In this document: piece by piece, positions 1 through 64,000 of the stretch | Layout of the letters: every line of letters begins with the position of its first letter | Numbering within the stretch: position 1 is the first letter of the stretch | Notes under the pieces: model-generated | The model's input: the letters and a program-made list of their open reading frames with translations, nothing else | What the model was told of the DNA's origin: nothing | The model's database searches: none | Source of the DNA: Candidatus Parcubacteria bacterium | GTDB taxonomy: Bacteria; Patescibacteriota; Microgenomatia; UBA12405 | Direction of reading: 5' to 3' | DNA: 64,000 nt | Assembly: GCA_023443725.1 (NCBI GenBank) | Contig: JAEZTF010000010.1 | Span: 29,948-93,947, forward strand | Position numbers and translations under genes: made by a program

Positions 1-2
1 AG

Positions 3-40
3 AAATGTTACTTTTGAGATCAAAATCTATCAAAAACGTT
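3..40. repeat. Direct repeat copy 1 (about 38 bp, AGAAATGTTACTTTTGAGATCAAAATCTATCAAAAACGT). It is truncated by the window start.
   Basis: About 35/38 nt identical to 721..758. Confidence 0.6.
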
Positions 41-70
41 CCAACTTCGTCCCACACGGCCCGCAAAGTA

Positions 71-100
71 ATTAATCCCCTATTTTAGGGGATTTTTTAA
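71..100 (+). terminator. GC-rich hairpin AATCCCCTATTTTAGGGGATT followed by a T-run; intrinsic-terminator-like.
   Basis: Perfect inverted repeat CCCCTA/TAGGGG with TTTTTTAA after it, in an AT-rich context. Confidence 0.35.
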
Positions 101-107
101 TGAAATC

Positions 108-662
108 TTATGGATATTTAAGAAAATCAACTGATCCAGTTTTTTCTATTCTTTGATTATGTTTAAAAATCGCAATAACGGTAGCTAATTCGTTTAGAAC
201 TTCATTTCTTTGTGATATCATTTTTGCACGCATATCATAATGAGAACAGGTTTCTCCTTTGTTTTCCCACCAACAAGTATTGTCTTCTACGCTTCTATTG
301 TAACAACCAACTTGGTAACCGACTTGAGTTTTTACAACTCCTATTGCTTCTTTTGTAATATTAAAGTAACCGCTATAATCACCACTACCTTCAATCCAAT
401 GTTTGCAGTCTGTGTACACTAAAAAATAACCAGGGAACGAAAATGATGCCCCAGTTTCTATATGAATTGGTTTATCTGAATTCCCTTTTATAGTTATAAT
501 TCCTTTATCAATTACTTCTTGAAAAGCTGATACTACACCAAGATCAGTAAGGTCTTTTTGTGCTTCTGTAATATTTCTTTGTGATTCATTTCCACAAACA
601 CCGTTAATATTTTGTTGGGCGGAATTAACTCGATCAAGAAAACTAGGTCTTTCTGTAGGCAT
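108..662 (-). CDS. Hypothetical Cys-rich protein, 184 aa, no recognisable family.
   Basis: Intact ORF with several Cys/His/Trp in the C-terminal half (CKHW...CYNRS...CWWENKGETCSHYD). No signal peptide. Confidence 0.4.
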   Translation of the reverse strand: MPTERPSFLDRVNSAQQNINGVCGNESQRNITEAQKDLTDLGVVSAFQEVIDKGIITIKGNSDKPIHIETGASFSFPGYFLVYTDCKHWIEGSGDYSGYFNITKEAIGVVKTQVGYQVGCYNRSVEDNTCWWENKGETCSHYDMRAKMISQRNEVLNELATVIAIFKHNQRIEKTGSVDFLKYP

Positions 663-720
663 TTTGTTTATTTAACGGATAATATCGAGTATATTACTTT
701 TTTCTACTTTTTCAATATAG

Positions 721-758
721 AAATATTACTTTTGCGATCAAAATCTATCAAAAAACGT
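721..758. repeat. Direct repeat copy 2.
   Basis: AAATATTACTTTTGCGATCAAAATCTATCAAAAAACGT matches 3..40. Confidence 0.6.
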
Positions 759-802
759 ACTATATTTATTTAATTATCTATTTCGTAGTTGTATAATTTG
801 GA

Positions 803-1225
803 ATGGAGATAGAAATATTAAAAAAGTCGGATATAGAATCATATAAAGCGTTAATCGATGAATGTTTTGATGGAAGTAATAGTATTTCTGAATATGAAAA
901 ATACGACACAGAAGCTAATTATAAAATTATAGTGGCGAAAAATGGAAATAAAGTTGTTGGAAGTGTTACTTTTTACAAATTAGATTTGTTTACTTTTTCT
1001 TTTCAACCAGCATTAGAAGTTTTTAATGTGGCAGTATTAAAAGAATATCGAGGTCAAAAAATTGCTAAAAAACTTTTTGAATATGTTATTGATTATGCCA
1101 AGAAAAATGGTTACAAATCGATAAATTTGACTTGTTTAGATACGGCTATATCGGCTCATAAACTTTATGAAAGTATTGGTTTTGTAAAAGCTAGTAGCAT
1201 TAAATATAATTTTTATTTAAAATAG
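803..1225 (+). CDS. GNAT family N-acetyltransferase.
   Basis: Acetyl-CoA binding motif YRGQKIAKKLFEY (R/Q-x-x-G-x-G/A), 140 aa. Confidence 0.75.
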   Translation: MEIEILKKSDIESYKALIDECFDGSNSISEYEKYDTEANYKIIVAKNGNKVVGSVTFYKLDLFTFSFQPALEVFNVAVLKEYRGQKIAKKLFEYVIDYAKKNGYKSINLTCLDTAISAHKLYESIGFVKASSIKYNFYLK

Positions 1226-1302
1226 TTTTTATTTTAGTTTTTTATTCTAAAGAAAAGCCGTATAAATAGGTATTTATACGGCGTGGGTGCCAAAAAAGAG
1301 TG

Positions 1303-1695
1303 TTAATTTTGTTCAGGTGAAACGAATGATGCTTTGGCTTCTTCGTAATAAAAAGATAGGTTTGGATCTGCACATTTGTCAATGTCTTTGGTAATCATTT
1401 CCAATCTGACATCGGACTTGGCGGTGGCGATGAACTGTTGGAGAATGAAAATTGCCAGATTATTGTTTTCTTCGGAGTCGATAGCTGGATGATCTATGAA
1501 ATTGGTTTTAATAATTCCAAGATCGGTTTCGTCTGTTGTTTGACTGGTGATTTCTTTGACTTTGTCGTAGAAAGCCATAATCGTTTTGGGATTTTTTTTA
1601 CAGACCCTTAGTTCTGGAATCAGTCCGACAATTTCTACTACAGTTTTGGCGGCTTCAATCTTACTTTTCAACATTTTAAACACACTCCTTTTCAA
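1303..1695 (-). CDS. Hypothetical protein.
   Basis: 130-aa ORF with no recognisable motif. Confidence 0.35.
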   Translation of the reverse strand: MKRSVFKMLKSKIEAAKTVVEIVGLIPELRVCKKNPKTIMAFYDKVKEITSQTTDETDLGIIKTNFIDHPAIDSEENNNLAIFILQQFIATAKSDVRLEMITKDIDKCADPNLSFYYEEAKASFVSPEQN

Positions 1696-1800
1696 TGTTC
1701 TTTCTTACTTTTTTGAAAAACGCTATCGTTCTTCGGGGTAATCGGATTATAACACTCAAAGTGATTTACTTAAAAAAAATGAATAAAGTATAATGTAGCC

Positions 1801-2397
1801 ATGATTAAATTTATTTATTTTGACTTTGGGGCGGTATTAGTTAATTATGATAATGTTTTTACAAAAGTTTGTAATGATTTTGGTTTAGACAAAAATGAAT
1901 TTAAAAATTTTTATAACAATTTTGTAGATGAAATGGATGTGGGTAAGGATAGTGTTGATGGATTTTGGAAAAAATGTGTGGAAAATTTTAATCTCAATAA
2001 TGGTTTAAATTATAAATTGGCAAAATCTTGGGTGTCGGATTATAAAATTATTAAACCGATTTTTGAGATGATTACTTCTTTGGAAGGAAAAATAAAAATG
2101 GGAATTATTTCAAATATTCATGCAGATGTTTGGTGGGCAGCTTTTAATGATGATTGGGTTCCTAAAATAAAATATAGTGAGATTATATTGTCTTCTGACG
2201 TGGCGACAATGAAACCAGATAAAGAAATTTATGAAATAGCTCAAAAAAGATCAGGAGTAAATTCTAATGAAATTTTGTTTGTTGATGATAAACCAGAAAA
2301 TTTAGTTATCCCTGACAAAATGGGTTGGAAGACTGTGTTGTTTGATCAATTTAAAGCGGATGATGGTGTGTCTAGAATATTAGAATTGCTAAAATAA
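1801..2397 (+). CDS. HAD-superfamily hydrolase, subfamily IA-like.
   Basis: N-terminal IYFDFGAVL (motif I-like) and C-terminal LFVDDKPEN (motif IV). Confidence 0.6.
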   Translation: MIKFIYFDFGAVLVNYDNVFTKVCNDFGLDKNEFKNFYNNFVDEMDVGKDSVDGFWKKCVENFNLNNGLNYKLAKSWVSDYKIIKPIFEMITSLEGKIKMGIISNIHADVWWAAFNDDWVPKIKYSEIILSSDVATMKPDKEIYEIAQKRSGVNSNEILFVDDKPENLVIPDKMGWKTVLFDQFKADDGVSRILELLK

Positions 2398-3477
2398 TTT
2401 ATTTTTTGGTCTAGAATAAATATTGGTAGCTAAAAAAGTGGTTATAGGAACAGCTAATATTAAACCAATACTACCAATTAAAGTTCGAATAATTTCTTCT
2501 GAAATCATTTCGAAATTGATAATTTCTGAAAATGGATGTGGATTATCAATAAATATTAATAATAATGGTAGTGAAGCACCAGCGTAAGCTAAAATTAAAG
2601 TGTTTACCATGGAAGCAATATGATCTCTACCAACTGACATGGAATGGTTATAAAGATCGATGCTTTTTAAAAATTTTCCAGTCTTCGAAAGTTCTTCAAC
2701 GACAGCTGTTTGAGCAATAGTAATATCATCTAAAACACCTAATGTTCCAAGAATAATTCCAGCCAATAAAATTCCCTTCATATTTAAATATGATTGTTTG
2801 AGAGATAACATACCAGCTTCTTCTGAGGAAAGTCCGGTTAAGTGTCCGATTTTAATAAAAATTGATCCTAAAACTATAGTGATAATAAGAGAAAGAATAG
2901 AGCTTACTATAGCGACAGTAGTTTTTTTGTTAAAGCCGTGAGTTAAATAAAAAGAAAAAGGAATAATGATTAGTGAACCAATAATGGCAATAGAAATAGG
3001 GTTACTGCCGGATGATATTTTTGGTAGGACATAAATAAAAACGATAATAAACGTAAAGGCCATACCTAAAATAGAAGAAACACCTTTCCATTTGGCAATA
3101 AAAATTAAAAAAACTAGGAAAATTATAGATAATAAAACTAAACTGTCAGTACGGACAAAATCAGTAATTGAATAGTGGTCTACCCCGTCAATATTGTCAT
3201 TAGTAACAATAACTCGATCATTACGGTTGTATTTTATAATATTGGCCAAAGCTTGGTCACCATTTTCAATAATTATTTTTTGATGATTGGAATCTAGCTC
3301 TAGTTCTAATTTTTGATAGAGTTGGTTAACTCCCATGACAGAAATTTGTTTTTCTTCAAGAATATTGGTGATTGTGGCTTTGGTAGATTGAGAATCAATT
3401 GCTTTAATTGATTTTGGTGACATCAAAAAAACCACCAAAAAAAATATAAAGATAAATATTTTTTTGAAAAAAGTCAT
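2389..3477 (-). CDS. YibE/F-like polytopic membrane protein.
   Basis: N-terminal signal/TM, soluble domain, then about 6 TM helices with a GVLDDITIAQ-type motif typical of the YibE/F family. Confidence 0.5.
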   Translation of the reverse strand: MTFFKKIFIFIFFLVVFLMSPKSIKAIDSQSTKATITNILEEKQISVMGVNQLYQKLELELDSNHQKIIIENGDQALANIIKYNRNDRVIVTNDNIDGVDHYSITDFVRTDSLVLLSIIFLVFLIFIAKWKGVSSILGMAFTFIIVFIYVLPKISSGSNPISIAIIGSLIIIPFSFYLTHGFNKKTTVAIVSSILSLIITIVLGSIFIKIGHLTGLSSEEAGMLSLKQSYLNMKGILLAGIILGTLGVLDDITIAQTAVVEELSKTGKFLKSIDLYNHSMSVGRDHIASMVNTLILAYAGASLPLLLIFIDNPHPFSEIINFEMISEEIIRTLIGSIGLILAVPITTFLATNIYSRPKNKLF

Positions 3478-3492
3478 TAATCTAGAATAGTT

Positions 3493-4104
3493 TTATTCTA
3501 GAATTCCGTCAAGGTTGACATCGTAGATGATTTCTTCACTAACAAGTCGATAAGAAAGAATCTCTTCTTTAGTAAACCAAACATCAATTTCGGCTTTGGC
3601 TTCTTCAACTGACCCAGAAGAATGGATAATATTTCTAACAGCTCGACTATCAGTGTCAGCCATAGAATAAGAATCGATAGTGTAATCACCTCTAATAGTG
3701 CCTGGAGCTGAAGAAAGTGGTTCTGTGGAACCAGTAATTTTTCTGACGATAGCGACTGCTCCATTTCCTTGCCATATCATAGCCACAACTGGACCACTGC
3801 TCATAAAATCTAAAAGTTTTCGTCTGATGCCTTCAGCAAATTCAACTGGGTCTTTACCAGGAAGTGGTCGACCTTGTTTTTCATAAGCTTCAAAAGATTT
3901 AGTACCGGTTTTAATAGCCCAATCAGGATCAGTAGAATAATGTTTTAGAGCCATTTCTTTAGTTGGAATAACCATTTTTAATGCAACTAATTTAAGTCCA
4001 CAAGTTTCATATCTTTTAATTACTTCACCGATTAGTCCTCTTTGAACTCCATCTGGTTTGATTAATACTAAAGTTTTTTCTTGTTTGACATCGTAATTTT
4101 TCAT
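3493..4104 (-). CDS. ndk: Nucleoside diphosphate kinase, long form with a C-terminal insertion.
   Basis: LVLIKPDGVQRGLIGEVIKRYE near the N-terminus and GSVEEAKAEIDVWF at the C-terminus. Confidence 0.8.
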   Translation of the reverse strand: MKNYDVKQEKTLVLIKPDGVQRGLIGEVIKRYETCGLKLVALKMVIPTKEMALKHYSTDPDWAIKTGTKSFEAYEKQGRPLPGKDPVEFAEGIRRKLLDFMSSGPVVAMIWQGNGAVAIVRKITGSTEPLSSAPGTIRGDYTIDSYSMADTDSRAVRNIIHSSGSVEEAKAEIDVWFTKEEILSYRLVSEEIIYDVNLDGILE

Positions 4105-4155
4105 AGTGGTTAATTTTGCCCTAATTTATTTAAATAATCAAGAAGAAGTTAAGCT

Positions 4156-4503
4156 TTGATTATATTGATGTTTGTCGATATAATAGATTATATGGATAAA
4201 ATATTTAAAGCCTTAGCAGATATAAATAGGAGAAAGATAATTACTTTGTTGAATAATAATCAAGAATTGTCTGTTAATCAGTTATTAAAATATTTTGACA
4301 ATATTGGACAATCAACATTGTCAAATCATTTATCAATTTTAAGAAAAGCGAAATTAGTGGAGTTTAAAATATTGGGGAAACAAAGAATATATAGGTTAAA
4401 CAAAGATTTATTAATGGCGTTTGCGGAAAATATGCGTAAATTCGTTGGAAAAACAGATGAATTTGTAGTAGATAATATTGAAATTAGAGGAATAAAGGTG
4501 TAA
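4156..4503 (+). CDS. ArsR/SmtB family transcriptional regulator.
   Basis: Winged HTH: INRRKIITLL...LSVNQLL...STLSNHLSILRKAKLV. Confidence 0.75.
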   Translation: MIILMFVDIIDYMDKIFKALADINRRKIITLLNNNQELSVNQLLKYFDNIGQSTLSNHLSILRKAKLVEFKILGKQRIYRLNKDLLMAFAENMRKFVGKTDEFVVDNIEIRGIKV

Positions 4504-4504
4504 A

Positions 4505-5116
4505 TTGATATTTAGTTATAGTTTTTTATTATCATCAAATAATATGAATTTGAAGCGACTTAAAAGGAAATATTTTAATTCTACAGAAGAAATTGTAAGC
4601 ATGTTTTTGGGTTTAGTAATTGTGATGGTAGTAGTAGGTTTAATATTTAATTTTTTCCAAAGAAAAAAAGGAAACATCGCTATTCCTGGTTCTAGTGATA
4701 TTGAAATTAGCCAAAACGTAAAAGAAAATGTTAGCGAAAATGAATATGTTGTTAAGAAAGGAGATAATTTATGGAAAATAGCTGTTGATAAATATAAAGA
4801 TGGTTATAAATGGAGTCTGATTGCTAAAGAAAATAATTTAAAGAATCCTGGTAGTCTTGAGATTGGCCAAAAATTGATTTTACCTAAAATAGATAGTGAA
4901 GTTTTGACTGATGGTTCAACAACAAAAAAAGATACTAATTTATTAGTTGGGTCTGAATATAAAGTTGTTAAAAATGACAGTTTATGGAAAATATCAGTCA
5001 AGGTTTATGGTGATGGATATCAATGGGTAAAGATTTGGCAGGTTAATAAAATAAAACTTAATGATCCAAATAGTTTGGAAATTGGTATGATTTTAACGAT
5101 ACCGAGCTTGAAATAG
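4505..5116 (+). CDS. Membrane-anchored protein with two LysM domains.
   Basis: N-terminal TM. Two copies of Y(V/K)VKKGD(N/S)LWKI...PGSLEIGQKLILP, which are LysM-like. Confidence 0.75.
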   Translation: MIFSYSFLLSSNNMNLKRLKRKYFNSTEEIVSMFLGLVIVMVVVGLIFNFFQRKKGNIAIPGSSDIEISQNVKENVSENEYVVKKGDNLWKIAVDKYKDGYKWSLIAKENNLKNPGSLEIGQKLILPKIDSEVLTDGSTTKKDTNLLVGSEYKVVKNDSLWKISVKVYGDGYQWVKIWQVNKIKLNDPNSLEIGMILTIPSLK

Positions 5117-5139
5117 TTCGCATGCTAAAATAAATCGTT

Positions 5140-5210
5140 GCGGCTATAGTTTAGTGGTAAAATGTGTCCTTCCCAAGGATAAGTCGAGGGTTCAATTCCC
5201 TCTAGCCGCT
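5140..5210 (+). tRNA. tRNA-Gly (anticodon CCC).
   Basis: Cloverleaf by eye: acceptor GCGGCTA/TAGCCGC, anticodon loop TTCCCAA, T-loop TTCAATT. No encoded CCA. Confidence 0.8.
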
Positions 5211-5225
5211 CTCTTTTTATATTAG

Positions 5226-5296
5226 GCCGATATAGTTCAACGGCAGAACTGCGGTTTCGTAAACCGTCGATGGTAGTTCGACTCTACCTATCGGCT
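5226..5296 (+). tRNA. tRNA-Thr (anticodon CGT).
   Basis: Acceptor GCCGATA/TATCGGC, anticodon stem GCGGT/ACCGT, loop TTCGTAA, T-loop TTCGACT. Confidence 0.8.
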
Positions 5297-5324
5297 CTGA
5301 AAATTTGATACAATAAGTAACATT

Positions 5325-6038
5325 ATGGCTGAATTTAAAAGATCAAGGTTGGCTCGAAGAAATGACGAGACAGTAACAAAAAAGACTGTCTTTATGGGTT
5401 TTTTGACAATTTTGTCAATCATATTAGTAATATTATTTGGCTTACCATTGTTAGTAAAGTTTTCTGTTTTTTTGGGAAATACTAAGAAAGTAGACAGTTC
5501 TGATAAAAAACTAGTTCCACCATTGGCACCTAGATTGGTAATACCTTATGAAGCAACTAATAGTGCTAATATTTCTGTTAATGGATTTACTGAGGTTGGA
5601 GTTGAAGTAGAATTATTTAAAAATGAAGTTTCAATAGGTAAGACACAGGTTACAGAAAGTGGAGATTTTGTTTTTAAAAATATTCCTTTAGATGATGGAG
5701 ATAATAGTTTTAGTGCCTTAGCAATAAGTAAAGAGGCTGGTTCTAGTGACGGTTCAGTTCCTATAGTTGTATCTTTTGATAATAAAGCTCCCGATTTAAA
5801 AATAACTAATCCGGCTGAATCTGAATTGACAATAGATTATGCTGATTTTGATGTTATTGGAGAGTCGGAGAAAGATACTAGTGTAACGATTAATGGAAAA
5901 GTAGCCGTAGTTGATGATGATGGTAAGTTTAAATTAAAGTTTCAACTCAATATGGGTAAAAATGAATTAGAAGTAATAAGTAGAGATTTGGCAGGAAATG
6001 AAACTAAAAAAAAGATAACAATTACTTACAGTCTTTAA
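5325..6038 (+). CDS. Membrane-anchored extracellular protein with Ig-like (Big-type) beta-rich repeats.
   Basis: N-terminal TM. Repetitive T/S/V/D-rich beta-strand-like segments. Confidence 0.4.
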   Translation: MAEFKRSRLARRNDETVTKKTVFMGFLTILSIILVILFGLPLLVKFSVFLGNTKKVDSSDKKLVPPLAPRLVIPYEATNSANISVNGFTEVGVEVELFKNEVSIGKTQVTESGDFVFKNIPLDDGDNSFSALAISKEAGSSDGSVPIVVSFDNKAPDLKITNPAESELTIDYADFDVIGESEKDTSVTINGKVAVVDDDGKFKLKFQLNMGKNELEVISRDLAGNETKKKITITYSL

Positions 6039-7111
6039 AATAAAACTAAAGATATTAATACCCAAGGATAGAGCAAGGAATTAGCAAATATAGAATGAAA
6101 TAAAATAGAAATGATCATGGTTTTTTGAAGAATCGAACTGTTGATAAATAAATCTTTAATTCCTAGTAAAAACAAAATACCACCGATTACTCCCGTAGAA
6201 ACAAATATAGTAGCCAAACTACCATCAAATCCAGAATTGGCATGAGAATTGGTTATTTTCTTATCTCGAACAAAAGAGATGTTGTTATAACCAATACCGA
6301 TGATTGGTGATTTTTTAAAATTTGTTAAAGCCTCTTGGTAATTTTGAATTTTGGCTGTTATAGAAGATGTTCTTTCTAATTTAGTTCCCTCTCCAGGTTG
6401 TCTAGGTAAAACAATTATGGTTAAAGACATAATAAATAAACTAATTAAAAATATATTTATTTTTTTATAATGTTTAGCAATATAAATAAAAGCAATTAAA
6501 AAAGATAAATAAGTGGAACGGCTATAGGTTAGAGCCATGGCGATGTAACTGATGATTAATAGTGGTATTCGATAAGGTGTTTTTTTGTTTAAAAAGGTTT
6601 TGATGATAAAAAATAGAAAAATTAAACCGGTGAAAGTGGGATCAAAGAAAGTACTAACCAATCGATATAAATGTGGATCCCAATTTAAAGCGTCAAAATA
6701 AGTAAAATTTGGCCAGAAGAAATATTGAATAAAACCAAAGATAATATTAGCAATAATAGATAAATAAAATATGTTCTTAAATTTATTTTCAATATTAAAA
6801 GGAAGAATAAAAAAGGATAATAAACAACTCAAGCGAATTAGATAAAAAAACGGTGTTAAAGAATTAATTTGAAATCGAAATAAATTAATTAATAAACTAA
6901 TCCAAGCAAAAATTAAAAAATATAAAAAATATTTATTTTTAATTTTAAAATTTTTAGTTTTGAAATGTGAATAAAGATTAAACAAAAATAATAAAATTAT
7001 AGATATGTCTATTAAAGGAAAAGATAAATTAAAAAGATTAATTCGATATATTTGACCAATAAAGAAAGAAAAAACGGTGAAAGTAAAAATTATAGTTGTG
7101 ATAAATGCCAT
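6035..7111 (-). CDS. O-antigen ligase/polymerase (Wzy_C)-like polytopic membrane protein.
   Basis: About 10 TM helices. ALTYSRSTYLSF and a C-terminal HANSGFDGSLATIFVSTGVIGG motif resemble the WaaL/Wzy family. Confidence 0.55.
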   Translation of the reverse strand: MAFITTIIFTFTVFSFFIGQIYRINLFNLSFPLIDISIILLFLFNLYSHFKTKNFKIKNKYFLYFLIFAWISLLINLFRFQINSLTPFFYLIRLSCLLSFFILPFNIENKFKNIFYLSIIANIIFGFIQYFFWPNFTYFDALNWDPHLYRLVSTFFDPTFTGLIFLFFIIKTFLNKKTPYRIPLLIISYIAMALTYSRSTYLSFLIAFIYIAKHYKKINIFLISLFIMSLTIIVLPRQPGEGTKLERTSSITAKIQNYQEALTNFKKSPIIGIGYNNISFVRDKKITNSHANSGFDGSLATIFVSTGVIGGILFLLGIKDLFINSSILQKTMIISILFHSIFANSLLYPWVLISLVLF

Positions 7112-7863
7112 AGCTTAGATTTATTTAAAAAGACATGAAAACTAAGGCAGAGTGCCATAATAATTCCTGGAGTTCCATCTAAAAATCCAAATCTAAAGAT
7201 ATAGTTTTGGAGAAATTTACCAATTGGAAAGAAAATAATTTCAAAAAGATTAGTAGAAACTTTTTGGTCAAATAATTCTTGAGATCTAATAGTGGAATAA
7301 AGATCAATTTTCTCCATAAAAGATTTTAAATTTTTATGAGAATTATGATTAATAACTAAATCTGTTTCTTTGGTTGTTTTTACAGATACCCAAGTTTCAT
7401 GAACCTGACCATCAAATTTACCAAAATTTTTATTGAACAATCGAGTGAATTTTAAAGAAGCCGTTTCACCATGTTTTAACGTATTACCAAGGAAGATGTC
7501 TTGGCGTTTAAAAGAATAATTGTTATATTTATGTTTATCGATATGATTTAAAAATCCGATTAATTTTTTACTTGGATATTCGTCAGCATCAAGCCAAAAG
7601 ACTAAATCATTGGATGCTTTGCAAATTCCAAAATTACGTTGAGCGGAAAAATCATTATTTAATCCCCTATTAAAGACTTTAACATTTCTGTTTTTTGAAT
7701 TTAATTTTTTAGCAGTTTCGACAGTATCGTCTGTAGAATTGTCATCGACAATAATTACTTCATTAATAGTTTTGCATTCGTCTAACCATTTAAAATTGTT
7801 CTTTAAATTTTCCGATTCGTTTTTGGTGATCAGGAGAAGCGAGATGTTAGTCAATTTTTTCAT
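7090..7863 (-). CDS. Family 2 glycosyltransferase, LPS-core/WaaE-like.
   Basis: IIVDDNSTDDT ... LDADE (DxD motif). Confidence 0.7.
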   Translation of the reverse strand: MKKLTNISLLLITKNESENLKNNFKWLDECKTINEVIIVDDNSTDDTVETAKKLNSKNRNVKVFNRGLNNDFSAQRNFGICKASNDLVFWLDADEYPSKKLIGFLNHIDKHKYNNYSFKRQDIFLGNTLKHGETASLKFTRLFNKNFGKFDGQVHETWVSVKTTKETDLVINHNSHKNLKSFMEKIDLYSTIRSQELFDQKVSTNLFEIIFFPIGKFLQNYIFRFGFLDGTPGIIMALCLSFHVFLNKSKLWHLSQL

Positions 7864-8704
7864 GATTTAATGTGTTTCTAATCTTTAAAATTGATTCTTC
7901 AATGGTAAAAATAGTATTTAATATTATAGCTTGAATCTTAGGAAGATGTTTTTTAAAAAATATTTTTCTAGATTTATACCAATAATTTAGAGATGTTCGA
8001 TATTTATTAGGGGTGCTAACTCCTCCGATATGTATTACGAAAGAATTTGGATCAAAAATAACTTTCAGACCATTTTCATTGTTTTTTATTCCAAAATCCA
8101 CATCTTCCATATACATAAAATAATCTTCACTAAATAAGTTTAATTTATTTCTTTTTAATCATCTGAATATCATATATGCACCACAGACTGCTGATACTTC
8201 TTTGGGTTCTGTAATTTTAATATTTTGTTCTATCCAGAATTCTTTGGAATATTTATTTTTTGGAAATATTTTTTTGAGATTAGTAAATTCAAAAATTCCT
8301 GTTAAAAATGTGGGTTTATTATTTGCACTTGGATATATTTTATGGTTTGGAAAAAAAATTTTTCCACCAATAACACCTATACTAGAATCTTCATTAATTA
8401 GATTAAATGTTTTTTTTATTGAATCGTTAGTAAAATAAGTATCTGGATTTAATAGTAGGATTAATTTTGATTTTGATATCTTTATTCCTTGATTAACAGC
8501 TTTTGCAAATCCTAAATTTTTTTTGTTTTTAATTATTTTAATATTTTTATTTTTTTTAAGATTAAAATTATTTGAATTATTATCAATTATTATTATTTTA
8601 TTTAGTATTTTTGATATTTTTTTTGTTGACTGAATTAATTTTTTTAAACAGTTTGTTGAATTATAATTAACTACAATTAAATCTAATTTTTTTTCTATTG
8701 ACAT
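7847..8704 (-). pseudogene. Family 2 glycosyltransferase interrupted by a single in-frame TGA at 8159..8161.
   Basis: ORF 8159..8704 holds the N-terminal GT2 part (IVVNYN...IIIDNNS...LLNPDT...CGAYMIFR*). The 42 nt after the stop read in frame as LKRNKLNLFSEDYF. The same frame continues into MYMEDVDFG...HIGG (7847..8116), the conserved GT2 C-terminal motif. Confidence 0.7.
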
Positions 8705-8731
8705 ATTTGATAAATTATTTACACTTTAATT

Positions 8732-11146
8732 GTGATTATAAATACTTTATTGAAGAAATTTTATTTTTTATTTTTCTTAATTTTACCATTCGTTTTACCA
8801 TATGACGTTTTAGCAGAAAATTATTTAGTCGATAATTTTGATTCTTTGGGAAACTGGGTTTTTATTCCTAGTAGTACATCTGATTTTAATAGTTGGTCTG
8901 TGTCAAATAATAAATTGATAGGTAATATAAACAGAAAAGGTAGTTCACTTTTAATATCAAAAATGAATAACTTTGGTGAAAATTTAGATTTCAGTTTTAA
9001 TGGGACAAATATTAATGGTATTGATCAAGAAGTTTTATTTGGTGTAAAAGACTTAAACAATTACTATGTTTTGAATACTAGATTTGAAGAACCTTCATGG
9101 TCTCAGGATAAAAATATTAATCAAGTTGTTTTATGGAAATATTATTCTGGTACTTATCATGAAATGAAAAGGATTGAACTTAAAAATTTTGGTATTAATT
9201 TAGAGAAAAATGTCGCTTATGAATTTTCAATAATCATTAGAAATAATGAGATTGTAGTTTATATTAACGATATTTTAATATTTTCCATTGTTGATCAAAA
9301 TTTATTTTATGGCGGTGTTGGTTTTTGGAATTGGGGAGGTGATTATAGTAAAACAGTTAATTATTATTCTGATTTAAGAATTAATTCATTTTTGACTCCA
9401 ACTCCTACCCCTATTCCAACCAACACTCCGTTCCCTGATCCTACATTAACACCAACATTGGCACCGACTATAACACCTACTCCAACACCAACTTTTACAC
9501 CTACACCAACGCCTACTCCGATACCAATTCCTAAAAAAAAGATTTTTATATTACCAGGATTAGGGGCGAGCTGGAACCCGGAGGCAATTGTTTACAATAA
9601 AAATGTTAGTAATAATGATTGGAAAATGACTCCTTTTGTTAATAATTATGATGGCTTGATTGAGAATTTAGAAAAAAATGGTTTAGTAAGAAATCAAGAT
9701 TTCTTTGTTTGGAATTATGACTGGAGAAGATCAATTAGTGAAAGTGAAAATAATTTTAATATTTTTCTAGAAAGTAAAAATATAAGTAATAATGATGAAA
9801 TTTATTTAATAGGTCATAGTCTTGGTGGTGTTGTGGCCAGAATATGGGGACAAGAACATTCAAATGATCAAAGATTAAAAAATATAATTACTTTAGGTTC
9901 TCCTCATTTAGGTTCTTTGGACGTATATACTGTTTGGAATGGTGGCAAAGTGGCTAATTCAAAAGGATTAAGTTCGGTAATTTTTCAAATTTTATTAAAC
10001 TTACAAAATAAAGGTTTTATTACTGATCTAGATAAATTAAGAGCTTATGCCCCAGTGGTTAAAGACTTATTGCCTACTTATGATAATTATGTTTCTAGAA
10101 ATGGTATTTTATTAAAACAAAATCAATTGGAAACAAAAAATAATTTTTTAATAAATAAAAATAATCAAGTTAGTAAAATATCAGATAAATTGTTTTTATC
10201 GACTGGTGTTGGATTTTCAACTCCAAATATAATTAAATTAATCAACAGGTCGGTTTTTGATAAAACTTTTGGTTTATGGCCAGATGGAAAATTTGTGGGT
10301 TATGGTTATGAAAATGGTGATGGTACTGTTTTAAAAAATAGTGCTAGTTTTGGTTCAACTGAATTGACTGAATTAAACTCTGATCATGGTGAAATTGTAA
10401 ACAACTCTTTGACATTCATAATGTCAAAACTTGGTTTAGAGAGTAAGAAAGTTGATTTTATTTATAATGATAATTTTGCTAATAGTTTGATTGTTTTTGT
10501 TGGTTCACCAGCGACTGTGTCTTTAAAATGTGAAAACGATATTTTAAATGAAGTTGATGGTTTTGTAGTTATAAATAATAAAAATTATAAAGATTGTAGT
10601 TTAAATCTTAATCCCATTGATAATGGGACTGTTCATTTGGTAGTTGGAAATACTAATAATAACGATTGGAATTATATTGAGAAAAAAGTCTCATTAAGTA
10701 ATAAAGAGAAAGTAATTATTAATTTTTCTGATGGATCGATAAAAATTGATAAGTTAAATAAAGATTTTTTAATCTCTTGGATAAAATCTGACTTGCAACA
10801 AATTAAACTAGATAGTGCTATTAAATATTTAGAAAAAGGAAATTTAAACCAAGTGGTAAAGATGGTATTTGTTTATAGATGGAAAACAAAAGAAATGATT
10901 GTTAGTCAAAGAATTTTAAATAATTTGTTTATTTTAGGATCGATAAATAAATCAAACAAGAAAAATATAAATTATAAGTGGATATATATAAATAAAGATT
11001 ATTTAAGTAAAAGAATAAAAAATAATCGTTACTCTGCTTATAGTTTTGATAAATTAAATAAATTTATTGAATACAAAAAATATCCGGATGAAGAAATGGC
11101 TAGATCTTTTTTTGATGGATATTTAATGGAGGCTTTAGGAAATTAA
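8732..11146 (+). CDS. Secreted multidomain protein with an N-terminal lectin/ConA-like domain, a Pro/Thr linker and an alpha/beta-hydrolase lipase/esterase domain.
   Basis: Signal peptide. PT-repeat TPTPTPIPTNTPFPDPTLTPTLAPTITPTPTPTFTPTPTPTPIP. Nucleophile elbow LIGHSLGGVVAR (GxSxG). Confidence 0.6.
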   Translation: MIINTLLKKFYFLFFLILPFVLPYDVLAENYLVDNFDSLGNWVFIPSSTSDFNSWSVSNNKLIGNINRKGSSLLISKMNNFGENLDFSFNGTNINGIDQEVLFGVKDLNNYYVLNTRFEEPSWSQDKNINQVVLWKYYSGTYHEMKRIELKNFGINLEKNVAYEFSIIIRNNEIVVYINDILIFSIVDQNLFYGGVGFWNWGGDYSKTVNYYSDLRINSFLTPTPTPIPTNTPFPDPTLTPTLAPTITPTPTPTFTPTPTPTPIPIPKKKIFILPGLGASWNPEAIVYNKNVSNNDWKMTPFVNNYDGLIENLEKNGLVRNQDFFVWNYDWRRSISESENNFNIFLESKNISNNDEIYLIGHSLGGVVARIWGQEHSNDQRLKNIITLGSPHLGSLDVYTVWNGGKVANSKGLSSVIFQILLNLQNKGFITDLDKLRAYAPVVKDLLPTYDNYVSRNGILLKQNQLETKNNFLINKNNQVSKISDKLFLSTGVGFSTPNIIKLINRSVFDKTFGLWPDGKFVGYGYENGDGTVLKNSASFGSTELTELNSDHGEIVNNSLTFIMSKLGLESKKVDFIYNDNFANSLIVFVGSPATVSLKCENDILNEVDGFVVINNKNYKDCSLNLNPIDNGTVHLVVGNTNNNDWNYIEKKVSLSNKEKVIINFSDGSIKIDKLNKDFLISWIKSDLQQIKLDSAIKYLEKGNLNQVVKMVFVYRWKTKEMIVSQRILNNLFILGSINKSNKKNINYKWIYINKDYLSKRIKNNRYSAYSFDKLNKFIEYKKYPDEEMARSFFDGYLMEALGN
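9395..9532 (+). repeat. Low-complexity ACNCCN repeats encoding the Pro/Thr linker.
   Basis: Visible tandem degenerate repeats. A similar linker is encoded at about 49730..49860. Confidence 0.7.
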
Positions 11147-11180
11147 ACTCTGTTGACTATTTTGATTTTTTTTTGCTAGA

Positions 11181-11750
11181 ATGCAGTCTATGGTGAAAAG
11201 TGGAGAAAATTTGAATGCCCCCATTAATTTAAAAGATTATCTTAGAGTAGTTCCAAATTGGCCGGAAAAAGGAGTAAATTTTATAGATATAACTACGGTT
11301 TTGGAAAATAGAAAAACTTACAGTGAAACAATTGATAGAATGACACAATTAGTTTTAGATCTAGGTCAAGATGTGGATAAAATTGTGGCTATTGACGCAA
11401 GAGGTTTTGTATTTGGTGGTGCCATTGCTAACAGACTAAATCTCGGTCTTTCGTTAGTCAGAAAACCGGGGAAATTACCATACGATACTATTAGTGAAGA
11501 ATATGAAAAAGAATATGGTAAAGATACTCTCATAATGAATGTAGACACAATAAAACCAGGTGAAAAAGTAGTGATTGTGGATGATCTCTTGGCTTCTGGT
11601 GGAACAGCAGAGGCGGCAGCTAAATTGGTTGAAAGAGAGGGTGGTGAAGTTGTTGGAATGATCTTTATGGTGAATTTACCTTTCTTGGGTGGAAGTGAAA
11701 GATTAAGTCAATATAATCCAAGATGGTTAGTTGAATATGATTCGGAGTAA
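11181..11750 (+). CDS. apt: Adenine phosphoribosyltransferase.
   Basis: PRPP-binding motif VVIVDDLLASGGTAEAAAKL. A strong promoter (TTGACT-17-TAGAAT) directly abuts the ATG, so the mRNA is possibly leaderless and the true start may be ATG 11190. Confidence 0.85.
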   Translation: MQSMVKSGENLNAPINLKDYLRVVPNWPEKGVNFIDITTVLENRKTYSETIDRMTQLVLDLGQDVDKIVAIDARGFVFGGAIANRLNLGLSLVRKPGKLPYDTISEEYEKEYGKDTLIMNVDTIKPGEKVVIVDDLLASGGTAEAAAKLVEREGGEVVGMIFMVNLPFLGGSERLSQYNPRWLVEYDSE

Positions 11751-11756
11751 ACTTTT

Positions 11757-12797
11757 TTAAAGTTTACTTATTTCAATCATCAATTCTTCCAATATTTTTT
11801 CTTCAGGTACGGTTTTTAAGACAACACCTTTTTTAAAAATGACGCCTTGATGATGACCACCAGCAACACCGATATCGGCTTCTTTGGCTTCCCCTGGTCC
11901 ATTAACCACACAACCCATAACGGCAACAGTAATTTTTTTATCTATACCGACTAATGCTTTTTCAACTTTATTGGCTAATCCAATTAAATCAATTTCGGTT
12001 CGACCACAAGTAGGACAAGAAACAAAATTAACTCCCCTATCTCGTAACTTTAAAGATTTTAATATTTCCCAACCAACACGAACTTCTTCAACTGGATCTC
12101 CAGTTAAAGAGACACGAATCGTATCACCAAGTCCTTCAAAAAGCATGATTCCTAAACCAACGGAACTTTTTATAGTGCCACTATTCAAAGTGCCTGCTTC
12201 AGTGATACCAAGATGAAGTGGATAATCGACTTTTTGAGAAAGCAGTCGATAAGCTTCAATAGTTCTTTGAATATCAGAAGCTTTTAAAGAAATGACAATA
12301 TCGTGGAAATTAAGTTTTTCTAAGATTTGAATATGTTTTAGAGCACTTTCAACCATAGCTTTAGCAGTTCGACCATATTTTTCTTCTGCTTCTTTCTCTA
12401 AAGAACCAGTATTGATACCAATACGAATAGGAATTTTTTTATCTTTACATGCGTCAACAACTTTCTGAACATTTTCATTAGAGCCAATATTGCCTGGATT
12501 TATACGAACTTTATCAACTCCATTTTTGATTGATTCTAAGGCTAATTTATAATCGAAATGAATATCAGCAACTAAAGGAATATTTATTCCTTTTTTAATA
12601 TCTTTAATGGCTTTGGCAGCAATCATATCAGGAACAGCAACGCGAATAATTTCACAACCGGCATTTTCTAATTTTTTTATTTGAGAAACAGTGGCTTTAG
12701 CGTCTCGAGTGTCAGTATTGCACATGGATTGAATAGAAATTGGATTACCACCACCAATTTTTATATTATCTACTTGAACAGTTCTAGTTTTTTTCAT
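11757..12797 (-). CDS. ispG: 4-hydroxy-3-methylbut-2-en-1-yl diphosphate synthase (IspG/GcpE).
   Basis: [17 protein letters not shown] ... [10 protein letters not shown] ... [10 protein letters not shown]. Confidence 0.9.
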
Positions 12798-12833
12798 AAT
12801 TAATTAGTCGTACTTTTTTAAATTTTCCTTTGT

Positions 12834-12909
12834 TGGTGGTCGCTACAGGACTCGGACCTGTGACAACCGCAATGTGAATGCGGTGCTCTACCAACTGAGC
12901 TAAGCGACC
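12834..12909 (-). tRNA. tRNA-Val (anticodon CAC) with encoded CCA.
   Basis: Reverse complement GGTCGCTTAGCTCAGTTGGTAGAGCACCGCATTCACATTGCGG...AGCGACCACCA folds as a canonical cloverleaf. Confidence 0.8.
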
Positions 12910-12944
12910 TAGTATTTCGTAATTATATCAGTTAGAATGAACTC

Positions 12945-13538
12945 ATGAAAAATGTTTATAAAAATCAATCTGGATTCGCTTTAGGAAAATTTTTATTGGA
13001 ATTTATTCAATCAATTGTTTTGGCTTTGTCAGTGTTTGTTTTAATTTATTTGTTTGTGGCTCAACCAAATGAAGTTAAAGGTACTTCGATGGTTCCTAAT
13101 TTTTTAGACAAAGAATTTCTATTAACAGAAAAAATTTCTTATCAGTTTAAAGGAGATCCACAAAGAGGAGATGTAGTAATTTTTAAAGCACCAGCATCGG
13201 AATCTTGTTCAGAAGAAGGTTGCGAATATATTAAAAGAGTGATTGGAATTCCTGGTGATCGAGTTATGGTGAAGGATGGTCAAGTTTATTTGAATGGAGA
13301 AGTATTAGATCAATCCTTTTTACCCAACGGTGTAATCACCGAGGCCGGATCATATTGTCAAGAAGGTTTGGAGGTTACCGTTCCTGCTGGAAAGTATTTG
13401 TGTTTTGGTGATAATAGACCAAATTCAAGAGATGGTCGAGAGTTTGGTCCTATAACTCGTGATTTAATTATTGGCAAAGCTTTTCTTAAATATTGGCCAG
13501 TGGATTCAATCGGATTAATTCCAAAAGTATCTTTTTAG
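12945..13538 (+). CDS. lepB: Signal peptidase I (S26).
   Basis: TM, then GTSMVPNF (Ser box), RGDVVIF, YIKRVIGIPGDRV (Lys box) and GDNRPNSRDGREFG. Confidence 0.85.
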   Translation: MKNVYKNQSGFALGKFLLEFIQSIVLALSVFVLIYLFVAQPNEVKGTSMVPNFLDKEFLLTEKISYQFKGDPQRGDVVIFKAPASESCSEEGCEYIKRVIGIPGDRVMVKDGQVYLNGEVLDQSFLPNGVITEAGSYCQEGLEVTVPAGKYLCFGDNRPNSRDGREFGPITRDLIIGKAFLKYWPVDSIGLIPKVSF

Positions 13539-14377
13539 TTATTGGTAAGGTCTTTTTTACAAATTTGTTTATAAAGATCTTTGAGGTTGTCGAATCTGTG
13601 ATCTACACTACCTTTAAATTGGAAAGTTACTTGAGTGACAATATTGGTTTGAGTGATTTTGACATTGGTAGTATTGTCTTTAAAGAATGTTTTGAAGTCG
13701 GAGCTGATATTATCTAATTTGGATTTTAAAAACTGAGGAATATTTTCTTTGGTGATTGGCACAGTTCCCTCTTCGATTTTTTTACGCATTCGACGAGCAA
13801 TATCTTCAGCTCGACGAACAGAAGCTTTTTCACGAAGAACTATTTTATAAGCCTCAATCATAAGTCTAGTATCTCCAATACTAGATAAGGCTCTAGCATG
13901 GCCTTCACTAATAAGTCCAGATAAAAGACCATCTTTTATAGCGTCTGGAAGAGTAAGCAATTTAAGACAATTAATGACATAAGGAACACTTTTACTGACT
14001 TTTTTGGCTATCTGATGATTGTCAAATTGAAACTCTTCTTTAAGTCTAAGAAATGCTTTGGCTCGTTCTATTGGGTTTAAATCTTTTCTTTGGACGTTTT
14101 CCACAATAGCCATTTCTAACATTTGTTGTGGATTGGTTTCTTTGATAATAGCTGGAACAAATTCTAGTTTTAATATTCGAGCAGCTCGCCAACGACGTTC
14201 TCCGGCAATTATTTGAAATCCAGCAGGAGTTTTAGCAACAATTAATGGTTCTAAAATACCATGTTCTCTAATTGATTCAACTAATTCTGTAACTGATTCT
14301 GGAGAAATAATACCGCGAGGTTGAAGAGGGTTTGGTTCTAATTGATTAGTAGGAATTTGAGTTACTTGTTTCATCAT
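13535..14377 (-). CDS. parB: ParB/Spo0J-family partition protein. No parA is adjacent.
   Basis: ParB N-terminal box GILEPLIVAK...FQIIAGERRWRAA, then an HTH. Confidence 0.75.
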   Translation of the reverse strand: MMKQVTQIPTNQLEPNPLQPRGIISPESVTELVESIREHGILEPLIVAKTPAGFQIIAGERRWRAARILKLEFVPAIIKETNPQQMLEMAIVENVQRKDLNPIERAKAFLRLKEEFQFDNHQIAKKVSKSVPYVINCLKLLTLPDAIKDGLLSGLISEGHARALSSIGDTRLMIEAYKIVLREKASVRRAEDIARRMRKKIEEGTVPITKENIPQFLKSKLDNISSDFKTFFKDNTTNVKITQTNIVTQVTFQFKGSVDHRFDNLKDLYKQICKKDLTNN

Positions 14378-14444
14378 GAAACAAGGTTACTATGAAAAAG
14401 TCCGTGAAAAAAGGAGGGTAAAATAATTCAAACAATATCAGAAA

Positions 14445-14696
14445 TTAAGCTTTGATGACAGAAACAAAACTTTTGCCTAGTTTTTTGAAGAATTTGACAA
14501 TTCCTGGTTTGATAGCGTAGATTGTATAATCTTTGCCTGTTTTTGTGCCAGGGCCACCTCGAAAACTAGAACCGACTTGTCGAACAATAATTTGACCAAC
14601 ATCTATTTTCTGGCCACCAAATTTTTTAACTCCTCGCCTTTGCCCAGGACGATTGGCTTTTTGATTTGTTTTACCTTGTGTTTTTTTATGTGACAT
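14445..14696 (-). CDS. rpmA: 50S ribosomal protein L27.
   Basis: KKFGGQKIDVGQIIVRQVGSSFRGGPG...GKDYTIYAIKPGIVKF. Confidence 0.85.
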   Translation of the reverse strand: MSHKKTQGKTNQKANRPGQRRGVKKFGGQKIDVGQIIVRQVGSSFRGGPGTKTGKDYTIYAIKPGIVKFFKKLGKSFVSVIKA

Positions 14697-14698
14697 AT

Positions 14699-15013
14699 TT
14701 AGTTAGAGATTTTGGTAATTTTAATTTCAGTTAATTGATGACGAAAACCAGTTGTTTTACGATATCTAGATTTGCCTTTATATCGGAAAATTCTAACTTT
14801 ATCGCCTTTATAATTTTTGACGACTTCAAATTCGACTTTGGCGTCTTTAACTGTTGGGGTACCGACTTTAATATCTTTTTCATCAGATGTTAAAAGAACT
14901 TGATCACAAGTAGATTTTTCACCTTCTTTTAAATTTAGAGTGGTTACAGATAATTTTTGATTTTCTGTTACTTTGAATTGAGAGCCACTAATGGCAATAA
15001 CTGCGTGTTTCAT
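14699..15013 (-). CDS. rplU: 50S ribosomal protein L21.
   Basis: MKHAVIAISGSQFKVTENQKL...VRIFRYKGKSRYRKTTGFRHQLTEIKI. Confidence 0.85.
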   Translation of the reverse strand: MKHAVIAISGSQFKVTENQKLSVTTLNLKEGEKSTCDQVLLTSDEKDIKVGTPTVKDAKVEFEVVKNYKGDKVRIFRYKGKSRYRKTTGFRHQLTEIKITKISN

Positions 15014-15051
15014 ACTTTTCGATTATAACATAGGAAAAAATGTTGACAAGC

Positions 15052-16050
15052 TCAGGATGAATAGATAATTCCAATTGAAAATAATAAAGTCATTATTGAT
15101 GATCCACCAACAGAAATAAATGGTAAAGGAATACCAGTTACAGGAAGGATACCAATGTTCATACCTATATTAATAAACATTTGTATCCAAATTTGAAAAG
15201 CAATTCCTAAAATAAATAAAAATAACGGTTTATTGTTGGTAGTATTAAAAGCTTTTTTAAATAAATTTGTTAACAACAAGAAATAACCGGTAAAAATAAT
15301 TAGAATACCAACAAGGCCTAACTCTTCAGCCGTGGCGGCAAACATAAAATCTGTGTGTTTTTCTGGTAAAAATAATAATTGTCCTTGAGTTCCTTTTCTG
15401 TAGCCTTTACCAAAAATTCCTCCAGAACCAACAGCTATTTTGGATTGAATAACATTGTACCCTTTACCTAATGGATCAGACAATGGATTTATAAAATTAA
15501 TTATCCTATCTTTTTGGTAACCATGAAGAATATATTTGTAAACAAAAGGTGAAAGAGCGATGAAACATATACCTAAAATAAGTGATAATTTAAGTATTTT
15601 TTTATCATAAAAAATCACCGGAATAATTAAACAAAGAACCGATATAGCACTGCCTAAGTCTGGTTGAAGCATGATTATGCCCACTGGAATTAAATGAAGC
15701 AAAGGTAAGTTTGAATTGGCTAAAACTAACATAAGCCATGGCTTAGTTACTTCAGATGGTTGGATGGTAGTGCCAGCTATATTAATCCATCGTCTAGAAC
15801 CACGAGTTATATTGTTTAATAAAATGGGTAATATTAAAAAAACACAACAAACTATAAATATAAGCCACTTTGAAGAATTAATTTGTTTAACGTTTATTTG
15901 TTTTCCTAAAAAAAATAAACCAACCCCAATCCCCCAAGCAATTAATTGTTTTGCAACTAATGATGGGGCAATCGAGCTGATCATTAGAATATTGATACAA
16001 AAAAGAATACCAAAACTAATCAAAAGCGAAAGTTTGCCTTCTTTAAACAT
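15052..16050 (-). CDS. SEDS-family peptidoglycan glycosyltransferase (RodA/FtsW-like), short 332-aa form.
   Basis: IAVGSGGIFGKGYRKGTQGQLLFLPEKHTDFMFAATAEELGLVG, about 9 TM helices. Confidence 0.7.
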   Translation of the reverse strand: MFKEGKLSLLISFGILFCINILMISSIAPSLVAKQLIAWGIGVGLFFLGKQINVKQINSSKWLIFIVCCVFLILPILLNNITRGSRRWINIAGTTIQPSEVTKPWLMLVLANSNLPLLHLIPVGIIMLQPDLGSAISVLCLIIPVIFYDKKILKLSLILGICFIALSPFVYKYILHGYQKDRIINFINPLSDPLGKGYNVIQSKIAVGSGGIFGKGYRKGTQGQLLFLPEKHTDFMFAATAEELGLVGILIIFTGYFLLLTNLFKKAFNTTNNKPLFLFILGIAFQIWIQMFINIGMNIGILPVTGIPLPFISVGGSSIMTLLFSIGIIYSS

Positions 16051-16059
16051 TATTTAATT

Positions 16060-18867
16060 TTAGTTTATTTTTTCAATTTTGAGGGAATCGGATTGTTTAA
16101 TGCTTTGGCCTAATGTTTTGGAAAGGATTTCTTTTTCAAATTGGCTAGGCCAATTTGGGGCAAAAATTATGATTTTGTCTTTTAAATCCAAGTTGGCTTC
16201 TTTTCGAAGACTTTGAATTGAACGAATTAAATCTCTAGATTCTCCTTCTGCTTTTAGTTCTGGTGTGATGTTTGTGTCTAACAAAACAGATAAATTGTCG
16301 GATGATTTAACAATTTCTATAGTTTTTACATTAATTTCATTTTTTATAATTTCTATTAATTTTTCAGATAAATCTAATTTTTGATTAGTAGAAATAGTTA
16401 GTTTAGACAAAGGTTGACGAGTGCTAATATTTTGAGTTTTTCGAATCATATTCCCCTGCTCACAAATTTGTTGAACTAAAATCATATCATTAGCTAATTT
16501 TTCATTGAATTGGTCAACATTTGGATAATTTTCCAAATGAATGGATTCTGATTTGGTAGAATCAATATTAACAACTAAATTTTGCCAAAGAGTTTCAGTA
16601 ATAAAAGGAATGATTGGAGCGACGGCTAGACTAAATTTAACCAAAACTTGCCAAAGAGTTTGTAAAGCTTGTTGGTCACCTGTGGCAAATCGATCGCGTG
16701 ATTGACGGATATACCAACGAGAAAGATCGTTAATAAAAGGTTCAATTAATCTAGTAGCATTGGGAAGATTATATTCTGTTAAATTTTTTTCTAGATTAGA
16801 AATAAAATTATTAGTTTGATTTTCGATCCATTGGTCAAGAACATTATCAGAATTTTGTGTTTCTAAGTTTGGAGAAAAATCAAAAAGATTAGCGTAAGTG
16901 ATGAAATACTTATACGAATTCCAAAGTGGTAATAATATATTTTTGACTTGATTGTCGAATTCTTTTTCATCTAGATTAATATTTTCTCCAACCATAATGA
17001 CACTACTCATAAGATAAAGTCGCATAGCGTCGCCACCATATTTTTGAAGAACCATTTTTGGATCTGGATAATTTTTGAAAAGTTTACTCATTTTTCGACC
17101 ATCATTCCCCATCATGGTACCGGTGACAACACAATTCTTGAAACTTTCTGATTGAAATAATGTGTTGGATAAAACATGAAGAGTGTAAAACCAACCACGG
17201 GTTTGACCAATATATTCGACTATATAATCGGCAGGAAAGCTTTTTTCAAAAAATTCTTTATTCTCAAATGGATAATGCACTTGAGCATAAGGCATAGCCC
17301 CTGATTCAAACCAACAATCTAAAACTTCAGGAACGCGGTGGGCTTTTTTCCCACATTTATCACAAGTGACGGTAACTTCATCAATATCTGGTTTATGAAG
17401 ATTAGTGATTTTTTGTCCCGATCTTTTCTCCAATTCAGCAATACTAGATGGAACGAACCTTTCACCACATTCACATTCCCAAATTGGAATTGGTGAAGCC
17501 CAAAAACGAGATCGAGATAAACACCAATCTGGTGCTGTTTCTATCCCCTGTCCAAAACGACCATCTTTTATATGATCTGGTACCCAATTAATATTTTGGT
17601 TGGTAGATTTCATTTTATCTTTGACTGATTGAACATTGAGATACCAAGCACTTTGAGATTTATAGATTAATGGAGTACCACAACGATAACAAAATGGGTA
17701 ACTGTGAGTAATCAAATCTTGTTTAAAGAGTAAATTGCGACTTTTTAAATCCTCAATAACTAGTGGATCAGCTTTTTTAACAAAAAGATTAGCAAATGGT
17801 TTGACTTGATCAATAATTTTACCTTCATCATCAACATGGTTAATTAAAGATAATTTATTTTCTTTTCCAAAATTAGAATCATCTTCACCAAAGGCAGGAG
17901 CAATATGAACAACGCCGGTACCATCAGTCATAGAAACAAAATCAGCATGATAGATTTTATAATCGTTTTGTCCAACTTCAAAAAAGTTATAAAGTGGTTT
18001 GTAAGAAAGTCCAATCAATTCTTGACCTTTAAAATCTCTAATAAGCTCATATGGTTGATTATCAACCACTACTTCAATTCTGGCTTTTGCTAAAATTAAA
18101 TTTTGCTCATTTAATTTGATTTCAGAATAAATTTCATCTTTATTAACAGCAAGAGCAAGGTTGGCGGGAAGAGTCCAAGGAGTAGTTGTCCAGGCTAAAA
18201 CATAAGCATCACGATCTTTTAATTTAAACTTAATGGAAATAGCTGGATCTTCAACATCTTTATAGGAATTATCCATAGCAATTTCAAAATTTGAAAGTGG
18301 GGTGGAACATCGAGGACAATATAAAGAAATTCGGTTACCTTTATAGATTAATCCCTTTTTATAAATTTCTGAAAATACCCACATGACAGATTCCATGTAT
18401 GGTAAATCCATGGTTTTATAGGCATTTTTTAGATCTACCCAACGACCAACATGATCAATATACCAAGGCCATTCTTGAGAAACATTTTGAACATAATCAT
18501 AACAAGCATCAATATATTTTTTGATACCAATTGATTCAATATCTTTTTTATTTTTTAAACCAAGTTGTTCTTCAACTTTATTTTCTGCTGGAAGTCCATG
18601 ACAATCCCAACCCCAAACACGACGAACCCTTTTACCTTTCATAGTCCAAAATCTTGGAACGACGTCTTTGGCAATACTAGAAAGCAAATGTCCATGATGA
18701 GGCATGCCGGTAATGAATGGAGGACCATCATAAAAACTATATGCATTTTCTTCTGAACGAGATTCGACTGATTTTTCAAAAATCTTTTTATCTTGCCAAA
18801 ATTTAATTATTTCTTCTTCAAGAGAAGGAAAAGTTATGTTTTGAGGAACTGATTTAAATTTTGGCAT
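16060..18867 (-). CDS. ileS: Isoleucyl-tRNA synthetase, type 2 (eukaryote/archaea-like).
   Basis: Class I signatures PHHGHLL (HIGH), GWDCHGLPAE and KMSKL (KMSKS). CPRC zinc knuckle. 935 aa. Confidence 0.85.
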   Translation of the reverse strand: MPKFKSVPQNITFPSLEEEIIKFWQDKKIFEKSVESRSEENAYSFYDGPPFITGMPHHGHLLSSIAKDVVPRFWTMKGKRVRRVWGWDCHGLPAENKVEEQLGLKNKKDIESIGIKKYIDACYDYVQNVSQEWPWYIDHVGRWVDLKNAYKTMDLPYMESVMWVFSEIYKKGLIYKGNRISLYCPRCSTPLSNFEIAMDNSYKDVEDPAISIKFKLKDRDAYVLAWTTTPWTLPANLALAVNKDEIYSEIKLNEQNLILAKARIEVVVDNQPYELIRDFKGQELIGLSYKPLYNFFEVGQNDYKIYHADFVSMTDGTGVVHIAPAFGEDDSNFGKENKLSLINHVDDEGKIIDQVKPFANLFVKKADPLVIEDLKSRNLLFKQDLITHSYPFCYRCGTPLIYKSQSAWYLNVQSVKDKMKSTNQNINWVPDHIKDGRFGQGIETAPDWCLSRSRFWASPIPIWECECGERFVPSSIAELEKRSGQKITNLHKPDIDEVTVTCDKCGKKAHRVPEVLDCWFESGAMPYAQVHYPFENKEFFEKSFPADYIVEYIGQTRGWFYTLHVLSNTLFQSESFKNCVVTGTMMGNDGRKMSKLFKNYPDPKMVLQKYGGDAMRLYLMSSVIMVGENINLDEKEFDNQVKNILLPLWNSYKYFITYANLFDFSPNLETQNSDNVLDQWIENQTNNFISNLEKNLTEYNLPNATRLIEPFINDLSRWYIRQSRDRFATGDQQALQTLWQVLVKFSLAVAPIIPFITETLWQNLVVNIDSTKSESIHLENYPNVDQFNEKLANDMILVQQICEQGNMIRKTQNISTRQPLSKLTISTNQKLDLSEKLIEIIKNEINVKTIEIVKSSDNLSVLLDTNITPELKAEGESRDLIRSIQSLRKEANLDLKDKIIIFAPNWPSQFEKEILSKTLGQSIKQSDSLKIEKIN

Positions 18868-18885
18868 ATAGTGTATTTTACAAAA

Positions 18886-18958
18886 AAATCCTTCAAATTG
18901 AAGGATTTTGAATGCCGATTATCCCCTATTTGGGGAATCGGCTATTTAATAATAATTA
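18886..18958 (-). terminator. Two tandem hairpins on the minus strand ending 20 nt before the ileS start codon. The distal one is a canonical intrinsic terminator: perfect AATCCTTCAA/TTGAAGGATT stem plus T7.
   Basis: Minus strand reads GCCGATTCCCCAAATAGGGGATAATCGGC ... AATCCTTCAATTTGAAGGATTTTTTTG. A TATAAT box lies about 125 nt upstream on the same strand, at about 19000. Confidence 0.55.
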
Positions 18959-19192
18959 TTTTAGATGATTTAGTCATCGAATAGGTTTATTATACACTAT
19001 TTGGATTTAAAGTATATTGACTTTTGATGAATGTCACCATAAGATTGGGTACTTTAATAAAAATGGTTATTAAAGTTGAAAACCTTTTTATAACTGAAAC
19101 GAAAGCGTTTTGGTTTTTAGATAAAAAAGTTGGTTCTTTAAAAGAATAGATTTTGTTAAATTATTTTCAAAAAATAAAGAAAGGAGATTTTT

Positions 19193-19345
19193 ATGTCAAC
19201 CGACTTTGGCAGTGGATCAATGATAATCATTGTATTGATTACAATTGGTTTTCTTCTTTTGGCTATCCTTTGGGGTTTGGCTTATTTATTCAAAGGATGT
19301 TTCAAATTGACCAAAAGAATATTTTGTAAGAAAGAAGCTTTTTGA
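19193..19345 (+). CDS. Small hydrophobic peptide of 50 aa. It is not in the ORF track because it is under 60 aa.
   Basis: Strong RBS AAAGGAGA 8 nt upstream. Sequence MSTDFGSGSMIIIVLITIGFLLLAILWGLAYLFKGCFKLTKRIFCKKEAF has a single TM. A TTGACT-17-TAAGAT promoter lies at about 19018-19046. Confidence 0.35.
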   Translation: MSTDFGSGSMIIIVLITIGFLLLAILWGLAYLFKGCFKLTKRIFCKKEAF

Positions 19346-19414
19346 AATGTATTTTCAAATCTATCCAAAAAGCGGTTGATCAAAAATTTGTACCCTTTGG
19401 GTGTAAATTAAATA

Positions 19415-20584
19415 TCAGCCGTTTTTTCTTAAAAAAGCAGGGATATCAAATTCGTCAACTATATCAACGCCAGTAGGTATATCTTTATCACCTAAAAATT
19501 TTTTAATTTGATGATCACTTAATTCTTTTACTTCTAAAGAATTAGCAGTGGGTGTTTGTTGAATAATTGGATCTCTATCTATTTGAGGTATTGGTTTTTT
19601 TATAGAACTGTAAAATTGACTTTTAGTATTATCAAATCCAGTAGCAATAACAGAAATTTTTATTTTTCCTTTTAATTCTTTATCGATAGTAGTACCAAAA
19701 ATAATATTGGCATCTGGAGCACTTCTTTCAGTTATGGTTCTAGCAGCTTCTTCTATTTCGGCCATAGTAAGATCTGGTCCTCCAGTAATATTAATCAAGA
19801 CACCTCTAGCACCTTGAATTTCGACTTCAACCAAAGGTGAGTTAATGGCTTCTTCGACTGCTTTTTTAGCTCGAGAATCACCTTCTGCTTCTCCTACTCC
19901 CATAAGTGCAGTACCAGCATTACTCATAACAGATTTGATATCGGCAAAGTCTAAATTTATTAATCCTGGATTAGTAATAAGATCAGCAATAGCTTTCGTA
20001 CCTTTATTTAGTACTGAATCGGCAATTTTGAAAGCTTCTAAAAGAGTGGCCTTATCGTTAACTACTTCCATAACTTTTTGGTTTGGAATGACAATTAAGG
20101 TATCGACATTATTGCGTAATTGAGAAATTCCCTCTTCAGCATTAGTCATACGACGAGTTCCTTCAAAAGCAAATGGTTTGGTGACTACTCCAATAGTTAG
20201 AATACCTAATTCTTTTTTGGCTATTTGAGCAATTATAGGAGCTGCTCCGGTGCATGTTCCTCCACCCATTCCACCAGTAATAAAAACCATATCTGTACCA
20301 GCTAAAACTTCTTTGATTCTTTCCTTAGATTCTTCGGCTGCCTTTTGACCCATTTGAGGATTACCTCCAGCACCTAAACCTTTGGTTAGTTTTTCTCCTA
20401 TTTGAATTTTTATTGGGGCAAGAGAATTTAATAAAGCTTGTGAATCGGTGTTTACGGCAATAAAATCAACTCCAATAATACTATCTTCGGAAATCATCGA
20501 ATTAATAGCATTATTACCGCCGCCACCGACACCGATGACTTTAATTTTGGCAAATTGTCCAGTTAATGTTTTTACTAATCCCAT
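19415..20584 (-). CDS. ftsZ: Cell division GTPase FtsZ.
   Basis: GVGGGGNNAINSM, tubulin signature GGGTCTGAAPIIAQ. Confidence 0.95.
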   Translation of the reverse strand: MGLVKTLTGQFAKIKVIGVGGGGNNAINSMISEDSIIGVDFIAVNTDSQALLNSLAPIKIQIGEKLTKGLGAGGNPQMGQKAAEESKERIKEVLAGTDMVFITGGMGGGTCTGAAPIIAQIAKKELGILTIGVVTKPFAFEGTRRMTNAEEGISQLRNNVDTLIVIPNQKVMEVVNDKATLLEAFKIADSVLNKGTKAIADLITNPGLINLDFADIKSVMSNAGTALMGVGEAEGDSRAKKAVEEAINSPLVEVEIQGARGVLINITGGPDLTMAEIEEAARTITERSAPDANIIFGTTIDKELKGKIKISVIATGFDNTKSQFYSSIKKPIPQIDRDPIIQQTPTANSLEVKELSDHQIKKFLGDKDIPTGVDIVDEFDIPAFLRKNG

Positions 20585-20586
20585 AG

Positions 20587-21843
20587 TTACGGTAAGATAG
20601 GCTCAATTAATTTTTTGACTCGACCAATAATACCTCCAAAATTTAGTTTTATTTTTCTGTTCGAAGAAGAACTAGAAGTATTGTCTTTGTTTTCTCTAGC
20701 CGTCATAAGTAAACCAATAGTACTAGTGTATGCAGGATTGAGAATATCATCGACGATACCTCCCATTTTTGGGGGAAAAGCAATTCTAAAAGGTAAAGGA
20801 ATTATTTTTTCACAAATTTCTTTTGCATTGACGGTTTGGGCACCACCACCAGTAAGAACAATTCCGGCTGGAATTACATGATGCAAATTGGCTGACTCTA
20901 ATTGATTAAAAATTAGATTAAATATTTCTTCAAGTCTTGGTTTGATAATTCCATTAGTGGCAGTTTGAATTGATATTTTTCTGTTTTTATCAAGAGAATC
21001 TATATCTAGTTTGGAAATTTCAATCTCATCATCAAAGTTTTTATTTTCAACTAACTTGTTTAATTTAAGTTTTATTTTTTCAGCATCATCAAGAGAAAAT
21101 CTTAGTCCTATAGCCAAATCATTAGTAACATTATTAGCACCGATAGGAATCACTGAAGAAAATATAGGAGCACCTTCATTAAAAACAGTGATAGTAGTAA
21201 CACTACCACCGATATCTACAAGTGCGACTCCTAATTCTTTTTCGGTTTCACTTAGACTGGCTTTTGCAGCAGCTAAACCAGAAAAAGTAAGATTGTTTAT
21301 ATGGATACCAATATCTTCAAGACATTTTCTAAGATTTTTAAGTGACGGCGTTGAAGCTAGAACAATGTGAGTTTCTACTTCAAGCCTAGTACCATTCATA
21401 CCAATAGGATCGACTACTCCTTCTTGACCATCAACAGTATATTTAATTGGTATTATGTGAATTATTTCTTTTCCAGGTGGTATAGCGATGGCCTTAGCGG
21501 CTTCAACTACTCGATTAATATCATTTTGGTCAATTTCACCGTTGGGGTTGCTAATAGCTACTACACCATGTGAGTTAACAGATTCGATATATGGTGCTGA
21601 TAAAGAGATAGAAGCAGAATTGATTTGAAAACCAGCCATTCTTTCAGCAGATTCTATACTTTGAGTAATAGTGTTGGATGCTTGGTCAATATTAATAATT
21701 TGACCTTTTCTAAAACCTGTGGCAGGGATTGAAGATACAGCAATAATATTAAATTTATCCTCTACTTCCTGATATTGACCGATTATAGTGGTTACTTTTG
21801 AAGTTCCGATATCAATGCCACTAATTGTTTTTGAGTGTTGCAT
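20587..21843 (-). CDS. ftsA: Cell division protein FtsA.
   Basis: Actin-like ATPase: ISGIDIGTSKVTTII, DIGGSVTTITV, 418 aa, directly upstream of ftsZ. Confidence 0.9.
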   Translation of the reverse strand: MQHSKTISGIDIGTSKVTTIIGQYQEVEDKFNIIAVSSIPATGFRKGQIINIDQASNTITQSIESAERMAGFQINSASISLSAPYIESVNSHGVVAISNPNGEIDQNDINRVVEAAKAIAIPPGKEIIHIIPIKYTVDGQEGVVDPIGMNGTRLEVETHIVLASTPSLKNLRKCLEDIGIHINNLTFSGLAAAKASLSETEKELGVALVDIGGSVTTITVFNEGAPIFSSVIPIGANNVTNDLAIGLRFSLDDAEKIKLKLNKLVENKNFDDEIEISKLDIDSLDKNRKISIQTATNGIIKPRLEEIFNLIFNQLESANLHHVIPAGIVLTGGGAQTVNAKEICEKIIPLPFRIAFPPKMGGIVDDILNPAYTSTIGLLMTARENKDNTSSSSSNRKIKLNFGGIIGRVKKLIEPILP

Positions 21844-22198
21844 AAGGATGATCGATGCTAAGATCGACTAAATTAAATTGTCTATTATTCATTTTAGCTG
21901 TTTTAGAAAGATCTTGCAAAGATACAATTTGCCAATATGGATCTTTTTGAGTAGAAATAATAACTTTAACTAAATTATTATTGTTATCTTGTAAATAAAA
22001 TTCAACTTCATTTAAATAATCTCTAATAGTTAAATTAATAGGATCTAATTGACTGGTTTTAAAAGCATTGTTTAATTTATCGTAAAAATCGTTTTGGTTT
22101 GATTTTGGAGTAATAGTTGAGGGATAAGTTTTAATTATAGTAAAAGCAATTATTCCAATAGTTAAAGTCAAACTAAAAATGATTTTAAATAATTTCAT
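21821..22198 (-). CDS. Short FtsQ/DivIB-like membrane-anchored protein (POTRA-less?).
   Basis: Single N-terminal TM and its position between murG and ftsA. No strong motif. Confidence 0.35.
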   Translation of the reverse strand: MKLFKIIFSLTLTIGIIAFTIIKTYPSTITPKSNQNDFYDKLNNAFKTSQLDPINLTIRDYLNEVEFYLQDNNNNLVKVIISTQKDPYWQIVSLQDLSKTAKMNNRQFNLVDLSIDHPYATLKNN

Positions 22199-23276
22199 AA
22201 ATTAACTTTAATAGTTTCAGATTAATTTGATTTTTTATATTTTTATTCTGAAACTTTATTAGTTTTAGTGAATTGATGGATGATAAAAGATTCTTACTGT
22301 TTAATTGGGATTGATCAATAATAATAGTTTGTTGTGGTAATTGTTGTTTAACCCAATTAGCATTTATTAACTGTTCATTTTGTTGACTTTTGGGCAAAGG
22401 AATCAGAATGGATCTTTGATTAAAAGCAACAATTTCTTGGCTAGTATTAGCACCACTTCGACTAATAATTATTGAGGCTTTTTTGAAAATCCACCCCATA
22501 TATTCTGTTTTTATATAATCAAAAGGATAATAATTTTTATATTTTGAAGACAATTTTTTAAATTTCTCGAAGTCTAATGGTCCAGTTTGATGAATAATTA
22601 AAAAATCTTTTAAGTTTGGTAAGATTTTTTTAATAGTTAAGTTAATAACATGCGATCCTTGATTACCAGCGGTAATATAAATAATTGGTTTTTGGTTAGA
22701 TTTAATTGAAGGAATTTTAATTTCTTGAGTAAATAATTCATAGCGGAGTAAATTTCCAGTAACAGCGGTTTTTGTTTTAGGTAAACTTTTTAATTGTTTT
22801 TGATTGTCGAAAGACAAGGCAATTTTAGTTACAAACAAACTGTTTATTTTTGTGGTTAAGCTATTAGTAGCGGTTTGTTCATGAGTAATAGTAGGAATGT
22901 GTTTTAAACAACCATTAATGATTACAGGAACAGAAACATAACCACCAAAAGAAACAATTACATCAGGTTTAATTTTGACTATAATTCTTTTTGATTCAAA
23001 AAAACCAATTATAGTTTTTTTTATACCTCTAAGAGTATTGGGAAAGTACTTACGATCAAATTTACCACATTCAATACCAAAATAACTTATCCCCAATTCA
23101 GGAATAATCTTTGATTCAATTGACTTTTCTTGGCCTTCCGAAGAATTTAATTTACGGCCAATATAATAAATGGTCCAATTAAATTTGGAGTCATTTTTAA
23201 GTTGACGAATCAGTTCTAGAGCTGGTGTGAGATGAGTGCCGGTGATGATGATTATCTTTGTTATCTTTTGACTCAT
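22185..23276 (-). CDS. murG: MurG-like GT28 transferase (UDP-GlcNAc:lipid I GlcNAc transferase).
   Basis: N-terminal IIITGTHLTPALELIRQL resembles the MurG G-loop. A C-terminal ITAGNQGSHVIN motif is present. Sits in the dcw position. Confidence 0.7.
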   Translation of the reverse strand: MSQKITKIIIITGTHLTPALELIRQLKNDSKFNWTIYYIGRKLNSSEGQEKSIESKIIPELGISYFGIECGKFDRKYFPNTLRGIKKTIIGFFESKRIIVKIKPDVIVSFGGYVSVPVIINGCLKHIPTITHEQTATNSLTTKINSLFVTKIALSFDNQKQLKSLPKTKTAVTGNLLRYELFTQEIKIPSIKSNQKPIIYITAGNQGSHVINLTIKKILPNLKDFLIIHQTGPLDFEKFKKLSSKYKNYYPFDYIKTEYMGWIFKKASIIISRSGANTSQEIVAFNQRSILIPLPKSQQNEQLINANWVKQQLPQQTIIIDQSQLNSKNLLSSINSLKLIKFQNKNIKNQINLKLLKLIYEII

Positions 23277-24366
23277 GATTTGAGTATAGCAGGGTTGTGT
23301 TATTTTTTTCGATATTATGAACCAACCCGATGGCGGCGGCTAAAGTAGTTAAAGATGATCCACCATAAGAAATAAATGGTAAAGGAACTCCGGTTAAAGG
23401 GATAATACCAGCAATTGCTGAAACATTAATTAATGTTTGATAAGTAATCCATAAAGCAGTGCCTGAAACTATAAGAGATTGAAAATTGTCAGGAATAATA
23501 TTGGCTAATTTAAACAAATAAGAAATTAAAGAAATATAAACAATTATTATAGAAAATAATCCGATGAATCCGGTTTCTTCACCAATAACCGCCAGAATGG
23601 AATCAGTAGATATTTTTGGAAGAAAACTATATTTTTGATCTGAATTAGCAAAACCTTTACCAAAAAAACCACCAGAAGCTAGAGTTAAAGTAATTTGATT
23701 ACTATGATATGAAGCCGTGTTTTGATTTTGTTCAGGATTTAGCATAGTTTTTAATCTAGCAGACCTATAAGGAGAAGTTAAAACCAATATCAAACTAATC
23801 GAAACTAAAAAAACACAAAATGTAAGAAGTGAGCTAATTTTGCCACCCCCAAGGTAATAAAGTGAAATAGAAATAGCCGATATTAAAATAGCTGTACTTA
23901 AATTTGGTTCTATAATTATTAGTACAAAAGGAATACCTAAATAAACAACCAAGTTTTTTAATTGACAATTTTCACTTTTTGAAAAAAATTTTGAAAGAAA
24001 TAACACTAAACTCAGTTTTAAAATTTCTGATGGTTGAAATTTAACGATGCCCAAATTCAACCAACGATGAGCTCCAAGAGTTTCATCACTAAATCCTGGA
24101 ATAATAACTAATATCAAAGCAATAATTGAAAAAATAAAAAATAAAGGAATATATTTTTGAATAGTTTTAAGTTTTATCTTAGAAAAAATAAAATAAACTA
24201 CAAAACTAATTATTAACCAAAGACTTTGTTTTCTAAGAAAGAAAAACTTATCTCCAATACTAGTAGTAGCTTCACTAAGTGAAGCAATGGAAATAAAAAT
24301 AATTCCAATAGCAATTAGAATAGAAATTAGGGAAATTAAAGGTGATTTAAATGCTGACGGTTTCAT
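23197..24366 (-). CDS. ftsW: FtsW (SEDS) lipid II flippase/PG polymerase.
   Basis: ASGGFFGKGFANS, GEETGFIGL and PLPFISYGGSS. The start is inferred at MKPSAFK (24366), because the ORF-track N-terminal extension overlaps the upstream gene. There is a His-rich C-terminal tail. Confidence 0.75.
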   Translation of the reverse strand: MKPSAFKSPLISLISILIAIGIIFISIASLSEATTSIGDKFFFLRKQSLWLIISFVVYFIFSKIKLKTIQKYIPLFFIFSIIALILVIIPGFSDETLGAHRWLNLGIVKFQPSEILKLSLVLFLSKFFSKSENCQLKNLVVYLGIPFVLIIIEPNLSTAILISAISISLYYLGGGKISSLLTFCVFLVSISLILVLTSPYRSARLKTMLNPEQNQNTASYHSNQITLTLASGGFFGKGFANSDQKYSFLPKISTDSILAVIGEETGFIGLFSIIIVYISLISYLFKLANIIPDNFQSLIVSGTALWITYQTLINVSAIAGIIPLTGVPLPFISYGGSSLTTLAAAIGLVHNIEKNNTTLLYSNHESKDNKDNHHHRHSSHTSSRTDSST

Positions 24367-25480
24367 TGGCAGATTTGATAATTGAGGGTTTGATATTGAT
24401 AGGATTGTTTTGATTAGAAAATGGAATAAAATCTCGATAACGACTACAGGTATTATTTGATTTATCTTTTTTGGTAATTTCAGAACCAATGATTTTAGAA
24501 TTGTAAAATCTTTTATTTTCTTGAGGGATATCTATTTTTGTTTCTATTGGTAAGAATGATAAAAGATGAAAGAAAAAAAGTGAATTAATATTATTTCTAA
24601 TTTCGATTTGATGGTAAAGATCAAAAGAAGCTGTTAATCTTGGATTACATTCTAAAATGAAAACTTCTTCTTGATCAGTTACAAAAAAATCTAGACCAAA
24701 GAAACCATGATAATCAAAATTTGATAATACATCGGCAAGTTGTTCAGTTAAAATTTTAATTTTTTCAACAATTTTTGTTGGAGCAAACGATGGCCATTGT
24801 CGACCAACAGTAGTGAAAGGGTTTTGAGTAAATTGAGAAAGTCCAGTATATTGTAGTCCCGGTGGACTTTGAATTAGACCAGCGTTGGTAAGACAACAAT
24901 TATTAATTAATGAATAACCAGATAAAAATGGTGTAAATTTTACTGGAGTTTGAAGTGGAATTTTATCTTTTATATCTTCCCAATTTGATGAACTAAAGGT
25001 GCTTTTACCAGCCCAACCGAATCTGGTTTGAAGAACTAAATGTTTATTTAATACTTGTTGATATTTTTCAAAGTTTTCTTGATTGAATTTATCAATAATT
25101 GATGGAATTGTAGGTAAATAATGTTTTTTACAAAGTTTAGAAAAATTTATTTTATCTTCTAAAAAGCGATTTATTTTGGCTGGATTAGCGGCGTAAATCC
25201 AATTTTTTTGATGACAGATATGTTCTATCTTTCCCGAAGGTTTGAATGGAATTATAACTGCTTGGTGGCCAGTTTGTTTAATTTTGTTTTTAATAAAATT
25301 AATAGTTATGACTTCTGATAATAATTTCCCCGAATTTTTAATTTTATTGTTTAAATTCAAAATATCTGAATTTAATAAATAAAAATTACTTATTTCTTTA
25401 ATATTGATAGTTAAAAACTTATCAACACTAATAAAGAAAAAATCAAAATTACTATTTTGAAGTGTGTTAATTAGATTCAT
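24347..25480 (-). CDS. ATP-grasp ligase, D-Ala-D-Ala ligase (Ddl)-like, divergent.
   Basis: C-terminal GLDFFVTDQEEVFILECNPRLTASF matches the Ddl-type (R/G)xDFF...E(V/I)N(T)xP pattern. 377 aa with an atypical N-terminus. Confidence 0.5.
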   Translation of the reverse strand: MNLINTLQNSNFDFFFISVDKFLTINIKEISNFYLLNSDILNLNNKIKNSGKLLSEVITINFIKNKIKQTGHQAVIIPFKPSGKIEHICHQKNWIYAANPAKINRFLEDKINFSKLCKKHYLPTIPSIIDKFNQENFEKYQQVLNKHLVLQTRFGWAGKSTFSSSNWEDIKDKIPLQTPVKFTPFLSGYSLINNCCLTNAGLIQSPPGLQYTGLSQFTQNPFTTVGRQWPSFAPTKIVEKIKILTEQLADVLSNFDYHGFFGLDFFVTDQEEVFILECNPRLTASFDLYHQIEIRNNINSLFFFHLLSFLPIETKIDIPQENKRFYNSKIIGSEITKKDKSNNTCSRYRDFIPFSNQNNPINIKPSIIKSANETVSI

Positions 25481-26298
25481 CTTTTGGCACCGGTTAAAAG
25501 AATAACTGGAAAGTTTCCAACATCGATTCCATTTTTAATCGCTTTTTGATAACCGGCTAAAGCTAATGATCCTTCTAAAGAAGTAAAAATATTTTTAGAT
25601 TCGAGTAGTTGATTGGCTAATAAAATAGCTTCATTTTGAACAGTAAAAGCCGAACCATTACAATTCTTAATATTTGAAATAATTTTGTCTTTTAGGGGTA
25701 TAAATTTTACAGATAAAGCATCAGTAATTAGTCTGTTTTCAGGTATAAAGTTGTTATCAAAGCGTTTGGAAATAGGACAGTTACTGGCCGATTGAACAGC
25801 AAAAATCTTAGTTGAAGGTGGAAGTTTTTGGGCAATTCCGAGAAGGGTAGTACCACTACCAACAGGAATAAAAATACTGCTAATTTGTGGTAAATCTTGA
25901 ATAACTTCTAAGGCAATTTGTTGATATCCGATTAAAGCTGAAGGATCGGTTGATTGACGAAGTAGATAAACTTGTTTACTTTTTGCATATTTAATAGCAT
26001 CGCTAATAGGTTGGTCACTTAAAATAATTTCAGCAGAGTATTGCTTTAAAAGATCTAATTTCTTTTGATTTACTTTTGAAGATAAAAATATAGTTAATTC
26101 AATCTGATTGATTTGGCAAAAATGAGCCGCTGAAATTGCTGCATTACCAGTACTAGAGATAACAGCTTTAGTGAAACCAAGATGTTTTAAGTTTTCTATT
26201 TGAAACGGTATGGCTCTATCTTTAGCTGAACCGGTTGGGTTTTGGTCTTCCCTTTTTAAATAAAAATTGTCTATTTTAACTAAAGGAGTATTTGTCAT
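25477..26298 (-). CDS. Short (273 aa) fold-type-II PLP-dependent enzyme (Trp-synthase-beta superfamily, threonine-synthase/cysteine-synthase/racemase-like).
   Basis: PLP-lysine motif YLKREDQNPTGSAKDRA, Gly-rich loop VGSGTTLLG. Confidence 0.6.
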   Translation of the reverse strand: MTNTPLVKIDNFYLKREDQNPTGSAKDRAIPFQIENLKHLGFTKAVISSTGNAAISAAHFCQINQIELTIFLSSKVNQKKLDLLKQYSAEIILSDQPISDAIKYAKSKQVYLLRQSTDPSALIGYQQIALEVIQDLPQISSIFIPVGSGTTLLGIAQKLPPSTKIFAVQSASNCPISKRFDNNFIPENRLITDALSVKFIPLKDKIISNIKNCNGSAFTVQNEAILLANQLLESKNIFTSLEGSLALAGYQKAIKNGIDVGNFPVILLTGAKR

Positions 26299-26341
26299 AT
26301 AATTGGCTAATTATACTAATTATATATTTTTTATCTTTAAT

Positions 26342-26506
26342 ATGACAGAAACAAAGAAAGTTAAATGTCCTGATTGTGGAGCTGAAATTTTATTATCTGG
26401 AACTGAAGAAGTCGGTGATATTTTGGAATGTGGCGAGTGTGGTACTGAAGTAGAAATTACTTCTATTGATCCTCTTTCTTTTAGAGAATTAGTCGAAGAG
26501 AAATAA
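26342..26506 (+). CDS. LysW-like zinc-ribbon protein (amino-group carrier protein family-like) of 54 aa.
   Basis: KCPDCGAEILLSG...GDILECGECGTEVEITSIDPLSFRE matches the LysW ribbon pattern CPxCGAE...CxxCGxE(L/V)E(V/I)...DPL. The C-terminus is ...LVEEK rather than the canonical ...EDWGE. Confidence 0.5.
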   Translation: MTETKKVKCPDCGAEILLSGTEEVGDILECGECGTEVEITSIDPLSFRELVEEK

Positions 26507-27061
26507 TCTGTAAATACCTTGATTCTCAAAATTCAGATCAGTTAAATCGGCTTGTCCATAATGAACTCCCCTATTATCTCTTGAACTATCGACATATAAA
26601 ATAATATTGTCTTTTTTCTCGATGATAAACAAAACATGATGACCATTCTTTTGACGAACTAGGTCGCCAGTTTGAATATCAGTAATATTTGTAATTTTTT
26701 TTGATAAAGGAGTGGAAGTTAACATGTCAGCAGAAGTTTTTCGAGGATTAAGATCTACTTTTTTATTGATCAAAGAACCATAGAATATTAGCAACTGACA
26801 AACTAATCCGGAGCAATCGATACCGATTTTATTTTTCTTTTGAAAATTGTAAATTTCTCTTTCTGAAAGATTTAATAATTTTAAATTTTCTTGGTTAGCC
26901 AATTCAACAGTTTTAAGAGCGATATCTTTAGCGTTTCCCTTACCTCCCATAAATCCCTCTTTGATTATTTTGCCGTCTTTTAAAGTATTCTTCCAATATG
27001 GAATACCGATGTATTTACTGATTTCTAATTTTAATTGATTGATTAATTCAGGCCCAACCAT
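26489..27061 (-). CDS. NlpC/P60-family papain-like peptidase/amidase.
   Basis: Catalytic Cys motif GIDCSGLV, downstream GDLV...GHHVLFI (His). The start is inferred at MVGPEL. Confidence 0.55.
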   Translation of the reverse strand: MVGPELINQLKLEISKYIGIPYWKNTLKDGKIIKEGFMGGKGNAKDIALKTVELANQENLKLLNLSEREIYNFQKKNKIGIDCSGLVCQLLIFYGSLINKKVDLNPRKTSADMLTSTPLSKKITNITDIQTGDLVRQKNGHHVLFIIEKKDNIILYVDSSRDNRGVHYGQADLTDLNFENQGIYRLFLFD

Positions 27062-28077
27062 AATCCAAAAATAGCTAAAATAATACCAGCTAACCAAGCA
27101 CGAGTAACAATTTTAGGTTCTTCCCAACCAATTTTTTGCAAAGTAAGATGAATAGGAGCAGCTGGAAAAACTTTTTTACCAAAATATTTTTTACTAAAAA
27201 TCTGAATAGCACTACTCATACCTTCAATGATGAATGGAGAACCAATAATTAATAATGGAACTATTTTTCCTAAAAGAATAGCAATTACGGCAAATGTAGC
27301 GCCAAATGATAAAGCTCCGACGTCACCCAACCAAATTCTGGCTGGATAAACATTAAAATATAAAAAGGCGATTAATGATCCTAACCATAGTGACAAAAAT
27401 AAAGAAGTTGGAGTATCTAATGAGGTATTTGATAAAAACCAAAAAGCAAACAAAGCTATCATTAATAAACCACAAGACAGACCATCTAAACCATCAGTAA
27501 TATTAAAAAAGTTGGTAAAAGCAGTGATGATGATGGTGGATATGGGGATAAAAAATAAACCTAAGTGAATTGGTCCAAAAAAAGGTATGTAGAAAAAATC
27601 TATTTTTAATTTTAGATAAATAAGAAAAGAAATAATAACTGATAAAAGTAATTGAAGAATAAGTTTATGAATTAATCTAAGTCCAAAAAAACCAGTTTTT
27701 TTGAAACCAAAAAACTTATAAATATCATCATAAAGTCCAAGAATACCAAAACTAATAAAAGTAAAAAAGATTATTTCTAACTCATAATTTATTTGAAAAT
27801 TAGAAGAAATAAATATTTTGGAAAATTTTAATATAGGAAATAGAATTAAAAACATAACACAAACAGCAATGATGATTAAGAGTCCTCCACCTACAGGTGT
27901 GCCACTTTTTGAGTTATGAAATTTATCAAAAATAGGTGTTTTGTTATTTTGAAAATCGGTTGTTTGTTGTTTTTGACGTTGAAATTTGAGTTTGTAAAGA
28001 AGATTGATAAATGGAACAACTAAAGTACTAGAAATAAAGAAGGAAAAAAGTAATAGACCTAAATAAAGATGAATCAT
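27043..28077 (-). CDS. mraY: Phospho-N-acetylmuramoyl-pentapeptide transferase.
   Basis: NFFNITDGLDGL, about 10 TM helices. Confidence 0.9.
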   Translation of the reverse strand: MIHLYLGLLLFSFFISSTLVVPFINLLYKLKFQRQKQQTTDFQNNKTPIFDKFHNSKSGTPVGGGLLIIIAVCVMFLILFPILKFSKIFISSNFQINYELEIIFFTFISFGILGLYDDIYKFFGFKKTGFFGLRLIHKLILQLLLSVIISFLIYLKLKIDFFYIPFFGPIHLGLFFIPISTIIITAFTNFFNITDGLDGLSCGLLMIALFAFWFLSNTSLDTPTSLFLSLWLGSLIAFLYFNVYPARIWLGDVGALSFGATFAVIAILLGKIVPLLIIGSPFIIEGMSSAIQIFSKKYFGKKVFPAAPIHLTLQKIGWEEPKIVTRAWLAGIILAIFGLWLGLN

Positions 28078-28079
28078 AA

Positions 28080-29408
28080 TTAAATTTTAATATATTCAAT
28101 ATTAGCACCTAAGGAAGAAAGTCGTTCAGCTAATTTTTCGTAGCCTCGTTCTATAAATTCGACACCATCTATAGTAGATATTCCATCAGCAACTAAAGCA
28201 GCTATAGTAGTTGAGGCTCCGGCTCGAAGATCATCAATAACAAAATTAGTTGGTTGTAATTTGGTTGGTCCATATATTTTTACTCCGTGAAAAAAGTTAG
28301 GGTTGTCATTTTCTGGATTAAATTGATAGTAAGTTTCTGGATTTTCAACTATAGGATTAAATAATTGGACTTTTGCTCCCATTTTTTGTAAGTTAGCAAT
28401 ATGTTGAAAACGACTTGGATAGACTTTTTCGATTACCGAACTACAACCTACTGATTGAGTCAAAAGAATTGAAAATAAAGCTTGCCAGTCAGTCATAAAA
28501 GCTGGTTCTGGTCCAGTTTCGATATTGATAGCTTTTAATGGTTTTTCCCAAGAAATATATATTTCTTCCTCCCCTGTTTGGACTTTAGCTCCCATATTTT
28601 CGATGGTATCTAAAAATGTTTTAACCGTTTTTGGATCAGCCCTAAGAATATTGACACTACCTTTGGTGGCTAGAGCAGCGCAAGCAAAAGTAACAATTTC
28701 ATTTCGATCACAAATTACTTGATGTTGAGTACCGGTTAGAGATGAAACTCCTTGGATAACAATTTTTCCAGGGTCAGATGGTTCTCTTTGAATTTTTCCA
28801 CCCATTTTATTTAAAAGAATTATTAGATCGTCTATTTCTGGTTCTTGGCCACAATTTTCTAAAATAGTTTCTCCTGGAACTAATACAGCTGTCATAATTA
28901 AAGTTTCAGTGACGGTATGAGAAGGTTTATTAAAAACATAATGAACTGGTTTAATTTTTTCAGTAGTAAAAACTAAGTTAGTTTCTGTTTCCTTGGTTTG
29001 AATATTCATTTTTGAAAAACAGTCAATTAGACGATCTAGAGGCCTATTGCCAAGACGATCTCCTCCTGGAGTAGGAACTACAGCTTGCCCAGTTCTGGCT
29101 AATAGTGGAGCAGAAAACATAAATGAACTACGAGATTTAATTCCAGTTCCTTGTGGGACAGTAAAATTTTTTATTTTTGAGGTAGTTACTTTGATGCAAT
29201 GTTCACCACAAGAACTTATTTCTGATCCTAAAGATTTTGCAATGCTTTCGGTTATTTTTATATCAGAAATATTGGGAATATTGGTTAATTGGGTAGTTTG
29301 ATCAGAAAGCATAGAAGCAATAATTTGTTTATAGCTAGCATTCTTTGCTCCTCTAATAGAAACTTCACCTTGAAGTTTTTTCCCGCCAGAGATGATATAT
29401 CGTGACAT
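28080..29408 (-). CDS. murA: UDP-N-acetylglucosamine 1-carboxyvinyltransferase.
   Basis: LQGEVSIRGAKNAS near the N-terminus, 442 aa, EPT fold. Confidence 0.85.
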   Translation of the reverse strand: MSRYIISGGKKLQGEVSIRGAKNASYKQIIASMLSDQTTQLTNIPNISDIKITESIAKSLGSEISSCGEHCIKVTTSKIKNFTVPQGTGIKSRSSFMFSAPLLARTGQAVVPTPGGDRLGNRPLDRLIDCFSKMNIQTKETETNLVFTTEKIKPVHYVFNKPSHTVTETLIMTAVLVPGETILENCGQEPEIDDLIILLNKMGGKIQREPSDPGKIVIQGVSSLTGTQHQVICDRNEIVTFACAALATKGSVNILRADPKTVKTFLDTIENMGAKVQTGEEEIYISWEKPLKAINIETGPEPAFMTDWQALFSILLTQSVGCSSVIEKVYPSRFQHIANLQKMGAKVQLFNPIVENPETYYQFNPENDNPNFFHGVKIYGPTKLQPTNFVIDDLRAGASTTIAALVADGISTIDGVEFIERGYEKLAERLSSLGANIEYIKI

Positions 29409-29413
29409 AAATA

Positions 29414-30787
29414 TTAGTGAATATTTTTAATAATTGATTTAATAATTTTATTACCAGACAAACCACCAGAACTCATATATATAAGGATATCATTTGATGA
29501 TAAATGATGTATATAGTAGGCTTTTATTTCTTTTTCGATAGGAATATAAATCAACTTTGATCCAATTTCTTGTTTAAAGTCTTTAGCAGTAGCACGAGAT
29601 TTTTTGTCTACATTAGGGTTAAATCTAATTGGTCCTAAAACTATTTCATTAGCTTTTGTAAAAGCTTTTTTTAAGCCAATTAAATTACTTTTATATTGGG
29701 TAAATGAGGCATGAGGTTGAAAGAATACTTTTATTAATTTATCTGGAAAATGAGTTGTTAAAGCTTCAATGGTTGATTTAATACGATTTGGTGATTGAGC
29801 GAAATCTTCAAAAAACAAAATATTTTTTTGTTTATCAATTAATTCTAATCGCCTTTTAACTCCTCTATAAGAAAAAACAGCTTTTTGAATAAAACGAAAA
29901 CTAATACCTAATTGATCAGACATACTAACTGCAGCCAGAATATTCTCAAAGTTAAATTGACCGATAAGAGTAGTTTGAATAGATAACGGACCTTTGGGGG
30001 TATGGATTAATAAGTTGGTTATATCAGATTTAATATTTATTTTTTCTATAAAATAATCAGATTCTGGAGAATTATAGGAAACAATTTTAGCTTTTGAATA
30101 AAGACTAAGTTTTTTGGTTTGACAGCCAAGAGAATTGATTAAAAGGGTGCCATTTTCTGGTAGTCGATTAATTAATTTCTTAAAAGCTTGAAAATTTTTT
30201 ATTTTACTAGAATAAGAATCTTTATGTTCCCAATCGGCACTAGTTAAAATTAAATGTTTAATTGGATAATATAAAAACTTAGCTTTTCGATCTAATCCAT
30301 TAATTGATTCATCGGCTTCAACGATAGACCAATTAGATGGAGAGAAGTTAATAGAGTTCATCTTATTTTTGGCGTATCCACCAAACATGTAATTTGGATC
30401 TTTTTTAGCTTGAATGAAAATCCAAGACAATAGACTAGTGATAGTAGTTTTTCCAAAACTACCAGCAATTAAGACAGACTCATCTTTAATTAAGTTTTGA
30501 GCTAAATAATTAGTAGCAGAAATATAGGGAATTTTTAGTTTTTTTATTTGATTAAATTCTTTTTTGGTTTTTTCAAAAGAAAGATATGATGATCCAATAA
30601 TAGCCAAATCAATATTAGTATTGATTTCTATCGAATTGATCGATATATCCGCTTTTTTTAACATAGTACTAATTGGGGGATAAATTTTTTCTTGATCTGA
30701 TCCGGTTATATAAACTCCTCTTTTTTTGAGATTAACTGCCAGAGGAGCAGTCATGGTTCCAGCTATTCCGACTATGTGAATATGCAT
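29414..30787 (-). CDS. murC: Mur ligase, MurC/Mpl-like.
   Basis: N-terminal Rossmann IHIVGIAGTMTAPLAVNLKKRGVYITGSD (MurC-type), P-loop AGSFGKTTITS. Confidence 0.6.
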   Translation of the reverse strand: MHIHIVGIAGTMTAPLAVNLKKRGVYITGSDQEKIYPPISTMLKKADISINSIEINTNIDLAIIGSSYLSFEKTKKEFNQIKKLKIPYISATNYLAQNLIKDESVLIAGSFGKTTITSLLSWIFIQAKKDPNYMFGGYAKNKMNSINFSPSNWSIVEADESINGLDRKAKFLYYPIKHLILTSADWEHKDSYSSKIKNFQAFKKLINRLPENGTLLINSLGCQTKKLSLYSKAKIVSYNSPESDYFIEKINIKSDITNLLIHTPKGPLSIQTTLIGQFNFENILAAVSMSDQLGISFRFIQKAVFSYRGVKRRLELIDKQKNILFFEDFAQSPNRIKSTIEALTTHFPDKLIKVFFQPHASFTQYKSNLIGLKKAFTKANEIVLGPIRFNPNVDKKSRATAKDFKQEIGSKLIYIPIEKEIKAYYIHHLSSNDILIYMSSGGLSGNKIIKSIIKNIH

Positions 30788-30822
30788 ATTAGTAAATAGC
30801 TAATAAATAGTTAATAGTTGAA

Positions 30823-31419
30823 TTATTTTTCATATGGAAGCCATTGATTGTCTTTAAAATATTCAAATCCAGGCATATTACGTTTATAGAATCCAGTTTC
30901 AATAGAAAAACGACCTAAATAACAAAATTGAAGATTTTGTTGTTGACTGTCAACAATGGTTTGTAACACCAATCTAATAGGTAAATTACTATGATTATAT
31001 TTAGGATTATAAAAAACATAAGCAATATGACTAATAGAGTTAGAAAAATAACATATTGAATAAGCAATTATCTGATGATTTTCATTATACCAACTATAAA
31101 TAGTATTAAAAATATGATTAGTAAATGTTTTTTTGACTGAACTTATGGGAAAATCCCAACCTAATTGTTTTATCCAAGAAAAAATTTCTTTTTGAATATT
31201 AAGATCAAATTTAAAATCGTTCAAATTAGTTTTAATAAAAGAAAAATTATCAGTTTTTCTTAAAATCCTTCTATTTTCTGAACTGAGATTAAACTTGGAT
31301 AAATTTGATCGACAACTACTATCCTGATACCAAAGATCTTTTTGGTTTCTTTGAGGAAGGAATCCTTGTTGATAATTTAATTCTATAGATTGATTGTTGG
31401 TTAAATTAAATTGGGTCAT
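30823..31419 (-). CDS. ATE/Bpt-family (arginyl/leucyl-tRNA-protein transferase C-terminal domain-like) protein embedded in the mur operon.
   Basis: IAYVFYNPKYNHSNLPIRLVLQTIVDSQQQNLQFCYLGRFSIETGFYKRNMPGFEYF resembles the ATE_C signature (AVYtFYDP...SLG...YvYLGYwI..c.KM.YK..F.P.E). It overlaps murE by 4 nt, which suggests translational coupling. Confidence 0.45.
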   Translation of the reverse strand: MTQFNLTNNQSIELNYQQGFLPQRNQKDLWYQDSSCRSNLSKFNLSSENRRILRKTDNFSFIKTNLNDFKFDLNIQKEIFSWIKQLGWDFPISSVKKTFTNHIFNTIYSWYNENHQIIAYSICYFSNSISHIAYVFYNPKYNHSNLPIRLVLQTIVDSQQQNLQFCYLGRFSIETGFYKRNMPGFEYFKDNQWLPYEK

Positions 31420-32735
31420 ATTTTTTTTAATTTTAAAGCAGTTCTAAAAGCTTCTGTTTCTGACCAAGGATATTCAGTATTTCCATGAAGAATAGTATCT
31501 TCATGACCTTTACCACAAGCAATCACAACATCATCGGGTTGGGCTAACTTAATAGCTATATTGAAAGCGTCCTGTCGATTGGGAATATTAAAATAAGTAA
31601 ATTTTTGGTCAATCTTTTTTAGAATATCATTTATTTGTTTTTGATTTTCAATTTTTTGAATGTCAACAAAATTGGATTTATTAGGATCAATACCATTGAT
31701 TATTTGTTGATTAATTTGACTAATATCTTCGTTTCTAGTGTCGTCTGAAGTAATAATGGCAATATCAGCTAGACTAGAGACTACTTGACCCATTTGAGGT
31801 CGTTTTGTTTGATCTCGTCCGCCTGTGGCTCCAAAAATAATAATAATTTTACCTTTAGTAATTTTCTTTAATGAAGAAAGAGTTTTTTCTAAAGCGTTTG
31901 GAGTATGGGCAAAATCAACAATTGTTTTAAATTTAAAATTATTTTTAACTTCTTCTCGACGACCTTTGGTTTCGGGAAAATTTTTAACTGTTTCGAGTAA
32001 GAATTGTCGATTAATTTTTAAGTTATCAATAATTCCTAAGGCAACCAATATATTATTAATCTGATAAAAATAATTACTATCAGTGGTTATGGTTAGTTTA
32101 TTTACTTTAAAACTTAATTTTTTATTAGTTAATTTAATATCTTTAGCTTGATAATCTGACTTTTGGTCAACACTGTAAGTTGAGTAAGGAATTTGAATCA
32201 TAGGTTTAATTATTTGATATGACGAATCGTCTTTATTGATAATGCCATAATCTGATTGAGAGAAAATTTTTGCTTTAGACTGAATATACTCTTCCATGTT
32301 TGAATAATAATCTAAATGCTCATGTGAAGTGTTGGTAATAGCTGCAGTTATAAAGTGGCAACCTAAAAATCGATATTGATCAAGGCCATGAGCAGTAACT
32401 TCACAAACTACATGAGTAACTCCTGCAGCTAACATTTGACTAAGTATTTGCTGAAATAATTTTGGATCTGGACTAGTCATATGTAAACCAGTACTTATTT
32501 CTTGATTATTTCCAAACTTAGCGCCTATTGTAGTAATTACACCGGCATTAATACCAGCTTTTTTTAAAATTTCATAAACTAAAATACAACTAGTTGTTTT
32601 ACCATCGGTTCCAGTAATACCAATAAGTTTTAGTTTTTTTGCTGGAAAATTATGTTGAAGACTGACAAAAAAGTTTTTTGGGTAATGCCAGAAAAGATTT
32701 TTTATTTTTTGAAAATTGATCGATTTTAATGACAT
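31416..32735 (-). CDS. murE: UDP-MurNAc-L-Ala-D-Glu:diamino-acid ligase.
   Basis: P-loop GITGTDGKTTS, DFAHTPNALE motif, position after ftsI. Confidence 0.7.
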   Translation of the reverse strand: MSLKSINFQKIKNLFWHYPKNFFVSLQHNFPAKKLKLIGITGTDGKTTSCILVYEILKKAGINAGVITTIGAKFGNNQEISTGLHMTSPDPKLFQQILSQMLAAGVTHVVCEVTAHGLDQYRFLGCHFITAAITNTSHEHLDYYSNMEEYIQSKAKIFSQSDYGIINKDDSSYQIIKPMIQIPYSTYSVDQKSDYQAKDIKLTNKKLSFKVNKLTITTDSNYFYQINNILVALGIIDNLKINRQFLLETVKNFPETKGRREEVKNNFKFKTIVDFAHTPNALEKTLSSLKKITKGKIIIIFGATGGRDQTKRPQMGQVVSSLADIAIITSDDTRNEDISQINQQIINGIDPNKSNFVDIQKIENQKQINDILKKIDQKFTYFNIPNRQDAFNIAIKLAQPDDVVIACGKGHEDTILHGNTEYPWSETEAFRTALKLKKI

Positions 32736-32749
32736 ATTTAGCGAGTTAA

Positions 32750-34369
32750 TTATAACAAATGGTTGATTTTAGAGGCTAATTCAAACCAAATTGGAGCAGC
32801 AGTACTAGAACCCCAAGGTGAACTTTTAGGATTATTAATAGTTACAATCATGGTAAATTTTGGATTATCACATGGAGAAAAACCAATATAGGAAGCAATG
32901 GTTGAAGAATCAGTATAACCACCTTTTACAGCAATTTGAGCGGTACCACTTTTAGCACAAACTTCAAGATTTTTTGGTTTCATAACAGAAACTACTCCAT
33001 TTTCGACAGAATATTTAAGGATTGATTTAATTTCTTCAATCGAATTTTGATTGAAAATTTGTTGTGGATTATTGTTTTTGTCTATTAAAATGTGAGGTTT
33101 AACTAATAACCCATTGTTAGCAATAGTATTAAATGCTTGCAACATACCTACTTGAGTAACGACTATTCCCTGTCCAAATGAAGCAGTAGCTAGATCTATA
33201 TCTGGCCAATTAGTTTTAGTACTAGGACGTGATTCTCCTTGCAAATCAATACCAGTTTTTTGGTTGAGACCAAGTTTTTGAAAATAATTTAAAAACTTTT
33301 CTAAACCAATTTTTGAGATAATATGGCTCATACCGATATTGTCGGAATTTTTTATGATCTCTTTAAGAGATGAGTCTGGATGGGTTTCGTTATCATGATT
33401 GGTTATAGTATATTCCCCTATTTTTAGAGGTTTATCGCATTCATGGCAAACATAATCAGGAGAAATTGATTTACTATCCAAACCAATAGTGACAACTAAT
33501 GGTTTAAATATTGATCCTGGTTCAAAAAGATCAGAAATTGAATTTATTTTTGTAGCACTGGGAGTGGCTGAAGTGGTGGCAGTAAAAGTGGTCATAGCTA
33601 AAATACCTCCGGTTTTACTATCCATAACTGTAATGGATCCAGAATCGGCATCATATTTTTCAACACCTTCTTTTAATTCTTTTTCTACTTCAAATTGAAC
33701 ACTGCGATTTAAAGTGGTGTGTAAATCTTGTCCGTCAATAGCAATAGAATTCCAAGACTTTTTAGTAAGAATAGCTTTTCCAGTAGCGTCTTGAGGAGAC
33801 CAAGTAAAACCCGTTTTACCTTTTAATTGTTTTTGGTAATAGCCTTCAAGCCCTCCGTAACCTATATCGTAGCCTTGATCGTTTTTTGCTACCAACCCTA
33901 AAATTGGTTGAGCCAATGATTGTTCTGGATAGTATCTTTTTTCATTTTTTTCAAAACTAAGACCGGGTATTTTAAGTTGGTTTTTTTCTTCTTCGTTAAA
34001 AAGACTAGTGAAAGTTAACCATTTTTGATTTTGATTACTTTTAAACAATTCAATTAACTTTATATTTTCTTGGTTGAATTGTGGATGAATTTGATTGATT
34101 TTTGTAAAAACTTCTTCAAGACTTTGATCTAAATTTGGTTTGTATATCGACAATTTATAATTAGTAACATTAAGAACCAAAGGAAAATCATCGGACGAAT
34201 ATATTTTTCCCCGACTGGGGATAGTTTTCTCAAGTTTGTACATTTGAATTAAAGCCTTTTCTCTTAATTCTGGTCCTTCTATCACTTGAATATAAAAAAA
34301 TCGACAGATTATAAAAATAAAACAGATTATTAAAGTTGTAGAAACAGTTTTAATTCTAGAGCTATTCAT
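32750..34369 (-). CDS. ftsI: Penicillin-binding protein 2B/3 (class B transpeptidase).
   Basis: N-terminal TM. Active-site motifs SIFKP (SxxK), SDN, KSGTA (KTG). Confidence 0.8.
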   Translation of the reverse strand: MNSSRIKTVSTTLIICFIFIICRFFYIQVIEGPELREKALIQMYKLEKTIPSRGKIYSSDDFPLVLNVTNYKLSIYKPNLDQSLEEVFTKINQIHPQFNQENIKLIELFKSNQNQKWLTFTSLFNEEEKNQLKIPGLSFEKNEKRYYPEQSLAQPILGLVAKNDQGYDIGYGGLEGYYQKQLKGKTGFTWSPQDATGKAILTKKSWNSIAIDGQDLHTTLNRSVQFEVEKELKEGVEKYDADSGSITVMDSKTGGILAMTTFTATTSATPSATKINSISDLFEPGSIFKPLVVTIGLDSKSISPDYVCHECDKPLKIGEYTITNHDNETHPDSSLKEIIKNSDNIGMSHIISKIGLEKFLNYFQKLGLNQKTGIDLQGESRPSTKTNWPDIDLATASFGQGIVVTQVGMLQAFNTIANNGLLVKPHILIDKNNNPQQIFNQNSIEEIKSILKYSVENGVVSVMKPKNLEVCAKSGTAQIAVKGGYTDSSTIASYIGFSPCDNPKFTMIVTINNPKSSPWGSSTAAPIWFELASKINHLL

Positions 34370-34617
34370 TTTAGATTTACTTTTTGATCAATGTATATGA
34401 GAGGCTTTTTTTGTTGTTCTAGATAAAGATAATTAATAGAAGTCATATCGGTGAATTTTTTTTCTAGGCCTTGAGTTTCTATTTTAAGTTTTTGATGTTC
34501 AATTTGATTTTGATAAAGCTGACTGTTTTGGTTGATAATTTCACTTGAATAATAAAAAGAAAAAACGATTTGAATAGAAATAATTACAACTAAAATGTAA
34601 GTAAAATATTTTGGCAT
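34366..34617 (-). CDS. FtsL-like small bitopic coiled-coil division protein.
   Basis: 83 aa with an N-terminal TM and a heptad-rich tail. It sits between rsmH and ftsI. Confidence 0.5.
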   Translation of the reverse strand: MPKYFTYILVVIISIQIVFSFYYSSEIINQNSQLYQNQIEHQKLKIETQGLEKKFTDMTSINYLYLEQQKKPLIYIDQKVNLK

Positions 34618-35501
34618 TAAACTATTTTATACGATCTAAGGATAGCTGAGCGAGATAGTGGATTTTTTTTGATTTCTTTAAATGAAGGGTGGACTGCTTT
34701 GCTGACTTGGAAAATTTTATTTTCAGACAAATTATTTTGAATAAATTGTTTAATAATTCTATCTTCGCCTGAATGAAAACTAATAAAACAAGCCGTTCCG
34801 TTTGGTTTTATAATGTTTAAACTTTGAGAAAGGATTTGTTTGAGATTGCTAAATTCTTGATTAACAGCAATTTTTAAAGCTAAAAATATTTTAGTACTAG
34901 GATCGGTTTTAGTTCTGATTTTCTTTTCTAAATAAAAATTTCTGATAATATCAGCCAATCTTTTGGCATTGGTAATAGGTTTTTTTTGACGTTCAGAAAT
35001 TATTTTTGATACTAAGTCATGACTATACAATTCTTGACTATTTTTGGAAAAAATTTCATACAACTCTTCGGCAGAACCGATGTTAATGATATCTTTAGCA
35101 GTAGGATCATTGGAATTTTGGTTAATTCGCATATCTAAAGATTCCTCATCGTTAAAAGAAAAACCTCTATTAGTAGAGATTTGTTGGTTTCTACTTAAAC
35201 CTAAATCAACTAAAAGGCCATCAACTTTTTGATTAATTTTTTCGTTAACAATTTTTTGTAGTTGATTAAAATTGGATAATACAGGGGTAAATTTTCCTGA
35301 TAAACCGGCATTTTTGATTCTTTCAGTAGATATTTCTAAATTAGTTTGATCTTGATCTATACCATAAACAATAGCATCTTGTTGAAGAAGGGCTAAAGTA
35401 TGTCCCCCATTTCCTAAAGTAGCATCAATAATAATAGAGTTTGGTTTAATGTTTAGGCTAGATATTACTTCTTCAAGAAGAACTGGTTGGTGATAATCCA
35501 T
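34617..35501 (-). CDS. rsmH: 16S rRNA (cytosine1402-N4)-methyltransferase RsmH/MraW.
   Basis: YHQPVLLEEVISSL...IIDATLGNGGHT. Confidence 0.85.
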   Translation of the reverse strand: MDYHQPVLLEEVISSLNIKPNSIIIDATLGNGGHTLALLQQDAIVYGIDQDQTNLEISTERIKNAGLSGKFTPVLSNFNQLQKIVNEKINQKVDGLLVDLGLSRNQQISTNRGFSFNDEESLDMRINQNSNDPTAKDIINIGSAEELYEIFSKNSQELYSHDLVSKIISERQKKPITNAKRLADIIRNFYLEKKIRTKTDPSTKIFLALKIAVNQEFSNLKQILSQSLNIIKPNGTACFISFHSGEDRIIKQFIQNNLSENKIFQVSKAVHPSFKEIKKNPLSRSAILRSYKIV

Positions 35502-36211
35502 TAGTTGATTAAGTAATCTCCAGTTATGACAGTGGTATCTTCTTTGGTAACTGTGGAAGGGGTAATAGAAGATACTTTACCACTACCATTACCACTAGAG
35601 AAAACTGAATAAACTGGTTTAAAGTTTTTGATTAAAACGAAGTAATCACTTTTTGAAGAAACACTAGCTTTAATAGAAAAATTTTCAGTCTCCAAACTTA
35701 AACCTTTAGATTTAATATCTGCAGAAGTTAACAAAACAAATGGTGCTTCGTATGAAGCTGATTGACCATCAGCAGTAATGAAACTAAGAGAAAGAGTTCC
35801 ACCAGTAATACCCTCATCGTATTTATATTTACAGCCGCTAGTACAACTTTCGGTACCCAAGAGTAATTCTCTGTCTATAGATGTACCTTCAATTTTAGCT
35901 GTACCACCAACTCCTTTTTCAATTTCAATATTTTCGTCTTTGGCGGTGTAGATTAAATCATATTCGATTTCTTTGATACTCTCAGGAATATTAGAAATCT
36001 TTAAGTTCAATCGATGGCCATCAGCTTGAGGAGTCAAACTAATATATGGTTTTTGATCATCAGTTAAAACCAATTCAATTTCGGTTTTTGTATTTTGAGT
36101 TGTATTATTGACTGAAGTTTTTTTGTTTTTGCCAGTTAATACCATAACAATGGTGATAATTATCAATACTAAAGCACCAATAATGAAATAGATTGCTGTT
36201 TTATTTTTCAT
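35501..36211 (-). CDS. Exported hypothetical protein at the head of the dcw cluster. It is not MraZ.
   Basis: N-terminal TM. S/T/G-rich beta-type sequence, 236 aa. Confidence 0.4.
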   Translation of the reverse strand: MKNKTAIYFIIGALVLIIITIVMVLTGKNKKTSVNNTTQNTKTEIELVLTDDQKPYISLTPQADGHRLNLKISNIPESIKEIEYDLIYTAKDENIEIEKGVGGTAKIEGTSIDRELLLGTESCTSGCKYKYDEGITGGTLSLSFITADGQSASYEAPFVLLTSADIKSKGLSLETENFSIKASVSSKSDYFVLIKNFKPVYSVFSSGNGSGKVSSITPSTVTKEDTTVITGDYLIN

Positions 36212-36216
36212 AGTTA

Positions 36217-37536
36217 TTATTTATTTAACTGCTTTTCCATCCAACTGTCAATTTTATCGATAGAAACTCTAATTTGTTTCATAGTGTCACGATCACGAAT
36301 TGAAACAGTGTTATCTTCTAATGTTTGATAATCAACTACAGTACACCATGGTGTTCCTATTTCATCTTGACGACGATATTTTTTCCCAATATTACTACTA
36401 TCATCCCAATCAATAGAATATTTTTGACTTAATTGTTTATAGAGCTTTTCGGCTTTGTCAATTAATTCTGGTTTATTGGCAGCTAGAGGGAAAATAGCCA
36501 TCTTATAGGCAGAAACTTTAGGGTTCACTTTTAAAACAGTTCTAACATCTCCTGACTCAGTTTTCTCTTCTTGGTAAGCATCGAGAAGCATAAAAAAGAA
36601 ACTACGATCGACTCCTCCAGAGGTTTCAGTAATCCATGGGATATATCTCTCATGTGTAGTCGGATCGATATAAGATAGGTCTTGTCCACTAAACTTAGAA
36701 TGTTGAGTTAAATCATAATCTGATCGCCAATGTATTCCTTCCATTTCGGCCCATCCCCAGGGAGCATTATATTCAATATCAAAAGCTTTTTTAGCATAGA
36801 AAGCCAATTCATCCTTGCCATGTTCTCTAAATCTTAAATTATCTTGATTGTTAAATAATGATTTATACCAATTGATACGAGTTTCTTTCCAATATTCAAA
36901 CCATTTATCCATTTCATCTGGATGAACAAAATATTGAATATCCCATTGTTCGAATTCTCGAGTACGATAAAGGAAATTTTTAGGAGTAATTTCATTTCTG
37001 AAAGCTTTTCCGATTTGAGCGATACCAAAAGGTACTTTAACTCGAGTAGAGTCGACAATATTTTTAAAATCTAAATAAATAGTTTGGCAAGCTTCTCCTC
37101 GTAAATAGGCATGAAGTTTTTCACCTTCTATAACTCCAATTTCAGTTTCAAATAATATATTGTATTTTCGTCCCTCGGTAAATTGTCCACCACATTCTGG
37201 ACATTTAGACGGATCATCAAGTAAATCAGGTCGAAAACGTTTGTGACATGATTTACATTCAACCATGATATCGGCAAAATTTTTGACATGTCCTGAAGCT
37301 TCCCAGACTCGAGGGTGAGTAATAATTGATCCGTCGATCATAACAACATCTTGTCGAGAGGTAACATTATCGTGAATCCAAAGATCTTTCCAATTTTTTT
37401 TCATGAGAGAACCGATTGGTCCGTAATCATAAAAACCTTGAACACCGCCATAAATTTCAGAATTTTGAAAAATTATTCCTCTGCGTTTACAGAGACTGAC
37501 GATTTTGCTGACAAGATCATTTTGATTGTCTGACAT
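36217..37536 (-). CDS. glyQS: Glycyl-tRNA synthetase, alpha2 (GlyQS) type.
   Basis: Class II motifs with characteristic FRNEITPKNFLYRTREFEQ and YIPWITETSGGVDR. The start is moved to MSDNQ with RBS AGGAGA. Confidence 0.85.
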   Translation of the reverse strand: MSDNQNDLVSKIVSLCKRRGIIFQNSEIYGGVQGFYDYGPIGSLMKKNWKDLWIHDNVTSRQDVVMIDGSIITHPRVWEASGHVKNFADIMVECKSCHKRFRPDLLDDPSKCPECGGQFTEGRKYNILFETEIGVIEGEKLHAYLRGEACQTIYLDFKNIVDSTRVKVPFGIAQIGKAFRNEITPKNFLYRTREFEQWDIQYFVHPDEMDKWFEYWKETRINWYKSLFNNQDNLRFREHGKDELAFYAKKAFDIEYNAPWGWAEMEGIHWRSDYDLTQHSKFSGQDLSYIDPTTHERYIPWITETSGGVDRSFFFMLLDAYQEEKTESGDVRTVLKVNPKVSAYKMAIFPLAANKPELIDKAEKLYKQLSQKYSIDWDDSSNIGKKYRRQDEIGTPWCTVVDYQTLEDNTVSIRDRDTMKQIRVSIDKIDSWMEKQLNK

Positions 37537-37705
37537 AGTTCTCCTAAAAAACAATTAATATTTTTTAGGGATCCCGATAAATCAGGACGGTTCCACCCTA
37601 TTTGATAAATTATTTTTTCCAGTTAATTTATCCTCTTTTATTTTTCGGCTCGAGATTTGCCAAATCTGTCATTGCCTTGATGTTGAAGTTTATCTTGTTT
37701 TAAGA
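37537..37705 (-). ncRNA. Candidate minimal (glyQS-type) T-box leader.
   Basis: The minus strand contains AATAGGGTGGAACCGTCC, which matches the T-box consensus AGGGUGGNACCGCG at 12 of 14 positions. A GGC-A specifier candidate lies upstream. An A/U hairpin overlaps the SD just before the ATG. Confidence 0.4.
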
Positions 37706-37711
37706 AAACTG

Positions 37712-39136
37712 TCAATTCAGTTTGTTTACCTTATAAACTACCCACTTAGAATTTTCGATCTGCCAATAATTGTCAGGAGAATCTTTTCTAAAATGACTCA
37801 TCTCGTAAGCTGGGTCTTCTCTTATTTTGTCCCATGAGTTGTAACTGATCACATATAATGTTTTTGGATTTTGATAATCGTCAGACGCTAAGGGATATAT
37901 GTTTTGAACTTTCAAAAGATCTCGAAATCGACTACCTTTGGTGTTGCCGTCTGGACTTTGTAAAACTACTAGATTAAAAGTATTACTATTTGATTGAGAC
38001 AAATCATTTTTAATAATATTAGTTATTTTATTTAGAGCCTCTATATTATTAGTTGAATCATTTTGAAAAAGTATTTTTGGTAAAGAAAGCAAACTACTAA
38101 TGATAAGACTGATAATAATTAATCTGGAAATGTTTGATTTTAAATTTTTTGCTAACCATAAAATAAAAAACAAAATAGCTGGAATTAAATAACGATTAGC
38201 AATAGGTGAAGAAATAAAAGACAAACCTAAAAATTGAAATAAAATAGGTATTAAAAATAAGTTTAAGGAGGTTTTTTTTAAACGTATATTTTTAACAAAA
38301 AGTATTGTTGATAGTAATAATATTATCCAGATAAATATTTTGTTTCCATAAGATATGTATTGAATAAATTGTAACGGAGTGTTGATAAATTTAATAAAGA
38401 AATTGATTATACTGAAATGGCTATTGGATGAGATAGGACTAAAATATAACATTCGACTTAAGAATAGTCCTGGTGGATGGGTAATATCGAAAATAATGAA
38501 AGGAACGATAGAAATAAATAATCCAATTAAATACAAAATAATATCTTTTATCTTTTTATTTTTTTTATAAACAAGAAAAACTAATCCTAAACAAAAAAAT
38601 ATTGAATACCAATGTTGGTGAACTGTTAAACCAAATATTATGCCACTAATTAATATATTTAGAGGAAAATTTGAATTGAGAATTAATATTCCTAGAATTT
38701 GCCAGAATGGAATAAAATGTGGATTCCATGCCCATCTAGAAGTTTCTACATAAGGAGAAAGTATAACTGGTAATAAAAAAATAGGTAACCATTTTATTTT
38801 TTCTTTTTTTAAAAATAACCAAATTAATAAAACAGTCAATGAACCGTAAAAAGCAGTAGCCAAAGCTGGTCCAAGAGGATTGTTTTTTGAAAAAAATACA
38901 AATGGTAGAGAAATATAATATGTTAACGAACTAAAAATACCAGTGTTGCCTTCAGCAATTGGCCCAATAAGGGTGATATCTTTTTGATCAATAATTCTTT
39001 TTATGCTTACTAAATCACTTGATTCATCACGAGTAAATCTGGCCGTGATTTTAAGATTATAAAATCGAACAAAAATAGTGAATATAAATATCAAAAATAA
39101 TAGAAGTATTTTTTTATTTAATTTTATTTTTTTCAT
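37712..39136 (-). CDS. GT-C fold glycosyltransferase (PMT/ArnT-like, GT39/83-type).
   Basis: At least 11 TM helices. First-loop DE motif FTRDESSDLVS. Confidence 0.6.
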   Translation of the reverse strand: MKKIKLNKKILLLFLIFIFTIFVRFYNLKITARFTRDESSDLVSIKRIIDQKDITLIGPIAEGNTGIFSSLTYYISLPFVFFSKNNPLGPALATAFYGSLTVLLIWLFLKKEKIKWLPIFLLPVILSPYVETSRWAWNPHFIPFWQILGILILNSNFPLNILISGIIFGLTVHQHWYSIFFCLGLVFLVYKKNKKIKDIILYLIGLFISIVPFIIFDITHPPGLFLSRMLYFSPISSNSHFSIINFFIKFINTPLQFIQYISYGNKIFIWIILLLSTILFVKNIRLKKTSLNLFLIPILFQFLGLSFISSPIANRYLIPAILFFILWLAKNLKSNISRLIIISLIISSLLSLPKILFQNDSTNNIEALNKITNIIKNDLSQSNSNTFNLVVLQSPDGNTKGSRFRDLLKVQNIYPLASDDYQNPKTLYVISYNSWDKIREDPAYEMSHFRKDSPDNYWQIENSKWVVYKVNKLN

Positions 39137-40722
39137 TTTAATAATGAATCTTTGATTGGTTTTGTATTATGACAATTGTTATCTTTTGCTTGTCTAGTTT
39201 CTAGTAAAAAATCACCAAATTTAACTTGGTTTTTATAATCAGAAAAATATTCTTCAATTTTTAAATCTTCATTAATAATTTTTTCAGATAAACCATTAGC
39301 TGGTTCAACTACTCTAAATCTGATACATGTAGTGCCATTTGTTGGCGATGGTAAATTTCCTGGAAAGCCAAAGGTATTTCCTGTTTCCCAGAAAGGAAGA
39401 TAGCCATATTTTTTTTCTCCATAAAAATGGAATAAATATGCCCAAACTGTTTGGACTTTATAAGGTATTCCACTTAATCTGACGGTAAATCCATTGCCAT
39501 TGGCTTGTTGATATATATCATCGATTATTTTATATTCATCTGACAACTTCATATTTACTTGTGGTGCAAACTGAACAAGTAGACTTTTTGGTGATTGATA
39601 CTTAATTTGTTTTAAATTCCCCAATATTATTAATGCAACTAAAATGATTGCCAAGGGTTTATTAAATTTAAATAATTTTTCTAAAATGACGCTAACTAAA
39701 ATTAAAATTCCAACACTTAACCCAGCATTAGTGTAATAAGCTAAGTGACCTCCAATAAACATTAATATTACCCATCCAAGAATCCAAACTAAAAGTAAAA
39801 TATATTTTATATTTTTTCTAGCTTTGACAAAAAGCCACAAAGTAACAATAGAAATAATTATGTAGATAATTATTTTATTATCAATTAAGCCTAAAATATT
39901 ATCTTTAAACATTAATAAATATTTTTGTAAATATAAGGAATATTTTGATTCATTTGGATTTAAAATCCCGAAACCTTGTTGAAATAATGAAATTGCTAAT
40001 TTTATACTTCTAAACTTGTATTTCAGTTCTATTAATATATAAGTTGAGAGTATAAAAATGGTGGTAAAAAAGGAATATAAATAATATCTTATTTTTATTT
40101 TTTGTGCTTCTTTTTTGAATATTATTAAAATAATAAAAACTAATATAAAAGAGTAAACATACATTAAGTTGAATTGAGTGGCAATGGCTGCTCCGGTAAA
40201 CATTAGTAAAGGACTCCACTTTTCTTGTTTATCTTTGTTTAACAACCAACTAGCGCCATAAAAAATTAGAAGAATTGCTAAGACTGCCAGACTAGGGTTT
40301 CCAACATATATTGAATATTGAGTCTCTTCAAACGAAATAGCATAAAACAATGCTGATAATAAACCAACTTTTGAGTTAAAAATATTTTTGGCGATTATAA
40401 ATACTAGAAATACACCTAGAGCATTTATCAATCTAAATATGGCTGATATTAATAATGGGTTGCCATTTAACAAAAGATTTAATGGACCTATTAGATACCA
40501 AAAGAGAACTCCATGAAATAAACCTATATTACCTGATACTGGAGGCCCCATAAATTTTAAATCCCCTTTTAGATAAATGTCTTGGGAAATATAAATATCG
40601 CGAGCCTGATCGAAAGAAAAATAAATACTTTCTTTGAAAGAGTAAAATCTGACGATTATAGCAAAAATAAAAATAATGATTAAAAATAACCATTCATATC
40701 GTCTCATGGTTGATATTAGCAT
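39133..40722 (-). CDS. GT-C fold glycosyltransferase (PMT/ArnT-like), tandem paralog.
   Basis: Polytopic. First-loop FSFDQARDIYISQD acidic motif. A long C-terminal soluble domain. Confidence 0.55.
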   Translation of the reverse strand: MLISTMRRYEWLFLIIIFIFAIIVRFYSFKESIYFSFDQARDIYISQDIYLKGDLKFMGPPVSGNIGLFHGVLFWYLIGPLNLLLNGNPLLISAIFRLINALGVFLVFIIAKNIFNSKVGLLSALFYAISFEETQYSIYVGNPSLAVLAILLIFYGASWLLNKDKQEKWSPLLMFTGAAIATQFNLMYVYSFILVFIILIIFKKEAQKIKIRYYLYSFFTTIFILSTYILIELKYKFRSIKLAISLFQQGFGILNPNESKYSLYLQKYLLMFKDNILGLIDNKIIIYIIISIVTLWLFVKARKNIKYILLLVWILGWVILMFIGGHLAYYTNAGLSVGILILVSVILEKLFKFNKPLAIILVALIILGNLKQIKYQSPKSLLVQFAPQVNMKLSDEYKIIDDIYQQANGNGFTVRLSGIPYKVQTVWAYLFHFYGEKKYGYLPFWETGNTFGFPGNLPSPTNGTTCIRFRVVEPANGLSEKIINEDLKIEEYFSDYKNQVKFGDFLLETRQAKDNNCHNTKPIKDSLLK

Positions 40723-41318
40723 TATTTAAATAATTTATTGCTTTCTAATGGTTTCTCGATGATACTTTCAAAAAAATTTTTGATTAATTTTTGGGTGACA
40801 GGATAATCTTTTTTTTGAAAAGAAGTAATTATTTCTGGTGGTATTCCAAATCCTAAATTGTCTAAGAGTTTTATTTCATTGTCTATATATCGGTTGACTT
40901 GGTTTTTGTTGATAGATTCAATAATGTTTTTGGAAATAGAGTATATATTTTCGATTTGTTGATTTTCAGCAATAAATCGATTGATTAGTTCTAAAAAATA
41001 AAACAGTAAATTTAATTGAGTTAAACTTTTATCTGTTTGAAGAAATTGACTAATAGTTTGAGCTTCAGATATCCAAAGAAAATCATTTTTTTGATAGAGG
41101 TGAACCTTGATAATATTACCTAATTGAAGACTACCAAGACGACTACTTCTAATGTTTTTAGCACCTTTAGCTAAAGCAACAATCTTTCCATCTCTTGGGG
41201 TTAATAAAGTAATTAAACTATCAACCTCTTTTGAATTACGATGATTAATAACAATCGCTTCTGTTGTTTTATATTTATCCATTAGAGAGATACTTTTATA
41301 GTTTTGTCGGCTGCCCAA
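40722..41318 (-). CDS. recO: RecO-like recombination mediator, short form lacking the zinc motif.
   Basis: N-terminal OB-fold pattern EAIVI...SKEVDSLITLLTPRDGKIVALAKGAKNIRSSRLG. The probable start is MDKYKTT. Confidence 0.45.
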   Translation of the reverse strand: MGSRQNYKSISLMDKYKTTEAIVINHRNSKEVDSLITLLTPRDGKIVALAKGAKNIRSSRLGSLQLGNIIKVHLYQKNDFLWISEAQTISQFLQTDKSLTQLNLLFYFLELINRFIAENQQIENIYSISKNIIESINKNQVNRYIDNEIKLLDNLGFGIPPEIITSFQKKDYPVTQKLIKNFFESIIEKPLESNKLFK

Positions 41319-43240
41319 CTAAAAGTATCCATTTTTTTACCATTGATAGTTAAATTATATTCAACGGCTTTAGTACCTGGTTGTTTTTGAAGTAACAAAG
41401 AATAAGTTGATCCAACTTTAACCCCAGATTTATATTGAACAGAAACTTTACTGCTGGATTTTGGATACAAAGGATATTTATCTCCATAAAAACCTTCAAA
41501 AACTTGTTTATCTAACTCTTCATATTGAACAGTTTCAACTTCTGATCCGGTCATTTTGATAAGAGTTGAACCTTTTGGTACATAAAATCTAAATAGATCT
41601 CTATACTTAGAAGCATTTAGACAAAGATCACCTTTTTCAAGATTACAATTGGAAGCAGCATATGGATTGGTATAAGTAACAGAAACTTTGTGTTCCGCAA
41701 CTCCATTTTTGATAGTAATATCATGATCAATTTTTTGAGTAATAAACATGTTACTTTTGGCGCTAGCAAAATTAGCATCATTAAGATGAAGGTAATCGAT
41801 GGTTTCTGGTGTTTGAGTAATTTGGCCACTAATATTAGCTGAATTTCCTACTTCAGCCATATTTTTATCAGTAAAATAAACTAAAATATGTTTTTCATTA
41901 ATATTTTTAAAGAAAGCTTCGATTAGGCTGGTCATTTTTGACTTTTCAGATCCCATAACATTGGCTAATAAAGCAGACATAAGAGGATTTAAGAAATCTT
42001 TTCGATTTGGTTCAATGTAGTTTCTAGGTCGACCAGCCATCCATTCAATTTCGTAAATAACAGAAGGACAACCATTACATCTATTGTCAGGTTCGGCAGT
42101 AAATGTACCAACTCTAGTATCTAATTTACCTAAAACTTTAATCATATCGGCTAAAAGTTGAGTATCAATAGCAATAACAGCATCAAATGATTCCTTTGAT
42201 TTACTAGCTTTTTGATAATTTTCTAAGAAAAGTTGAGCATCAGTTGGAAAGTCAGGAGATAGATTACTATCTCGAAGATAAAGACTAGGGACATTTATAT
42301 GATAAGAAGAAATTAAACGTGGAGCTTTACCGAGAGTGCCTAAACGATCATCTAAATCATAAATATTACTAGCGGTTCCTGGAGTTACTTTGCCGTTAGA
42401 AACTGTCATAGTACTATAAGCAGTCCAAAAACCACCACTTGGTCGAAGTTCACCATCGTTTTGGAAAACCATCAAATAATGTCGAGGATCATCTTTTCCT
42501 AACAACCAAGAAATTTTTGATAATAAAGGTTTACCATTTTTAACTAATTGACCAACTTGAGTGACACTTTCTTGGGCTTGAGATATTTTTGATCTAATTT
42601 CGATATTCTTAAATTTTTCAGGATAACGATTTGGATTAATTTGATTAAGCTCAGTTTCAATATTGGTAATTTTTGTGTCTAATTCGTCTAAATATGGAAT
42701 TAAACCTTCGGCAGATTCGGTCAAGAAAGTAATTCTATCAGCAGTAGTTTTTTCACTACTATCAGATCCACCTTTGATGCCAAGAAAATCTTGATACGGT
42801 TCAATGGCTTGAATAACTATTTGACCAGCATCTATACCTTGAAATGCAATATTAATAACTTTTTGACCATCTTGATAATATTTGTTTAATCCAGGAATTA
42901 TTTTTAATAATCCCATTTTTTTATAAGTTGATTCAATTGTTTTAGTGTCAGTTTCAATATTGACTAAACTTTGATTGACTTTGGCTAAATCTTTATCACT
43001 AATAGCTTGCTGAATTATTTGATATTCACTTTTTATAGAATTGACTTTGTTTAATATTTTCTTACCTGGAACGAGAACAGTGAAAAACAAAAGAGAAAGT
43101 ACTAAAGTTATGACAATCAAGAATATCGATAAGATAGTAATGATTTTTTTACCTTTGTTTTTTTTCATAGGTTTTATCAATGATGTGTTTACTACATCTG
43201 ATATTGGTTCAGTTTGAATTGGTTTAATAAAATTATCCAT
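41282..43240 (-). CDS. DUF4012-like membrane-anchored extracellular protein.
   Basis: N-terminal TM. RHYLMVFQNDGELRPSGGFWTAYSTMTVSNGK resembles the DUF4012 HYL..FQN.aE.R..GG signature. 652 aa. Confidence 0.5.
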   Translation of the reverse strand: MDNFIKPIQTEPISDVVNTSLIKPMKKNKGKKIITILSIFLIVITLVLSLLFFTVLVPGKKILNKVNSIKSEYQIIQQAISDKDLAKVNQSLVNIETDTKTIESTYKKMGLLKIIPGLNKYYQDGQKVINIAFQGIDAGQIVIQAIEPYQDFLGIKGGSDSSEKTTADRITFLTESAEGLIPYLDELDTKITNIETELNQINPNRYPEKFKNIEIRSKISQAQESVTQVGQLVKNGKPLLSKISWLLGKDDPRHYLMVFQNDGELRPSGGFWTAYSTMTVSNGKVTPGTASNIYDLDDRLGTLGKAPRLISSYHINVPSLYLRDSNLSPDFPTDAQLFLENYQKASKSKESFDAVIAIDTQLLADMIKVLGKLDTRVGTFTAEPDNRCNGCPSVIYEIEWMAGRPRNYIEPNRKDFLNPLMSALLANVMGSEKSKMTSLIEAFFKNINEKHILVYFTDKNMAEVGNSANISGQITQTPETIDYLHLNDANFASAKSNMFITQKIDHDITIKNGVAEHKVSVTYTNPYAASNCNLEKGDLCLNASKYRDLFRFYVPKGSTLIKMTGSEVETVQYEELDKQVFEGFYGDKYPLYPKSSSKVSVQYKSGVKVGSTYSLLLQKQPGTKAVEYNLTINGKKMDTFSWAADKTIKVSL

Positions 43241-43268
43241 AGATAAGTTTAAACAAAATTATTACAAA

Positions 43269-43907
43269 TTACCATCTAGAAAGCATTGACAACGGTGTTT
43301 TGATGATAATAGTTATTTCTTCTATAAAAGATTGTTTTTTAATATAATCAGCATCCATTTTGGCTCTTTGTCTAAAAGATATATCATTTCTTCCGGATGT
43401 TTGCCAAACACCAGTGATACCCGGTTTAGCAGAACGAATAATTTTTATATATTTTTTGGTATCTGGATACTTTTTTTCTTGTTCTTGAAGTTCTTCTTCA
43501 CGATAGGCACGTGGTCCAATTAAACTCATATCCCCTTTTAAGACATTAATTAATTGAGGAAATTCATCGATAGTTAAAGATCGAATCTTTTTACCTATTG
43601 GAGTAATTCTAGGATCTTCTGACATTTCCAACTTCCAACCATTTTCTTTATATTTTTTCCAAAGTTCAGGATAATTTTCTCTTAATCTTTTATCATTATC
43701 TCCAGTGTACATAGATCTAAATTTGTACATCCAAAATTGTTGACTGTCTTTGCCAACTCTTTTTTGTTTAAAGAAGATTGGTCCTGGTGAACTTAATTTA
43801 ACTAAAATCATGGTAACTATCATGATTGGAGAAAATATTATCAATAAAACTAATGAACCAGTAATATCGACAGTTCTTTTGAAAATTTGGAAAATTTGTT
43901 TTTTCAT
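43269..43907 (-). CDS. Small monotopic phosphoglycosyl transferase (Bac_transf/PglC-WbaP C-terminal type).
   Basis: KRTVDITGSLVLL...SPGPIFFKQKRVGKDSQQFWMYKFRSM...DEFPQLINVLKGDMSLIGPR. Confidence 0.85.
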   Translation of the reverse strand: MKKQIFQIFKRTVDITGSLVLLIIFSPIMIVTMILVKLSSPGPIFFKQKRVGKDSQQFWMYKFRSMYTGDNDKRLRENYPELWKKYKENGWKLEMSEDPRITPIGKKIRSLTIDEFPQLINVLKGDMSLIGPRAYREEELQEQEKKYPDTKKYIKIIRSAKPGITGVWQTSGRNDISFRQRAKMDADYIKKQSFIEEITIIIKTPLSMLSRW

Positions 43908-43908
43908 T

Positions 43909-44997
43909 TTAATTTAAAAAATATTTTTTTAATTTTTTCTTTTTGACTATTTGTCCAACAATATCTCTAACTTTAGCACTACCATTTTTAGAAATATTAC
44001 AGATTAATAAACCATCTGGAGTATCTATAACAGCTAAATTATTAACATCGATTAGACTAACTAACTTGTTTCCTGAAGTTGAAATAAGGCAATTTTTGGA
44101 ACCAATTTCTAAATGATCAATATTTTTATTTAAAACAGCGATGCCATTTTGATCTTTGTCTAATTGATTATAAATAGATTTCCACTCACCTACATCACTC
44201 CAATCAAATTCAGCTGGAATAACAAGCATATTTTTTGATTTTTCGGAGATAGCCTGATTAATATTAAGGTTTTCTGATTTGTTGTAAATTGATTCAACTT
44301 GTTTGGAATTAGGATTCTTTACAAGTTCTTCGAAAAATTCATAATATTCAGGATGAATTTTTTGAAATTCTTCTAACATAACATTTATTTTGAAAGTATG
44401 AATGTCTGAATTCCAAAAACTGTTTTTTTTAATTAATTTTTCGGCAGTATCTGAATCTGGTTTTTCAATGAAAAAACTAATATTGGCATAATGATCACTT
44501 TTCTGTTGAGGCACAATATATCCAAAAGATGGATTTGGCCAAGTTGGTCTAATACCGATAGTAATTATTTTTTCCATTTTTGCAGCTAAATTAAAAGCGT
44601 AGTTGATAGATTTTTTGAACTTAAGAGATTTTGTGATGTATTGATCTGAAGCACTAGTAGTAATAATAGCTGTTGGATCAAGTTGATAAATTTTGCTCAT
44701 AGCAAAAATATAAGCCATGGCAGTATTTTTTTTGGCAGGTTCGTATAGAAAATTTTCTAACGGTATTTTTTTACCAATTAATTTTTCCAATTTTTCTTGA
44801 TATTTCTGATTGGAAACAATAAAAATATTTTTTGAAGGACAAACTTTTTTAGCTCGATTAAGTGTTTGTTCAATAAGGCTTTTTTTGCCAATTAAAGTTA
44901 AAAATTGTTTTGGATGATTAGCTCTAGATTGAGGCCAAAGACGAGGACCAGTACCTCCACAAAAAATTACAAAATAGTGATTTGGTGTTGTTGCCAT
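43909..44997 (-). CDS. manC: Mannose-1-phosphate guanylyltransferase (nucleotidyltransferase).
   Basis: VIFCGGTGPRLWPQSRANHPKQF. Confidence 0.7.
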   Translation of the reverse strand: MATTPNHYFVIFCGGTGPRLWPQSRANHPKQFLTLIGKKSLIEQTLNRAKKVCPSKNIFIVSNQKYQEKLEKLIGKKIPLENFLYEPAKKNTAMAYIFAMSKIYQLDPTAIITTSASDQYITKSLKFKKSINYAFNLAAKMEKIITIGIRPTWPNPSFGYIVPQQKSDHYANISFFIEKPDSDTAEKLIKKNSFWNSDIHTFKINVMLEEFQKIHPEYYEFFEELVKNPNSKQVESIYNKSENLNINQAISEKSKNMLVIPAEFDWSDVGEWKSIYNQLDKDQNGIAVLNKNIDHLEIGSKNCLISTSGNKLVSLIDVNNLAVIDTPDGLLICNISKNGSAKVRDIVGQIVKKKKLKKYFLN

Positions 44998-46073
44998 AGT
45001 TGATCAATTTCTTGTTTAAAGTTTAACATAAAATTTTGAGTAGAAAATTGTTGAGCTTGTTTAATGCAATCGCTTTTTTTAAATTCTTTTGGATTGAATT
45101 TTTCTAAAACATGCGTAAGTGACTTAGTAGTTTGTTTTTCAAAAAACAAACCTGTTTTTTTATCAATTACAGTTTCGGTAATACCACCTTTTCTTAGGGC
45201 AATTACTGGTTTTCCACAAGCCTGAGCTTCAAGTGGAGTTAGACCAAAATCCTCTATTTGTGGGCAAATTAAAGCTTGACAGTTTTGATAAAGATCTAGT
45301 AATTTTTGAGCTGATACTTTACCAGTAAAAATAATATTTTTGTCTTTTAATTTATTTTTTAGATCAATTAAATCCTTTTTATCACGACCTTGACCTACAA
45401 TTATTAATTTTTGATTAAGTTTATGGCAAGCACGGATAGCTAAATCTATTTTTTTGTGACGAACTAATCGTGAAACAACTAAAAAATATTTTTCGATTGG
45501 CTTTTGAGTTGATGGCTTAAAAAAATTTATATTTACACCAGGGTAAATAATTTTGCTGAATCGATGATAATGTTCCAAAATTCGTTGTTGAACAGTTTTG
45601 GAGTTACAAAGCAAATAATCTGGCCTTTGGCCATAAATAAAATCGGTTTTTTGATATTTATTGAGCAATGGTTTTAAAAATTTAAATTGAAGTGGTGTTT
45701 GATAGGTGTAACGGTTGGTGTTGTGAAGATAACAAACAAAAAGAGTTTTTGGTGAAGTAATCAAACAATGACCGCAAACTTGAGTAGTAGAAATGACTAT
45801 ATCAAATTCAGAGAAATCAAATTGCTCTAGGGCTATGCCATAGAAAGGAGTGTGAAATAAACTGTTTTTTTTAGTTAAAGAAAATTTATCAATGACTGAT
45901 GGAATAATTTTGATTTTCTTGGGAAGCCATTTAGTTTTTTTGGAATTATAAATGGTAGTGAATAAAGTAGCTGAGGGATAAATTTTTAAAATATTAAGAA
46001 GAACTCTTTCGGCTCCACCCCATTGATTGAGCCAGTCATAAAAAATAGCAATCTTCAAGTTCTTATAATCCAA
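44967..46073 (-). CDS. GT4 glycosyltransferase.
   Basis: EDFGLTPLEAQACGKPVIA (EX7E-type). Confidence 0.8.
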   Translation of the reverse strand: MDYKNLKIAIFYDWLNQWGGAERVLLNILKIYPSATLFTTIYNSKKTKWLPKKIKIIPSVIDKFSLTKKNSLFHTPFYGIALEQFDFSEFDIVISTTQVCGHCLITSPKTLFVCYLHNTNRYTYQTPLQFKFLKPLLNKYQKTDFIYGQRPDYLLCNSKTVQQRILEHYHRFSKIIYPGVNINFFKPSTQKPIEKYFLVVSRLVRHKKIDLAIRACHKLNQKLIIVGQGRDKKDLIDLKNKLKDKNIIFTGKVSAQKLLDLYQNCQALICPQIEDFGLTPLEAQACGKPVIALRKGGITETVIDKKTGLFFEKQTTKSLTHVLEKFNPKEFKKSDCIKQAQQFSTQNFMLNFKQEIDQLWQQHQITIL

Positions 46074-46076
46074 TTT

Positions 46077-47210
46077 TTAGTTTTTAACTAATAATTTCTT
46101 ATAGACGGTAAATGTTTGTTGAGCAGTTTTGGTCCAAGAATATTTTTTGACTTGAAGATAACCTAATTTTATTAATTGGTTTCGTAATTCTTTTGATTTA
46201 TATAATTTATCGATTTGTTCAACCAAATCATTGGTATTATTAGGATCAAAATAAAGGACTGAGTCTTGATAAATTTCTGGAAGACAACTATTGTTTGAAG
46301 AAATTACAGGGCAACCAAGCGCCATAGCTTCTAATCCTGTTAAACTGAAACCCTCCATAAAAGATGGGTGGACTAAGGCTAAAGCTTGGCTATAAATTTC
46401 TCGAAATTGTTCGTCAGGAATGTAACCTAAAAATTCAACTCGTTTATTAAGGTGATATTTTTTAATCAAAACTTCAAGTCTTTCGGTAAAATAATTACGA
46501 GCACAAATAATTTTTAATTTTAAATAAGGTAATTTAGTTAAAGCTTCAATTAATATTGAAGGATTTTTGTGAGGGTAAAGATTGCCTGTATATATAATAT
46601 AAGGATTTTTTGAATTATATTTGATTTTTGATTGGCTTAATTGATTAATCTTGATTAAAAAATTTGGATCAACTGCTTCATGAGTAGTGGTTACTTTCTG
46701 AGGATCAAGATGAAACTTGTCAATTAAATAATCACGCCAAAAATCACTAGGAACAATAATAGAACTGGTTTTGATGGCAATATGAGTGGTAATGAGATAG
46801 AAAAAATGTTTGATCCAATAAATACTGGCATTTTTAGTAGTGTTGAGACGACCTTTAAAAAAATGTTTGATTAAATCATGAATAGTAACAATTGATTTAC
46901 CAAAATAAAAAATTGGTTTATTGAAATGAGTGAAATGAACTAAATCTGGATGAAGTTTTTTTATTAAGAAAGGTAAGAATATCTGTTCTTTAATAGAATA
47001 ATGTTTAATATTGGTGGTAACATATGCAAAATTATTACCTAAATCTTTCTTAATCTCAGTTTCTAGGTCGGGATAAATTATCAAAGTATATTGAAACTGA
47101 GAAAAACCAGGTTGGCCAACTAAAGCCTTAAGTAAATTTTTAGTATATCGACCGATACCAGTATGTTTAGGACCGTAAAGTCTGGCATCAATAACTATAT
47201 GTTGTTTCAT
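46077..47210 (-). CDS. GT4 glycosyltransferase.
   Basis: EGFSLTGLEAMALGCPVISS. Confidence 0.8.
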   Translation of the reverse strand: MKQHIVIDARLYGPKHTGIGRYTKNLLKALVGQPGFSQFQYTLIIYPDLETEIKKDLGNNFAYVTTNIKHYSIKEQIFLPFLIKKLHPDLVHFTHFNKPIFYFGKSIVTIHDLIKHFFKGRLNTTKNASIYWIKHFFYLITTHIAIKTSSIIVPSDFWRDYLIDKFHLDPQKVTTTHEAVDPNFLIKINQLSQSKIKYNSKNPYIIYTGNLYPHKNPSILIEALTKLPYLKLKIICARNYFTERLEVLIKKYHLNKRVEFLGYIPDEQFREIYSQALALVHPSFMEGFSLTGLEAMALGCPVISSNNSCLPEIYQDSVLYFDPNNTNDLVEQIDKLYKSKELRNQLIKLGYLQVKKYSWTKTAQQTFTVYKKLLVKN

Positions 47211-48130
47211 AAGTATTTAGCTTTGGTGGTGCGTTTTAATTCTAATAATCTAATCCCCCACATAACTAATTTTTGAATTGGTTTGGGATATTTTTTGATC
47301 AAATTTTTTTCGTAAAAGATTCTCATAGCATTGACGCTAGCTTGAGCTACTTTAACTTTTGTTTCTCGTGAAGCTTTTGACAGATGTTGACTTTTACTAA
47401 CTAAACCAGAAGAAACACCCTGGTAATGGGTAATCTTACAAGTAGGATTAAAAAATAGCTTAAATCCCTGTTTTTTAATTTGATAACAAAAATCCAGATC
47501 TTCACCATAAAAGAAATAATCTTCATTCCACCAACCAATTTTTTGACCAACTGAATATTTAACCATTAAAAAAGCACCAACACAGGCTTCAATTTGATGA
47601 ATTTTTGAGGTATCTAAATGGCCTAAAAAATATCCAGCAAAGAGACGTGATTTGGGAAATAATTTAGTTAGACCAGAAAAATAACAAAAAGCTCGCCAAG
47701 GAGTAGGAAATCCACGATGACATTCTGGTTGCATTTTGCCAGTTAGAGCTAAAGTTATATAGCAAGTAGCAGCATCGACCTTTTTATCTTGATCAAAGAA
47801 CTCAATCATATTTTTGAGAGTACTCGGATCAACAATAGTATCAGGGTTCAAAAACAAAACATATCTTGTTTTTGAATTGATTTTTTTAACACCTTGGTTG
47901 TTACCATGAGCAAAACCTTTATTATCAGTAAGAAGTAAATATTTGGTAGAAATTTTTTGATTATTTTCAACTAAATTTTTGGCTAATTGAATACTATTAT
48001 CAGTGGAATTGTTATCGACGATAATAACTTCAATTTTATAATCTCCTAATTTTGATTTATAAATACTTGCAAGACATTTTTGAAGATAATCTTGAGAATT
48101 ATAATTTAAAATAACAATTGAAAGATCCAT
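47207..48130 (-). CDS. GT2 glycosyltransferase.
   Basis: LSIVILNYNS...VIIVDNNSTDNS...FLNPDT. Confidence 0.8.
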   Translation of the reverse strand: MDLSIVILNYNSQDYLQKCLASIYKSKLGDYKIEVIIVDNNSTDNSIQLAKNLVENNQKISTKYLLLTDNKGFAHGNNQGVKKINSKTRYVLFLNPDTIVDPSTLKNMIEFFDQDKKVDAATCYITLALTGKMQPECHRGFPTPWRAFCYFSGLTKLFPKSRLFAGYFLGHLDTSKIHQIEACVGAFLMVKYSVGQKIGWWNEDYFFYGEDLDFCYQIKKQGFKLFFNPTCKITHYQGVSSGLVSKSQHLSKASRETKVKVAQASVNAMRIFYEKNLIKKYPKPIQKLVMWGIRLLELKRTTKAKYL

Positions 48131-48131
48131 A

Positions 48132-49346
48132 TTATTTGTTAGTAATTTTTTTATAAATTTGATTTAAGCCCTTAACACTATTTTGATATGAATATTTTTG
48201 ACTAATGAGAATATTGGCCTGATCACCCATTTCAATTCTTTTTTTGTCATTTTTTAATAGATCAATAGTATGTTTACCAACATCTTCATATTTACAAATT
48301 ATTGATTGTTTAAAATTTTCAATTTTAATACCACCCATACCTTCTGGAGTGGTCACTATAGGTAAACGGCAAGCCATGGCTTCCAAAAATTTATTACGAC
48401 TACCACCGCCACTACCCATAGGAGCTAAAAGGACCCAACAATGTTGATAATAATACATTGGATCATGTGGTTGACCGTCAAAATCTGCTTCTTCAACTAT
48501 TACTGAAGAAGATCGATAGTGGCCATAATAATCAGGAGCTAAACGACCAATAATATAAAGTTTACAATCTGGTATAGCTTTCTTAATTTCTGGCCAGGAA
48601 TCCTTCATAATCATTTCGACAGATTCTCGATTTTGCATCCATTTCATATTGGAAACACCAAAAAGAACCGAAGGTGAGGAACTTTTTTTAGTCTTTGGTT
48701 TAGATTCAAAATATTTACTATCGACGCCATTATCAAAAAGTTTGATATCATTACGGCCGGTAATTTTGGCAATTACTTTTTGATCCTCTTCTCCAAAAGC
48801 AACTACAGTATTGGTGTTTTTCCAATAATAAGTTTCCCAATATTTTAATTTTTTAACATCTAACCAAAGTAATGGATAAATTAATTTTCTCCAACCTTTT
48901 ACGGTTTCAATATAGTGTTGGTAGACAGCAAATTCGATAGTTTGATCAACTAGAACAATCGGAATACTAGTTTCGGGAATGTTGGGCATTAAATAAAAAC
49001 ATTCACAATGAATTAAATCATATTTATCTTTGGCTAATTCTTGACTGATAGTATTTTTTAAATCACTACTAATATAATTGGCAACTAAAAATGGGTAAGT
49101 ACTAAAACCGGTAAAAAGAACTTTCTTTAAATCCCATGTTTTACCTCGTTTAACCACAATAACTTTTTTACAAAAAGATTTTATTTCGTCTAAACCTTCT
49201 TCGTCTCGACTGAAACAGATTAGAGTAATATCATTTTCGTTAGCAAGATATTTGATGGAATAATAGGAACTATTTTGACCACCTGATTGAGCTCTTCTAG
49301 GAAGATAAGGTGTAATCATTAATATTTTTCGTTTATTTTTGATCAT
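48132..49346 (-). CDS. GT4-like glycosyltransferase.
   Basis: N-terminal ILMITPYLPRRAQSGGQ, C-terminal FLEAMACRLPIVTT. Confidence 0.65.
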   Translation of the reverse strand: MIKNKRKILMITPYLPRRAQSGGQNSSYYSIKYLANENDITLICFSRDEEGLDEIKSFCKKVIVVKRGKTWDLKKVLFTGFSTYPFLVANYISSDLKNTISQELAKDKYDLIHCECFYLMPNIPETSIPIVLVDQTIEFAVYQHYIETVKGWRKLIYPLLWLDVKKLKYWETYYWKNTNTVVAFGEEDQKVIAKITGRNDIKLFDNGVDSKYFESKPKTKKSSSPSVLFGVSNMKWMQNRESVEMIMKDSWPEIKKAIPDCKLYIIGRLAPDYYGHYRSSSVIVEEADFDGQPHDPMYYYQHCWVLLAPMGSGGGSRNKFLEAMACRLPIVTTPEGMGGIKIENFKQSIICKYEDVGKHTIDLLKNDKKRIEMGDQANILISQKYSYQNSVKGLNQIYKKITNK

Positions 49347-50739
49347 GGAATTGAGTGATTAATTGATAATAAAGGCCCATCATAATCCAAAAAAGATAAG
49401 CCGTTTTAGAAGCTTCAAAAACATCTATAAAGATAGCATTGGCAAGTGTAGCAGCTAAACCACCAAAAAGAATAATAGCCATTTTTTGCTCATCAGTTTT
49501 ATTTTTTTTGAAACCAAACAAGAAAGTTTCTTTAACAAAAAAAATGATAACAGTGGAAAAAGTAATAAAACCCAAAACTCCACTTTCACCTAAATTTCTT
49601 AAGTAGTCGTTATCTGTAGCCAAAGTAATAGAACCTAAGCCTGTTCCAGTAATTGGATTTTTCTTAAAAGCATTAATAGCTCTAGGCCATTCAACATTAA
49701 AGCGGATTTCTCCTGATCGAGCGACTCCAACATCAGTATCAACTTGAGGGTAGTTTTCTGTCTCTTGGTGGCGAACAATGGTTGGAGTAGGGGTAGTAGA
49801 TTTTGTACCAGTAGGTTTTGTAGAAACAACAGTAGTGGGAATTGGAGTTAGGGTTGGAGTAGGATTATTAGTATTGTTGCTAGTAGATATAAATTGGTTT
49901 TTAAGAGCAGGAATGGTAGCCAATAGTCGTTGATTTAAATCTTTTGAACTGAACATACTAAATATGACTAAAAGAGAAATAGGAACGATCCATAAATATT
50001 TTCTTAATAAAATAAGTGATAAAGAAATTCCTCCCCAAAAGGCAAAAATAGAAACACGAGAAGCAGTTAATGTAAGAATATTGAAGCTAGCGATCCAGAT
50101 TATTAAACTAGTAATTTTAATTAATTTATTTTTACTAATAATGACAGCAGCCCCAATAATGATTAAAACTACACTCATAAAAGCGGCTAGATCATAATGT
50201 CCAGCGAAAGTAGAACTAATTCTGGTCCAAGTATTCATTTGCAAAAGTTGTCCTTTGGAAAACTCTGAATTCATAGTAGAAATTACAGGAAATTTGAAAT
50301 ATTTTTGACCATATCCATAGACACAAACAAAAAAGGTGGCAATCAAAAGAAAAATATAGAAAACTTTTGTATCTTTTATATTTTTGATAGCAGGTAAGGT
50401 AACAAAGAAAAGCGACATATATTCAAATCGACGAAATAAATTTAACACTAGAATATTAGTCAAATCAGTTTGGTAAACAAAAAAAGCAGTAACAAAACTG
50501 GCAATAATAGCTATAAAGTAGGCAATAAATAAAAGACTTATTTTAGTTTTAAATACTGGGAATTTATTTTTAATTTGATAGATAATCCAACTCAAAACTG
50601 CTAAACCAATGACTATATCGTCAAGTCTAATGGCAACATAAGTATCACTGACATTAAATAAAGGGAATTTAGGATATAAAGGGACAAACAAAATTAATAT
50701 AGCCAAAATGGATTTAAAAATATTTATATTTTTGAACAT
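49333..50739 (-). CDS. O-antigen ligase/polymerase-family membrane protein with an internal Pro/Thr linker.
   Basis: TASRVSIFAF and DNDYLRNLGESGVLGFITF motifs. Linker NPTPTLTPIPTTVVSTKPTGTKSTTPTPT. Confidence 0.6.
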   Translation of the reverse strand: MFKNINIFKSILAILILFVPLYPKFPLFNVSDTYVAIRLDDIVIGLAVLSWIIYQIKNKFPVFKTKISLLFIAYFIAIIASFVTAFFVYQTDLTNILVLNLFRRFEYMSLFFVTLPAIKNIKDTKVFYIFLLIATFFVCVYGYGQKYFKFPVISTMNSEFSKGQLLQMNTWTRISSTFAGHYDLAAFMSVVLIIIGAAVIISKNKLIKITSLIIWIASFNILTLTASRVSIFAFWGGISLSLILLRKYLWIVPISLLVIFSMFSSKDLNQRLLATIPALKNQFISTSNNTNNPTPTLTPIPTTVVSTKPTGTKSTTPTPTIVRHQETENYPQVDTDVGVARSGEIRFNVEWPRAINAFKKNPITGTGLGSITLATDNDYLRNLGESGVLGFITFSTVIIFFVKETFLFGFKKNKTDEQKMAIILFGGLAATLANAIFIDVFEASKTAYLFWIMMGLYYQLITQFHDQK

Positions 50740-51629
50740 GCTTGTAGATAAATTGGTGATAAATGAATGATAGCGCGAATTAGAGCATTTATTTTTAAAA
50801 GCAATTTAACCAGAGGATATTGCCATTTTGGTTTGTGTTTTTTAAAAAAAGAAATAATGCCTCGATATTCATTCAGAATTGGATCAAGACGACTTGTAGC
50901 AGAAGCTCCACCTAAATGAATTATTTGTGGACCAATAAGGTACCAAACTTGATTATTGGTGGTATTTTTTCGAATCCGATAACAAAGTTCAACTTCTTCA
51001 CCGTACATAAAATAGCTTTCATCAAAACCACCGACTTTATCAAATAAATTTTTACGGGTAAGTAAAAATGCTCCGGTTACCCAGTCTTGGCGATGATCAG
51101 AAAGGTAAAATTTGTCTTTAGTATAAAATGTCGGAGTATGCGGGTGAATTGGTTTGATAATTTTATTAATTAAGGGAAGATCGTCAAGACTAAGACACCA
51201 AGTTAAAACATTAGCTAAATTGGGGAAAAATCCTCCACTGGCTTGAATAGTCTTGTCTTTGTTTAAAAGTTGAGCAGTACAAATAGAACTTTCTGGATGA
51301 GAACAAAGCCAGTCGAGACTTTGACTGATGGCAGAATGAAGAATTATAGTGTCAGAATTGAGTAAAAGAACATAGTTGCCTTTGGCTATTTTGACACCCT
51401 GATTATTGGCTTTACCAAAACCAGTATTGTCTTTGTTTTCAATTAGCGTAATTTTGTCTTTTAATTTTTTTAATTCTTGAACACTTTCATCATGAGAATT
51501 ATTGTCGATGACGATAATTTCAAAGGGAATCTCTTTTAGGCCTTTATCTAGAAAAATTGATTTAATGCAATCTAAAGTTAATTTAGCGGTATTGTAGGAA
51601 ATTATGATAATAGAAAGAATAGGTTTCAT
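50724..51629 (-). CDS. GT2 glycosyltransferase.
   Basis: LSIIIISYNT...IIVIDNNSHDES...LLNSDT. Confidence 0.8.
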   Translation of the reverse strand: MKPILSIIIISYNTAKLTLDCIKSIFLDKGLKEIPFEIIVIDNNSHDESVQELKKLKDKITLIENKDNTGFGKANNQGVKIAKGNYVLLLNSDTIILHSAISQSLDWLCSHPESSICTAQLLNKDKTIQASGGFFPNLANVLTWCLSLDDLPLINKIIKPIHPHTPTFYTKDKFYLSDHRQDWVTGAFLLTRKNLFDKVGGFDESYFMYGEEVELCYRIRKNTTNNQVWYLIGPQIIHLGGASATSRLDPILNEYRGIISFFKKHKPKWQYPLVKLLLKINALIRAIIHLSPIYLQACSKI

Positions 51630-52162
51630 TTTTTGTAGCCAGATTTAATTAAATAAAAAATAGCCACTATAGAAAGTTCAGTAAAAAAGAAAGAAATTAA
51701 GCGACGAGGAATGTTGGTAGGAAAAGTGCGAATAGTGATTTTACTTTTATATTCTTTATTTTGAAAAACCAATTTGTTTTTGGCTCGTTTTTCTGGTTTG
51801 GTAAAGACATCATTTTCCCACTCAAAACCATTAATATATAAAGACTCTTTGAAAGGAAGGATAAATTCTTCAAAATAATAACTAGGAATGGTATTGACAA
51901 TAATTTCTTTGGCTTTTTCGGGAGGATGATTGAGATTAATCATAAATAATCCATAGTAATTTGATTTGTAAAATTTCATGACTTCAGTTCTAGTCATATT
52001 GGTAAAATAAGCCGAAACATTGGGTATTTGAACTGTATCGCCTGGTAAGTCTGACTTAACACTATTGACCAAATCGGGTAATTTTGGAGTAGGTGTAATC
52101 AAGTAAATAACGGCAAATATATTGAAAATGATAAAGATAGTAATAAATATTTTTTTTATCAT
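51626..52162 (-). CDS. Hypothetical bitopic protein.
   Basis: N- and C-terminal hydrophobic segments. No motif. Confidence 0.35.
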   Translation of the reverse strand: MIKKIFITIFIIFNIFAVIYLITPTPKLPDLVNSVKSDLPGDTVQIPNVSAYFTNMTRTEVMKFYKSNYYGLFMINLNHPPEKAKEIIVNTIPSYYFEEFILPFKESLYINGFEWENDVFTKPEKRAKNKLVFQNKEYKSKITIRTFPTNIPRRLISFFFTELSIVAIFYLIKSGYKK

Positions 52163-52755
52163 TATTGAAAGAGCATGGAACGACCAAGACGATAATTGGG
52201 ATTGTCAATTTTGCGATCGGAGATTTTTTTAGCTGGTACTCCACCCCAAATTTCAAATTCAGGAATATCTTTAGTGACAATAGCTCCGGCGGCAACAACG
52301 GCACCTTTACCTATTTTAATGTTGGGTAAAATTATGGCCCTTGGGCCAATAAAAACATAATCTCCGATTTCAACTGGTCCAAAAGAATTACCATAATCTG
52401 GTGAATTGATATCATGTTCATCGTTATAAATTAAAACTTGACTAGCAATGCCAACATGGTTGCCAATTTTAAGAGGGGCGCGACCATCCATAAAACAATG
52501 ATCTCCAATAATAGTGTCGTGACCAATAGTGATATTTGATGGTTTAAAAAAATTAGCTCCAATATGAATAGTAGAATCGAACGGCATATCAATACCAGAA
52601 GCTAAATAAAATATTTTTCTAACAAAATGAAGTGGAATAAAACCAACAAATCTTAAGATCATTAACCAAAATTCCAAACAAATAGTTTGAATTCGAATAA
52701 TGATTTTTTGAAAAATATCTTTTTGAGTTAAATCTTTACCTACGCGATCTTTCAT
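52162..52755 (-). CDS. Hexapeptide-repeat (LbH) sugar O-acetyltransferase.
   Basis: Repeated [LIV]GxxxxIxxxxxI hexapeptides: IGANFF...IGHDTIIGDHCF...IGNHVGIASQVLI...IGKGAVVAAGAIV. Confidence 0.8.
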   Translation of the reverse strand: MKDRVGKDLTQKDIFQKIIIRIQTICLEFWLMILRFVGFIPLHFVRKIFYLASGIDMPFDSTIHIGANFFKPSNITIGHDTIIGDHCFMDGRAPLKIGNHVGIASQVLIYNDEHDINSPDYGNSFGPVEIGDYVFIGPRAIILPNIKIGKGAVVAAGAIVTKDIPEFEIWGGVPAKKISDRKIDNPNYRLGRSMLFQ

Positions 52756-52758
52756 ACT

Positions 52759-53910
52759 TCATTTTACTAAATTTTTATCAAAAACATTCATTATTGATTT
52801 GGCGGTGTTTTCCCAACTAAATTTGTCGGCTTGTTGTTTGCCAATTAATGAATATTTTTGCCTAACTTTGGGCTGTAAAATCTCAACCATTCTTTCAACC
52901 AGATCTGATTCTTTATTAGGGTCGATAAACAAACCACATTCAGCAACTACTTCTTTAAATGGAGGTATATGGGAAACTATTACCGGGGTGCCAATTTTCA
53001 TAGATTCAATAGCAGGAATACCAAAACCTTCATAAGTACTTGGTAAAATTGAAGCTATAGCATTTTGATAAAGAGTCCATTTTTGATCGTTATCAACAAA
53101 ATCTGTAAAAATCACCTTATCTTCTATCCTCTCTTTTTTGACAGTTTGAAAAATTTCTTCGAATAACCAACCTTTTTTACCAGCAATAACGAGTTTAGGA
53201 ATCAATCTTCCCCCATCCCCTTCTTTGACAAGACGGGGGGTAATATTATTTTGTTTTAAATATTTTGAATAAGATCGAATTAAAAAAGGAATGTTTTTGT
53301 TGGGTTTGAGAGTACCGAGGTATAGAAAGTAACTATTAGCTTTTAGTGAGTAGTTAGACAAAATTTTTTGTTGAGTTGTTTGATCAATTTTTGGTGGAGT
53401 GTCGACACCGTTGTAAGCAATACTAATTTTTTGTGGGTCAATAGAATAAGTTTTGATGATTTCGTCTTTGGAAAATTGGGAAACAGTACAGATATGTTTG
53501 GATTTTTTAATTGATTGAATAGTCCAATTTATGAGTTGATATAAATCTTTTTTGGTAAATTGGGATTGATATTTAAGATAACCGAGATCATGAATAGTAG
53601 GAATAGTAGGACAAGGACAAATAATTGGTGAATAATGACTAGGAGAAAAGAATAAATCTAATTTTTCAGTTTGAAAAAAAAGATGTAATGGCAGAGAAAA
53701 ACGTGTCCATAATTTTTTAGGGCCAAAAACACGATATTGCCAATTGGCATTAGCGGAAGGTAAATCTGATGATGGTTGATCTTTAAGATAAATAATATAT
53801 TGATTATTTTTGTCTAATTGATGGAGTTTAATTAAAACATTGAAAGCATATTGACCAACGCCAACTTTATTAGAAACATTAGCTTCGTTACCATCGATTC
53901 CGATTAGCAT
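52759..53910 (-). CDS. GT4 glycosyltransferase.
   Basis: EGFGIPAIESMKIGTPVIVS. Confidence 0.8.
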   Translation of the reverse strand: MLIGIDGNEANVSNKVGVGQYAFNVLIKLHQLDKNNQYIIYLKDQPSSDLPSANANWQYRVFGPKKLWTRFSLPLHLFFQTEKLDLFFSPSHYSPIICPCPTIPTIHDLGYLKYQSQFTKKDLYQLINWTIQSIKKSKHICTVSQFSKDEIIKTYSIDPQKISIAYNGVDTPPKIDQTTQQKILSNYSLKANSYFLYLGTLKPNKNIPFLIRSYSKYLKQNNITPRLVKEGDGGRLIPKLVIAGKKGWLFEEIFQTVKKERIEDKVIFTDFVDNDQKWTLYQNAIASILPSTYEGFGIPAIESMKIGTPVIVSHIPPFKEVVAECGLFIDPNKESDLVERMVEILQPKVRQKYSLIGKQQADKFSWENTAKSIMNVFDKNLVK

Positions 53911-55043
53911 GAGAGAGAATTATAAATTTGTAAAGTTTGTTTAGCAGTTTTAAGCCAACTGTATTTTTGGGCTAAAACAATTCCATTTTGGGCCATTTTT
54001 TTTCTTAACTTTGGATATTTGATTATTTTCTCAATAGCTTTACTAATTTCCAATTCTGAAGTTGGATTAACTAAAATAGCAGCACCTTGAGCCACTTCTA
54101 CCAAAGAAGAAGTATCGCTAGTGATAACTGGAACACCGACTTTTAGAGATTTAACTATTGGTAATCCAAAACCCTCATACAAAGAAGGATAAGCTAAACA
54201 AAGTGCACTGGCATGAAGAGCAACCATATCTTTTTCTGGTATAAAACCAAGAATTCTTACACCAGGATGATTTGTGGCGACATCTTTTCCCCAACCATAT
54301 TTACCGGTGATAGCCAATTCGACTTTACTTCCAGGATTTCTTTTTTTAAAAGAGATAAAGGCATTGATTAATCTATCTAAATTTTTTCTTGGTTCACGTG
54401 TGCCTTGAGCTAGAATAAATTTAGTTAGGCCATATTGTTTTTGAATTTTTTCTTTTTGAAGAGATTGTTCAGATAGGGAAAGTTTTAAAAATTTGCCAAA
54501 TTTTTCTTCGGCTGATTCATATATAACAGTTGTTTTGGTACGGTCTATTTGAGGAAACAACTTAAATAAATCATTTTGAGTATTTTTGGAGACACAAATA
54601 AAATATTTACTTTTTTTAGCAGCCCAATACATTTTATTTTTATGAGCTTGAATAACTTTTGGATGATGCCATTGAGGATATAAAAATGGAGTAAGATCAT
54701 GAATAGTACAAATAGTTTTGGCTTTGAATGTTGGAGGTTGAGTCCAGTCTGAAGTATGAAAAATATCACATTTACCAATAAAAAGTTCTATTGGAAAAAG
54801 TCGAAGTTGGTTCCATAAAATTTGAAGAATAGTTGGAGGAATTTTTGACTGACAAATAGTGACATTAGAATGATACTTAGTTAGTAATTTAATTTCTTCT
54901 GGTAGGGGGAGTCTGAGAGATGAATAAAAAAGTTTATATTGATTGCTTTTGTCAACTTTAAGTAAATTCCTGACTAAATTTAAGGTGTAATTACTAACAC
55001 CAGTTTGATATCCAACTGAAGAGATATCTATTCCAATAATCAT
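53904..55043 (-). CDS. GT4 glycosyltransferase.
   Basis: EGFGLPIVKSLKVGVPVITS. Confidence 0.8.
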   Translation of the reverse strand: MIIGIDISSVGYQTGVSNYTLNLVRNLLKVDKSNQYKLFYSSLRLPLPEEIKLLTKYHSNVTICQSKIPPTILQILWNQLRLFPIELFIGKCDIFHTSDWTQPPTFKAKTICTIHDLTPFLYPQWHHPKVIQAHKNKMYWAAKKSKYFICVSKNTQNDLFKLFPQIDRTKTTVIYESAEEKFGKFLKLSLSEQSLQKEKIQKQYGLTKFILAQGTREPRKNLDRLINAFISFKKRNPGSKVELAITGKYGWGKDVATNHPGVRILGFIPEKDMVALHASALCLAYPSLYEGFGLPIVKSLKVGVPVITSDTSSLVEVAQGAAILVNPTSELEISKAIEKIIKYPKLRKKMAQNGIVLAQKYSWLKTAKQTLQIYNSLSC

Positions 55044-56044
55044 ATTTTGATTGATTTTAACAGTTTTTGAAGTTGCTTTCTTTTGTTGATCATTTTGGGA
55101 AGTTTAATTAAGACTTGACTGTAAGTTTTAAGAATTGATATGGGTAAATAATAAATAGATTTTAATTTATACGATCTAATCGTAGTTTTGATTAAATAAG
55201 ATAAATTTCTTAATCTTTCTTCGGTAATTTTGGGTAAATTTTTTATTATCTCTTTTAGAGAATAATTTTTGATAATGACAAAAAACCAATTTTTGACATC
55301 CATACGGGCACGAAAATTACCCATTTGATTGCTAGTACCTCCACCAAGATGATAAGAAATAGCTTTTGGGATATATAAGGTTTTATAACCAAATTTGGTT
55401 AATCTTAAAGCTAAATCAACATCTTCTTCATAGGCAAAAAAATCTTGATCAAACATACCAATTTTTTGGATGATATTTTTTTGATAAACAACTAAAGCTG
55501 CAGAAGTACCCCATACTAGTTTATTAGTATTTAGCTTGTTAGCTTTTAGTAAAACAGATTTATGAAATAACTTACCATTGGAGATATTTTGACATTTACC
55601 AGAAATATAAAACTTTAAACCTTGAGATTCATATTTATCGCCTTCTTTATTTAAAACAGTTCCGAAAAAAGTAATAACTTTTTGATTTTTATTTTCTTTA
55701 ATGGCTTTTGTAATTAATTCAAACCAATCGGGATTGATAGTTAAATCGTTATTATATGGAACAACAAATTCATACTTGGCTTTTGAAATACCTAAATTTA
55801 TAGCTTTGGCAAAGCCAAGATTTTTAGGAGATGAAATAACTTTTGAAGTTAATTTGGTTGAACGATATTGGTTAAAAAAGTCTTTGATAATCTCAAGACT
55901 ATTGTCGGTTGAGTGGTTATCAATTATGATAATTTCAAAATTAGCCGAGGTAAATTTAATTGATTGATATAGAGAATAAAGACAGTCAAATAAAAAAATG
56001 GCACCGTTGTAGTTGGGGATAATAATAGAAAAATTATTGATCAT
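55040..56044 (-). CDS. GT2 glycosyltransferase.
   Basis: FSIIIPNYNG...IIIIDNHSTDNS. Confidence 0.8.
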   Translation of the reverse strand: MINNFSIIIPNYNGAIFLFDCLYSLYQSIKFTSANFEIIIIDNHSTDNSLEIIKDFFNQYRSTKLTSKVISSPKNLGFAKAINLGISKAKYEFVVPYNNDLTINPDWFELITKAIKENKNQKVITFFGTVLNKEGDKYESQGLKFYISGKCQNISNGKLFHKSVLLKANKLNTNKLVWGTSAALVVYQKNIIQKIGMFDQDFFAYEEDVDLALRLTKFGYKTLYIPKAISYHLGGGTSNQMGNFRARMDVKNWFFVIIKNYSLKEIIKNLPKITEERLRNLSYLIKTTIRSYKLKSIYYLPISILKTYSQVLIKLPKMINKRKQLQKLLKSIKI

Positions 56045-56492
56045 TTATTTTTGATAGATCGATGATATCGCCTGCTTTAAGGTTTATTTTTTTAGTTTCA
56101 TTTAGATTTAACTCAATGACATATTTAGCTGGTTGACTATTTTGAAGGATTTTAGTGGAGTTAGTTTCACTAACATTAATAATATCGGTAACCTTACCTT
56201 CTGAATTAAGCCAAATCATGTCTAAAGGAATGAACGTATCTTTCATCCAGAAAGGTAGAACTCCATTTTTGGAAAAAATAAAAATCATGCCACAGTTAGG
56301 ACAAAGGTTGGTTCGATTGGATAGACCAGCTGATTTTTGAGGAGTGGTTTTGGCGACTTCTAATTTGTAATCGATATTTTTAATTTTTAAATTGACAGTT
56401 TCAAACTTAGGTGGCGTTTTTTTGTAAAAGAAAAAAATAACAATTGGAATAGCGATGAGTATAATTAAAGTGATGGTAAGATTTTTTGACAT
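56034..56492 (-). CDS. DUF192 (COG1430) family protein.
   Basis: N-terminal TM, GLSNR...CGMIFIF...FWMKDTFIPLDMIWL...YVIELN...GD. Confidence 0.7.
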   Translation of the reverse strand: MSKNLTITLIILIAIPIVIFFFYKKTPPKFETVNLKIKNIDYKLEVAKTTPQKSAGLSNRTNLCPNCGMIFIFSKNGVLPFWMKDTFIPLDMIWLNSEGKVTDIINVSETNSTKILQNSQPAKYVIELNLNETKKINLKAGDIIDLSKINDQ

Positions 56493-57748
56493 ATTTTTTG
56501 ACTAACTTTGTTCCAAGTATAATTATTTTTAACATATAAATAACCATTTTGGCCAAATTGACGACAAAGTTTAGGATTAAAAATTAATTGTTGAATTTTT
56601 TGCTGAAGATCATCAATATCATCAGTTTTGAAAGTTAACCCCCCGTTTGATGATTTAACAATTTCTTTTAAAGATGGAATATCTGAAGTAATAACGGCTT
56701 TTTTTCTAGCCCAACTTTCTACTAGAACAAGGCCAAAACTTTCCTGAATTGATGGTAAAACTAAAAATTGGCATTGATCAATAATTGTAATTAAGTCTTT
56801 ATTGCTAACATTAAATTTGAAATGAATTTGTTTTTGGACCGATTTGGGAAGTGATTCAAAATATTTTTTTATTTGAGGAAAAAATAAAGTTTTTTGACCA
56901 ACAAGTATCAATCTTCCCTTAATCCCTTCTTTGACAAGACGGGAAAAACTATTTATTAACAAGTCGACACGTTTATGGGCGGCAAGAGAACCAATAAATA
57001 AGATTGTCAAACCCTTTCCGGATAAACCGGTTTTTCCCTTAAAAAGGGAAACTTTTTTTTCTTTTTTTAAAAATATATCCTCAACACCGTTGCCGGCAAG
57101 AATAATTTTTTTTTGGTTTATATTTAATTTTTTAATAAAAAAATCAGTTTCATATTTAGTTAAAGTCCAAAGATAATCAGCTTGTTGGAGAGTTTTGATA
57201 AGAGGTAAACGAGAAAAGTCGGGATCTGATTGGTGAAAAGAAGAATTGATGAGAAGTTTAGTGGATAATATTTTTCTGAAAAAATTAGCGTATAGAATAA
57301 TGGTGGTGGGAAGTGGGCCGGCAATAATTAACTCTGGTTTAAATTTAATTATTTTAATAGTAGCCCTAATAAAAGGTATGAGTTTAAAAATTGGTCCTTT
57401 TTGAAAAATTTGTAGCAATTGATGAAAGTAAGAGTTTTTGGGGATAAATAAATTAATAAATTTTAGAGGTCGACGAAGATGATGATAAACAGGAAGATAA
57501 ATAAAACCCTTTCCGGATAAACCGGTTTTTCCCTTAAAAAGGGAAACTTTTAAGCTCCCTTTTTTAAGGAGAGATGTCTGAAAGACAGAGGGGTTTTTCT
57601 TAATGAAATCGTCGGTGCTAGAGCAATCGGACGATAAATAAATTACATCATGGCCTTGAGATTCTAATTGATGGCTAAGTTGATAAACTACTTTTGATCC
57701 CCCATCGATAGCGGGAGGAAAAATATGACTAATTGCAAGTATTTTCAT
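56465..57748 (-). CDS. GT4 glycosyltransferase carrying two in-frame copies of a 48-bp repeat.
   Basis: ILAISHIFPPAIDGGS, and ESFGLVLVESWARKKAVITSD in the C-terminal half. Peptide KVSLFKGKTGLSGKG occurs twice. Confidence 0.75.
   Translation of the reverse strand: MKILAISHIFPPAIDGGSKVVYQLSHQLESQGHDVIYLSSDCSSTDDFIKKNPSVFQTSLLKKGSLKVSLFKGKTGLSGKGFIYLPVYHHLRRPLKFINLFIPKNSYFHQLLQIFQKGPIFKLIPFIRATIKIIKFKPELIIAGPLPTTIILYANFFRKILSTKLLINSSFHQSDPDFSRLPLIKTLQQADYLWTLTKYETDFFIKKLNINQKKIILAGNGVEDIFLKKEKKVSLFKGKTGLSGKGLTILFIGSLAAHKRVDLLINSFSRLVKEGIKGRLILVGQKTLFFPQIKKYFESLPKSVQKQIHFKFNVSNKDLITIIDQCQFLVLPSIQESFGLVLVESWARKKAVITSDIPSLKEIVKSSNGGLTFKTDDIDDLQQKIQQLIFNPKLCRQFGQNGYLYVKNNYTWNKVSQKICQKILPSL
57009..57056. 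repeat. 48-bp exact direct repeat, copy A: AAACCCTTTCCGGATAAACCGGTTTTTCCCTTAAAAAGGGAAACTTTT.
   Basis: Identical to 57504..57551. Contains the palindromes CCGG-ATAAA-CCGG and TTTCCCTT-AAA-AAGGGAAA. Confidence 0.85.
57504..57551. repeat. 48-bp exact direct repeat, copy B.
   Basis: See copy A. Confidence 0.85.
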
Positions 57749-57787
57749 GACACCTTATTATACGTGGTATCCTGATATTAAGTTTTT

Positions 57788-58747
57788 ATGGAATTAATAA
57801 AAAAGATTTTTAAATCAAAAATATTGAGGTTGATTTTTTCGGTGGCATTAATTTATTTTGCTTTTAGAAAAGTAGATATCAAAAGTTTATTGAGCCAATT
57901 AATAGGAATTAAATTATGGTTTGTGTTGGTGGTTTTGGTGATTTCTTTAATATTAAACTTATTAATTTCTTTTCGTTGGAGTCTACTTTTAATTAAGAAA
58001 CCAAAATTTAAAGATGTATTGGTGTTTTTCAAATCGAGTATGATGGCCTCGTTTTATGGTTTAATTTTACCTTCTGCAGCAGCCACAGATGTGGTTAAGT
58101 GGTTGTTGATAGATCAAAAATATCCTCAAATACCAAAAAGTAAAATGCTAGGTTCAGTTTTTTTGGATAGAGTAATTGGATTATCAACTTATATTTTTGT
58201 GGGTTTAGTATTTATTTTAATAGCTAAATCAAAAGGTATTTTGATTCCAGATATGATTTTTTATGCCATAGTTTGTTTAGTAATAGGGTTTATTGTTTTT
58301 TATGTTTTTATTTATTTCTTTGATCTTAAAAAAACAATTTTTAGATTTAAAATTTTTAAAAAATTTGAAAGCGTTGGTGAATTGGTCAATAGAGAAAATT
58401 TACCTCAAATTTTTAAGGGAATGTTGGTGGCGGTTTTTAGTGAATTTGGTTGGGTGCTGCAAACTTGGTTTATCTCTTGGTACTTTGGGGCTAATTTAAG
58501 CGTTTTTTCTATCTTAGTTTATATTCCAATTATTTCTTTGATATTAATATTACCAATTTCAATTGCTGGTTTTGGAGCTAGAGAACAATTATTTTTATTT
58601 TTCTTTTTGCCAGTTGGGGGAAAAGCGGAAGGAGTTTTGTTAACATCAGCATTTGGAGGGATATTGGGAATATTAATTTCTTTATTGGGAGGATTAATTA
58701 CTTTAACTCCTGAATTTAAAAATAATTTAAAGGATAAATTAAAATGA
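57788..58747 (+). CDS. Flippase-like / lysylphosphatidylglycerol-synthase-TM-domain (UPF0104) membrane protein.
   Basis: Eight TM helices. Its N-terminus ILRLIFSVALIYFAFRKVD is typical of the family, which is commonly found beside GT2 genes. Confidence 0.6.
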   Translation: MELIKKIFKSKILRLIFSVALIYFAFRKVDIKSLLSQLIGIKLWFVLVVLVISLILNLLISFRWSLLLIKKPKFKDVLVFFKSSMMASFYGLILPSAAATDVVKWLLIDQKYPQIPKSKMLGSVFLDRVIGLSTYIFVGLVFILIAKSKGILIPDMIFYAIVCLVIGFIVFYVFIYFFDLKKTIFRFKIFKKFESVGELVNRENLPQIFKGMLVAVFSEFGWVLQTWFISWYFGANLSVFSILVYIPIISLILILPISIAGFGAREQLFLFFFLPVGGKAEGVLLTSAFGGILGILISLLGGLITLTPEFKNNLKDKLK

Positions 58748-59169
58748 ACGAAGATTTTCAAAAGTTCCATATTTCCGTAAAAGGTTTAATAAAATTTGAT
58801 AATTCATTTCTTTTACTCCAAGAACATGATGGTATTTGGGAAGCTCCAGGTGGAAGAGTAAATGAAGGAGAATTATTAAAAGAAGCTTTATTAAGAGAGT
58901 TAAAAGAAGAATTAGATTTTAATTTATCATTAGACGATATAGGAAATTTATTTGAATTTAATCAAAGATATGATTATAAATTGGGTAACGGTTGGTGTTT
59001 GATGACTCTTTTTTTTGAAATTTCATTAAAACAAAAATTGGAAATTAATATTAGTGATGAACATGTTAACTTTGTTTGGGTAAAAAAAGATACTGATTTA
59101 AGTAAATTTGTTTTTAAAAACCCAATTCAAAGAGCTATATTCGAGAATTTTAAAAATAATTTGAAATAA
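58744..59169 (+). CDS. NUDIX hydrolase.
   Basis: Nudix box GIWEAPGGRVNEGELLKEALLRELKEELD. Confidence 0.8.
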   Translation: MNEDFQKFHISVKGLIKFDNSFLLLQEHDGIWEAPGGRVNEGELLKEALLRELKEELDFNLSLDDIGNLFEFNQRYDYKLGNGWCLMTLFFEISLKQKLEINISDEHVNFVWVKKDTDLSKFVFKNPIQRAIFENFKNNLK

Positions 59170-59203
59170 TTGACATTGTTTTGATATTTGTTAAAGTATT
59201 TTT

Positions 59204-59290
59204 AGTTTGTCGAGAGAGTCTTAAAAAAGACTAGCAACCGAGCCTCAAAGGGGTCACGGTGCAATTCCCTACTTGGGAGGACAAGCCTTT
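59204..59290 (+). ncRNA. Candidate SAM riboswitch (SAM-I clan or SAM-I/IV-like variant) in the metK leader.
   Basis: P1 TTTGTC...GACAAG. The junction GAGAGAG matches the SAM-I J1/2-P2 AGAGAGG. The strongly conserved core elements GCAACC and GGTGCAATTCC (SAM-I GGUGCYAAUUCC) are present, and a P4-like hairpin TCCCtacttGGGA follows. It lies downstream of a TTGACA(59170)-16-TAAAGT promoter. Confidence 0.5.
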
Positions 59291-59313
59291 ATAAATTTAA
59301 ATAAAGGAAAAAT

Positions 59314-60432
59314 ATGAATTATTCCCTATTTACGTCAGAATCAGTTTGTGCTGGTCATCCCGATAAAATTTGTGACCAAATTTCAGATACTGTTTTAGAT
59401 ACTGCTTTAGAAATTGATAGAAATTCAAGAGTTGCTTTAGAAACTTTAGTGACCACTAATAAAGTAATAATGGCAGGCGAAGTGACTTGTAGTAAAAAAT
59501 TAGACTATGGACAAATCGCAAAACAAGTAATTAAAGATTTAGGTTATACTAATCCTCTTTTAGGTTTTGATACAAATGCAGACATAGAAGTATTGGTTCA
59601 TCAACAATCAAAAGATATTGCAATTGGAGCCGATAATGACGGTGCAGGTGATCAAGGAATGATGTTTGGTTATGCTTGTAATGAAACACCACAATTGATG
59701 CCATTATCAATTATGTTGTCACAAGAATTATGCAAAAAAATGGATAAACTGCAGTTTGAAAGATTAAATTATTTAAGACCAGATGGTAAGGCAGAAGTGA
59801 CAATTAAATATAATCAAGGAAAACCAGTGGAAATAGTAAAAGTGGTTTTGGCTAAACCAATGGATCTAATAGTTGAAGATACTCAAGCAAAAAAAGATTT
59901 GTATGAATTGGCTGTGTTGCCAATTTTGGAAAAATATAAACTTAATAAAGTAAGCGTAGAAAATGTAATTTTAAATGGTACAGGTAGATGGGAAATTGGT
60001 GGACCAGCAACAGATACTGGAGTAACTGGTCGAAAAATTGTAGTCGATACTTATGGTGGTATGGGACGAATTGGTGGAGGATGTTTTTCAGGTAAAGATC
60101 CAACAAAAGTAGATAGAAGTGCAGCTTATGCTGCTAGATTTATTGCCAAAAATGTAGTGGCTGCAGGATTGGCTGATCGTTGTGAAGTCCAATTGGCCTA
60201 TGTAATTGGTGTTAGAGATCCAATTTCAAAAGCAATTGAAACTTTTGGAACAAACAAAAAAGAAATAAATAAAATTGAAGAATTTGCTTGGAATTTAATG
60301 AATTTATCGGTTAAAGGAATAATTGATAAATTTGATTTAAAAAGACCAATTTACAAAAATACAGCTAGATATGGTCATTTTGGATATGATGAATATCCTT
60401 GGGAACAAATCAAAACCCCTCTGTCTCGATAA
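59314..60432 (+). CDS. metK: S-adenosylmethionine synthetase.
   Basis: FTSESVCAGHPDKICDQISD, GGGCFSGKDPTKVDRSAAYAARFIAKNVVAAGLA. Confidence 0.95.
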   Translation: MNYSLFTSESVCAGHPDKICDQISDTVLDTALEIDRNSRVALETLVTTNKVIMAGEVTCSKKLDYGQIAKQVIKDLGYTNPLLGFDTNADIEVLVHQQSKDIAIGADNDGAGDQGMMFGYACNETPQLMPLSIMLSQELCKKMDKLQFERLNYLRPDGKAEVTIKYNQGKPVEIVKVVLAKPMDLIVEDTQAKKDLYELAVLPILEKYKLNKVSVENVILNGTGRWEIGGPATDTGVTGRKIVVDTYGGMGRIGGGCFSGKDPTKVDRSAAYAARFIAKNVVAAGLADRCEVQLAYVIGVRDPISKAIETFGTNKKEINKIEEFAWNLMNLSVKGIIDKFDLKRPIYKNTARYGHFGYDEYPWEQIKTPLSR

Positions 60433-60472
60433 ATCGAGACATCTCCCCTTGAAAAAGGGAGAAGTCTTAAAA
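60425..60472 (+). terminator. Tandem hairpins after metK.
   Basis: GTCTCGAtaaaTCGAGAC and TCTCCCcTTgaaaaAAGGGAGA are followed by a T-rich tract. Confidence 0.5.
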
Positions 60473-60489
60473 TCATTTTGATGATAAAA

Positions 60490-60551
60490 TTTACTAACTA
60501 AATTATTTATTTATTGCTAATAGCTAATTAACTACTAGCTATTTACTAATC
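60490..60551. repeat. TAGCTA/TAATTA-rich palindromic block upstream of galE.
   Basis: GCTAATAGCTAATTAACTACTAGCTATTTACTAAT is an imperfect inverted partner of 61533..61565. It contains stop codons in all six frames. Confidence 0.55.
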
Positions 60552-61532
60552 ATGATTTTAATTGTTGGTGGAGCGGGATATATCGGATCCCATATTAATA
60601 AAGAATTAAACAAACAAGGTTTTAAGACAGTAGTTTTTGATAATTTATCTTCTGGAAAAAAAGAATTGGTTAAATGGGGTGAATTTTTTGAAGGCGATTT
60701 AGGAAACATTGAAAATATCAGAGAGGTTTTTAAAAAATATCCAATTGAAGCAGTATTACATTTTGCTGCTTTTAAAGCAGTTGGTGAATCAGTCATTGAT
60801 CCGCAAAAATATTATCAAAACAATGTGGCTAATACTTTAAATTTATTTAAAGTGATGTTGGAAAACAATGTGAAGAAATTTATTTTTTCTTCTTCAGCAG
60901 CGACTTTTGGTGAACCTCAATACATCCCAATTGATGAAAAACATCCACAAAGTCCAATAAATCCTTATGGTGAAACCAAATTGATAGTGGAACATATTAT
61001 GCGAGATTATAGTAAAGCTTATGATTTTAGATATATATCTTTAAGATACTTTAATGCTTGTGGGGCTGATTTAGACGCAGATGTAGGTGAATGGCCCGGT
61101 AGTAGTTCAAATTTAATTCCATTAGTTTTAGATGCAGCAATTGGTAGACGAGAAGATATCAAAGTTTTTGGGACTGATTATGAGACACCAGACGGTACTT
61201 GTGTTCGTGATTATATTCATGTAACTGATTTAGCAGATGCTCACGTATTGGCTTTGAAATATTTAATGGATGGCAAGGAAAGCCAATGTTTTAATTTAGG
61301 AAATGGTAAAGGATTTTCAGTTAAAGAAGTAATTGATGCAGCCAAAAAAATAACTGGAATTGATTTTAAAGTTACTAATGCTGACAGACGAGCTGGTGAT
61401 CCTCCAACTTTGGTGGCTGATGCAAAATTGGCCAGAGAAGTTTTGGGTTGGAATCCACAATATGCTGATTTAGAAACTATTGTTGCCAGCGCGTGGAAAT
61501 GGCACCAAAAAGTATGTAAGCTAATTAGCTAA
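60552..61532 (+). CDS. galE: UDP-glucose 4-epimerase.
   Basis: MILIVGGAGYIGSH (NAD-binding GxxGxxG), YGETKL (YxxxK), 326 aa. Confidence 0.9.
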   Translation: MILIVGGAGYIGSHINKELNKQGFKTVVFDNLSSGKKELVKWGEFFEGDLGNIENIREVFKKYPIEAVLHFAAFKAVGESVIDPQKYYQNNVANTLNLFKVMLENNVKKFIFSSSAATFGEPQYIPIDEKHPQSPINPYGETKLIVEHIMRDYSKAYDFRYISLRYFNACGADLDADVGEWPGSSSNLIPLVLDAAIGRREDIKVFGTDYETPDGTCVRDYIHVTDLADAHVLALKYLMDGKESQCFNLGNGKGFSVKEVIDAAKKITGIDFKVTNADRRAGDPPTLVADAKLAREVLGWNPQYADLETIVASAWKWHQKVCKLIS

Positions 61533-61565
61533 TAGCTATTAGTAAGTAGCTAGTAAATAGAAAAA
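61533..61565. repeat. TAGCTA-rich palindromic block downstream of galE.
   Basis: TAGCTAATAGCTATTAGTAAGTAGCTAGTAAATAG contains the palindromes TTAGCTAA, ATAGCTAT and CTAGCTAG. Confidence 0.55.
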
Positions 61566-61575
61566 TAAAAAACAA

Positions 61576-62118
61576 ATGAAAATAATTAAAAAATACCAAA
61601 GTTTATTTTTATTTTGTGGTGGTTTTTTAATTGCTTATTTATTATTTAATATTTCTTTAATTAAAGATTTCTTCTTAGGTTTAGGGAGTTTTGGTTATAT
61701 CGGTGCATTTTTGGGTGGTTTAATGTTTGCTTATAGTTTGACGGTGGGAATTGGAGTAGCAATTTTATTCACTCTGGTAAAAAGTATGTCGCCTCTAACG
61801 CTATCTTTAGTAGCGGGTTTTGGTGCTATGTTGGGAGATTTGTTGGTATTTAATTTGGTTAGGAAAAAGCTAAAAACAAAAATATCTAAATTTTATAATT
61901 TGTTAGACAAAAAAAGTTTTTTAAGAAAAATATTAGATAACAAAAAATTTAATTGGATATTACCTTTGTTTGGTTTATTGATAATTGCTTCACCATTTCC
62001 AGATGAGTTAGGAGTAGCTTTGGTAGGAGAATCAAAAATGGAGGAAAGTCATTTTAAATTGATCGCTTTTTTAATGAATGCGATTGGAATTTATATATTG
62101 ATAGGAATGTTTAAATGA
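61576..62118 (+). CDS. Hypothetical small polytopic membrane protein.
   Basis: About 4-5 hydrophobic helices. It overlaps the next gene by 4 nt. Confidence 0.4.
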   Translation: MKIIKKYQSLFLFCGGFLIAYLLFNISLIKDFFLGLGSFGYIGAFLGGLMFAYSLTVGIGVAILFTLVKSMSPLTLSLVAGFGAMLGDLLVFNLVRKKLKTKISKFYNLLDKKSFLRKILDNKKFNWILPLFGLLIIASPFPDELGVALVGESKMEESHFKLIAFLMNAIGIYILIGMFK

Positions 62119-63497
62119 AAATAAAAAATATTGGCATAGCCACATTAGAAAAGGCACCTAAACTTAGAAAAATGGTTGGGCCAAGTTTTATTTTGTTGGG
62201 ATTGGGTTTGGGTAGTGGAGAATTAATTTTATGGCCTTATTTATCGGCTAATTTTGGATTGGGTATTATTTGGGCAGCAGTTATTGGAATCACTTTTCAA
62301 TTTTTTATTAATATGGAAATTGAAAGATATACATTGATAAATGGAGAAAGTGTTTTTGTTGGTTTGGCTAGAAAATTTGGGACAATCTCCCCTGTTTGGT
62401 TTATATTGTCGACGATTATTCCATGGATGTGGCCAGGAATAATATTATCTTCGGCAACTTTAATTTCTCATGTTTTTGGAATTAAATATGCTGATTATTT
62501 AGCGATGGGGTTTTTAATTTTAATTGGTTTAATTCTTAGTTTAGGAAGAGTTTATAAAACTCAAGAAAAATTACAAAAAATTTTGATCTATGTTGGAGTG
62601 CCATTAATTTTAGTTTTGGCTGGATTTTTGGCCAAAGGACATGATTGGCAAGCATTAGCTAACGGTCTAGTTGGGCATGGAGATAATTTTTGGTTTATAC
62701 CAGCTGGTTTGTCTTTGATGACTTTCTTGGGAGCTTTTGCTTATTCTGGAGCTGGTGGAAATTTAAATTTGGCTCAATCTTTTTATATTCGAGAAAAAGA
62801 ATATGGGATGGGTAAATATGGGACTAAAATTACCTCCCTATTGAGAAAAAACAAAACCAACTTATCTTTGGAAGGTAAGACTTTTTTGATAAATAAAGAA
62901 AACTTAAAAGTGTTTAAAGATTGGTGGAAAAAAATAAATTTAGAACATATGTTGGTATTTTGGTTGACTGGAGCGACGACAATTTTAATGTTGAGTTTAT
63001 TGGCTTTTTCAACTGTTTACCAAACAACAAAAGGAGCAAGTGGTATCAACTTTTTGTTTGAAGAAGCAAATATGATTAGTCTTAGTACTTGGTCAATAGT
63101 TGGGACAATATTTTTGGTATTAGTAGGAATTATGTTATTTTTTACCCAACTTTCGGTGATGGATGCCACAGCTAGAATAAATTCAGAAAACTTAGTAATT
63201 CTAAATCAAGATCGATTTAAAATAGAACATTTGTCGTACTTTTATCATGCTTTTTTATGGGCGCAAATAATTTTAGGGATAATAGTTTTGTTGGTAGGTT
63301 TTGATCAACCTCTTCAATTAGTCACTTTAAGTGCTTTCTTAAATGCAATGACGATGTTGGTTTATACGATGGCGATTTTGTGGCTAAATCAAAAAACTTT
63401 AGCTAAAGAACTAAGACCAGTATGGTGGCGAAAAGCAATATTGGTTTTAATTATTTTGTTCTTTACTAGCTTTACTGGATTGATTTTATTTAATTAA
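62115..63497 (+). CDS. Nramp (MntH)-like divalent metal transporter homolog with a non-canonical first motif.
   Basis: GPSFILLGLGLGSGELILWPYLSANFGLGIIW aligns to the Nramp TM1 region GPGFL...DPGN, but DPGN is replaced by GSGE. About 11 TM helices. 460 aa. Confidence 0.45.
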   Translation: MKIKNIGIATLEKAPKLRKMVGPSFILLGLGLGSGELILWPYLSANFGLGIIWAAVIGITFQFFINMEIERYTLINGESVFVGLARKFGTISPVWFILSTIIPWMWPGIILSSATLISHVFGIKYADYLAMGFLILIGLILSLGRVYKTQEKLQKILIYVGVPLILVLAGFLAKGHDWQALANGLVGHGDNFWFIPAGLSLMTFLGAFAYSGAGGNLNLAQSFYIREKEYGMGKYGTKITSLLRKNKTNLSLEGKTFLINKENLKVFKDWWKKINLEHMLVFWLTGATTILMLSLLAFSTVYQTTKGASGINFLFEEANMISLSTWSIVGTIFLVLVGIMLFFTQLSVMDATARINSENLVILNQDRFKIEHLSYFYHAFLWAQIILGIIVLLVGFDQPLQLVTLSAFLNAMTMLVYTMAILWLNQKTLAKELRPVWWRKAILVLIILFFTSFTGLILFN

Positions 63498-63499
63498 AA

Positions 63500-63787
63500 T
63501 TATCTAGCGATAAAGTTGATATTTAAATCACAGTTCAAAGCTTCCCCAATTCTTTTTAGTGTTTTGAAAGATGGATTAGCAGATGAAGATTCTATTCTAG
63601 AAATAATTGCTTGAGTTGTTTTGGCTTTTTTAGCCAATTCTACTTGAGAAATTTTTTTCTCAATTCTTAATTCGATAATTTTTTGAGAAAGTTGATATTC
63701 TGCTTTTAATTTTTCCCAAGCTTTTTTAAACTCTGGATCCTTAAGACTTTCTTTTAGATGATTTTTAAAATTATATTTATGGTTCAT
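63500..63787 (-). CDS. higA: XRE-family HTH antitoxin (HigA-like).
   Basis: C-terminal HTH ISQVELAKKAKTTQAIISRIESS. It is encoded immediately downstream of the toxin gene. Confidence 0.7.
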   Translation of the reverse strand: MNHKYNFKNHLKESLKDPEFKKAWEKLKAEYQLSQKIIELRIEKKISQVELAKKAKTTQAIISRIESSSANPSFKTLKRIGEALNCDLNINFIAR

Positions 63788-63824
63788 ATTTGTACTTGAA
63801 TTATATCTTTTAAGATATAATTGT

Positions 63825-64000
63825 CAACTATTTAATTCCTTTAATCTTTTTAAAGCGATATTAATTTCTTTTTGCGGTGTTTTTTGAGTTTTCTTTAAAA
63901 ATGCATGCAATAAAGTAATTGAATTTTGTTTTTCAGCAAAATATAAAATTCTGGTACTTTCTTTACCAAATATTTTTATTTCCCATAATGAAGTTCCATT
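63825..64000 (-). CDS. higB: HigB/Gp49-like RelE-superfamily toxin. It is partial because the N-terminus lies beyond the window.
   Basis: Reverse-strand translation ...NGTSLWEIKIFGKESTRILYFAEKQNSITLLHAFLKKTQKTPQKEINIALKRLKELNS* matches the PF05973 core (RilYf...ivLLhgF.KKtqKTP..ei..A..rl). Confidence 0.7.

Follow-up and report, generated by a model that had tools for sequence, protein, structure and literature searches.

A putative envelope-glycan operon with a strain-variable slot for GT-C glycosyltransferases in a Shapirobacteria-like bacterium

Introduction

Positions 37712-58747 of the window analysed here (the whole stretch of 64,000 nucleotides) carry a dense run of glycosyltransferase genes that ends in two membrane glycosyltransferases of the GT-C type. 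The original prediction described this as a complete initiate-elongate-flip-ligate set, typical of S-layer or pilin O-glycosylation. Which pathway does the locus encode, and do the two GT-Cs belong to it? Judged from named homologs, the source, a very small uncultured bacterium, is at genus level Shapirobacteria-like (Microgenomates group, Patescibacteria/CPR).

Results

The ORF map showed 20 genes on the minus strand, running from 57748 to 37712 with gaps of at most 28 bp and many overlaps, and a 157-bp gap separated the 3′ end of this array from a tRNA synthetase gene. The array holds two GT-Cs, RecO, a DUF4012 protein, a small phosphoglycosyl transferase (PGT), ManC, six GT4 and three GT2 glycosyltransferases, a hexapeptide acetyltransferase, a Wzy_C protein whose loop is rich in Pro and Thr, a DUF192 protein, and a 178-aa membrane protein. 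On the plus strand, divergent from the array with a spacer of 39 bp, is a UPF0104 gene (57788-58747). Mapping and Pfam searches confirmed every gene of the predicted list at its position, and added two that the list had omitted, RecO (40722-41318) and the 178-aa protein with two TM segments (51626-52162). This operon packing was established directly, as was the family or fold protein by protein. The content supports an operon dedicated to a surface glycan, with a priming PGT, GDP-mannose supply, nine cytoplasmic glycosyltransferases, an acetyltransferase, and a Wzy_C-type outer-face enzyme. Outside 37712-58747, a UDP-glucose 4-epimerase gene, GalE, was found on the plus strand (60552-61532; TIGR01179 466 bits, cut-off 262); its neighbourhood is kept in relative L072, and GalE is a possible precursor supply.

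All array genes described below are on the minus strand. The priming enzyme is a small monotopic PGT (43269-43907; Bac_transf 204 bits) that matched the WbaP catalytic domain (E 5e-38) and PglC (E 1.5e-30) among PDB sequences; S26-P27 lies within its single hydrophobic helix, and D113-E114 is the dyad. ManC, a mannose-1-phosphate guanylyltransferase (43909-44997), matched NTP_transferase and ManC_GMP_beta-helix, and aligned with positions 4-351 of the 467-position TIGR01479 model at 237 bits, the isomerase domain being absent. The GT4 genes are GT4a and GT4b (44967-46073 and 46077-47210; Glycos_transf_1 111 and 120 bits), a stp1/TIGR03087-like one (48132-49346; Glyco_trans_1_4 48 bits, TIGR03087 128 bits), a further two (52759-53910 and 53904-55043; Glycos_transf_1 97.5 and 82.2 bits), and GT4f, the first gene of the array (56465-57748; Glycos_transf_1 106 bits). 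The GT2 proteins (47207-48130; GT2b, 50724-51629; 55040-56044; Glycos_transf_2 89.9, 83.5 and 90.5 bits) are all without TM segments. The acetyltransferase is a left-handed beta-helix sugar O-acetyltransferase (52162-52755; Hexapep 57 bits), with WcaF-like as its best subfamily (74.8 bits).

The DUF4012 protein (41282-43240; 87.5 bits) has a single N-terminal TM segment (aa 29-47) and a large extracellular part, and probably assists the pathway at the outer face. Its family has been flagged as common to CPR and Gram-positives (PMC6744442), and the PGT adjoins DUF4012 in the Bifidobacterium longum EPS/CPS cluster too (PMC5412050). The small exported DUF192 protein (56034-56492; 85 bits) has an N-terminal TM or signal segment and matched PDB 3pjy (E 7.6e-17), whose function is not known. 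The conserved 178-aa protein has TM segments at 1-19 and 154-172, matched nothing in Pfam or NCBIfam and belongs to no known family; even in Woesebacteria it is found together with GT2b and the acetyltransferase. RecO (RecO_N 59.8 bits, RecO_C 23.6 bits), a housekeeping recombination mediator and no glycan gene, stands between DUF4012 and the second GT-C, and in relatives it always follows DUF4012.

The Wzy_C-domain membrane protein (49333-50739) scored 31.4 bits, just below the cut-off of 31.7. About two thirds of its 120 listed homologs carry a precomputed PF04932 match, and homologs are annotated "O-antigen ligase family". Its AF2 model was poor (pLDDT 66.7) and Foldseek gave no informative match; polymerase, ligase and O-oligosaccharyltransferase are all possible roles for the protein. 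A composition scan located the Pro/Thr-rich low-complexity insert in its large loop (49774-49887, ~aa 285-322), where pLDDT falls below 50. Across 26 homologs the composition of the insert is conserved, while its sequence is variable apart from a conserved terminal PTPTxxRH. The predicted PT linker is genuine.

General protein O-glycosylation would make this protein an O-oligosaccharyltransferase (PglL/PilO/WsaB-like) that moves an oligosaccharide of about ten sugars en bloc to Ser/Thr in the PT linkers of secreted proteins or in an S-layer, with the GT-Cs acting as PMT-like protein mannosyltransferases. The Wzy_C domain is common to PglL, PilO and WsaB/WsfB (PMC3643930, PMC2943079), Gram-positive slg clusters are likewise packed with WbaP-type priming (PMC2943079), and a single large oligosaccharide accounts for one PGT plus nine glycosyltransferases more readily than a repeat unit does. 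The locus also encodes ManC and PMT_2-type GT-Cs, and the window has just two genuine PT-rich stretches, the insert and one in protein 8732-11146. However, the Wzy_C protein had no PglL_A (PF15864) match at E<=0.01, and its invariant D376 appears at the position of the essential His of WaaL/PglL in a motif-level alignment that is statistically not significant. The array has no gene for an S-layer protein, pilin or other target beside it; the PT-rich hydrolase 8732-11146, which had been proposed as a candidate target, lies 26 kb away, and its neighbour is another Wzy_C gene, with a His retained in that region. Neither GT-C has a PF02366 (PMT) match, MIR domains or PMT (GT39) architecture, and no exporter was found in the window. 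We consider protein O-glycosylation improbable here, and nothing in the locus specifically favours the S-layer or pilin assignment of the original prediction.

The divergent gene encodes a member of UPF0104/LPG_synthase_TM, the MprF-flippase-domain family (PF03706 109 bits, cut-off 33.4; TIGR00374 35.6 bits). On this family assignment it is a candidate flippase for the lipid-linked sugar, and the sole candidate in the locus. Among window ORFs of at least 90 aa in the Pfam scan (for a few small ORFs the check covered hydrophobic segments only), there was no Wzx/MOP flippase, GtrA-type flippase, ABC exporter, PCP/Wzz or LCP ligase, and no recognisable polyprenyl-phosphate-sugar synthase. The claim of a complete set is not supported by this, and export and attachment have no assigned genes in the window.

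Flipping by UPF0104 proteins, known or predicted, is limited to lipids with small head groups (PMC5898192, PMC12713373), the described or predicted substrates being Lys-PG, GlcN-PG and Dol-P-hexose (PMC5898192, PMC12713373, bioRxiv 10.1101/2022.03.11.483950). The protein may then not flip an oligosaccharide at all. It could form a glycolipid module with the GT4 at 56465-57748, like GpgS/GpgF and HexS/HexF, which synthesise and flip a glycosylated membrane lipid, or it could flip a polyprenyl-phosphate-monosaccharide for the GT-Cs, as predicted for the C-terminal domain of archaeal AglD. Archaeal family members adjoin PMT/STT3-like GT-Cs and AglD-like GT2s (PMC5898192), the divergent GT4-UPF0104 pair is kept in L071 and L072, and GT4f weakly matched the GlcNAc-PG synthase model (47.6 bits, cut-off 480). 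But this GlcN_PG_synth score is far below threshold, most GT4s here gave similar weak matches, and no deacetylase is present. UPF0104 is also retained in relatives that lack a GT-C in the slot described below, and reported fusions of the domain to O-antigen-ligase domains (bioRxiv 10.1101/2022.03.11.483950) would fit a role with the Wzy_C enzyme. A small-lipid role appears rather unlikely.

GT-C1 (37712-39136, 474 aa), the last and variable gene of the array, had no match in Pfam or NCBIfam profile searches. Its AF2 model was of high quality (pLDDT 91.6, pTM 0.90), and Foldseek against the PDB matched ALG12 (E 2.9e-5, TM 0.59) and ArnT (E 5e-5, TM 0.55), followed by AglB, ALG9, PglB, AftB and Pmt4; every match was a GT-C with probability 1.00. 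On this model, GT-C1 is a true GT-C-fold membrane glycosyltransferase although it is invisible to Pfam. Most of the matches (ALG12, ArnT, ALG9, AftB and Pmt4) are users of polyprenyl-phosphate-monosaccharides. An alignment of homologs showed invariant D37, R134-W-A-W137, P139, H173, H175 and F216-D217, and nearly invariant E38 and N138. The family has 300 representatives at E<=1e-30. D37 is expected to face outward, because it is placed after a Lys-rich N-terminus and TM1.

GT-C2 (39133-40722, 529 aa) passes PMT_2 (30 bits, cut-off 26.1). With the fold and invariant loop-1 Asp of GT-C1, the two proteins are more than generic DUF membrane families, and the predicted GT-C identity stands. The first-loop D-E pair ascribed to both is present in GT-C1 (R-D37-E38-S); in GT-C2 the loop reads F-D38-Q-A-R-D42, with D38 and D42 invariant and no D-E pair. 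The proposed tandem paralogy held at the profile level (hhalign 98.6% probability, E 9e-16, 374 columns, 21% identity), but BLASTP aligned only 53 residues at 30% identity, and by sequence comparison the two are remote paralogs. Their donor supply has no assigned gene in the window, because neither a membrane-anchored GtrB/CsbB/DPM1-like GT2 nor a GtrA-type flippase occurs there.

Synteny established a conserved core and a variable slot. The core from UPF0104 to DUF4012-RecO was colinear in each Shapirobacteria-like relative covering it, and L071 and L072 both have the order UPF0104 | GT4f-DUF192-GT2c-GT4e-GT4d-AcT-178aa-GT2b-WzyC-GT4c-GT2a-GT4b-GT4a-ManC-PGT-DUF4012-RecO (AcT, acetyltransferase). 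The AcT-to-RecO block is kept in L073, L077, L078, L080 and L084, with about 50-96% amino-acid identity per gene. After RecO, in contrast, the slot is empty in L071, L073, L075 and L080, has only a small cupin-like ORF in L074, and holds unrelated genes in L072, L077 and L084. GT-C1 without GT-C2 occupies it in L005-L011, a third, PMT-type GT-C of 595 aa (PMT 36 bits, PMT_2 31 bits) in L076 and L078, and GT-C2 with GT-C1 in the present window. GT-C2 is missing from most relatives (absent in L005-L011 and L071-L084). The GT-Cs are thus not a fixed part of the locus, since the whole core persists in close relatives that have no, one or a different GT-C after RecO.

The GT-C genes might accordingly be unrelated passengers, with the RecO-tRNA synthetase gap as a permissive insertion site and the GT-Cs serving other envelope pathways (e.g. 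lipids, peptidoglycan-linked polymers or proteins). Unrelated slot genes (ATP-grasp, cupin) do occur in L072, L074, L077 and L084, and the housekeeping RecO stands between the GT-Cs and the glycan genes. Most GT-C1 homologs are in other contexts, often islands with several GT-C paralogs: PMT_2 proteins were found near 24 of 62 loci, PTPS_related/YfhO-like proteins near 13 and GT-C2-like proteins near 12. About 45 of 68 GT-C1 loci in other genomes do not adjoin this glycan module, which leaves room for an opportunistic link. However, the slot is recurrently filled by three GT-C subfamilies rather than random genes, and translational packing, with overlaps of 1-4 bp, joins the GT-C genes to RecO and DUF4012. 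In L014, L016, L020, L065 and L066 (Woesebacteria and other Microgenomates), a GT-C1 homolog lies beside or inside the WzyC-GT2b-178aa-AcT-GT4d-GT4e block in another arrangement, an independent tie of GT-C1 to the glycan module in distant lineages. Passenger status for the GT-Cs is a possibility of some weight, though not the likelier one.

Discussion

With some reservation, we favour a conserved pathway for a lipid-linked envelope glycan, together with extracellular decorating GT-Cs that vary from strain to strain. In Shapirobacteria the core (41282-58747) would make a cell-envelope heteroglycan linked to polyprenyl diphosphate, by a pathway whose step order, substrates, flipping and choice of polymerase or ligase are what we infer. 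At the cytoplasmic face, the PGT would prime the lipid carrier with a hexose-1-phosphate, and up to nine GT4/GT2 enzymes would extend it with GDP-mannose made via ManC and with UDP-sugars (GalE is nearby), the hexapeptide transferase O-acetylating the glycan. The product would cross the membrane by a flippase, for which UPF0104 is the locus candidate, and at the outer face the Wzy_C protein would polymerise it or ligate it to the final acceptor, with the exported DUF4012, DUF192 and 178-aa proteins as presumed accessories. The GT-Cs (37712-40722), in the slot at the operon 3′ end and outside the fixed core, most likely use polyprenyl-phosphate-sugar donors to add single sugars, outside the membrane, to this glycan or another envelope acceptor. 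The pathway reading is weakened because up to ten sugar-adding enzymes are many for a Wzy-type repeat unit, and because the Wzy_C score is marginally below threshold and its model too poor to classify. The gene kit is genuine yet mostly ordinary, and the operon's last position is taken by different membrane GT-Cs from strain to strain.

Gram-positive Wzx/Wzy heteropolysaccharide loci (CPS, EPS or secondary cell-wall polysaccharide), such as eps of B. longum 105-A, are alike in having a Bac_transf primer adjoining DUF4012, a GT4/GT2 run, an acetyltransferase, a Wzy_C-type membrane protein, nucleotide-sugar genes, and one-direction overlapping packing. In contrast to them, the window is without Wzx (MOP), Wzz/PCP, tyrosine kinase and LCP ligase, and the present locus, with RecO embedded and UPF0104 alongside, shows high conservation and colinearity from relative to relative rather than variation by serotype.

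The decorating role of the GT-Cs is modelled on Gram-positive wall polymers, whose multi-component transmembrane glycosylation systems use GT-Cs that decorate the polymer extracellularly, with sometimes low sequence similarity and serotype variability (PMC8035078). GtrABC, CsbB-GtcA-YfhO, GtlA-GtcA-GtlB and GacI/J-GacK-GacL share with the present locus GT-C-fold enzymes, some PMT_2 and some Pfam-less, an acidic outer-loop motif, strain-variable genes with or beside a wall-glycan locus, and ArnT, PglB and AglB as best structure-prediction templates (PMC8035078). Unlike those systems, the window has no membrane-anchored GT-A making C55-P-sugar and no GtrA- or Wzx-type flippase, UPF0104 being the sole flippase-like gene.

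The slg clusters of Geobacillus and Paenibacillus and the PglL/PilO systems are alike in WbaP-type priming, a packed glycosyltransferase operon, galE nearby, and a final step at the outer face by a membrane protein with a Wzy_C domain. The present locus differs in lacking a Wzm/Wzt ABC transporter, a TPR partner, the PglL_A motif and an adjoining S-layer or pilin gene, and in the Asp apparently at the catalytic-His position.

Archaeal UPF0104 (arCOG00899) neighbourhoods likewise bring UPF0104, GT2 and GT-C genes together in a glycosylation setting, featuring AglD-like GT2 and PMT/STT3-like GT-C proteins (PMC5898192). Here, by contrast, the bacterial UPF0104 protein stands alone, with no GT2 fusion, and priming would be by a bacterial PGT; a flippase role is predicted for both.

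Layout and gene content of the glycan locus

The window is AT-rich (GC about 30%), and between 37712 and 57748 it carries twenty consecutive minus-strand ORFs, the gaps between which are all 28 bp or shorter and the stop and start codons of which often overlap. At one end, a gap of 157 bp separates this array from the gene of a class-II tRNA synthetase and from the division and wall cluster (mraW-PBP-mur-ftsA-ftsZ); on the other flank, plus-strand genes begin after 39 bp. A promoter and terminator scan of 36000-44000 gave background levels only.

Pfam and NCBIfam agreed nearly item for item with the genes that the original prediction had listed, which were GT-C1 (37712-39136) and the PMT_2-type GT-C2 (39133-40722, minus strand), a DUF4012 protein, a 212-aa priming enzyme matched by Bac_transf, ManC (lacking the isomerase domain), six Glycos_transf_1 (GT4) and three Glycos_transf_2 (GT2) proteins, a hexapeptide acetyltransferase (AcT), a Wzy_C protein (49333-50739, minus strand), a DUF192 protein and a divergent LPG_synthase_TM/UPF0104 protein (57788-58747). 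Two genes had been left out of that list. One encodes a 178-aa protein with two TM segments (51626-52162), and the other is recO (40722-41318, minus strand), which lies between the DUF4012 and GT-C genes, overlaps the end of the former, abuts GT-C2, and follows DUF4012 in every relative examined. The Pfam names were used as proxies for the CAZy families of the glycosyltransferases, and NCBIfam gave an equivalog-level function for none of the nine. The attribution to CPR was right, because the named homologs come from Candidatus Shapirobacteria and from further lineages within the Microgenomates group.

A conserved core and a variable 3′ slot

Relatives of the locus were gathered with GT-C1 (genome scan), the Wzy_C protein and the DUF4012 protein (metagenome scan), and all window proteins were mapped onto their loci by tblastn. 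Every Shapirobacteria-like locus that was long enough had the same order, UPF0104 / GT4-DUF192-GT2-GT4-GT4-AcT-178aa-GT2-WzyC-GT4-GT2-GT4-GT4-ManC-PGT-DUF4012-RecO, where PGT is the priming enzyme. This order was covered whole in L071 and L072 and from AcT through RecO in L073, L077, L078, L080 and L084. The amino-acid identity was about 50-96% per core gene, and the differences were small insertions only, such as a methyltransferase in L071. After RecO, the tRNA synthetase gene follows directly in L071, L073, L075 and L080, a small cupin-like ORF in L074, an unrelated ATP-grasp gene with other genes in L072, L077 and L084, GT-C1 alone in L005-L011, a third GT-C (595 aa; PMT 36 bits, PMT_2 31 bits) in L076 and L078, and GT-C2 plus GT-C1 in the window. 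The order is conserved up to RecO and the contents differ after it, so the locus consists of a core of about 17.5 kb (41282-58747) and a strain-variable 3′ GT-C slot. Of the 21-kb locus first proposed, the core therefore held up, and the GT-C genes as a fixed part of it did not. For the GT-C1, GT-C2 and Wzy_C homologs with about 83% identity (P0002, P0123 and P0234), the longest contig listed is 44,112 bp in each case, and thus one such relative probably has the two-GT-C arrangement of the window. The identical Wzy_C protein was found on at least five contigs.

The link of GT-C1 to glycan genes nevertheless does not look accidental: its homologs also stand within the WzyC-GT2-178aa-AcT-GT4-GT4 module or next to it, differently arranged, in the complete Woesebacteria genome CP011214 (L020) and in the Microgenomates loci L014, L016, L065 and L066. 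When the neighbours of 62 homologs were clustered without bias, the commonest were other GT-Cs (PMT_2 in 24 loci, PTPS_related/YfhO-like in 13, GT-C2-like in 12), GT2 and GT4 enzymes, and Wzx (in 9 loci).

In the Woesebacteria locus (643-20924 of L020), a glycan island, at least four GT-C genes occur: the GT-C1 homolog and three others, which exceed the PMT_2 cut-off. Interspersed with them are two ORFs that lack annotation and are longer than 400 aa, and the island also encodes GT2 and GT4 enzymes, a homolog of asparagine synthase and a Wzx flippase. Islands with several GT-C paralogs, such as this one, seem to be typical of Microgenomates. Many records among loci L003-L070 carry clear Microgenomates-type genes under the label "uncultured Gammaproteobacteria" or "Pseudomonadales bacterium". 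Every informatively named genome match of GT-C1 was from a Microgenomates lineage, which contradicts these labels, and they are apparently placeholders or errors.

GT-C1 and GT-C2

GT-C1 had no match in Pfam, NCBIfam or PDB sequences, and among its 35 aligned relatives only two touched PMT or PMT_2 weakly (PMT 1/35; PMT_2 1/35, E 0.016). Its AlphaFold2 model, built from the 35-sequence alignment, had a pLDDT of 91.6 and a pTM of 0.90, and a Foldseek search of the PDB with this model returned ALG12, ArnT, AglB, ALG9, PglB, AftB and Pmt4 with probability 1.00 and TM scores of 0.45-0.59, while all non-GT-C matches were below probability 0.15. Judged from this model, GT-C1 has a polytopic GT-C fold, and its predicted place in the GT-C superfamily stands. 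GT-C2 matched PMT_2 (PF13231; ArnT/PMT-like) with 30 bits, above the gathering cut-off of 26.1. Neither of the two matched PF02366 or MIR, the features of a protein O-mannosyltransferase (PMT, GT39).

Where TM1 of GT-C1 gives way to the first loop, D37 is invariant and E38 is present in at least 90% of the 35 sequences; further conserved motifs are SRWAWNP (133-139), H173/H175 and FD216-217...PPGLF. In the equivalent loop of GT-C2, D38 and D42 are invariant across 37 sequences, so both proteins have conserved acidic residues in the first extracytoplasmic loop. Because a Lys-rich N-terminus and TM1 precede it, loop 1 of GT-C1 should face outward, and a positively charged N-terminus plus TM1 would place the loop-1 acids of both proteins outside. 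The GT-Cs are thus not merely generic membrane DUF proteins without a catalytic loop, since GT-C1 has a predicted GT-C fold, GT-C2 passes the PMT_2 cut-off and the loop-1 acids are conserved.

BLASTP aligned 53 residues of GT-C1 and GT-C2, and profile-profile comparison (hhalign) aligned 374 columns with 98.6% probability; the two are remote paralogs. In a search of 1.84 billion representatives, the family of GT-C1 comprised 300 clusters when the limit was E ≤ 1e-30, and 1749 when it was E ≤ 1e-10. It is a sizeable family that domain databases miss, and the confident structure model makes its annotation possible. PDB sequence searches with single sequences and profiles of GT-C2, the Wzy_C protein and the DUF4012 protein, as with GT-C1, gave no meaningful match.

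The Wzy_C protein and the question of protein glycosylation

The Wzy_C protein scored 31.4 bits against PF04932 (cut-off 31.7; E 1.9e-7; model positions 4-148 of 149), and a precomputed match to this family exists for roughly two in three of the 120 homologs listed. Wzy_C was the sole Pfam family at E ≤ 0.01, with no PglL_A (PF15864) match. A Pro/Thr-rich insert at about aa 285-322 is disordered by prediction; its composition is kept and its sequence varies, with a conserved PTPTxxRH at the end. Motif-level comparison with E. coli WaaL paired R228 with R215, R341 with R288 and D376 with H338, all three being invariant in 27 homologs, but hhalign gave a non-significant probability of 0.14%. The His at this position is essential in WaaL/PglL (WaaL residues R215, R288, H338; PMC3643930), so the invariant D376 ("TDNDYL") may tentatively stand where these enzymes carry it; this His-to-Asp reading is a lead and not a result, because the WaaL alignment is statistically non-significant. 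The AlphaFold2 model, whose input alignment had no sequence below 62% identity, had a pLDDT of 66.7. Foldseek gave no credible match to it, the best loosely related one being RodA (probability 0.14), so that the fold did not separate polymerase, ligase and O-OTase.

The operon had been suggested to serve protein O-glycosylation of the S-layer or pilin type. The Pro/Thr-rich stretches named as candidate targets are real, and the window has only two genuine proteins of this kind; one of them is the Wzy_C enzyme itself, and the other, a secreted LCAT-like hydrolase (8732-11146), lies beside a separate glycan cluster. None of the tests run supported protein O-glycosylation specifically, and we consider this role of the operon unlikely.

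The separate mini-cluster (6035-8704, minus strand; the area spans 6035-11146 and 5325-6038) encodes a 358-aa Wzy_C protein, a 257-aa GT2 and a 181-aa GT2. This second Wzy_C protein scored 50 bits, above the main one, and retains a His near the motif ("NSHANSG"). The hydrolase, an 804-aa alpha/beta-type protein with a long Pro/Thr linker at about aa 222-268, adjoins the mini-cluster divergently, and a Glucodextran_B/Big_6 surface protein is nearby. The mini-cluster and the hydrolase are a more plausible O-OTase/target pair than the main locus.

Export and polyprenyl-phosphate sugars

Among the scanned window ORFs of at least 90 aa there was no Wzx/MOP (Polysacc_synt) flippase and no Wzz/PCP co-polymerase, and the scanned ORFs likewise gave no ABC exporter, LCP ligase or GtrA-type flippase. 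No membrane-anchored or DPM1/GtrB/ArnC-like GT2, that is, no polyprenyl-P-sugar synthase, was recognised among them: the five GT2 proteins of the window are all short or without TM segments, and none was assigned to ArnC/GtrB/DPM1 models. The window also has no small multi-TM ORF. [quoted passage not shown] In other genomes, Wzx was found near GT-C1 homologs in L020 and L050. One GT2 of 277 aa that turns up repeatedly next to GT-C1 homologs, and was considered as a donor synthase, looks WaaE-like rather than DPM1-like; in the window it is matched best by a GT2 from outside the locus (7090-7863).

The UPF0104 protein (PF03706, 109 bits against a cut-off of 33.4, model positions 2-302 of 302) has at least six hydrophobic segments and is a predicted polytopic member of the MprF flippase-domain family, the sole flippase-like protein in the scanned window ORFs. 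Flipping by this family is supported or predicted for lipids with small head groups only, namely aminoacyl-PG by MprF, GlcN-PG by GpgF (unverified) and Dol-P-hexose by the AglD C-terminal domain (predicted) (PMC5898192, PMC12713373), and fusions of UPF0104 domains to O-antigen-ligase domains are reported (bioRxiv 10.1101/2022.03.11.483950). With the canonical exporters absent from the scanned ORFs and this precedent limited to small lipids, calling the locus a complete initiate-elongate-flip-ligate set, as the original prediction did, was an over-statement. Should UPF0104 indeed do the work of Wzx, it would add to the glycolipid flippases known so far.

Neighbouring genes

Downstream on the plus strand are genes for a NUDIX hydrolase (58744-59169), a DedA/VTT-domain protein (61576-62118) and an Nramp metal transporter (62115-63497, 292 bits). 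DedA proteins are linked to polyprenyl-phosphate recycling, and this neighbour may have a bearing on a pathway that depends on a lipid carrier. At 59202-59323 (plus strand), just upstream of metK (59314-60432) and overlapping the start of this gene, is a SAM-I/IV riboswitch match of 42.7 bits (gathering score 41.1), which suggests SAM feedback control in a CPR genome. In the dcw cluster (24347-31419, minus strand), an ATP-grasp gene (24347-25480) and a PLP-dependent PALP enzyme (25477-26298) stand among the Mur ligases, as does a 198-aa protein like the C-terminal domain of Arg-tRNA-protein transferase (ATE_C-like; 30823-31419); with these unusual passengers, the stem or cross-bridge of the peptidoglycan may be non-standard.

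Proposed pathway and comparison with known systems

The priming enzyme (43269-43907) scored 204 bits against Bac_transf and matched the WbaP catalytic domain (E 5e-38) and PglC (E 1.5e-30). It has a single hydrophobic segment (12-30) with S26-P27 within the helix and a D113-E114 dyad, and is thus predicted to be a monotopic phosphoglycosyl transferase (PglC/WbaP catalytic domain). GalE (466 bits) is three genes away, ManC is a source of GDP-mannose, and the locus encodes nine soluble glycosyltransferases and one O-acetyltransferase. Outer-face topology was found for four proteins: Wzy_C, DUF4012 (one TM), DUF192 (signal/TM) and the 178-aa protein. By the usual logic of such pathways, the glycan would be built on polyprenyl diphosphate at the inner membrane face and then translocated, the Wzy_C enzyme would polymerise or ligate it outside, and the GT-Cs would add single residues from polyprenyl-phosphate sugars.

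A further joint reading is that CPR Microgenomates run a streamlined envelope-glycosylation machine in which four features together replace canonical parts. UPF0104 instead of Wzx/GtrA would carry lipid-linked sugars across the membrane; a divergent Wzy_C enzyme, with Asp for the catalytic His of WaaL/PglL and a 35-residue Pro/Thr tether in its catalytic loop, would ligate a glycan of about ten sugars to Pro/Thr-rich surface proteins or the wall; a soluble GT2 and the conserved 178-aa membrane protein would make polyprenyl-P-sugar in a GacI/GacJ-like manner; and the cassette-like slot at the operon end would swap at least three GT-C subfamilies, among them the unannotated family of 300 representative clusters (E ≤ 1e-30), to diversify the glycan between strains. 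That all four hold together is very improbable in our view.

In this under-studied lineage, the locus forms a conserved operon for an envelope glycan, and its GT-C slot is swappable. CPR/Patescibacteria probably live attached to other cells, and very little of their surfaces has been characterised; the operon of about 17 kb is conserved, compact and experimentally portable, and is probably for the main envelope glycan of Shapirobacteria, and the variable slot could account for surface diversity. PMT_2 or Pfam-negative GT-Cs are also common in multi-component transmembrane glycosylation systems, where they vary from one serotype to another (PMC8035078). DUF4012 is a family common to CPR and Gram-positives (PMC6744442), and in the CPS/EPS cluster of Bifidobacterium longum it stands directly behind the priming glycosyltransferase, as in the window (PMC5412050). 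As far as sequence can tell, the gene content matches what is expected of a monoderm-type polysaccharide locus, and the operon appears to belong to known kinds of system.

Follow-up and report, generated by a model that had tools for sequence, protein, structure and literature searches.

In-frame copies of a small two-hairpin DNA element in a CPR glycosyltransferase gene and a probable link to DUF559 nuclease units

In-frame colonisation of proteins by palindromic repeats is best documented in Rickettsia, and the very short hairpin repeats (SDRs) of Nostoc and other cyanobacteria, reportedly described by Elhai and co-workers in 2008, are said to lie inside conserved genes without destroying them; to our knowledge, no associated nuclease gene has been reported for the SDRs. 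REP and REPIN sequences occur in tens to hundreds of copies per genome, and host cis-element roles as terminators or as mRNA-stabilising or protein-binding hairpins have been proposed for REPs. The Rickettsia palindromic elements (RPEs; Ogata et al. 2000, via PMC10969869 and PMC3184786) are palindromic repeats of ~105-150 bp, found in Rickettsia only, that are dispersed between genes and in frame inside unrelated genes, where they encode a conserved peptide compatible with the host protein fold; they have no known associated enzyme. DUF559 proteins, which become relevant below, have been grouped with the Vsr-like 'EDxHD' homing endonucleases (PMC3424549).

The window analysed in this study is a 64-kb stretch of CPR DNA that carries, on its minus strand, an intact 427-aa gene for a GT4 (GT-B fold) glycosyltransferase (56465..57748). 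Two 48-nt copies of one sequence lie within this gene at 57504..57551 (copy 1, minus strand) and 57009..57056 (copy 2, minus strand); they are 100% identical, are spaced 495 nt apart, and are read in the same frame as the peptide KVSLFKGKTGLSGKG (aa 67-81 and aa 232-246), bearing out what the initial annotation had described. No further copy was found in the 64-kb window even when 3 mismatches were allowed, and the number of copies expected from 100 dinucleotide-preserving shuffles is 0. The two palindromes previously noted in each copy are both real, namely TTTCCCTT/AAGGGAAA (8 bp) and CCGG/CCGG (4 bp), and the 48-mer is indeed GC-rich at 44% vs ~30% for the window. The earlier description as hairpin-forming needs one correction, in that the 48-mer alone folds little better than its shuffles (z -1.1 to -1.5 as RNA, -2.0 to -2.2 as DNA), whereas a 101-nt stretch around the upstream copy, closed by AAAACCC/GGGUUUU, folds better than shuffled sequence (z -3.5, -34.8 kcal/mol). 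At a rough probability of 0.75, the 48-mer belongs, as one unit, to a DUF559-linked family of small DNA elements with two hairpins in Candidatus Shapirobacteria and close CPR relatives. Read on the DUF559-sense strand, the element comprises AAAG, hairpin B (TTTCCCTT/AAGGGAAA), a variable hairpin C (CCGG/CCGG in the 48-mer of the window) and then AAAGGGTTT(AAA), and copies 1 and 2 score 81.3 and 80.7 bits, respectively, with CM R1.

The search of other genomes that had been proposed for the 48-mer returned pattern matches outside the window, 12 of them among species-representative genomes and 18 on metagenome contigs, comprising approximately 30 near-identical copies in both orientations in other Shapirobacteria-type genomes and metagenomes from JGI, ENA, NCBI and Logan assemblies. 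These copies are situated in intergenic DNA and in unrelated genes. The intergenic copies include the rpmI-rplT spacer (L008, L009, L012), positions 3' of secY-like, recG and M23-peptidase genes, and positions 5' of dprA and of a UPF0102 gene. Coding copies were detected at the N-terminus of Dus (L031), in antisense frame in the HMA-TM linker of a DsbD-like protein (L015), and in the GT4 gene itself, both at the loop occupied by copy 1 (site 1; sense in L006 and L011, antisense in L021, L025 and L029) and at the position of copy 2 (site 3; sense in L011, L022 and L029). The exact 48-mer recurs in other genomes in a ribosomal-protein spacer, in Dus and at DUF559 gene ends. Coding copies are located in loops, linkers or termini and use only sense frame 0 or antisense frame 0, which are the only stop-free frames of the element.

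Between genomes, the element is identical at 43-45 of 45 nt (96-100%) vs 66-69% for the flanking GT4 sequence, an apparent conservation that is inflated by the stem-forcing pattern with which the loci were retrieved. Third codon positions of the flanking GT4 gene show 47-56% identity; synonymous sites are frozen in the element and saturated elsewhere in the gene. Pairing holds in 99.4% of the cells of the CM alignment, and 8 of the 12 pairs vary on both sides, values matched by 0 of 500 shuffles, with pairing statistics inflated by the fitting of the alignment to the model. Strict-pattern copies number 1-3 per representative genome (2 in the window), and copy number looks low beside REP and RPE families, which are much more numerous. 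At the protein level, a 31-aa window-derived peptide query gave no match at E<=0.001 among 1.84 billion protein representatives, and a 40-aa synthetic query combining sense and antisense peptides gave 0 candidates with common words in protein databases. Viral contigs held 0 matches for either of two element patterns, giving no sign of a phage vector.

The exact 48-mer also constitutes the right end of a ~505-bp unit in which an inverted hairpin end on the left is followed by an ORF for a ~150-aa DUF559 nuclease and then by the right hairpin end. DUF559 is the sole gene of the unit, and the element itself provides the last ~17 codons of this gene together with its stop codon. GT4 and the DUF559 ORF read the element in the same frame, which accounts for the absence of stops in that frame. 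Such units are present in L010, L017, L018 and L024; in L017 and L024, it is the exact 48-mer that forms the 3' end of DUF559. Five independently fetched loci, with proteins 47-75% identical and different neighbourhoods, all possess the inverted end, the ORF and the tail-forming end, and each unit has a matched pair of termini (AAACCC/GGGTTT, TTAACCCACCC/GGGTGGGTTAA, CAATCCC/GGGATTG, AAACCT/AGGTTT). Additionally, a hairpin-encoded C-terminal tail was seen in 96 of 120 DUF559 homologues, and the gene between inverted elements was DUF559 in 9/9 units examined. The domain (PF04480, E 8e-27) is closest in fold to 3hrl (E 3.7e-14; Foldseek TM 0.85) and to the homing endonuclease I-Bth0305I (3r3p_B; Foldseek TM 0.80, E 2e-4), with invariant catalytic-type residues D67, E78, D80, D91, R94 and D95 and with H84 in at least 90% of sequences, in agreement with a Vsr-like PD-(D/E)XK fold with conserved acidic and His residues. 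DUF559 is not known as a transposase, and strand transfer is an unlikely reaction for a nuclease domain of ~130 aa on its own. The 64-kb window contains no DUF559 gene, and the link between the element and DUF559 therefore rests on other genomes.

Elements of 48-54 nt occur as solos and as head-to-head doublets of ~93-125 nt with AAACCC/GGGTTT termini. In the window, an inverted, divergent hairpin of the same superfamily ('M1 type'; 57545..57597, plus strand; CM R1 20.1 bits, E about 0.05) abuts copy 1, the two forming a 93-nt head-to-head doublet (57504-57596, about aa 52-82 of GT4) with AAACCC...GGGGTTT termini. Copy 1 is the right-hand half of this inverted doublet, and copy 2 is a solo. 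In L021, L025 and L029, this GT4 site carries the same doublet in the opposite orientation. Elsewhere, the L019 doublet is identical to the L018 unit over its left 55 nt and at least 23 nt on the right, and its spacer, ATGAAG..TAAG, resembles the start and end of the DUF559 ORF; from such junctions, doublets look like internal-deletion derivatives of the DUF559 unit. Presence and absence vary at orthologous positions. In the ligA-Fic spacer, L034 has a unit and L035 has a solo; in the spacer downstream of recG, L019 and L032 have just a doublet, and L024 has both a doublet and a unit. Many copies sit in a TTTAAA-like context (TT|TAAACCC...GGGTTTA|AA) that is lacking around the GT4 copies and that fits a TA or TTAA duplication or longer TIRs; no clear target-site duplication was found among the copies, and no recent transposition event was caught.

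From this arrangement, the DUF559 unit would be the autonomous parent, the doublets its MITE/REPIN-like internal-deletion derivatives and the solos half-elements. Mobilisation of the elements by the DUF559 nuclease would proceed through nuclease-triggered breaks and repair copying from an element-bearing template, and ordinary homologous recombination between alleles would spread copies further, with selection retaining only in-frame, stop-free copies in disordered loops. A more far-reaching reading, which is offered tentatively and which we consider somewhat less than an even bet, is that the Shapirobacteria group of the CPR harbours an undescribed class of ultra-small mobile elements consisting of ~0.5 kb units in which modular hairpin inverted repeats enclose a single gene for a DUF559 (Vsr-like, homing-endonuclease-related) nuclease, with nuclease lineages accompanied by cognate miniatures. 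The end of the ORF would then be written in the element's own terminal hairpins, each DUF559 lineage would keep its cognate doublets and solos, and these miniatures would time and again alter housekeeping proteins in frame, at their surface loops, linkers and termini. Such a system would parallel RAYT-REPIN in function with a different enzyme. Palindromic or in-frame elements of CPR, Microgenomates or Patescibacteria and DUF559 were looked for in open-access papers and bioRxiv preprints, where the system appears undescribed, an absence that is weak evidence; we could not find a description of the pairing between hairpin element and DUF559.

Like the RPEs, the elements are dispersed palindromic repeats that lie both in intergenic DNA and, in frame, within unrelated protein genes. 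They are set apart from RPEs by length (units of 48-54 nt) and by their CPR host, by the use of both strands as coding, and by the tie to a DUF559 nuclease gene; a sequence relationship to RPEs is not expected. The SDRs of Nostoc are similar as very short hairpin repeats within conserved genes and differ in taxa and sequences. Resemblance to bacterial MITEs (BOX, RUP, BRE, Correia, ERIC; PMC3184786, PMC10969869) lies in the small size, the non-autonomous nature, the inverted termini, the apparent internal-deletion derivation from a larger coding unit and the fusion to or location inside host ORFs, and the doublets (93 nt in the window) have the terminal inverted repeats, small size and lack of a transposase gene that characterise MITEs. 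Unlike typical MITEs, the elements are much smaller, their parent is not a recognised IS or transposase family, and a target-site duplication, with which the TTTAAA-like context of many copies is compatible, could not be defined. DUF559 shares its nuclease fold with Vsr-like 'EDxHD' homing endonucleases such as I-Bth0305I (PMC3239194), and the small, selfish-looking DUF559 gene shows presence and absence at orthologous spacers as homing endonuclease genes do. In contrast to I-Bth0305I, the DUF559 protein is free-standing, with no intron, intein or NUMOD domains, its cleavage activity is putative, and its gene lies between hairpin inverted repeats and comes with non-coding derivatives.

Among the rival explanations, the one that survives best would treat the hairpins as host cis-elements (terminators or mRNA-stabilising or protein-binding hairpins) selected at gene ends, with the coding copies as accidental captures and with the DUF559 association arising only because hairpins mark gene boundaries. 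Many intergenic copies begin directly after a stop codon, the plus strand at 57033-57051 in copy 2 scores as terminator-like (antisense to the GT4 gene), the hairpins flanking a small gene could be plain terminators, and such a function could account for the high DNA conservation. This explanation is nevertheless judged unlikely, because most intergenic copies are co-oriented with the upstream gene, so that A's rather than a U-run follow the hairpin, and because one copy lies inside the infC-rpmI-rplT operon. A terminator role also leaves unexplained the inverted doublets with matched termini, the junctions of the deletion derivatives, the presence of one doublet in either orientation at a single GT4 site, and the way in which the two termini of a DUF559 unit vary together.

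Somewhat more improbable still is an ordinary REP/REPIN family mobilised by an IS200-like Y1 (RAYT) transposase, with DUF559 as a bystander. Like REPs, which are imperfect palindromes of 20-40 nt with an inverted doublet as their mobile form, the elements are short imperfect palindromes that also form inverted doublets, and their size and hairpins are REPIN-like (PMC3116915, PMC3337134); one small gene lies between cognate inverted repeats, and repeat family and gene lineage appear to co-vary, as in REPIN-RAYT. An IS200-like Y1_Tnp fragment does occur 4 kb from the DUF559 unit in L033 (30.5 bits), but this ORF aligns with no more than the C-terminal half of the Y1_Tnp profile, and no CM matches flank it. 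REPs have a conserved GTAG or CGTC tetranucleotide at the 5' end (PMC3733652), a tag absent from the present elements, whose conserved termini are AAAG... and ...GGGTTT(AAA) (AAACCC/GGGTTT at the outer ends). The flanked gene, in 9/9 units, is a PD-(D/E)XK Vsr-like DUF559 and not an HUH Y1 transposase; moreover, unlike REPs and REPINs, the element runs into the ORF and completes it, a large number of copies lie within genes, and copy number is apparently far lower (strict-pattern 1-3 per representative genome).

The GT4 gene allows the remaining explanations to be weighed. It belongs to Pfam Glycos_transf_1 (PF00534, E 1.6e-30), and its AF2 model (pTM 0.87, pLDDT 88.4) matches MshA, BshA, PimA and PglA, with the two-Rossmann GT-B fold and Glycos_transf_1 C-terminal domain of GT4 enzymes. 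In this model, pLDDT falls below 50 only at aa 57-78 and aa 233-243, which are both element-encoded stretches and are predicted to be disordered; copy 2 occupies the inter-domain linker directly ahead of the C-domain strand 247-252. An alignment of orthologues, as had been suggested earlier, located the KVSLFKGKTGLSGKG-type peptide in 9 of 120 and its absence in 111, with the antisense translation of the element at the same site in 1 orthologue; together with the dispersed copies, this favours the original proposal of a MITE/REP-like repeat tolerated in frame. The copies are in frame as annotated, but they are not clean insertions into otherwise constant sequence: the GT4 sites are hypervariable loops at which different element families replace one another, and the element substitutes a native loop of similar length rather than being added to it, which is not as simple transposition would predict. 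Two alleles, one with an element at site 1 only and the other at site 3 only, make up the recombinant mosaic seen in the window; the two copies were probably united by allelic recombination, the site-1 doublet and the site-3 solo each having been contributed by an allele with one of them.

Purely intragenic duplication or gene conversion within GT4, with no dispersed element, would suit the identity of the two window copies and the L011 genome, in which both intragenic copies carry a private G>A lacking in its third copy, suggesting that intragenic copying may contribute. As the sole explanation, the recent intragenic duplication raised in the initial annotation is refuted by copies in other genomes and metagenomes, among them the exact 48-mer in a ribosomal-protein spacer, Dus and DUF559 gene ends, and it fits poorly with the antisense copy at the same GT4 site and with the mosaic of single-copy alleles; it is given very little credence. 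An ancient functional peptide repeat of the glycosyltransferase, such as a glycine-rich binding loop, draws on a Gly/Lys-rich peptide present twice in frame and is refuted by its lack in 111/120 orthologues, the predicted disorder of both stretches, the frozen synonymous sites in an otherwise saturated gene and the opposite strand being read at the same site in one orthologue, leaving it a negligible probability. A k-mer-length repeat made by a metagenome assembler, conceivable for a MAG with a repeat near common k-mer sizes, is equally far-fetched, because the same 427-aa two-copy protein is encoded on four independent contigs (50-200 kb), L038 has both 48-mers, and the element occurs in JGI, ENA, NCBI and Logan data.

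Three further readings were rejected. GKTGLSGKG does not fit the P-loop pattern GxxxxGK[ST], its segment being disordered and absent from most orthologues; an attC/integron origin, for which the termini loosely resemble GTTRRRY/RYYYAAC, finds no cassette arrays or integrase context and copies inside conserved genes; and a CRISPR repeat has no array.

The hairpin element family favoured here extends in-frame colonisation of proteins to streamlined CPR genomes and points to a general route by which selfish DNA diversifies protein loops, with four loops of one GT4 enzyme overwritten again and again by different hairpin families. If true, the DUF559 link would provide a function for a very widespread 'domain of unknown function' and a second REPIN-like partnership between nuclease and repeat, based on PD-(D/E)XK. 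This partnership lends itself to direct testing, both the protein (~150 aa) and the candidate DNA substrates (48-125 nt) being tiny. On a practical level, alignments of CPR proteins acquire hypervariable regions and spurious 'conserved peptides' from such elements, and the short exact repeats that they create within genes can mislead assembly and favour in-frame deletions. Recombination between the two GT4 copies would delete 165 codons.

Within the window, a GC-island census showed no littering with such elements, indicating that the phenomenon is local to a few genes there; Rfam returned nothing relevant for the element, and a whole-window gathering scan gave tRNAs and a SAM riboswitch only. 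A decayed hairpin module of another family, encoding RLVKEGIKGRL, lies at 56907..56943 (minus strand; GT4 aa 270-280, site 4), and its DNA is 89% identical to a second module at 53201..53237 (minus strand), in the equivalent loop of a neighbouring, unrelated GT4 gene (52759..53910). RLVKEG-type modules also occupy sites 3 and 4 in 10 GT4 orthologues and are similar to the L036-type DUF559 end. Finally, an M1-type hairpin element closely similar in sequence to 57545-57597 is present at the 3' end of metK (60412..60472, minus strand; CM R1 17.4 bits), where it supplies the last MetK residues (TPLSR) and the stop codon; this tail is missing in L003, and a different element stands in its place in L004.

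The two identical 48-nt copies described in the initial annotation lie at 57009-57056 and 57504-57551 with a spacing of 495 nt; both named palindromes are real, and the 48-mer is richer in GC (44% vs. approximately 30% across the window). No third copy is present in the 64-kb window with up to 3 mismatches allowed, chance expectation being none. Both copies are contained in a minus-strand ORF (56465..57748, 427 aa) encoding a GT4 glycosyltransferase (Pfam Glycos_transf_1, E 1.6e-30), with weak-to-moderate PDB sequence matches to GT4 enzymes and an AlphaFold model (pLDDT 88.4, pTM 0.87) resembling MshA, BshA, PimA and PglA. As annotated, they are read in the same frame, giving KVSLFKGKTGLSGKG at aa 67-81 and aa 232-246; pLDDT falls below 50 only at aa 57-78 and 233-243, both of which are coil between secondary-structure elements. 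These 48-bp direct repeats are long enough for homologous recombination, which would cause an in-frame loss of exactly 495 bp (165 codons), taking out most of the N-terminal domain; no allele with this deletion was seen among the orthologues examined.

The GT4 gene has hundreds of orthologues, the named ones from Candidatus Shapirobacteria (CPR/Microgenomates), and their alignments display an enzyme that is well conserved apart from four hypervariable spots (sites 1-4), located near aa 52-82, 144-165, 206-246 and 250-280. These are filled from a limited set of peptide modules, such as KVSLFKGKTGLSGKG, STIYHLRPN, SPSFHQGRGPGGGF, RLVKEGVRGRL, CPVKGRGREGF and LLLKANSYLLPAK, every one of which recurs at more than one spot. 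The orthologue alignment proposed earlier revealed that the KVSLFKGKTGLSGKG module is not general (9 of 120 orthologues) and varies in position: it occurs at site 1 only in orthologue P0002 (88% identical) and at site 3 only in P0003 (84%), P0013 (60%) carries its own variant at sites 1 and 3, and site 1 of P0043 is PDKPVFPLKRENS, the opposite-strand translation of the same element DNA. The predicted insertion is indeed in frame, but it is not a clean insertion, as DNA alignment with P0002 and P0003 showed cassette replacement. Across alignment columns 1-600 the window allele is 94-99% identical to P0002 (94% at 301-400, 98-99% elsewhere), and across columns 601-700 it is 99% identical to P0003. 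Judged from this alignment the allele is a recombinant, and the mosaic of P0002-like and P0003-like parts suggests, most simply, that the two copies were brought together by allelic recombination. Additionally, a decayed RLVKEG-type module is present at 56907-56943 in the host gene, and another (RLVKEGDGGRL, 53201-53237, 89% DNA identity to the first) occupies the structurally corresponding loop, which follows the first helix of the C domain, in a second, unrelated GT4 gene (52759..53910, minus strand).

A structure-based pattern (TTTCCCTT-N3-AAGGGAAA-N2-CCGG-N5-CCGG) matched 12 times in species-representative genomes and 18 times in JGI metagenome contigs, and had no match in the viral contigs scanned. 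The further copies sought since the initial annotation therefore exist, and its reading as a small hairpin-forming repeat was upheld. Roughly 60% of the copies are intergenic. Three genomes have one within the infC operon, between rpmI and rplT; others lie 3' of a secY-like gene, recG or an M23 peptidase gene, or 5' of dprA or a UPF0102 gene. Coding copies that keep the frame were found at the N-terminus of a dihydrouridine synthase (fetched locus L031), in the HMA-membrane domain linker of a DsbD-like protein (L015, antisense strand, read as PDKPAFPLRRETF), and in GT4 orthologues at site 1 in both sense and antisense and at site 3 in sense; a single GT4 gene in L029 combines the two orientations (site 1 antisense, site 3 sense). 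Near-invariance extends outside the forced pattern, to AAAGGGTTT on the right and AAAG on the left. Compared with four orthologues, the GT4 flanks in the window show 66-69% DNA identity (47-56% at third codon positions), whereas the element is identical at 43-45 of 45 nt. The 53-nt consensus is open in just two of its six frames, frame 0 in sense (VKVSLFKGKTGLSGKGL) and frame 0 in antisense (FKPFPDKPVFPLKRETL), and coding copies use these two exclusively. Given the dispersal, DNA-level conservation, frame restriction and loop position, the 48-mer is therefore a selection-filtered DNA element rather than a protein motif.

A covariance model from 31 element copies picked up weaker relatives in the window and the fetched loci, with a common plan of a 5' (T)AAG, a hairpin B (TTTCCCTT/AAGGGAAA or compensated variants, e.g., CCTCCCTT/AAGGGAGG), a variable hairpin C (CCGG/CCGG, GTCTC/GAGAC, GTCCC/GGGAC and others) and a 3' RGGGTTTA. 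In the covariance alignment, 99.4% of cells are paired and both-side changes occur in 8 of 12 pairs, values reached by no shuffle, with the covariation case overstated because the alignment was fitted to the covariance model. One divergent relative (M1 type; 57545-57597, plus strand, 20 bits, E about 0.05) is inverted and adjoins copy 1; site 1 is therefore a head-to-head doublet (57504-57596, 93 nt, termini AAACCC...GGGTTT). The doublet region folds with z = -3.5, and the 48-mer alone folds unremarkably (z -1.1 to -1.5 as RNA, -2.0 to -2.2 as DNA). Loci L021, L025 and L029 have the same doublet at the same GT4 site in reversed orientation. A second M1-type element (60412-60472) encodes the last five residues of MetK (TPLSR) and its stop codon; it is absent in L003, and in L004 another family, read antisense, stands instead. 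A further hairpin family (GCCCTGCCCTGTCAAGGGAAGGG..GGGAAGGGTTT), which encodes the peptide CPVKGRGREGF, is present four times in a 21-kb stretch of a 906-kb Shapirobacteria-type scaffold (L004, 7844-7920, 10651-10727, 11692-11768 and 14492-14568), each time in a different gene of one glycosylation cluster.

In L017, L018, L010 and L024, the last codons of an approximately 150-aa ORF (...KFIEARKVSLFKGKTGLSGKGLK*) overlap the element. The ORF encodes a DUF559 protein (PF04480, E 8e-27; 3hrl, E 3.7e-14), and in L017 and L024 the gene terminates in the exact window 48-mer. The left end of the unit is an inverted element (TTTAAACCC, hairpin C', hairpin B') followed by about 12 nt before the ORF; the right end consists of hairpin B, hairpin C and GGGTTTAAA, with the stop codon within or just past the terminal GGGTTTAAA, and the L018 unit spans 505 nt. 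'Empty' doublets in L019, L032, L020, L017 and L024 have the same left and right ends (the left ends of the L019 doublet and L018 unit agree at 55 of 55 nt), joined by an approximately 25-nt spacer, CTATTCTTGCCATGAAGTAAGTTAAAG, that resembles the ORF start (ATGAA...) joined to the ORF end (...GAAGCAAGAAAAG), the signature expected of internal-deletion derivatives of the unit, which these doublets resemble in sequence. Occupancy differs at orthologous sites: the ligA-Fic spacer has a DUF559 unit in L034 and only a solo element in L035, and the spacer downstream of recG has a doublet in L019 and L032, to which L024 adds a unit.

As an association test on loci not picked for the element, a DUF559 homologue search found hairpin-B-type C-terminal peptides (RKVSLFKG..., RKASLSRE..., SPPCQGRG, LPFLRGD..., LSLVKGR...), the same kinds of modules as in the GT4 loops, in 96 of 120 homologues at 100% down to 46% identity. 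Five such loci were fetched, with proteins 47-75% identical and five different neighbourhoods; all five have an inverted hairpin end 20-30 nt 5' of the start and a tail-forming hairpin end, and the termini match within a unit and differ across units (AAACCC/GGGTTT, TTAACCCACCC/GGGTGGGTTAA, CAATCCC/GGGATTG, AAACCT/AGGTTT). The covariance model independently detected both flanking elements at three of these loci and, at one more, the 3' end. The elements are associated, physically and evolutionarily, with matched-end DUF559 units. Residues D67, E78, D80, D91, R94 and D95 are invariant in the family, with H84 in at least 90%. In structure comparisons the fold comes closest to 3hrl (TM 0.85) and to the homing endonuclease I-Bth0305I (3r3p_B, TM 0.80, E 2e-4), and Vsr is more distant. 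VSR, DUF559 and I-Bth0305I share one PD-(D/E)XK clade (PMC3424549), and Vsr-like 'EDxHD' homing endonucleases have been described (PMC3239194).

There is a probability of about 40% that the DUF559-hairpin partnership represents a class of miniature mobile element not described before. In the mechanism proposed, the unit would be the autonomous parent, its nuclease recognising the terminal hairpins or terminal sequence; breaks would be mended by copying element-bearing templates in a homing-like manner, and cassettes would spread between alleles through homologous recombination. Genic copies would survive only where they keep the frame, contain no stop and fall in disordered regions, and the element may be open in the GT4 frame because the DUF559 tail uses that frame. 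The model does not account for the element taking the place of a native loop of similar length instead of lengthening it, for the seemingly low copy number, or for ectopic integration by an approximately 130-aa nuclease domain. The open-access papers and bioRxiv preprints searched gave no description of hairpin elements lying in frame in CPR bacterial genes, nor of DUF559 genes with hairpin inverted repeats at their borders.

The most serious rival, a host cis-element acting as terminator or stabiliser, is considered unlikely: many copies come after stop codons and the antisense strand is terminator-like; however, in the common orientation the stem is trailed by A's, not U's, one copy lies within an operon, and a terminator role leaves the doublets, deletion junctions and co-varying ends unexplained. 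The MITE/REP-like character originally proposed agrees with the observed hairpins, dispersal and inverted doublets, and the element resembles Rickettsia palindromic elements (PMC10969869, PMC3184786) in having in-frame palindromes tolerated in loops, and REPIN-RAYT systems (PMC3116915, PMC3337134) in its inverted doublets and in having a gene between its own repeats. It belongs to neither, since size, taxon, terminal motifs and associated enzyme differ. A RAYT-driven REPIN system ranks next and appears even less probable, the sole hint being one partial Y1_Tnp ORF, which is without flanking hairpin elements. This ORF (132 aa; L033, 2082-2480) aligns with the IS200-like Y1_Tnp profile over the C-terminal half alone (30.5 bits); a DUF559 unit lies 4 kb away. 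Recent intragenic duplication as sole cause is refuted by the dispersal in other genes and spacers and the mosaic allele, an ancient peptide repeat by the 9 of 120 orthologues, the frozen DNA and the antisense reading in P0043, and an assembly artefact by the identical GT4 protein on four independent contigs, with both copies in L038.

Several further features were observed. In L024 (9424-11023), approximately 1.3 kb of DNA with a 115-aa ORF separates two parts of the DUF559 gene (aa 1-31 and aa 82-130) and may be a nested insertion. When L034 (7676-7966) and L035 (6001-6414) are compared in their conserved ligA-Fic-holB neighbourhood, one genome has a 96-aa GIY-YIG nuclease ORF in the place of the DUF559 unit of the other, as if small, selfish-looking genes for nucleases were exchanged at such spacers. 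In the window, a SAM-I/IV riboswitch (59202-59323, plus strand; Rfam RF01725, 42.7 bits, just over gathering) is directly upstream of metK (59314..60432), and three tRNA genes (RF00005) lie at 5140-5296 (plus) and 12837-12909 (minus). Several MAG records labelled 'uncultured Gammaproteobacteria bacterium' (L008, L009 and L010-L016; CAYSME01, CAYRYK01 and others) contain genes of Shapirobacteria type and sequence of about 30% GC, and their taxonomic labels look wrong.

Follow-up and report, generated by a model that had tools for sequence, protein, structure and literature searches.

The RNA at positions 59205-59316 of the forward strand is a member of the SAM clan (Rfam CL00012) lying directly upstream of metK, and very probably acts as a SAM-sensing riboswitch of that clan (SAM-I / SAM-IV / SAM-I/IV) that represses metK translation by feedback. 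Among the known families it is closest to SAM-I/IV, yet it is a variant rather than a plain member, and three traits set it apart: its apparent freedom from pseudoknots, a Shine-Dalgarno sequence located in the hairpin P5, and a G-C pair at the position of P1 that faces the sulfonium group of SAM. Throughout, "the window" means the whole 64-kb stretch of DNA that was analysed. The promoter and the parts of the leader RNA are as follows, with the evidence that places the RNA parts.

59170..59197, + strand: sigma-70-type promoter, with the -35 box TTGACA (59170-59175), a 16-nt spacer and the extended -10 box TGT-TAAAGT (59189-59197; TAAAGT at 59192-59197)
59206..59211, + strand: 5' strand of P1, UUUGUC (clan-model alignments, fold, ortholog alignment)
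59212..59215, + strand: J1/2, GAGA (cmscan alignments to RF01725 and RF00162)
59216..59232, + strand: P2, a plain hairpin, G-A-GUCUU / AAAA / AAGAC-U (cmscan, fold, ortholog leaders)
59234..59262, + strand: P3, GC-AA-CCG-A-GCCUC / AAA / GGGGU-CA-CGG-U-GC (cmscan, fold)
59263..59279, + strand: J3/4 (AA) and P4 (UUCCC / UACUU / GGGAG), the P4 hairpin (59265-59279) lying inside the four-way junction (fold, orthologs)
59280..59285, + strand: 3' strand of P1, GACAAG (clan-model alignments, fold)
59286..59307, + strand: P5, CCUUUAU / AAAUUUAA / AUAAAGG, with an 8-nt loop (cmscan, fold, ortholog leaders)

The gene downstream, an ORF at 59314..60432 (+) whose AUG is at 59314-59316, encodes a 372-aa S-adenosylmethionine synthetase; its relatives carry the domains PF00438, PF02772 and PF02773, and the closest named ones are methionine adenosyltransferases of Candidatus Shapirobacteria (76-79% identity). 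SAM synthetase is a classic target of SAM riboswitches. The promoter boxes agree with the consensus at 10 of 12 positions, with the TG extension present, and the orthologous leaders repeat TTGACA and a TAnnnT box at the same distance to P1. From this conserved promoter we infer a transcription start at about 59204-59205, so that the RNA would begin 1-2 nt ahead of P1. An outer helix seen in the first fold ("P0", 59196-59203 with 59309-59316) was rejected because 59192-59197 is the -10 box and those bases are probably untranscribed.

In the RNA itself, G59205 could extend P1 by a G-C pair with C59286, and AGAGAG occupies 59213-59218. P2 contains the hairpin AGUCUU-AAAA-AAGACU (59217-59232), with neither an internal loop nor a kink-turn nor P2b. 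P3 bears the SAM-pocket elements GCAACC (59234-59239) and GGUGC (59258-59262), the latter opening the stretch GGUGCAAUUCC (59258-59268), and has a distal hairpin of its own, GCCUC-AAA-GGGGU (59242-59254). P5 adjoins P1 with zero linker and its 3' strand holds the Shine-Dalgarno sequence AAAGGA (59303-59308), the GG of which is separated from the metK AUG by 6 nt. The minimum-free-energy fold consists of the four-way junction and the 3' hairpin (z = -3.05 against shuffles), and the pattern AGAG..GCAACC..GGTGC has a single site in the 64-kb window and none in 100 dinucleotide-preserving shuffles. All motifs named by the first-pass annotation, i.e. the promoter boxes, the P1 strands, AGAGAG, the hairpin AGUCUU-AAAA-AAGACU, GCAACC, GGUGCAAUUCC and a P4-like hairpin, are present where it had placed them. 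Its claim of a single hairpin in the place of SAM-I P2 and P3 was mistaken, because GCAACC (from 59234) through GGUGC (to 59262) forms a P3 with its own distal hairpin, and both helices are therefore present. The "reduced architecture" that it proposed holds for P2, which lacks the kink-turn, P2b and the pseudoknot, and fails as a fusion of P2 and P3.

A scan of the window with Rfam at gathering thresholds returned three tRNAs and one riboswitch. The latter is a match of the full RF01725 (SAM-I/IV) model to 59202-59323, with 42.7 bits (gathering score 41.1) and an E value of 0.0014 over the whole window, i.e. a borderline pass; it bears out the earlier proposal of a SAM-I-clan, SAM-I/IV-like candidate in the metK leader. 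When the 3' hairpin was cut off (59150-59290), the best clan member became RF00162, which aligned over its full length but, with its kink-turn/P2b segment deleted in the alignment, reached only 25.9 bits (gathering score 44.4). Orthologous leaders stayed below the RF01725 threshold (L161, 39.3 bits; L164, 35.4 bits), the top clan match of L169 was RF00162 with 29.4 bits, and 7 of the 10 orthologous leaders scanned gave no Rfam match at E < 0.1. Among the scanned leaders of the clade, the copy in the window is thus the only one to pass an Rfam threshold, and current thresholds miss most of the clade's copies.

The assignment to the clan also draws on the binding pocket. In SAM-I the conserved pocket comprises G11 and A12, G43, C44, A45 (A46) and C47, G56, U57, G58 and C59, and the pair U7-A87, with G11 and A12 touching the methionine part of SAM (PMC3764141). 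The full set of the clan is found here on conserved model positions, with GAGA at 59212-59215, GCAACC at 59234-59239, GGUGC at 59258-59262 and the pair U59210-A59281; in the RF01725 and RF00162 alignments, G59214 and A59215 correspond to SAM-I G11 and A12. The 12 leaders of the clade show no, or almost no, variation in these pocket elements.

Orthologs were collected by a MetK protein search, followed by retrieval of the contigs encoding 12 relatives (66-87% identical; those with names belong to Candidatus Shapirobacteria and Woesebacteria, which places the genome of the window among Patescibacteria of the Microgenomates type). They yielded 11 distinct leaders (L161-L167, L169, L171, L174 and L177), while L168 has no leader, its metK abutting the upstream gene. 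All 11 repeat the parts of the leader in the window, in unchanged order: the TTGACA promoter at a fixed distance; P1 (UUGUC/GACAA); J1/2, (A/G/U)AGA(G/A); a plain P2; (A/G)(G/A)CAACCGAG, a distal hairpin and (U/C)C(A/G)CGGUGC; a short P4; GACAAG; a hairpin with the Shine-Dalgarno sequence as its 3' strand; A4-5(U); and the AUG. The 5' strand of P1 is unchanged across the clade except in L171 (AUUGUU), and P2 is a plain hairpin of 5-9 bp in 12/12 leaders, with loops mostly of 3-6 nt. The conservation of the leader motifs among orthologs, which the first-pass annotation had named as a test, holds for the GCAACC-bearing element (A/G)(G/A)CAACCGAG and for CGGUGC, both kept in 12/12 leaders, and P2, P3 and P4 covary; the orthologs do not conserve the AAUUCC that lies 3' of GGUGC.

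In scans of genome and metagenome contigs with MetK peptides, MetKs of other phyla with about 50% identity predominate among the matches listed, and no close leaders are among them. At the gathering threshold, no SAM-clan match came from the nearest GTDB MetK loci (L001 and others): L001 has no leader, and the distant Patescibacteria locus L002 has a divergent SAM-clan-like leader, in which the hairpin immediately 3' of P1 is not a Shine-Dalgarno hairpin and is followed by a terminator. A clade model (R1), run on the window and 171 fetched loci with L170, L172, L173 and L175-L176 excluded as duplicates of L169, L171 and L174, found neither a second copy in the window nor members beyond the clade. 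The one match of a pattern scan of viral contigs lies inside a coding region and is a false positive.

We analyzed covariation in 11 of the 12 leaders, L177 having been fetched later. RNAalifold on a plain MAFFT alignment recovered all helices from P1 to P5, with 35 pairs, 16 of which show compensatory changes. In the alignment to the clade covariance model, 93.7% of the cells are standard pairs, compared with 38-51% when the partners are slid by 1-3 columns, and none of 500 shuffles reached the observed covariation score. Double changes occur in 7/7 pairs of P2, 6/13 of P3 (in its distal hairpin) and 3/4 aligned pairs of P4; the proximal part of P3 is invariant among the leaders. P1 is neither supported nor contradicted by covariation, because it is invariant, and P5 seems invariant in the model-based alignment owing to a 2-nt misregistration. 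Read directly, P5 falls into three subtypes, CCUUU:AAAGG, CCUCU:AGAGG and CCUCUU:AGGAGG, all of which keep the pairing, so that the anti-Shine-Dalgarno strand changes along with the Shine-Dalgarno sequence. Taken together, the pairing and covariation results show that the leader is a real, selected RNA structure.

The first-pass annotation had overlooked the Shine-Dalgarno hairpin, CCUUUAU-(8 nt)-AUAAAGG at 59286-59307. The Shine-Dalgarno sequence is paired within P5 in all 12 leaders, and P5 is marginally stable (-1.6 to -5.0 kcal/mol). Given that metK encodes the SAM synthetase, that no terminator is found, that transcription probably starts just before P1 and that the Shine-Dalgarno sequence always lies in P5, the function of the leader is most likely SAM-dependent repression of metK translation, with SAM as the predicted ligand and OFF as the predicted direction of control.

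Control by transcription attenuation, whether intrinsic or Rho-dependent, instead of at translation is extremely improbable. Most Firmicutes SAM-I riboswitches do act via terminators, and the distant leader L002 has a terminator 3' of its aptamer, but the region 58900-59500 of the window contains no terminator-like site, P5 stops 6 nt before the AUG and is followed there by A5U instead of a U-run, and the Shine-Dalgarno sequence is inside P5 in 12/12 leaders.

How the ligand would reach the ribosome-binding site is less obvious. Folded with nearest-neighbour energies, the Shine-Dalgarno sequence is paired both when P1 may form and when it is forbidden, and secondary structure alone therefore cannot explain a signal from the ligand to the ribosome-binding site; no conserved competitor for the anti-Shine-Dalgarno strand was found in the leaders. 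We conjecture a coupling by stacking of P1 on P5 and by a standby site. In this model, the RNA starts at P1 and folds into a four-way junction of P1-P4 carrying the SAM-I pocket nucleotides, followed by P5, of which the 5' strand CCUUUAU is the anti-Shine-Dalgarno and the 3' strand AUAAAGG the Shine-Dalgarno strand. Bound SAM would lock the short, A/U-rich P1, and the closed P1 would stack end to end on P5, giving the ribosome a longer helix to open. The whole 5' leader would then be a single compact structure that offers the 30S subunit no unpaired stretch to land on, and initiation would be reduced. Without SAM, P1 would fray and the junction strands, now single-stranded, could serve as a standby site beside a weak, isolated P5, which the ribosome may open.

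Two other pairings of this region were considered. A hairpin between the Shine-Dalgarno sequence and the coding region (GGAA:UUCC), present in the minimum-free-energy folds of several leaders, was rejected as a conserved element because L165, L169, L174 and L177, a subgroup that keeps P5, have lost the complementarity. Also rejected was a switch of three parts, in which GGAGG of the purine-rich P4 3' strand would pair with CCUUU across the 3' strand of P1: it offers only 4-6 weak pairs, is always outcompeted in constrained folding and fits L165, L169 and L171 poorly.

The pairing of the Shine-Dalgarno sequence in every computed state would also be expected of a structured but ligand-independent leader, i.e. 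a relic aptamer or a constitutive mask of the Shine-Dalgarno sequence that sets a low basal translation. The absence of both stabilising pseudoknots, described below, and the ortholog without a leader (L168) point in the same direction. However, the unpaired J1/2 AGA, GCAACC and GGUGC are the same in 12 lineages, amid helices that drift with compensatory changes, which argues for selection for ligand binding, beyond that for a hairpin, and we regard a ligand-independent leader as very improbable.

With SAM-dependent control as the preferred reading, the question becomes how the aptamer relates to the families of the clan. Weinberg et al. 2010 describe a SAM-I/SAM-IV variant in which the P2 internal loop is absent and the pseudoknot of the P2 tip is probably absent too; the consensus of their alignment has, beside P1, P2 and P3, a hairpin that follows P1, an optional one that separates P3 from the 3' strand of P1, and a pseudoknot joining the loop of P3 to the 3' tail (PMC2864571). 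The SAM-I/IV crystal structure (Trausch et al. 2014), as summarised by Zhang et al. 2019, has an undivided P2, no PK-1, a P4, and P5 and PK-2 in common with SAM-IV (PMC6890682), and the crystallised SAM-I/IV sequence 4L81 shows the same parts, including the internal P4 (PMC5393176). P1, a plain P2, P3, an internal P4 and P5 are thus the canonical SAM-I/IV layout, and the "reduced architecture" is a known trait of that family.

Accordingly, the leader shares with SAM-I/IV (RF01725) the SAM-I-type pocket, an undivided P2 without kink-turn or P2-loop pseudoknot, the (optional) internal P4, a P5 hairpin right after P1 (12/12 leaders), and a place directly upstream of a gene of SAM metabolism without a terminator, and the window copy scores above the gathering threshold. 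It differs in several respects. PK-2, which is seen in 4L81, was not detected in the clade's leaders. P5 is A/U-rich here and has the Shine-Dalgarno sequence as its 3' strand, whereas the P5 of the published SAM-I/IV alignment is mostly G/C-rich and precedes the Shine-Dalgarno sequence, which lies beside or within the PK-2 strand. The clade has G-C in place of an A-U pair in P1, the Rfam model misses most of its members, and its hosts belong to a Patescibacteria lineage, not to a marine or free-living phylum. SAM-IV (RF00634) resembles the leader in its clan, the logic of its pocket, a P5 hairpin after P1 and probable translational control, but it has a P2 internal loop together with PK-1 and PK-2 and no internal P4 (PMC6890682), and the RNA in the window is the opposite in all three.

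That PK-2 was not found, in a computational test that covered only canonical pairing between the P3 loop and the 3' tail, is the reason why we do not file the leader as a plain SAM-I/IV member. In 10 of the 11 leaders tested, the best duplexes are near the means of shuffles and their positions are inconsistent; the exception is L165, with a loop:tail duplex of -9.5 kcal/mol. The P3 loops measure only 3-4 nt in 8/12 leaders (AAA, AGCU, UUUA, AGCA, AAUU, UUU, UGAU and UAAA). For PK-1, between the P2 loop and J3/4, duplex energies are no better than those of shuffles, and for the loop pairings P3:P5, P2:P5, P2:P3 and P4:P5 complementarity is not above chance. A PK-2 between AGGGG of the P3 loop and UCCCU in codons 4-5 was tried and rejected, as the pairing is not conserved. 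Judged by base complementarity, the leader RNA thus appears to lack both PK-1 and PK-2. In the SAM-I and SAM-I/IV RNAs studied so far, a peripheral pseudoknot is thought to be needed to pre-organise the pocket.

One alternative concerns descent. The leader could derive from a SAM-I (S-box) riboswitch that lost its kink-turn, P2b and PK-1, and not be a relative of SAM-I/IV at all; P5 would then be an ordinary Shine-Dalgarno sequestor, non-homologous to the P5 of SAM-I/IV, and the RF01725 match would arise solely from a model that accepts a plain P2 and expects a hairpin of some kind after P1. The likeness to SAM-I (RF00162) is considerable: a four-way junction of P1-P4, with a P4 (59265-59279 in the window) that covaries, the regulation of metK, AGAG in J1/2, GCAACC and GGUGC in P3, AAUUCC at J3/4, and the end-to-end alignment of RF00162, which is the top clan match for L169. 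In addition, PK-2, the source of the "IV" in SAM-I/IV, is undetectable, and an A/U-rich P5 with the Shine-Dalgarno sequence inside departs from the published G/C-rich P5 with the Shine-Dalgarno sequence after it. On the other side, the leader lacks the kink-turn, P2b and PK-1 of SAM-I, its control is probably translational and not terminator-based, it has G-C for A6-U88, and its RF00162 scores (25.9 bits in the window and 29.4 in L169) are far under the gathering score of 44.4. Moreover, a plain P2 without PK-1 is what defines SAM-I/IV, an internal P4 occurs in the solved SAM-I/IV RNA too, and the distant leader L002 also has a hairpin immediately after P1, in its case one that is not a Shine-Dalgarno hairpin and has a terminator next to it. 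We consider a SAM-I derivative possible but on balance unlikely; the question concerns descent and leaves the function unchanged.

Within P1, G59209-C59282 occupies the position of the A6-U88 pair in the SAM-I RNA of T. tengcongensis. This pair is G-C in 12/12 leaders of the clade, in place of the A-U of the clan: all 16 SAM-I metK leaders from the fetched loci, and 42/43 of the SAM-I/IV sequences compared, have A-U here. Both pairs of P1 at this site have reportedly been tied to SAM/SAH discrimination (Montange et al., 2010). U88 is one of two uridines whose carbonyls face the sulfonium of SAM (PMC6914780), and high conservation is recorded for A6, U7, A87 and U88 (PMC3764141).

Such a uniform exchange at a highly conserved position, together with the reported link to SAH, would fit an aptamer of altered or relaxed selectivity, which accepts SAH as well as SAM or binds SAM much more weakly. 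Against this, the other pocket nucleotides are intact (the equivalents of G11, A12, C44, A45, C47, G56, U57, G58, C59 and U7-A87), cytosine retains the O2 carbonyl in the minor groove, and SAM is the logical signal for metK. We therefore hold altered selectivity to be improbable and SAM to be the probable ligand.

Another SAM riboswitch upstream of metK is unsurprising; it refines a well-studied family and opens no long-standing question. What the leader adds is a very probable natural riboswitch from the Patescibacteria (candidate phyla radiation), about whose regulation little is known. The boldest reading, which we rate as rather unlikely, is that Shapirobacteria-type metK leaders constitute a distinct, pseudoknot-free minimal class of SAM-clan aptamers, i.e. 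a bare four-way junction with neither PK-1 nor PK-2, with G-C where all characterised relatives have A-U, and with a signal to the ribosome-binding site that is passed by stacking of P1 on the Shine-Dalgarno hairpin, not by strand exchange. If true, a natural SAM aptamer with neither pseudoknot would define a minimal working scaffold, and with G-C at the sulfonium-sensing pair its affinity or SAM/SAH selectivity could differ. The leader would be more than a modest variant only if ligand recognition were altered, either by the minimal scaffold or by the G-C pair, and the clade-wide G-C pair provides a ready natural mutant for SAM versus SAH discrimination.

The hairpins of P2 and distal P3 show a further peculiarity, which provides an independent argument against PK-2. 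They are near-identical in three lineages, with exact repeats of 22 nt in L162, 14 nt in L167 and 8 nt in L164, compared with shared P2/P3 stretches of 4.4 nt on average and at most 8 nt between molecules (permutation p ~0.009). The two hairpins can thus be copied onto each other, which makes sequence-specific contacts of their loops unlikely.

Within single metK leaders of the clade, the P2 hairpin and the distal P3 hairpin, two helices belonging to the four-way junction of the riboswitch candidate, can be near-identical in sequence, as in L162 (494-550), L164 and L167. The repeat in L162, GAGUCCCGAUUUAUCGGGAUCA, is exact over 22 nt. L167 has a common stretch of 14 nt and L164 one of 8 nt, each lineage repeating a sequence of its own. 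A weaker likeness is found in the window (59216-59233 vs 59240-59256). Judged from these sequences, it looks as if one hairpin has been copied onto the other, repeatedly, for example by template switching between the GAG...UCA flanks. Because P2 and the distal P3 hairpin of L162 have nearly the same sequence, the folding computation also permits a rod-like alternative fold in this leader.

A second repeat, the 8-mer AUUCCCUA, is shared by the leader and the start of the metK coding region, with two copies in the window:
59264-59271, copy 1, in J3/4 and the 5′ strand of P4
59321-59328, copy 2, in metK codons 3-5 (UAU UCC CUA)
The UCC CUA codons are the same in 7 orthologs, with synonymous variation in codons further on; this is an unusual codon choice given the A/T-rich genome. 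The folding computation gave an alternative hairpin in which UUCC pairs with the Shine-Dalgarno GGAA, holding the AUG in its loop. This complementarity is gone in the subgroup formed by L165, L169, L174 and L177.

We compared the genes flanking metK in the window (58744-59169 and 60433-60551) with four orthologous loci (L161, L162, L165 and L174), and found a conserved order of LPG_synthase_TM, (NUDIX), metK, (23S_rRNA_IVP/bAvd-like gene) and NAD-dependent epimerase, where the brackets mark two optional inserts. Among these five loci, only the window and L161 carry the NUDIX insert, and a PF05635 gene (113-115 aa) lies 3′ of metK in all four orthologous loci and is absent from the window. In another ortholog, L168 (MetK 74% identical), the leader is absent altogether (L168:560-640) and metK begins right where the LPG_synthase_TM gene upstream of it stops; the riboswitch was therefore either lost from, or never gained by, this lineage.

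Besides the riboswitch, the gathering-level Rfam matches in the 64-kb window are three tRNA genes, with no others:
5140-5210, + strand, tRNA gene
5226-5296, + strand, tRNA gene
12837-12909, - strand, tRNA gene
A pattern scan of viral contigs with the clade core returned a sole match, L179:1478-1553, which we rejected as a chance match, as it lies inside a 413-aa ORF and has neither the P1 3′ strand nor P5, the hairpin directly 3′ of P1.

A SAM-clan-like leader was also found in a distant member of the Patescibacteria (L002:1218-1382; MetK 58% identical), about 190 nt upstream of metK, scoring below the gathering score of every family in the Rfam scan. Its P1 is AAAUC/GAUUU; P2 is plain, P3 long and P4 short, and the hairpin that lies 3′ of P1 is followed by an intrinsic terminator. 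In its P3 5′ arm, 12 nt (CCCUUCGGCAAG) are complementary to the post-P1 hairpin (CUUGUCGAAGGG), a pairing that could represent either a contact like PK-2, the pseudoknot between P3 loop and 3′ tail of SAM-I/IV, or an alternative fold.
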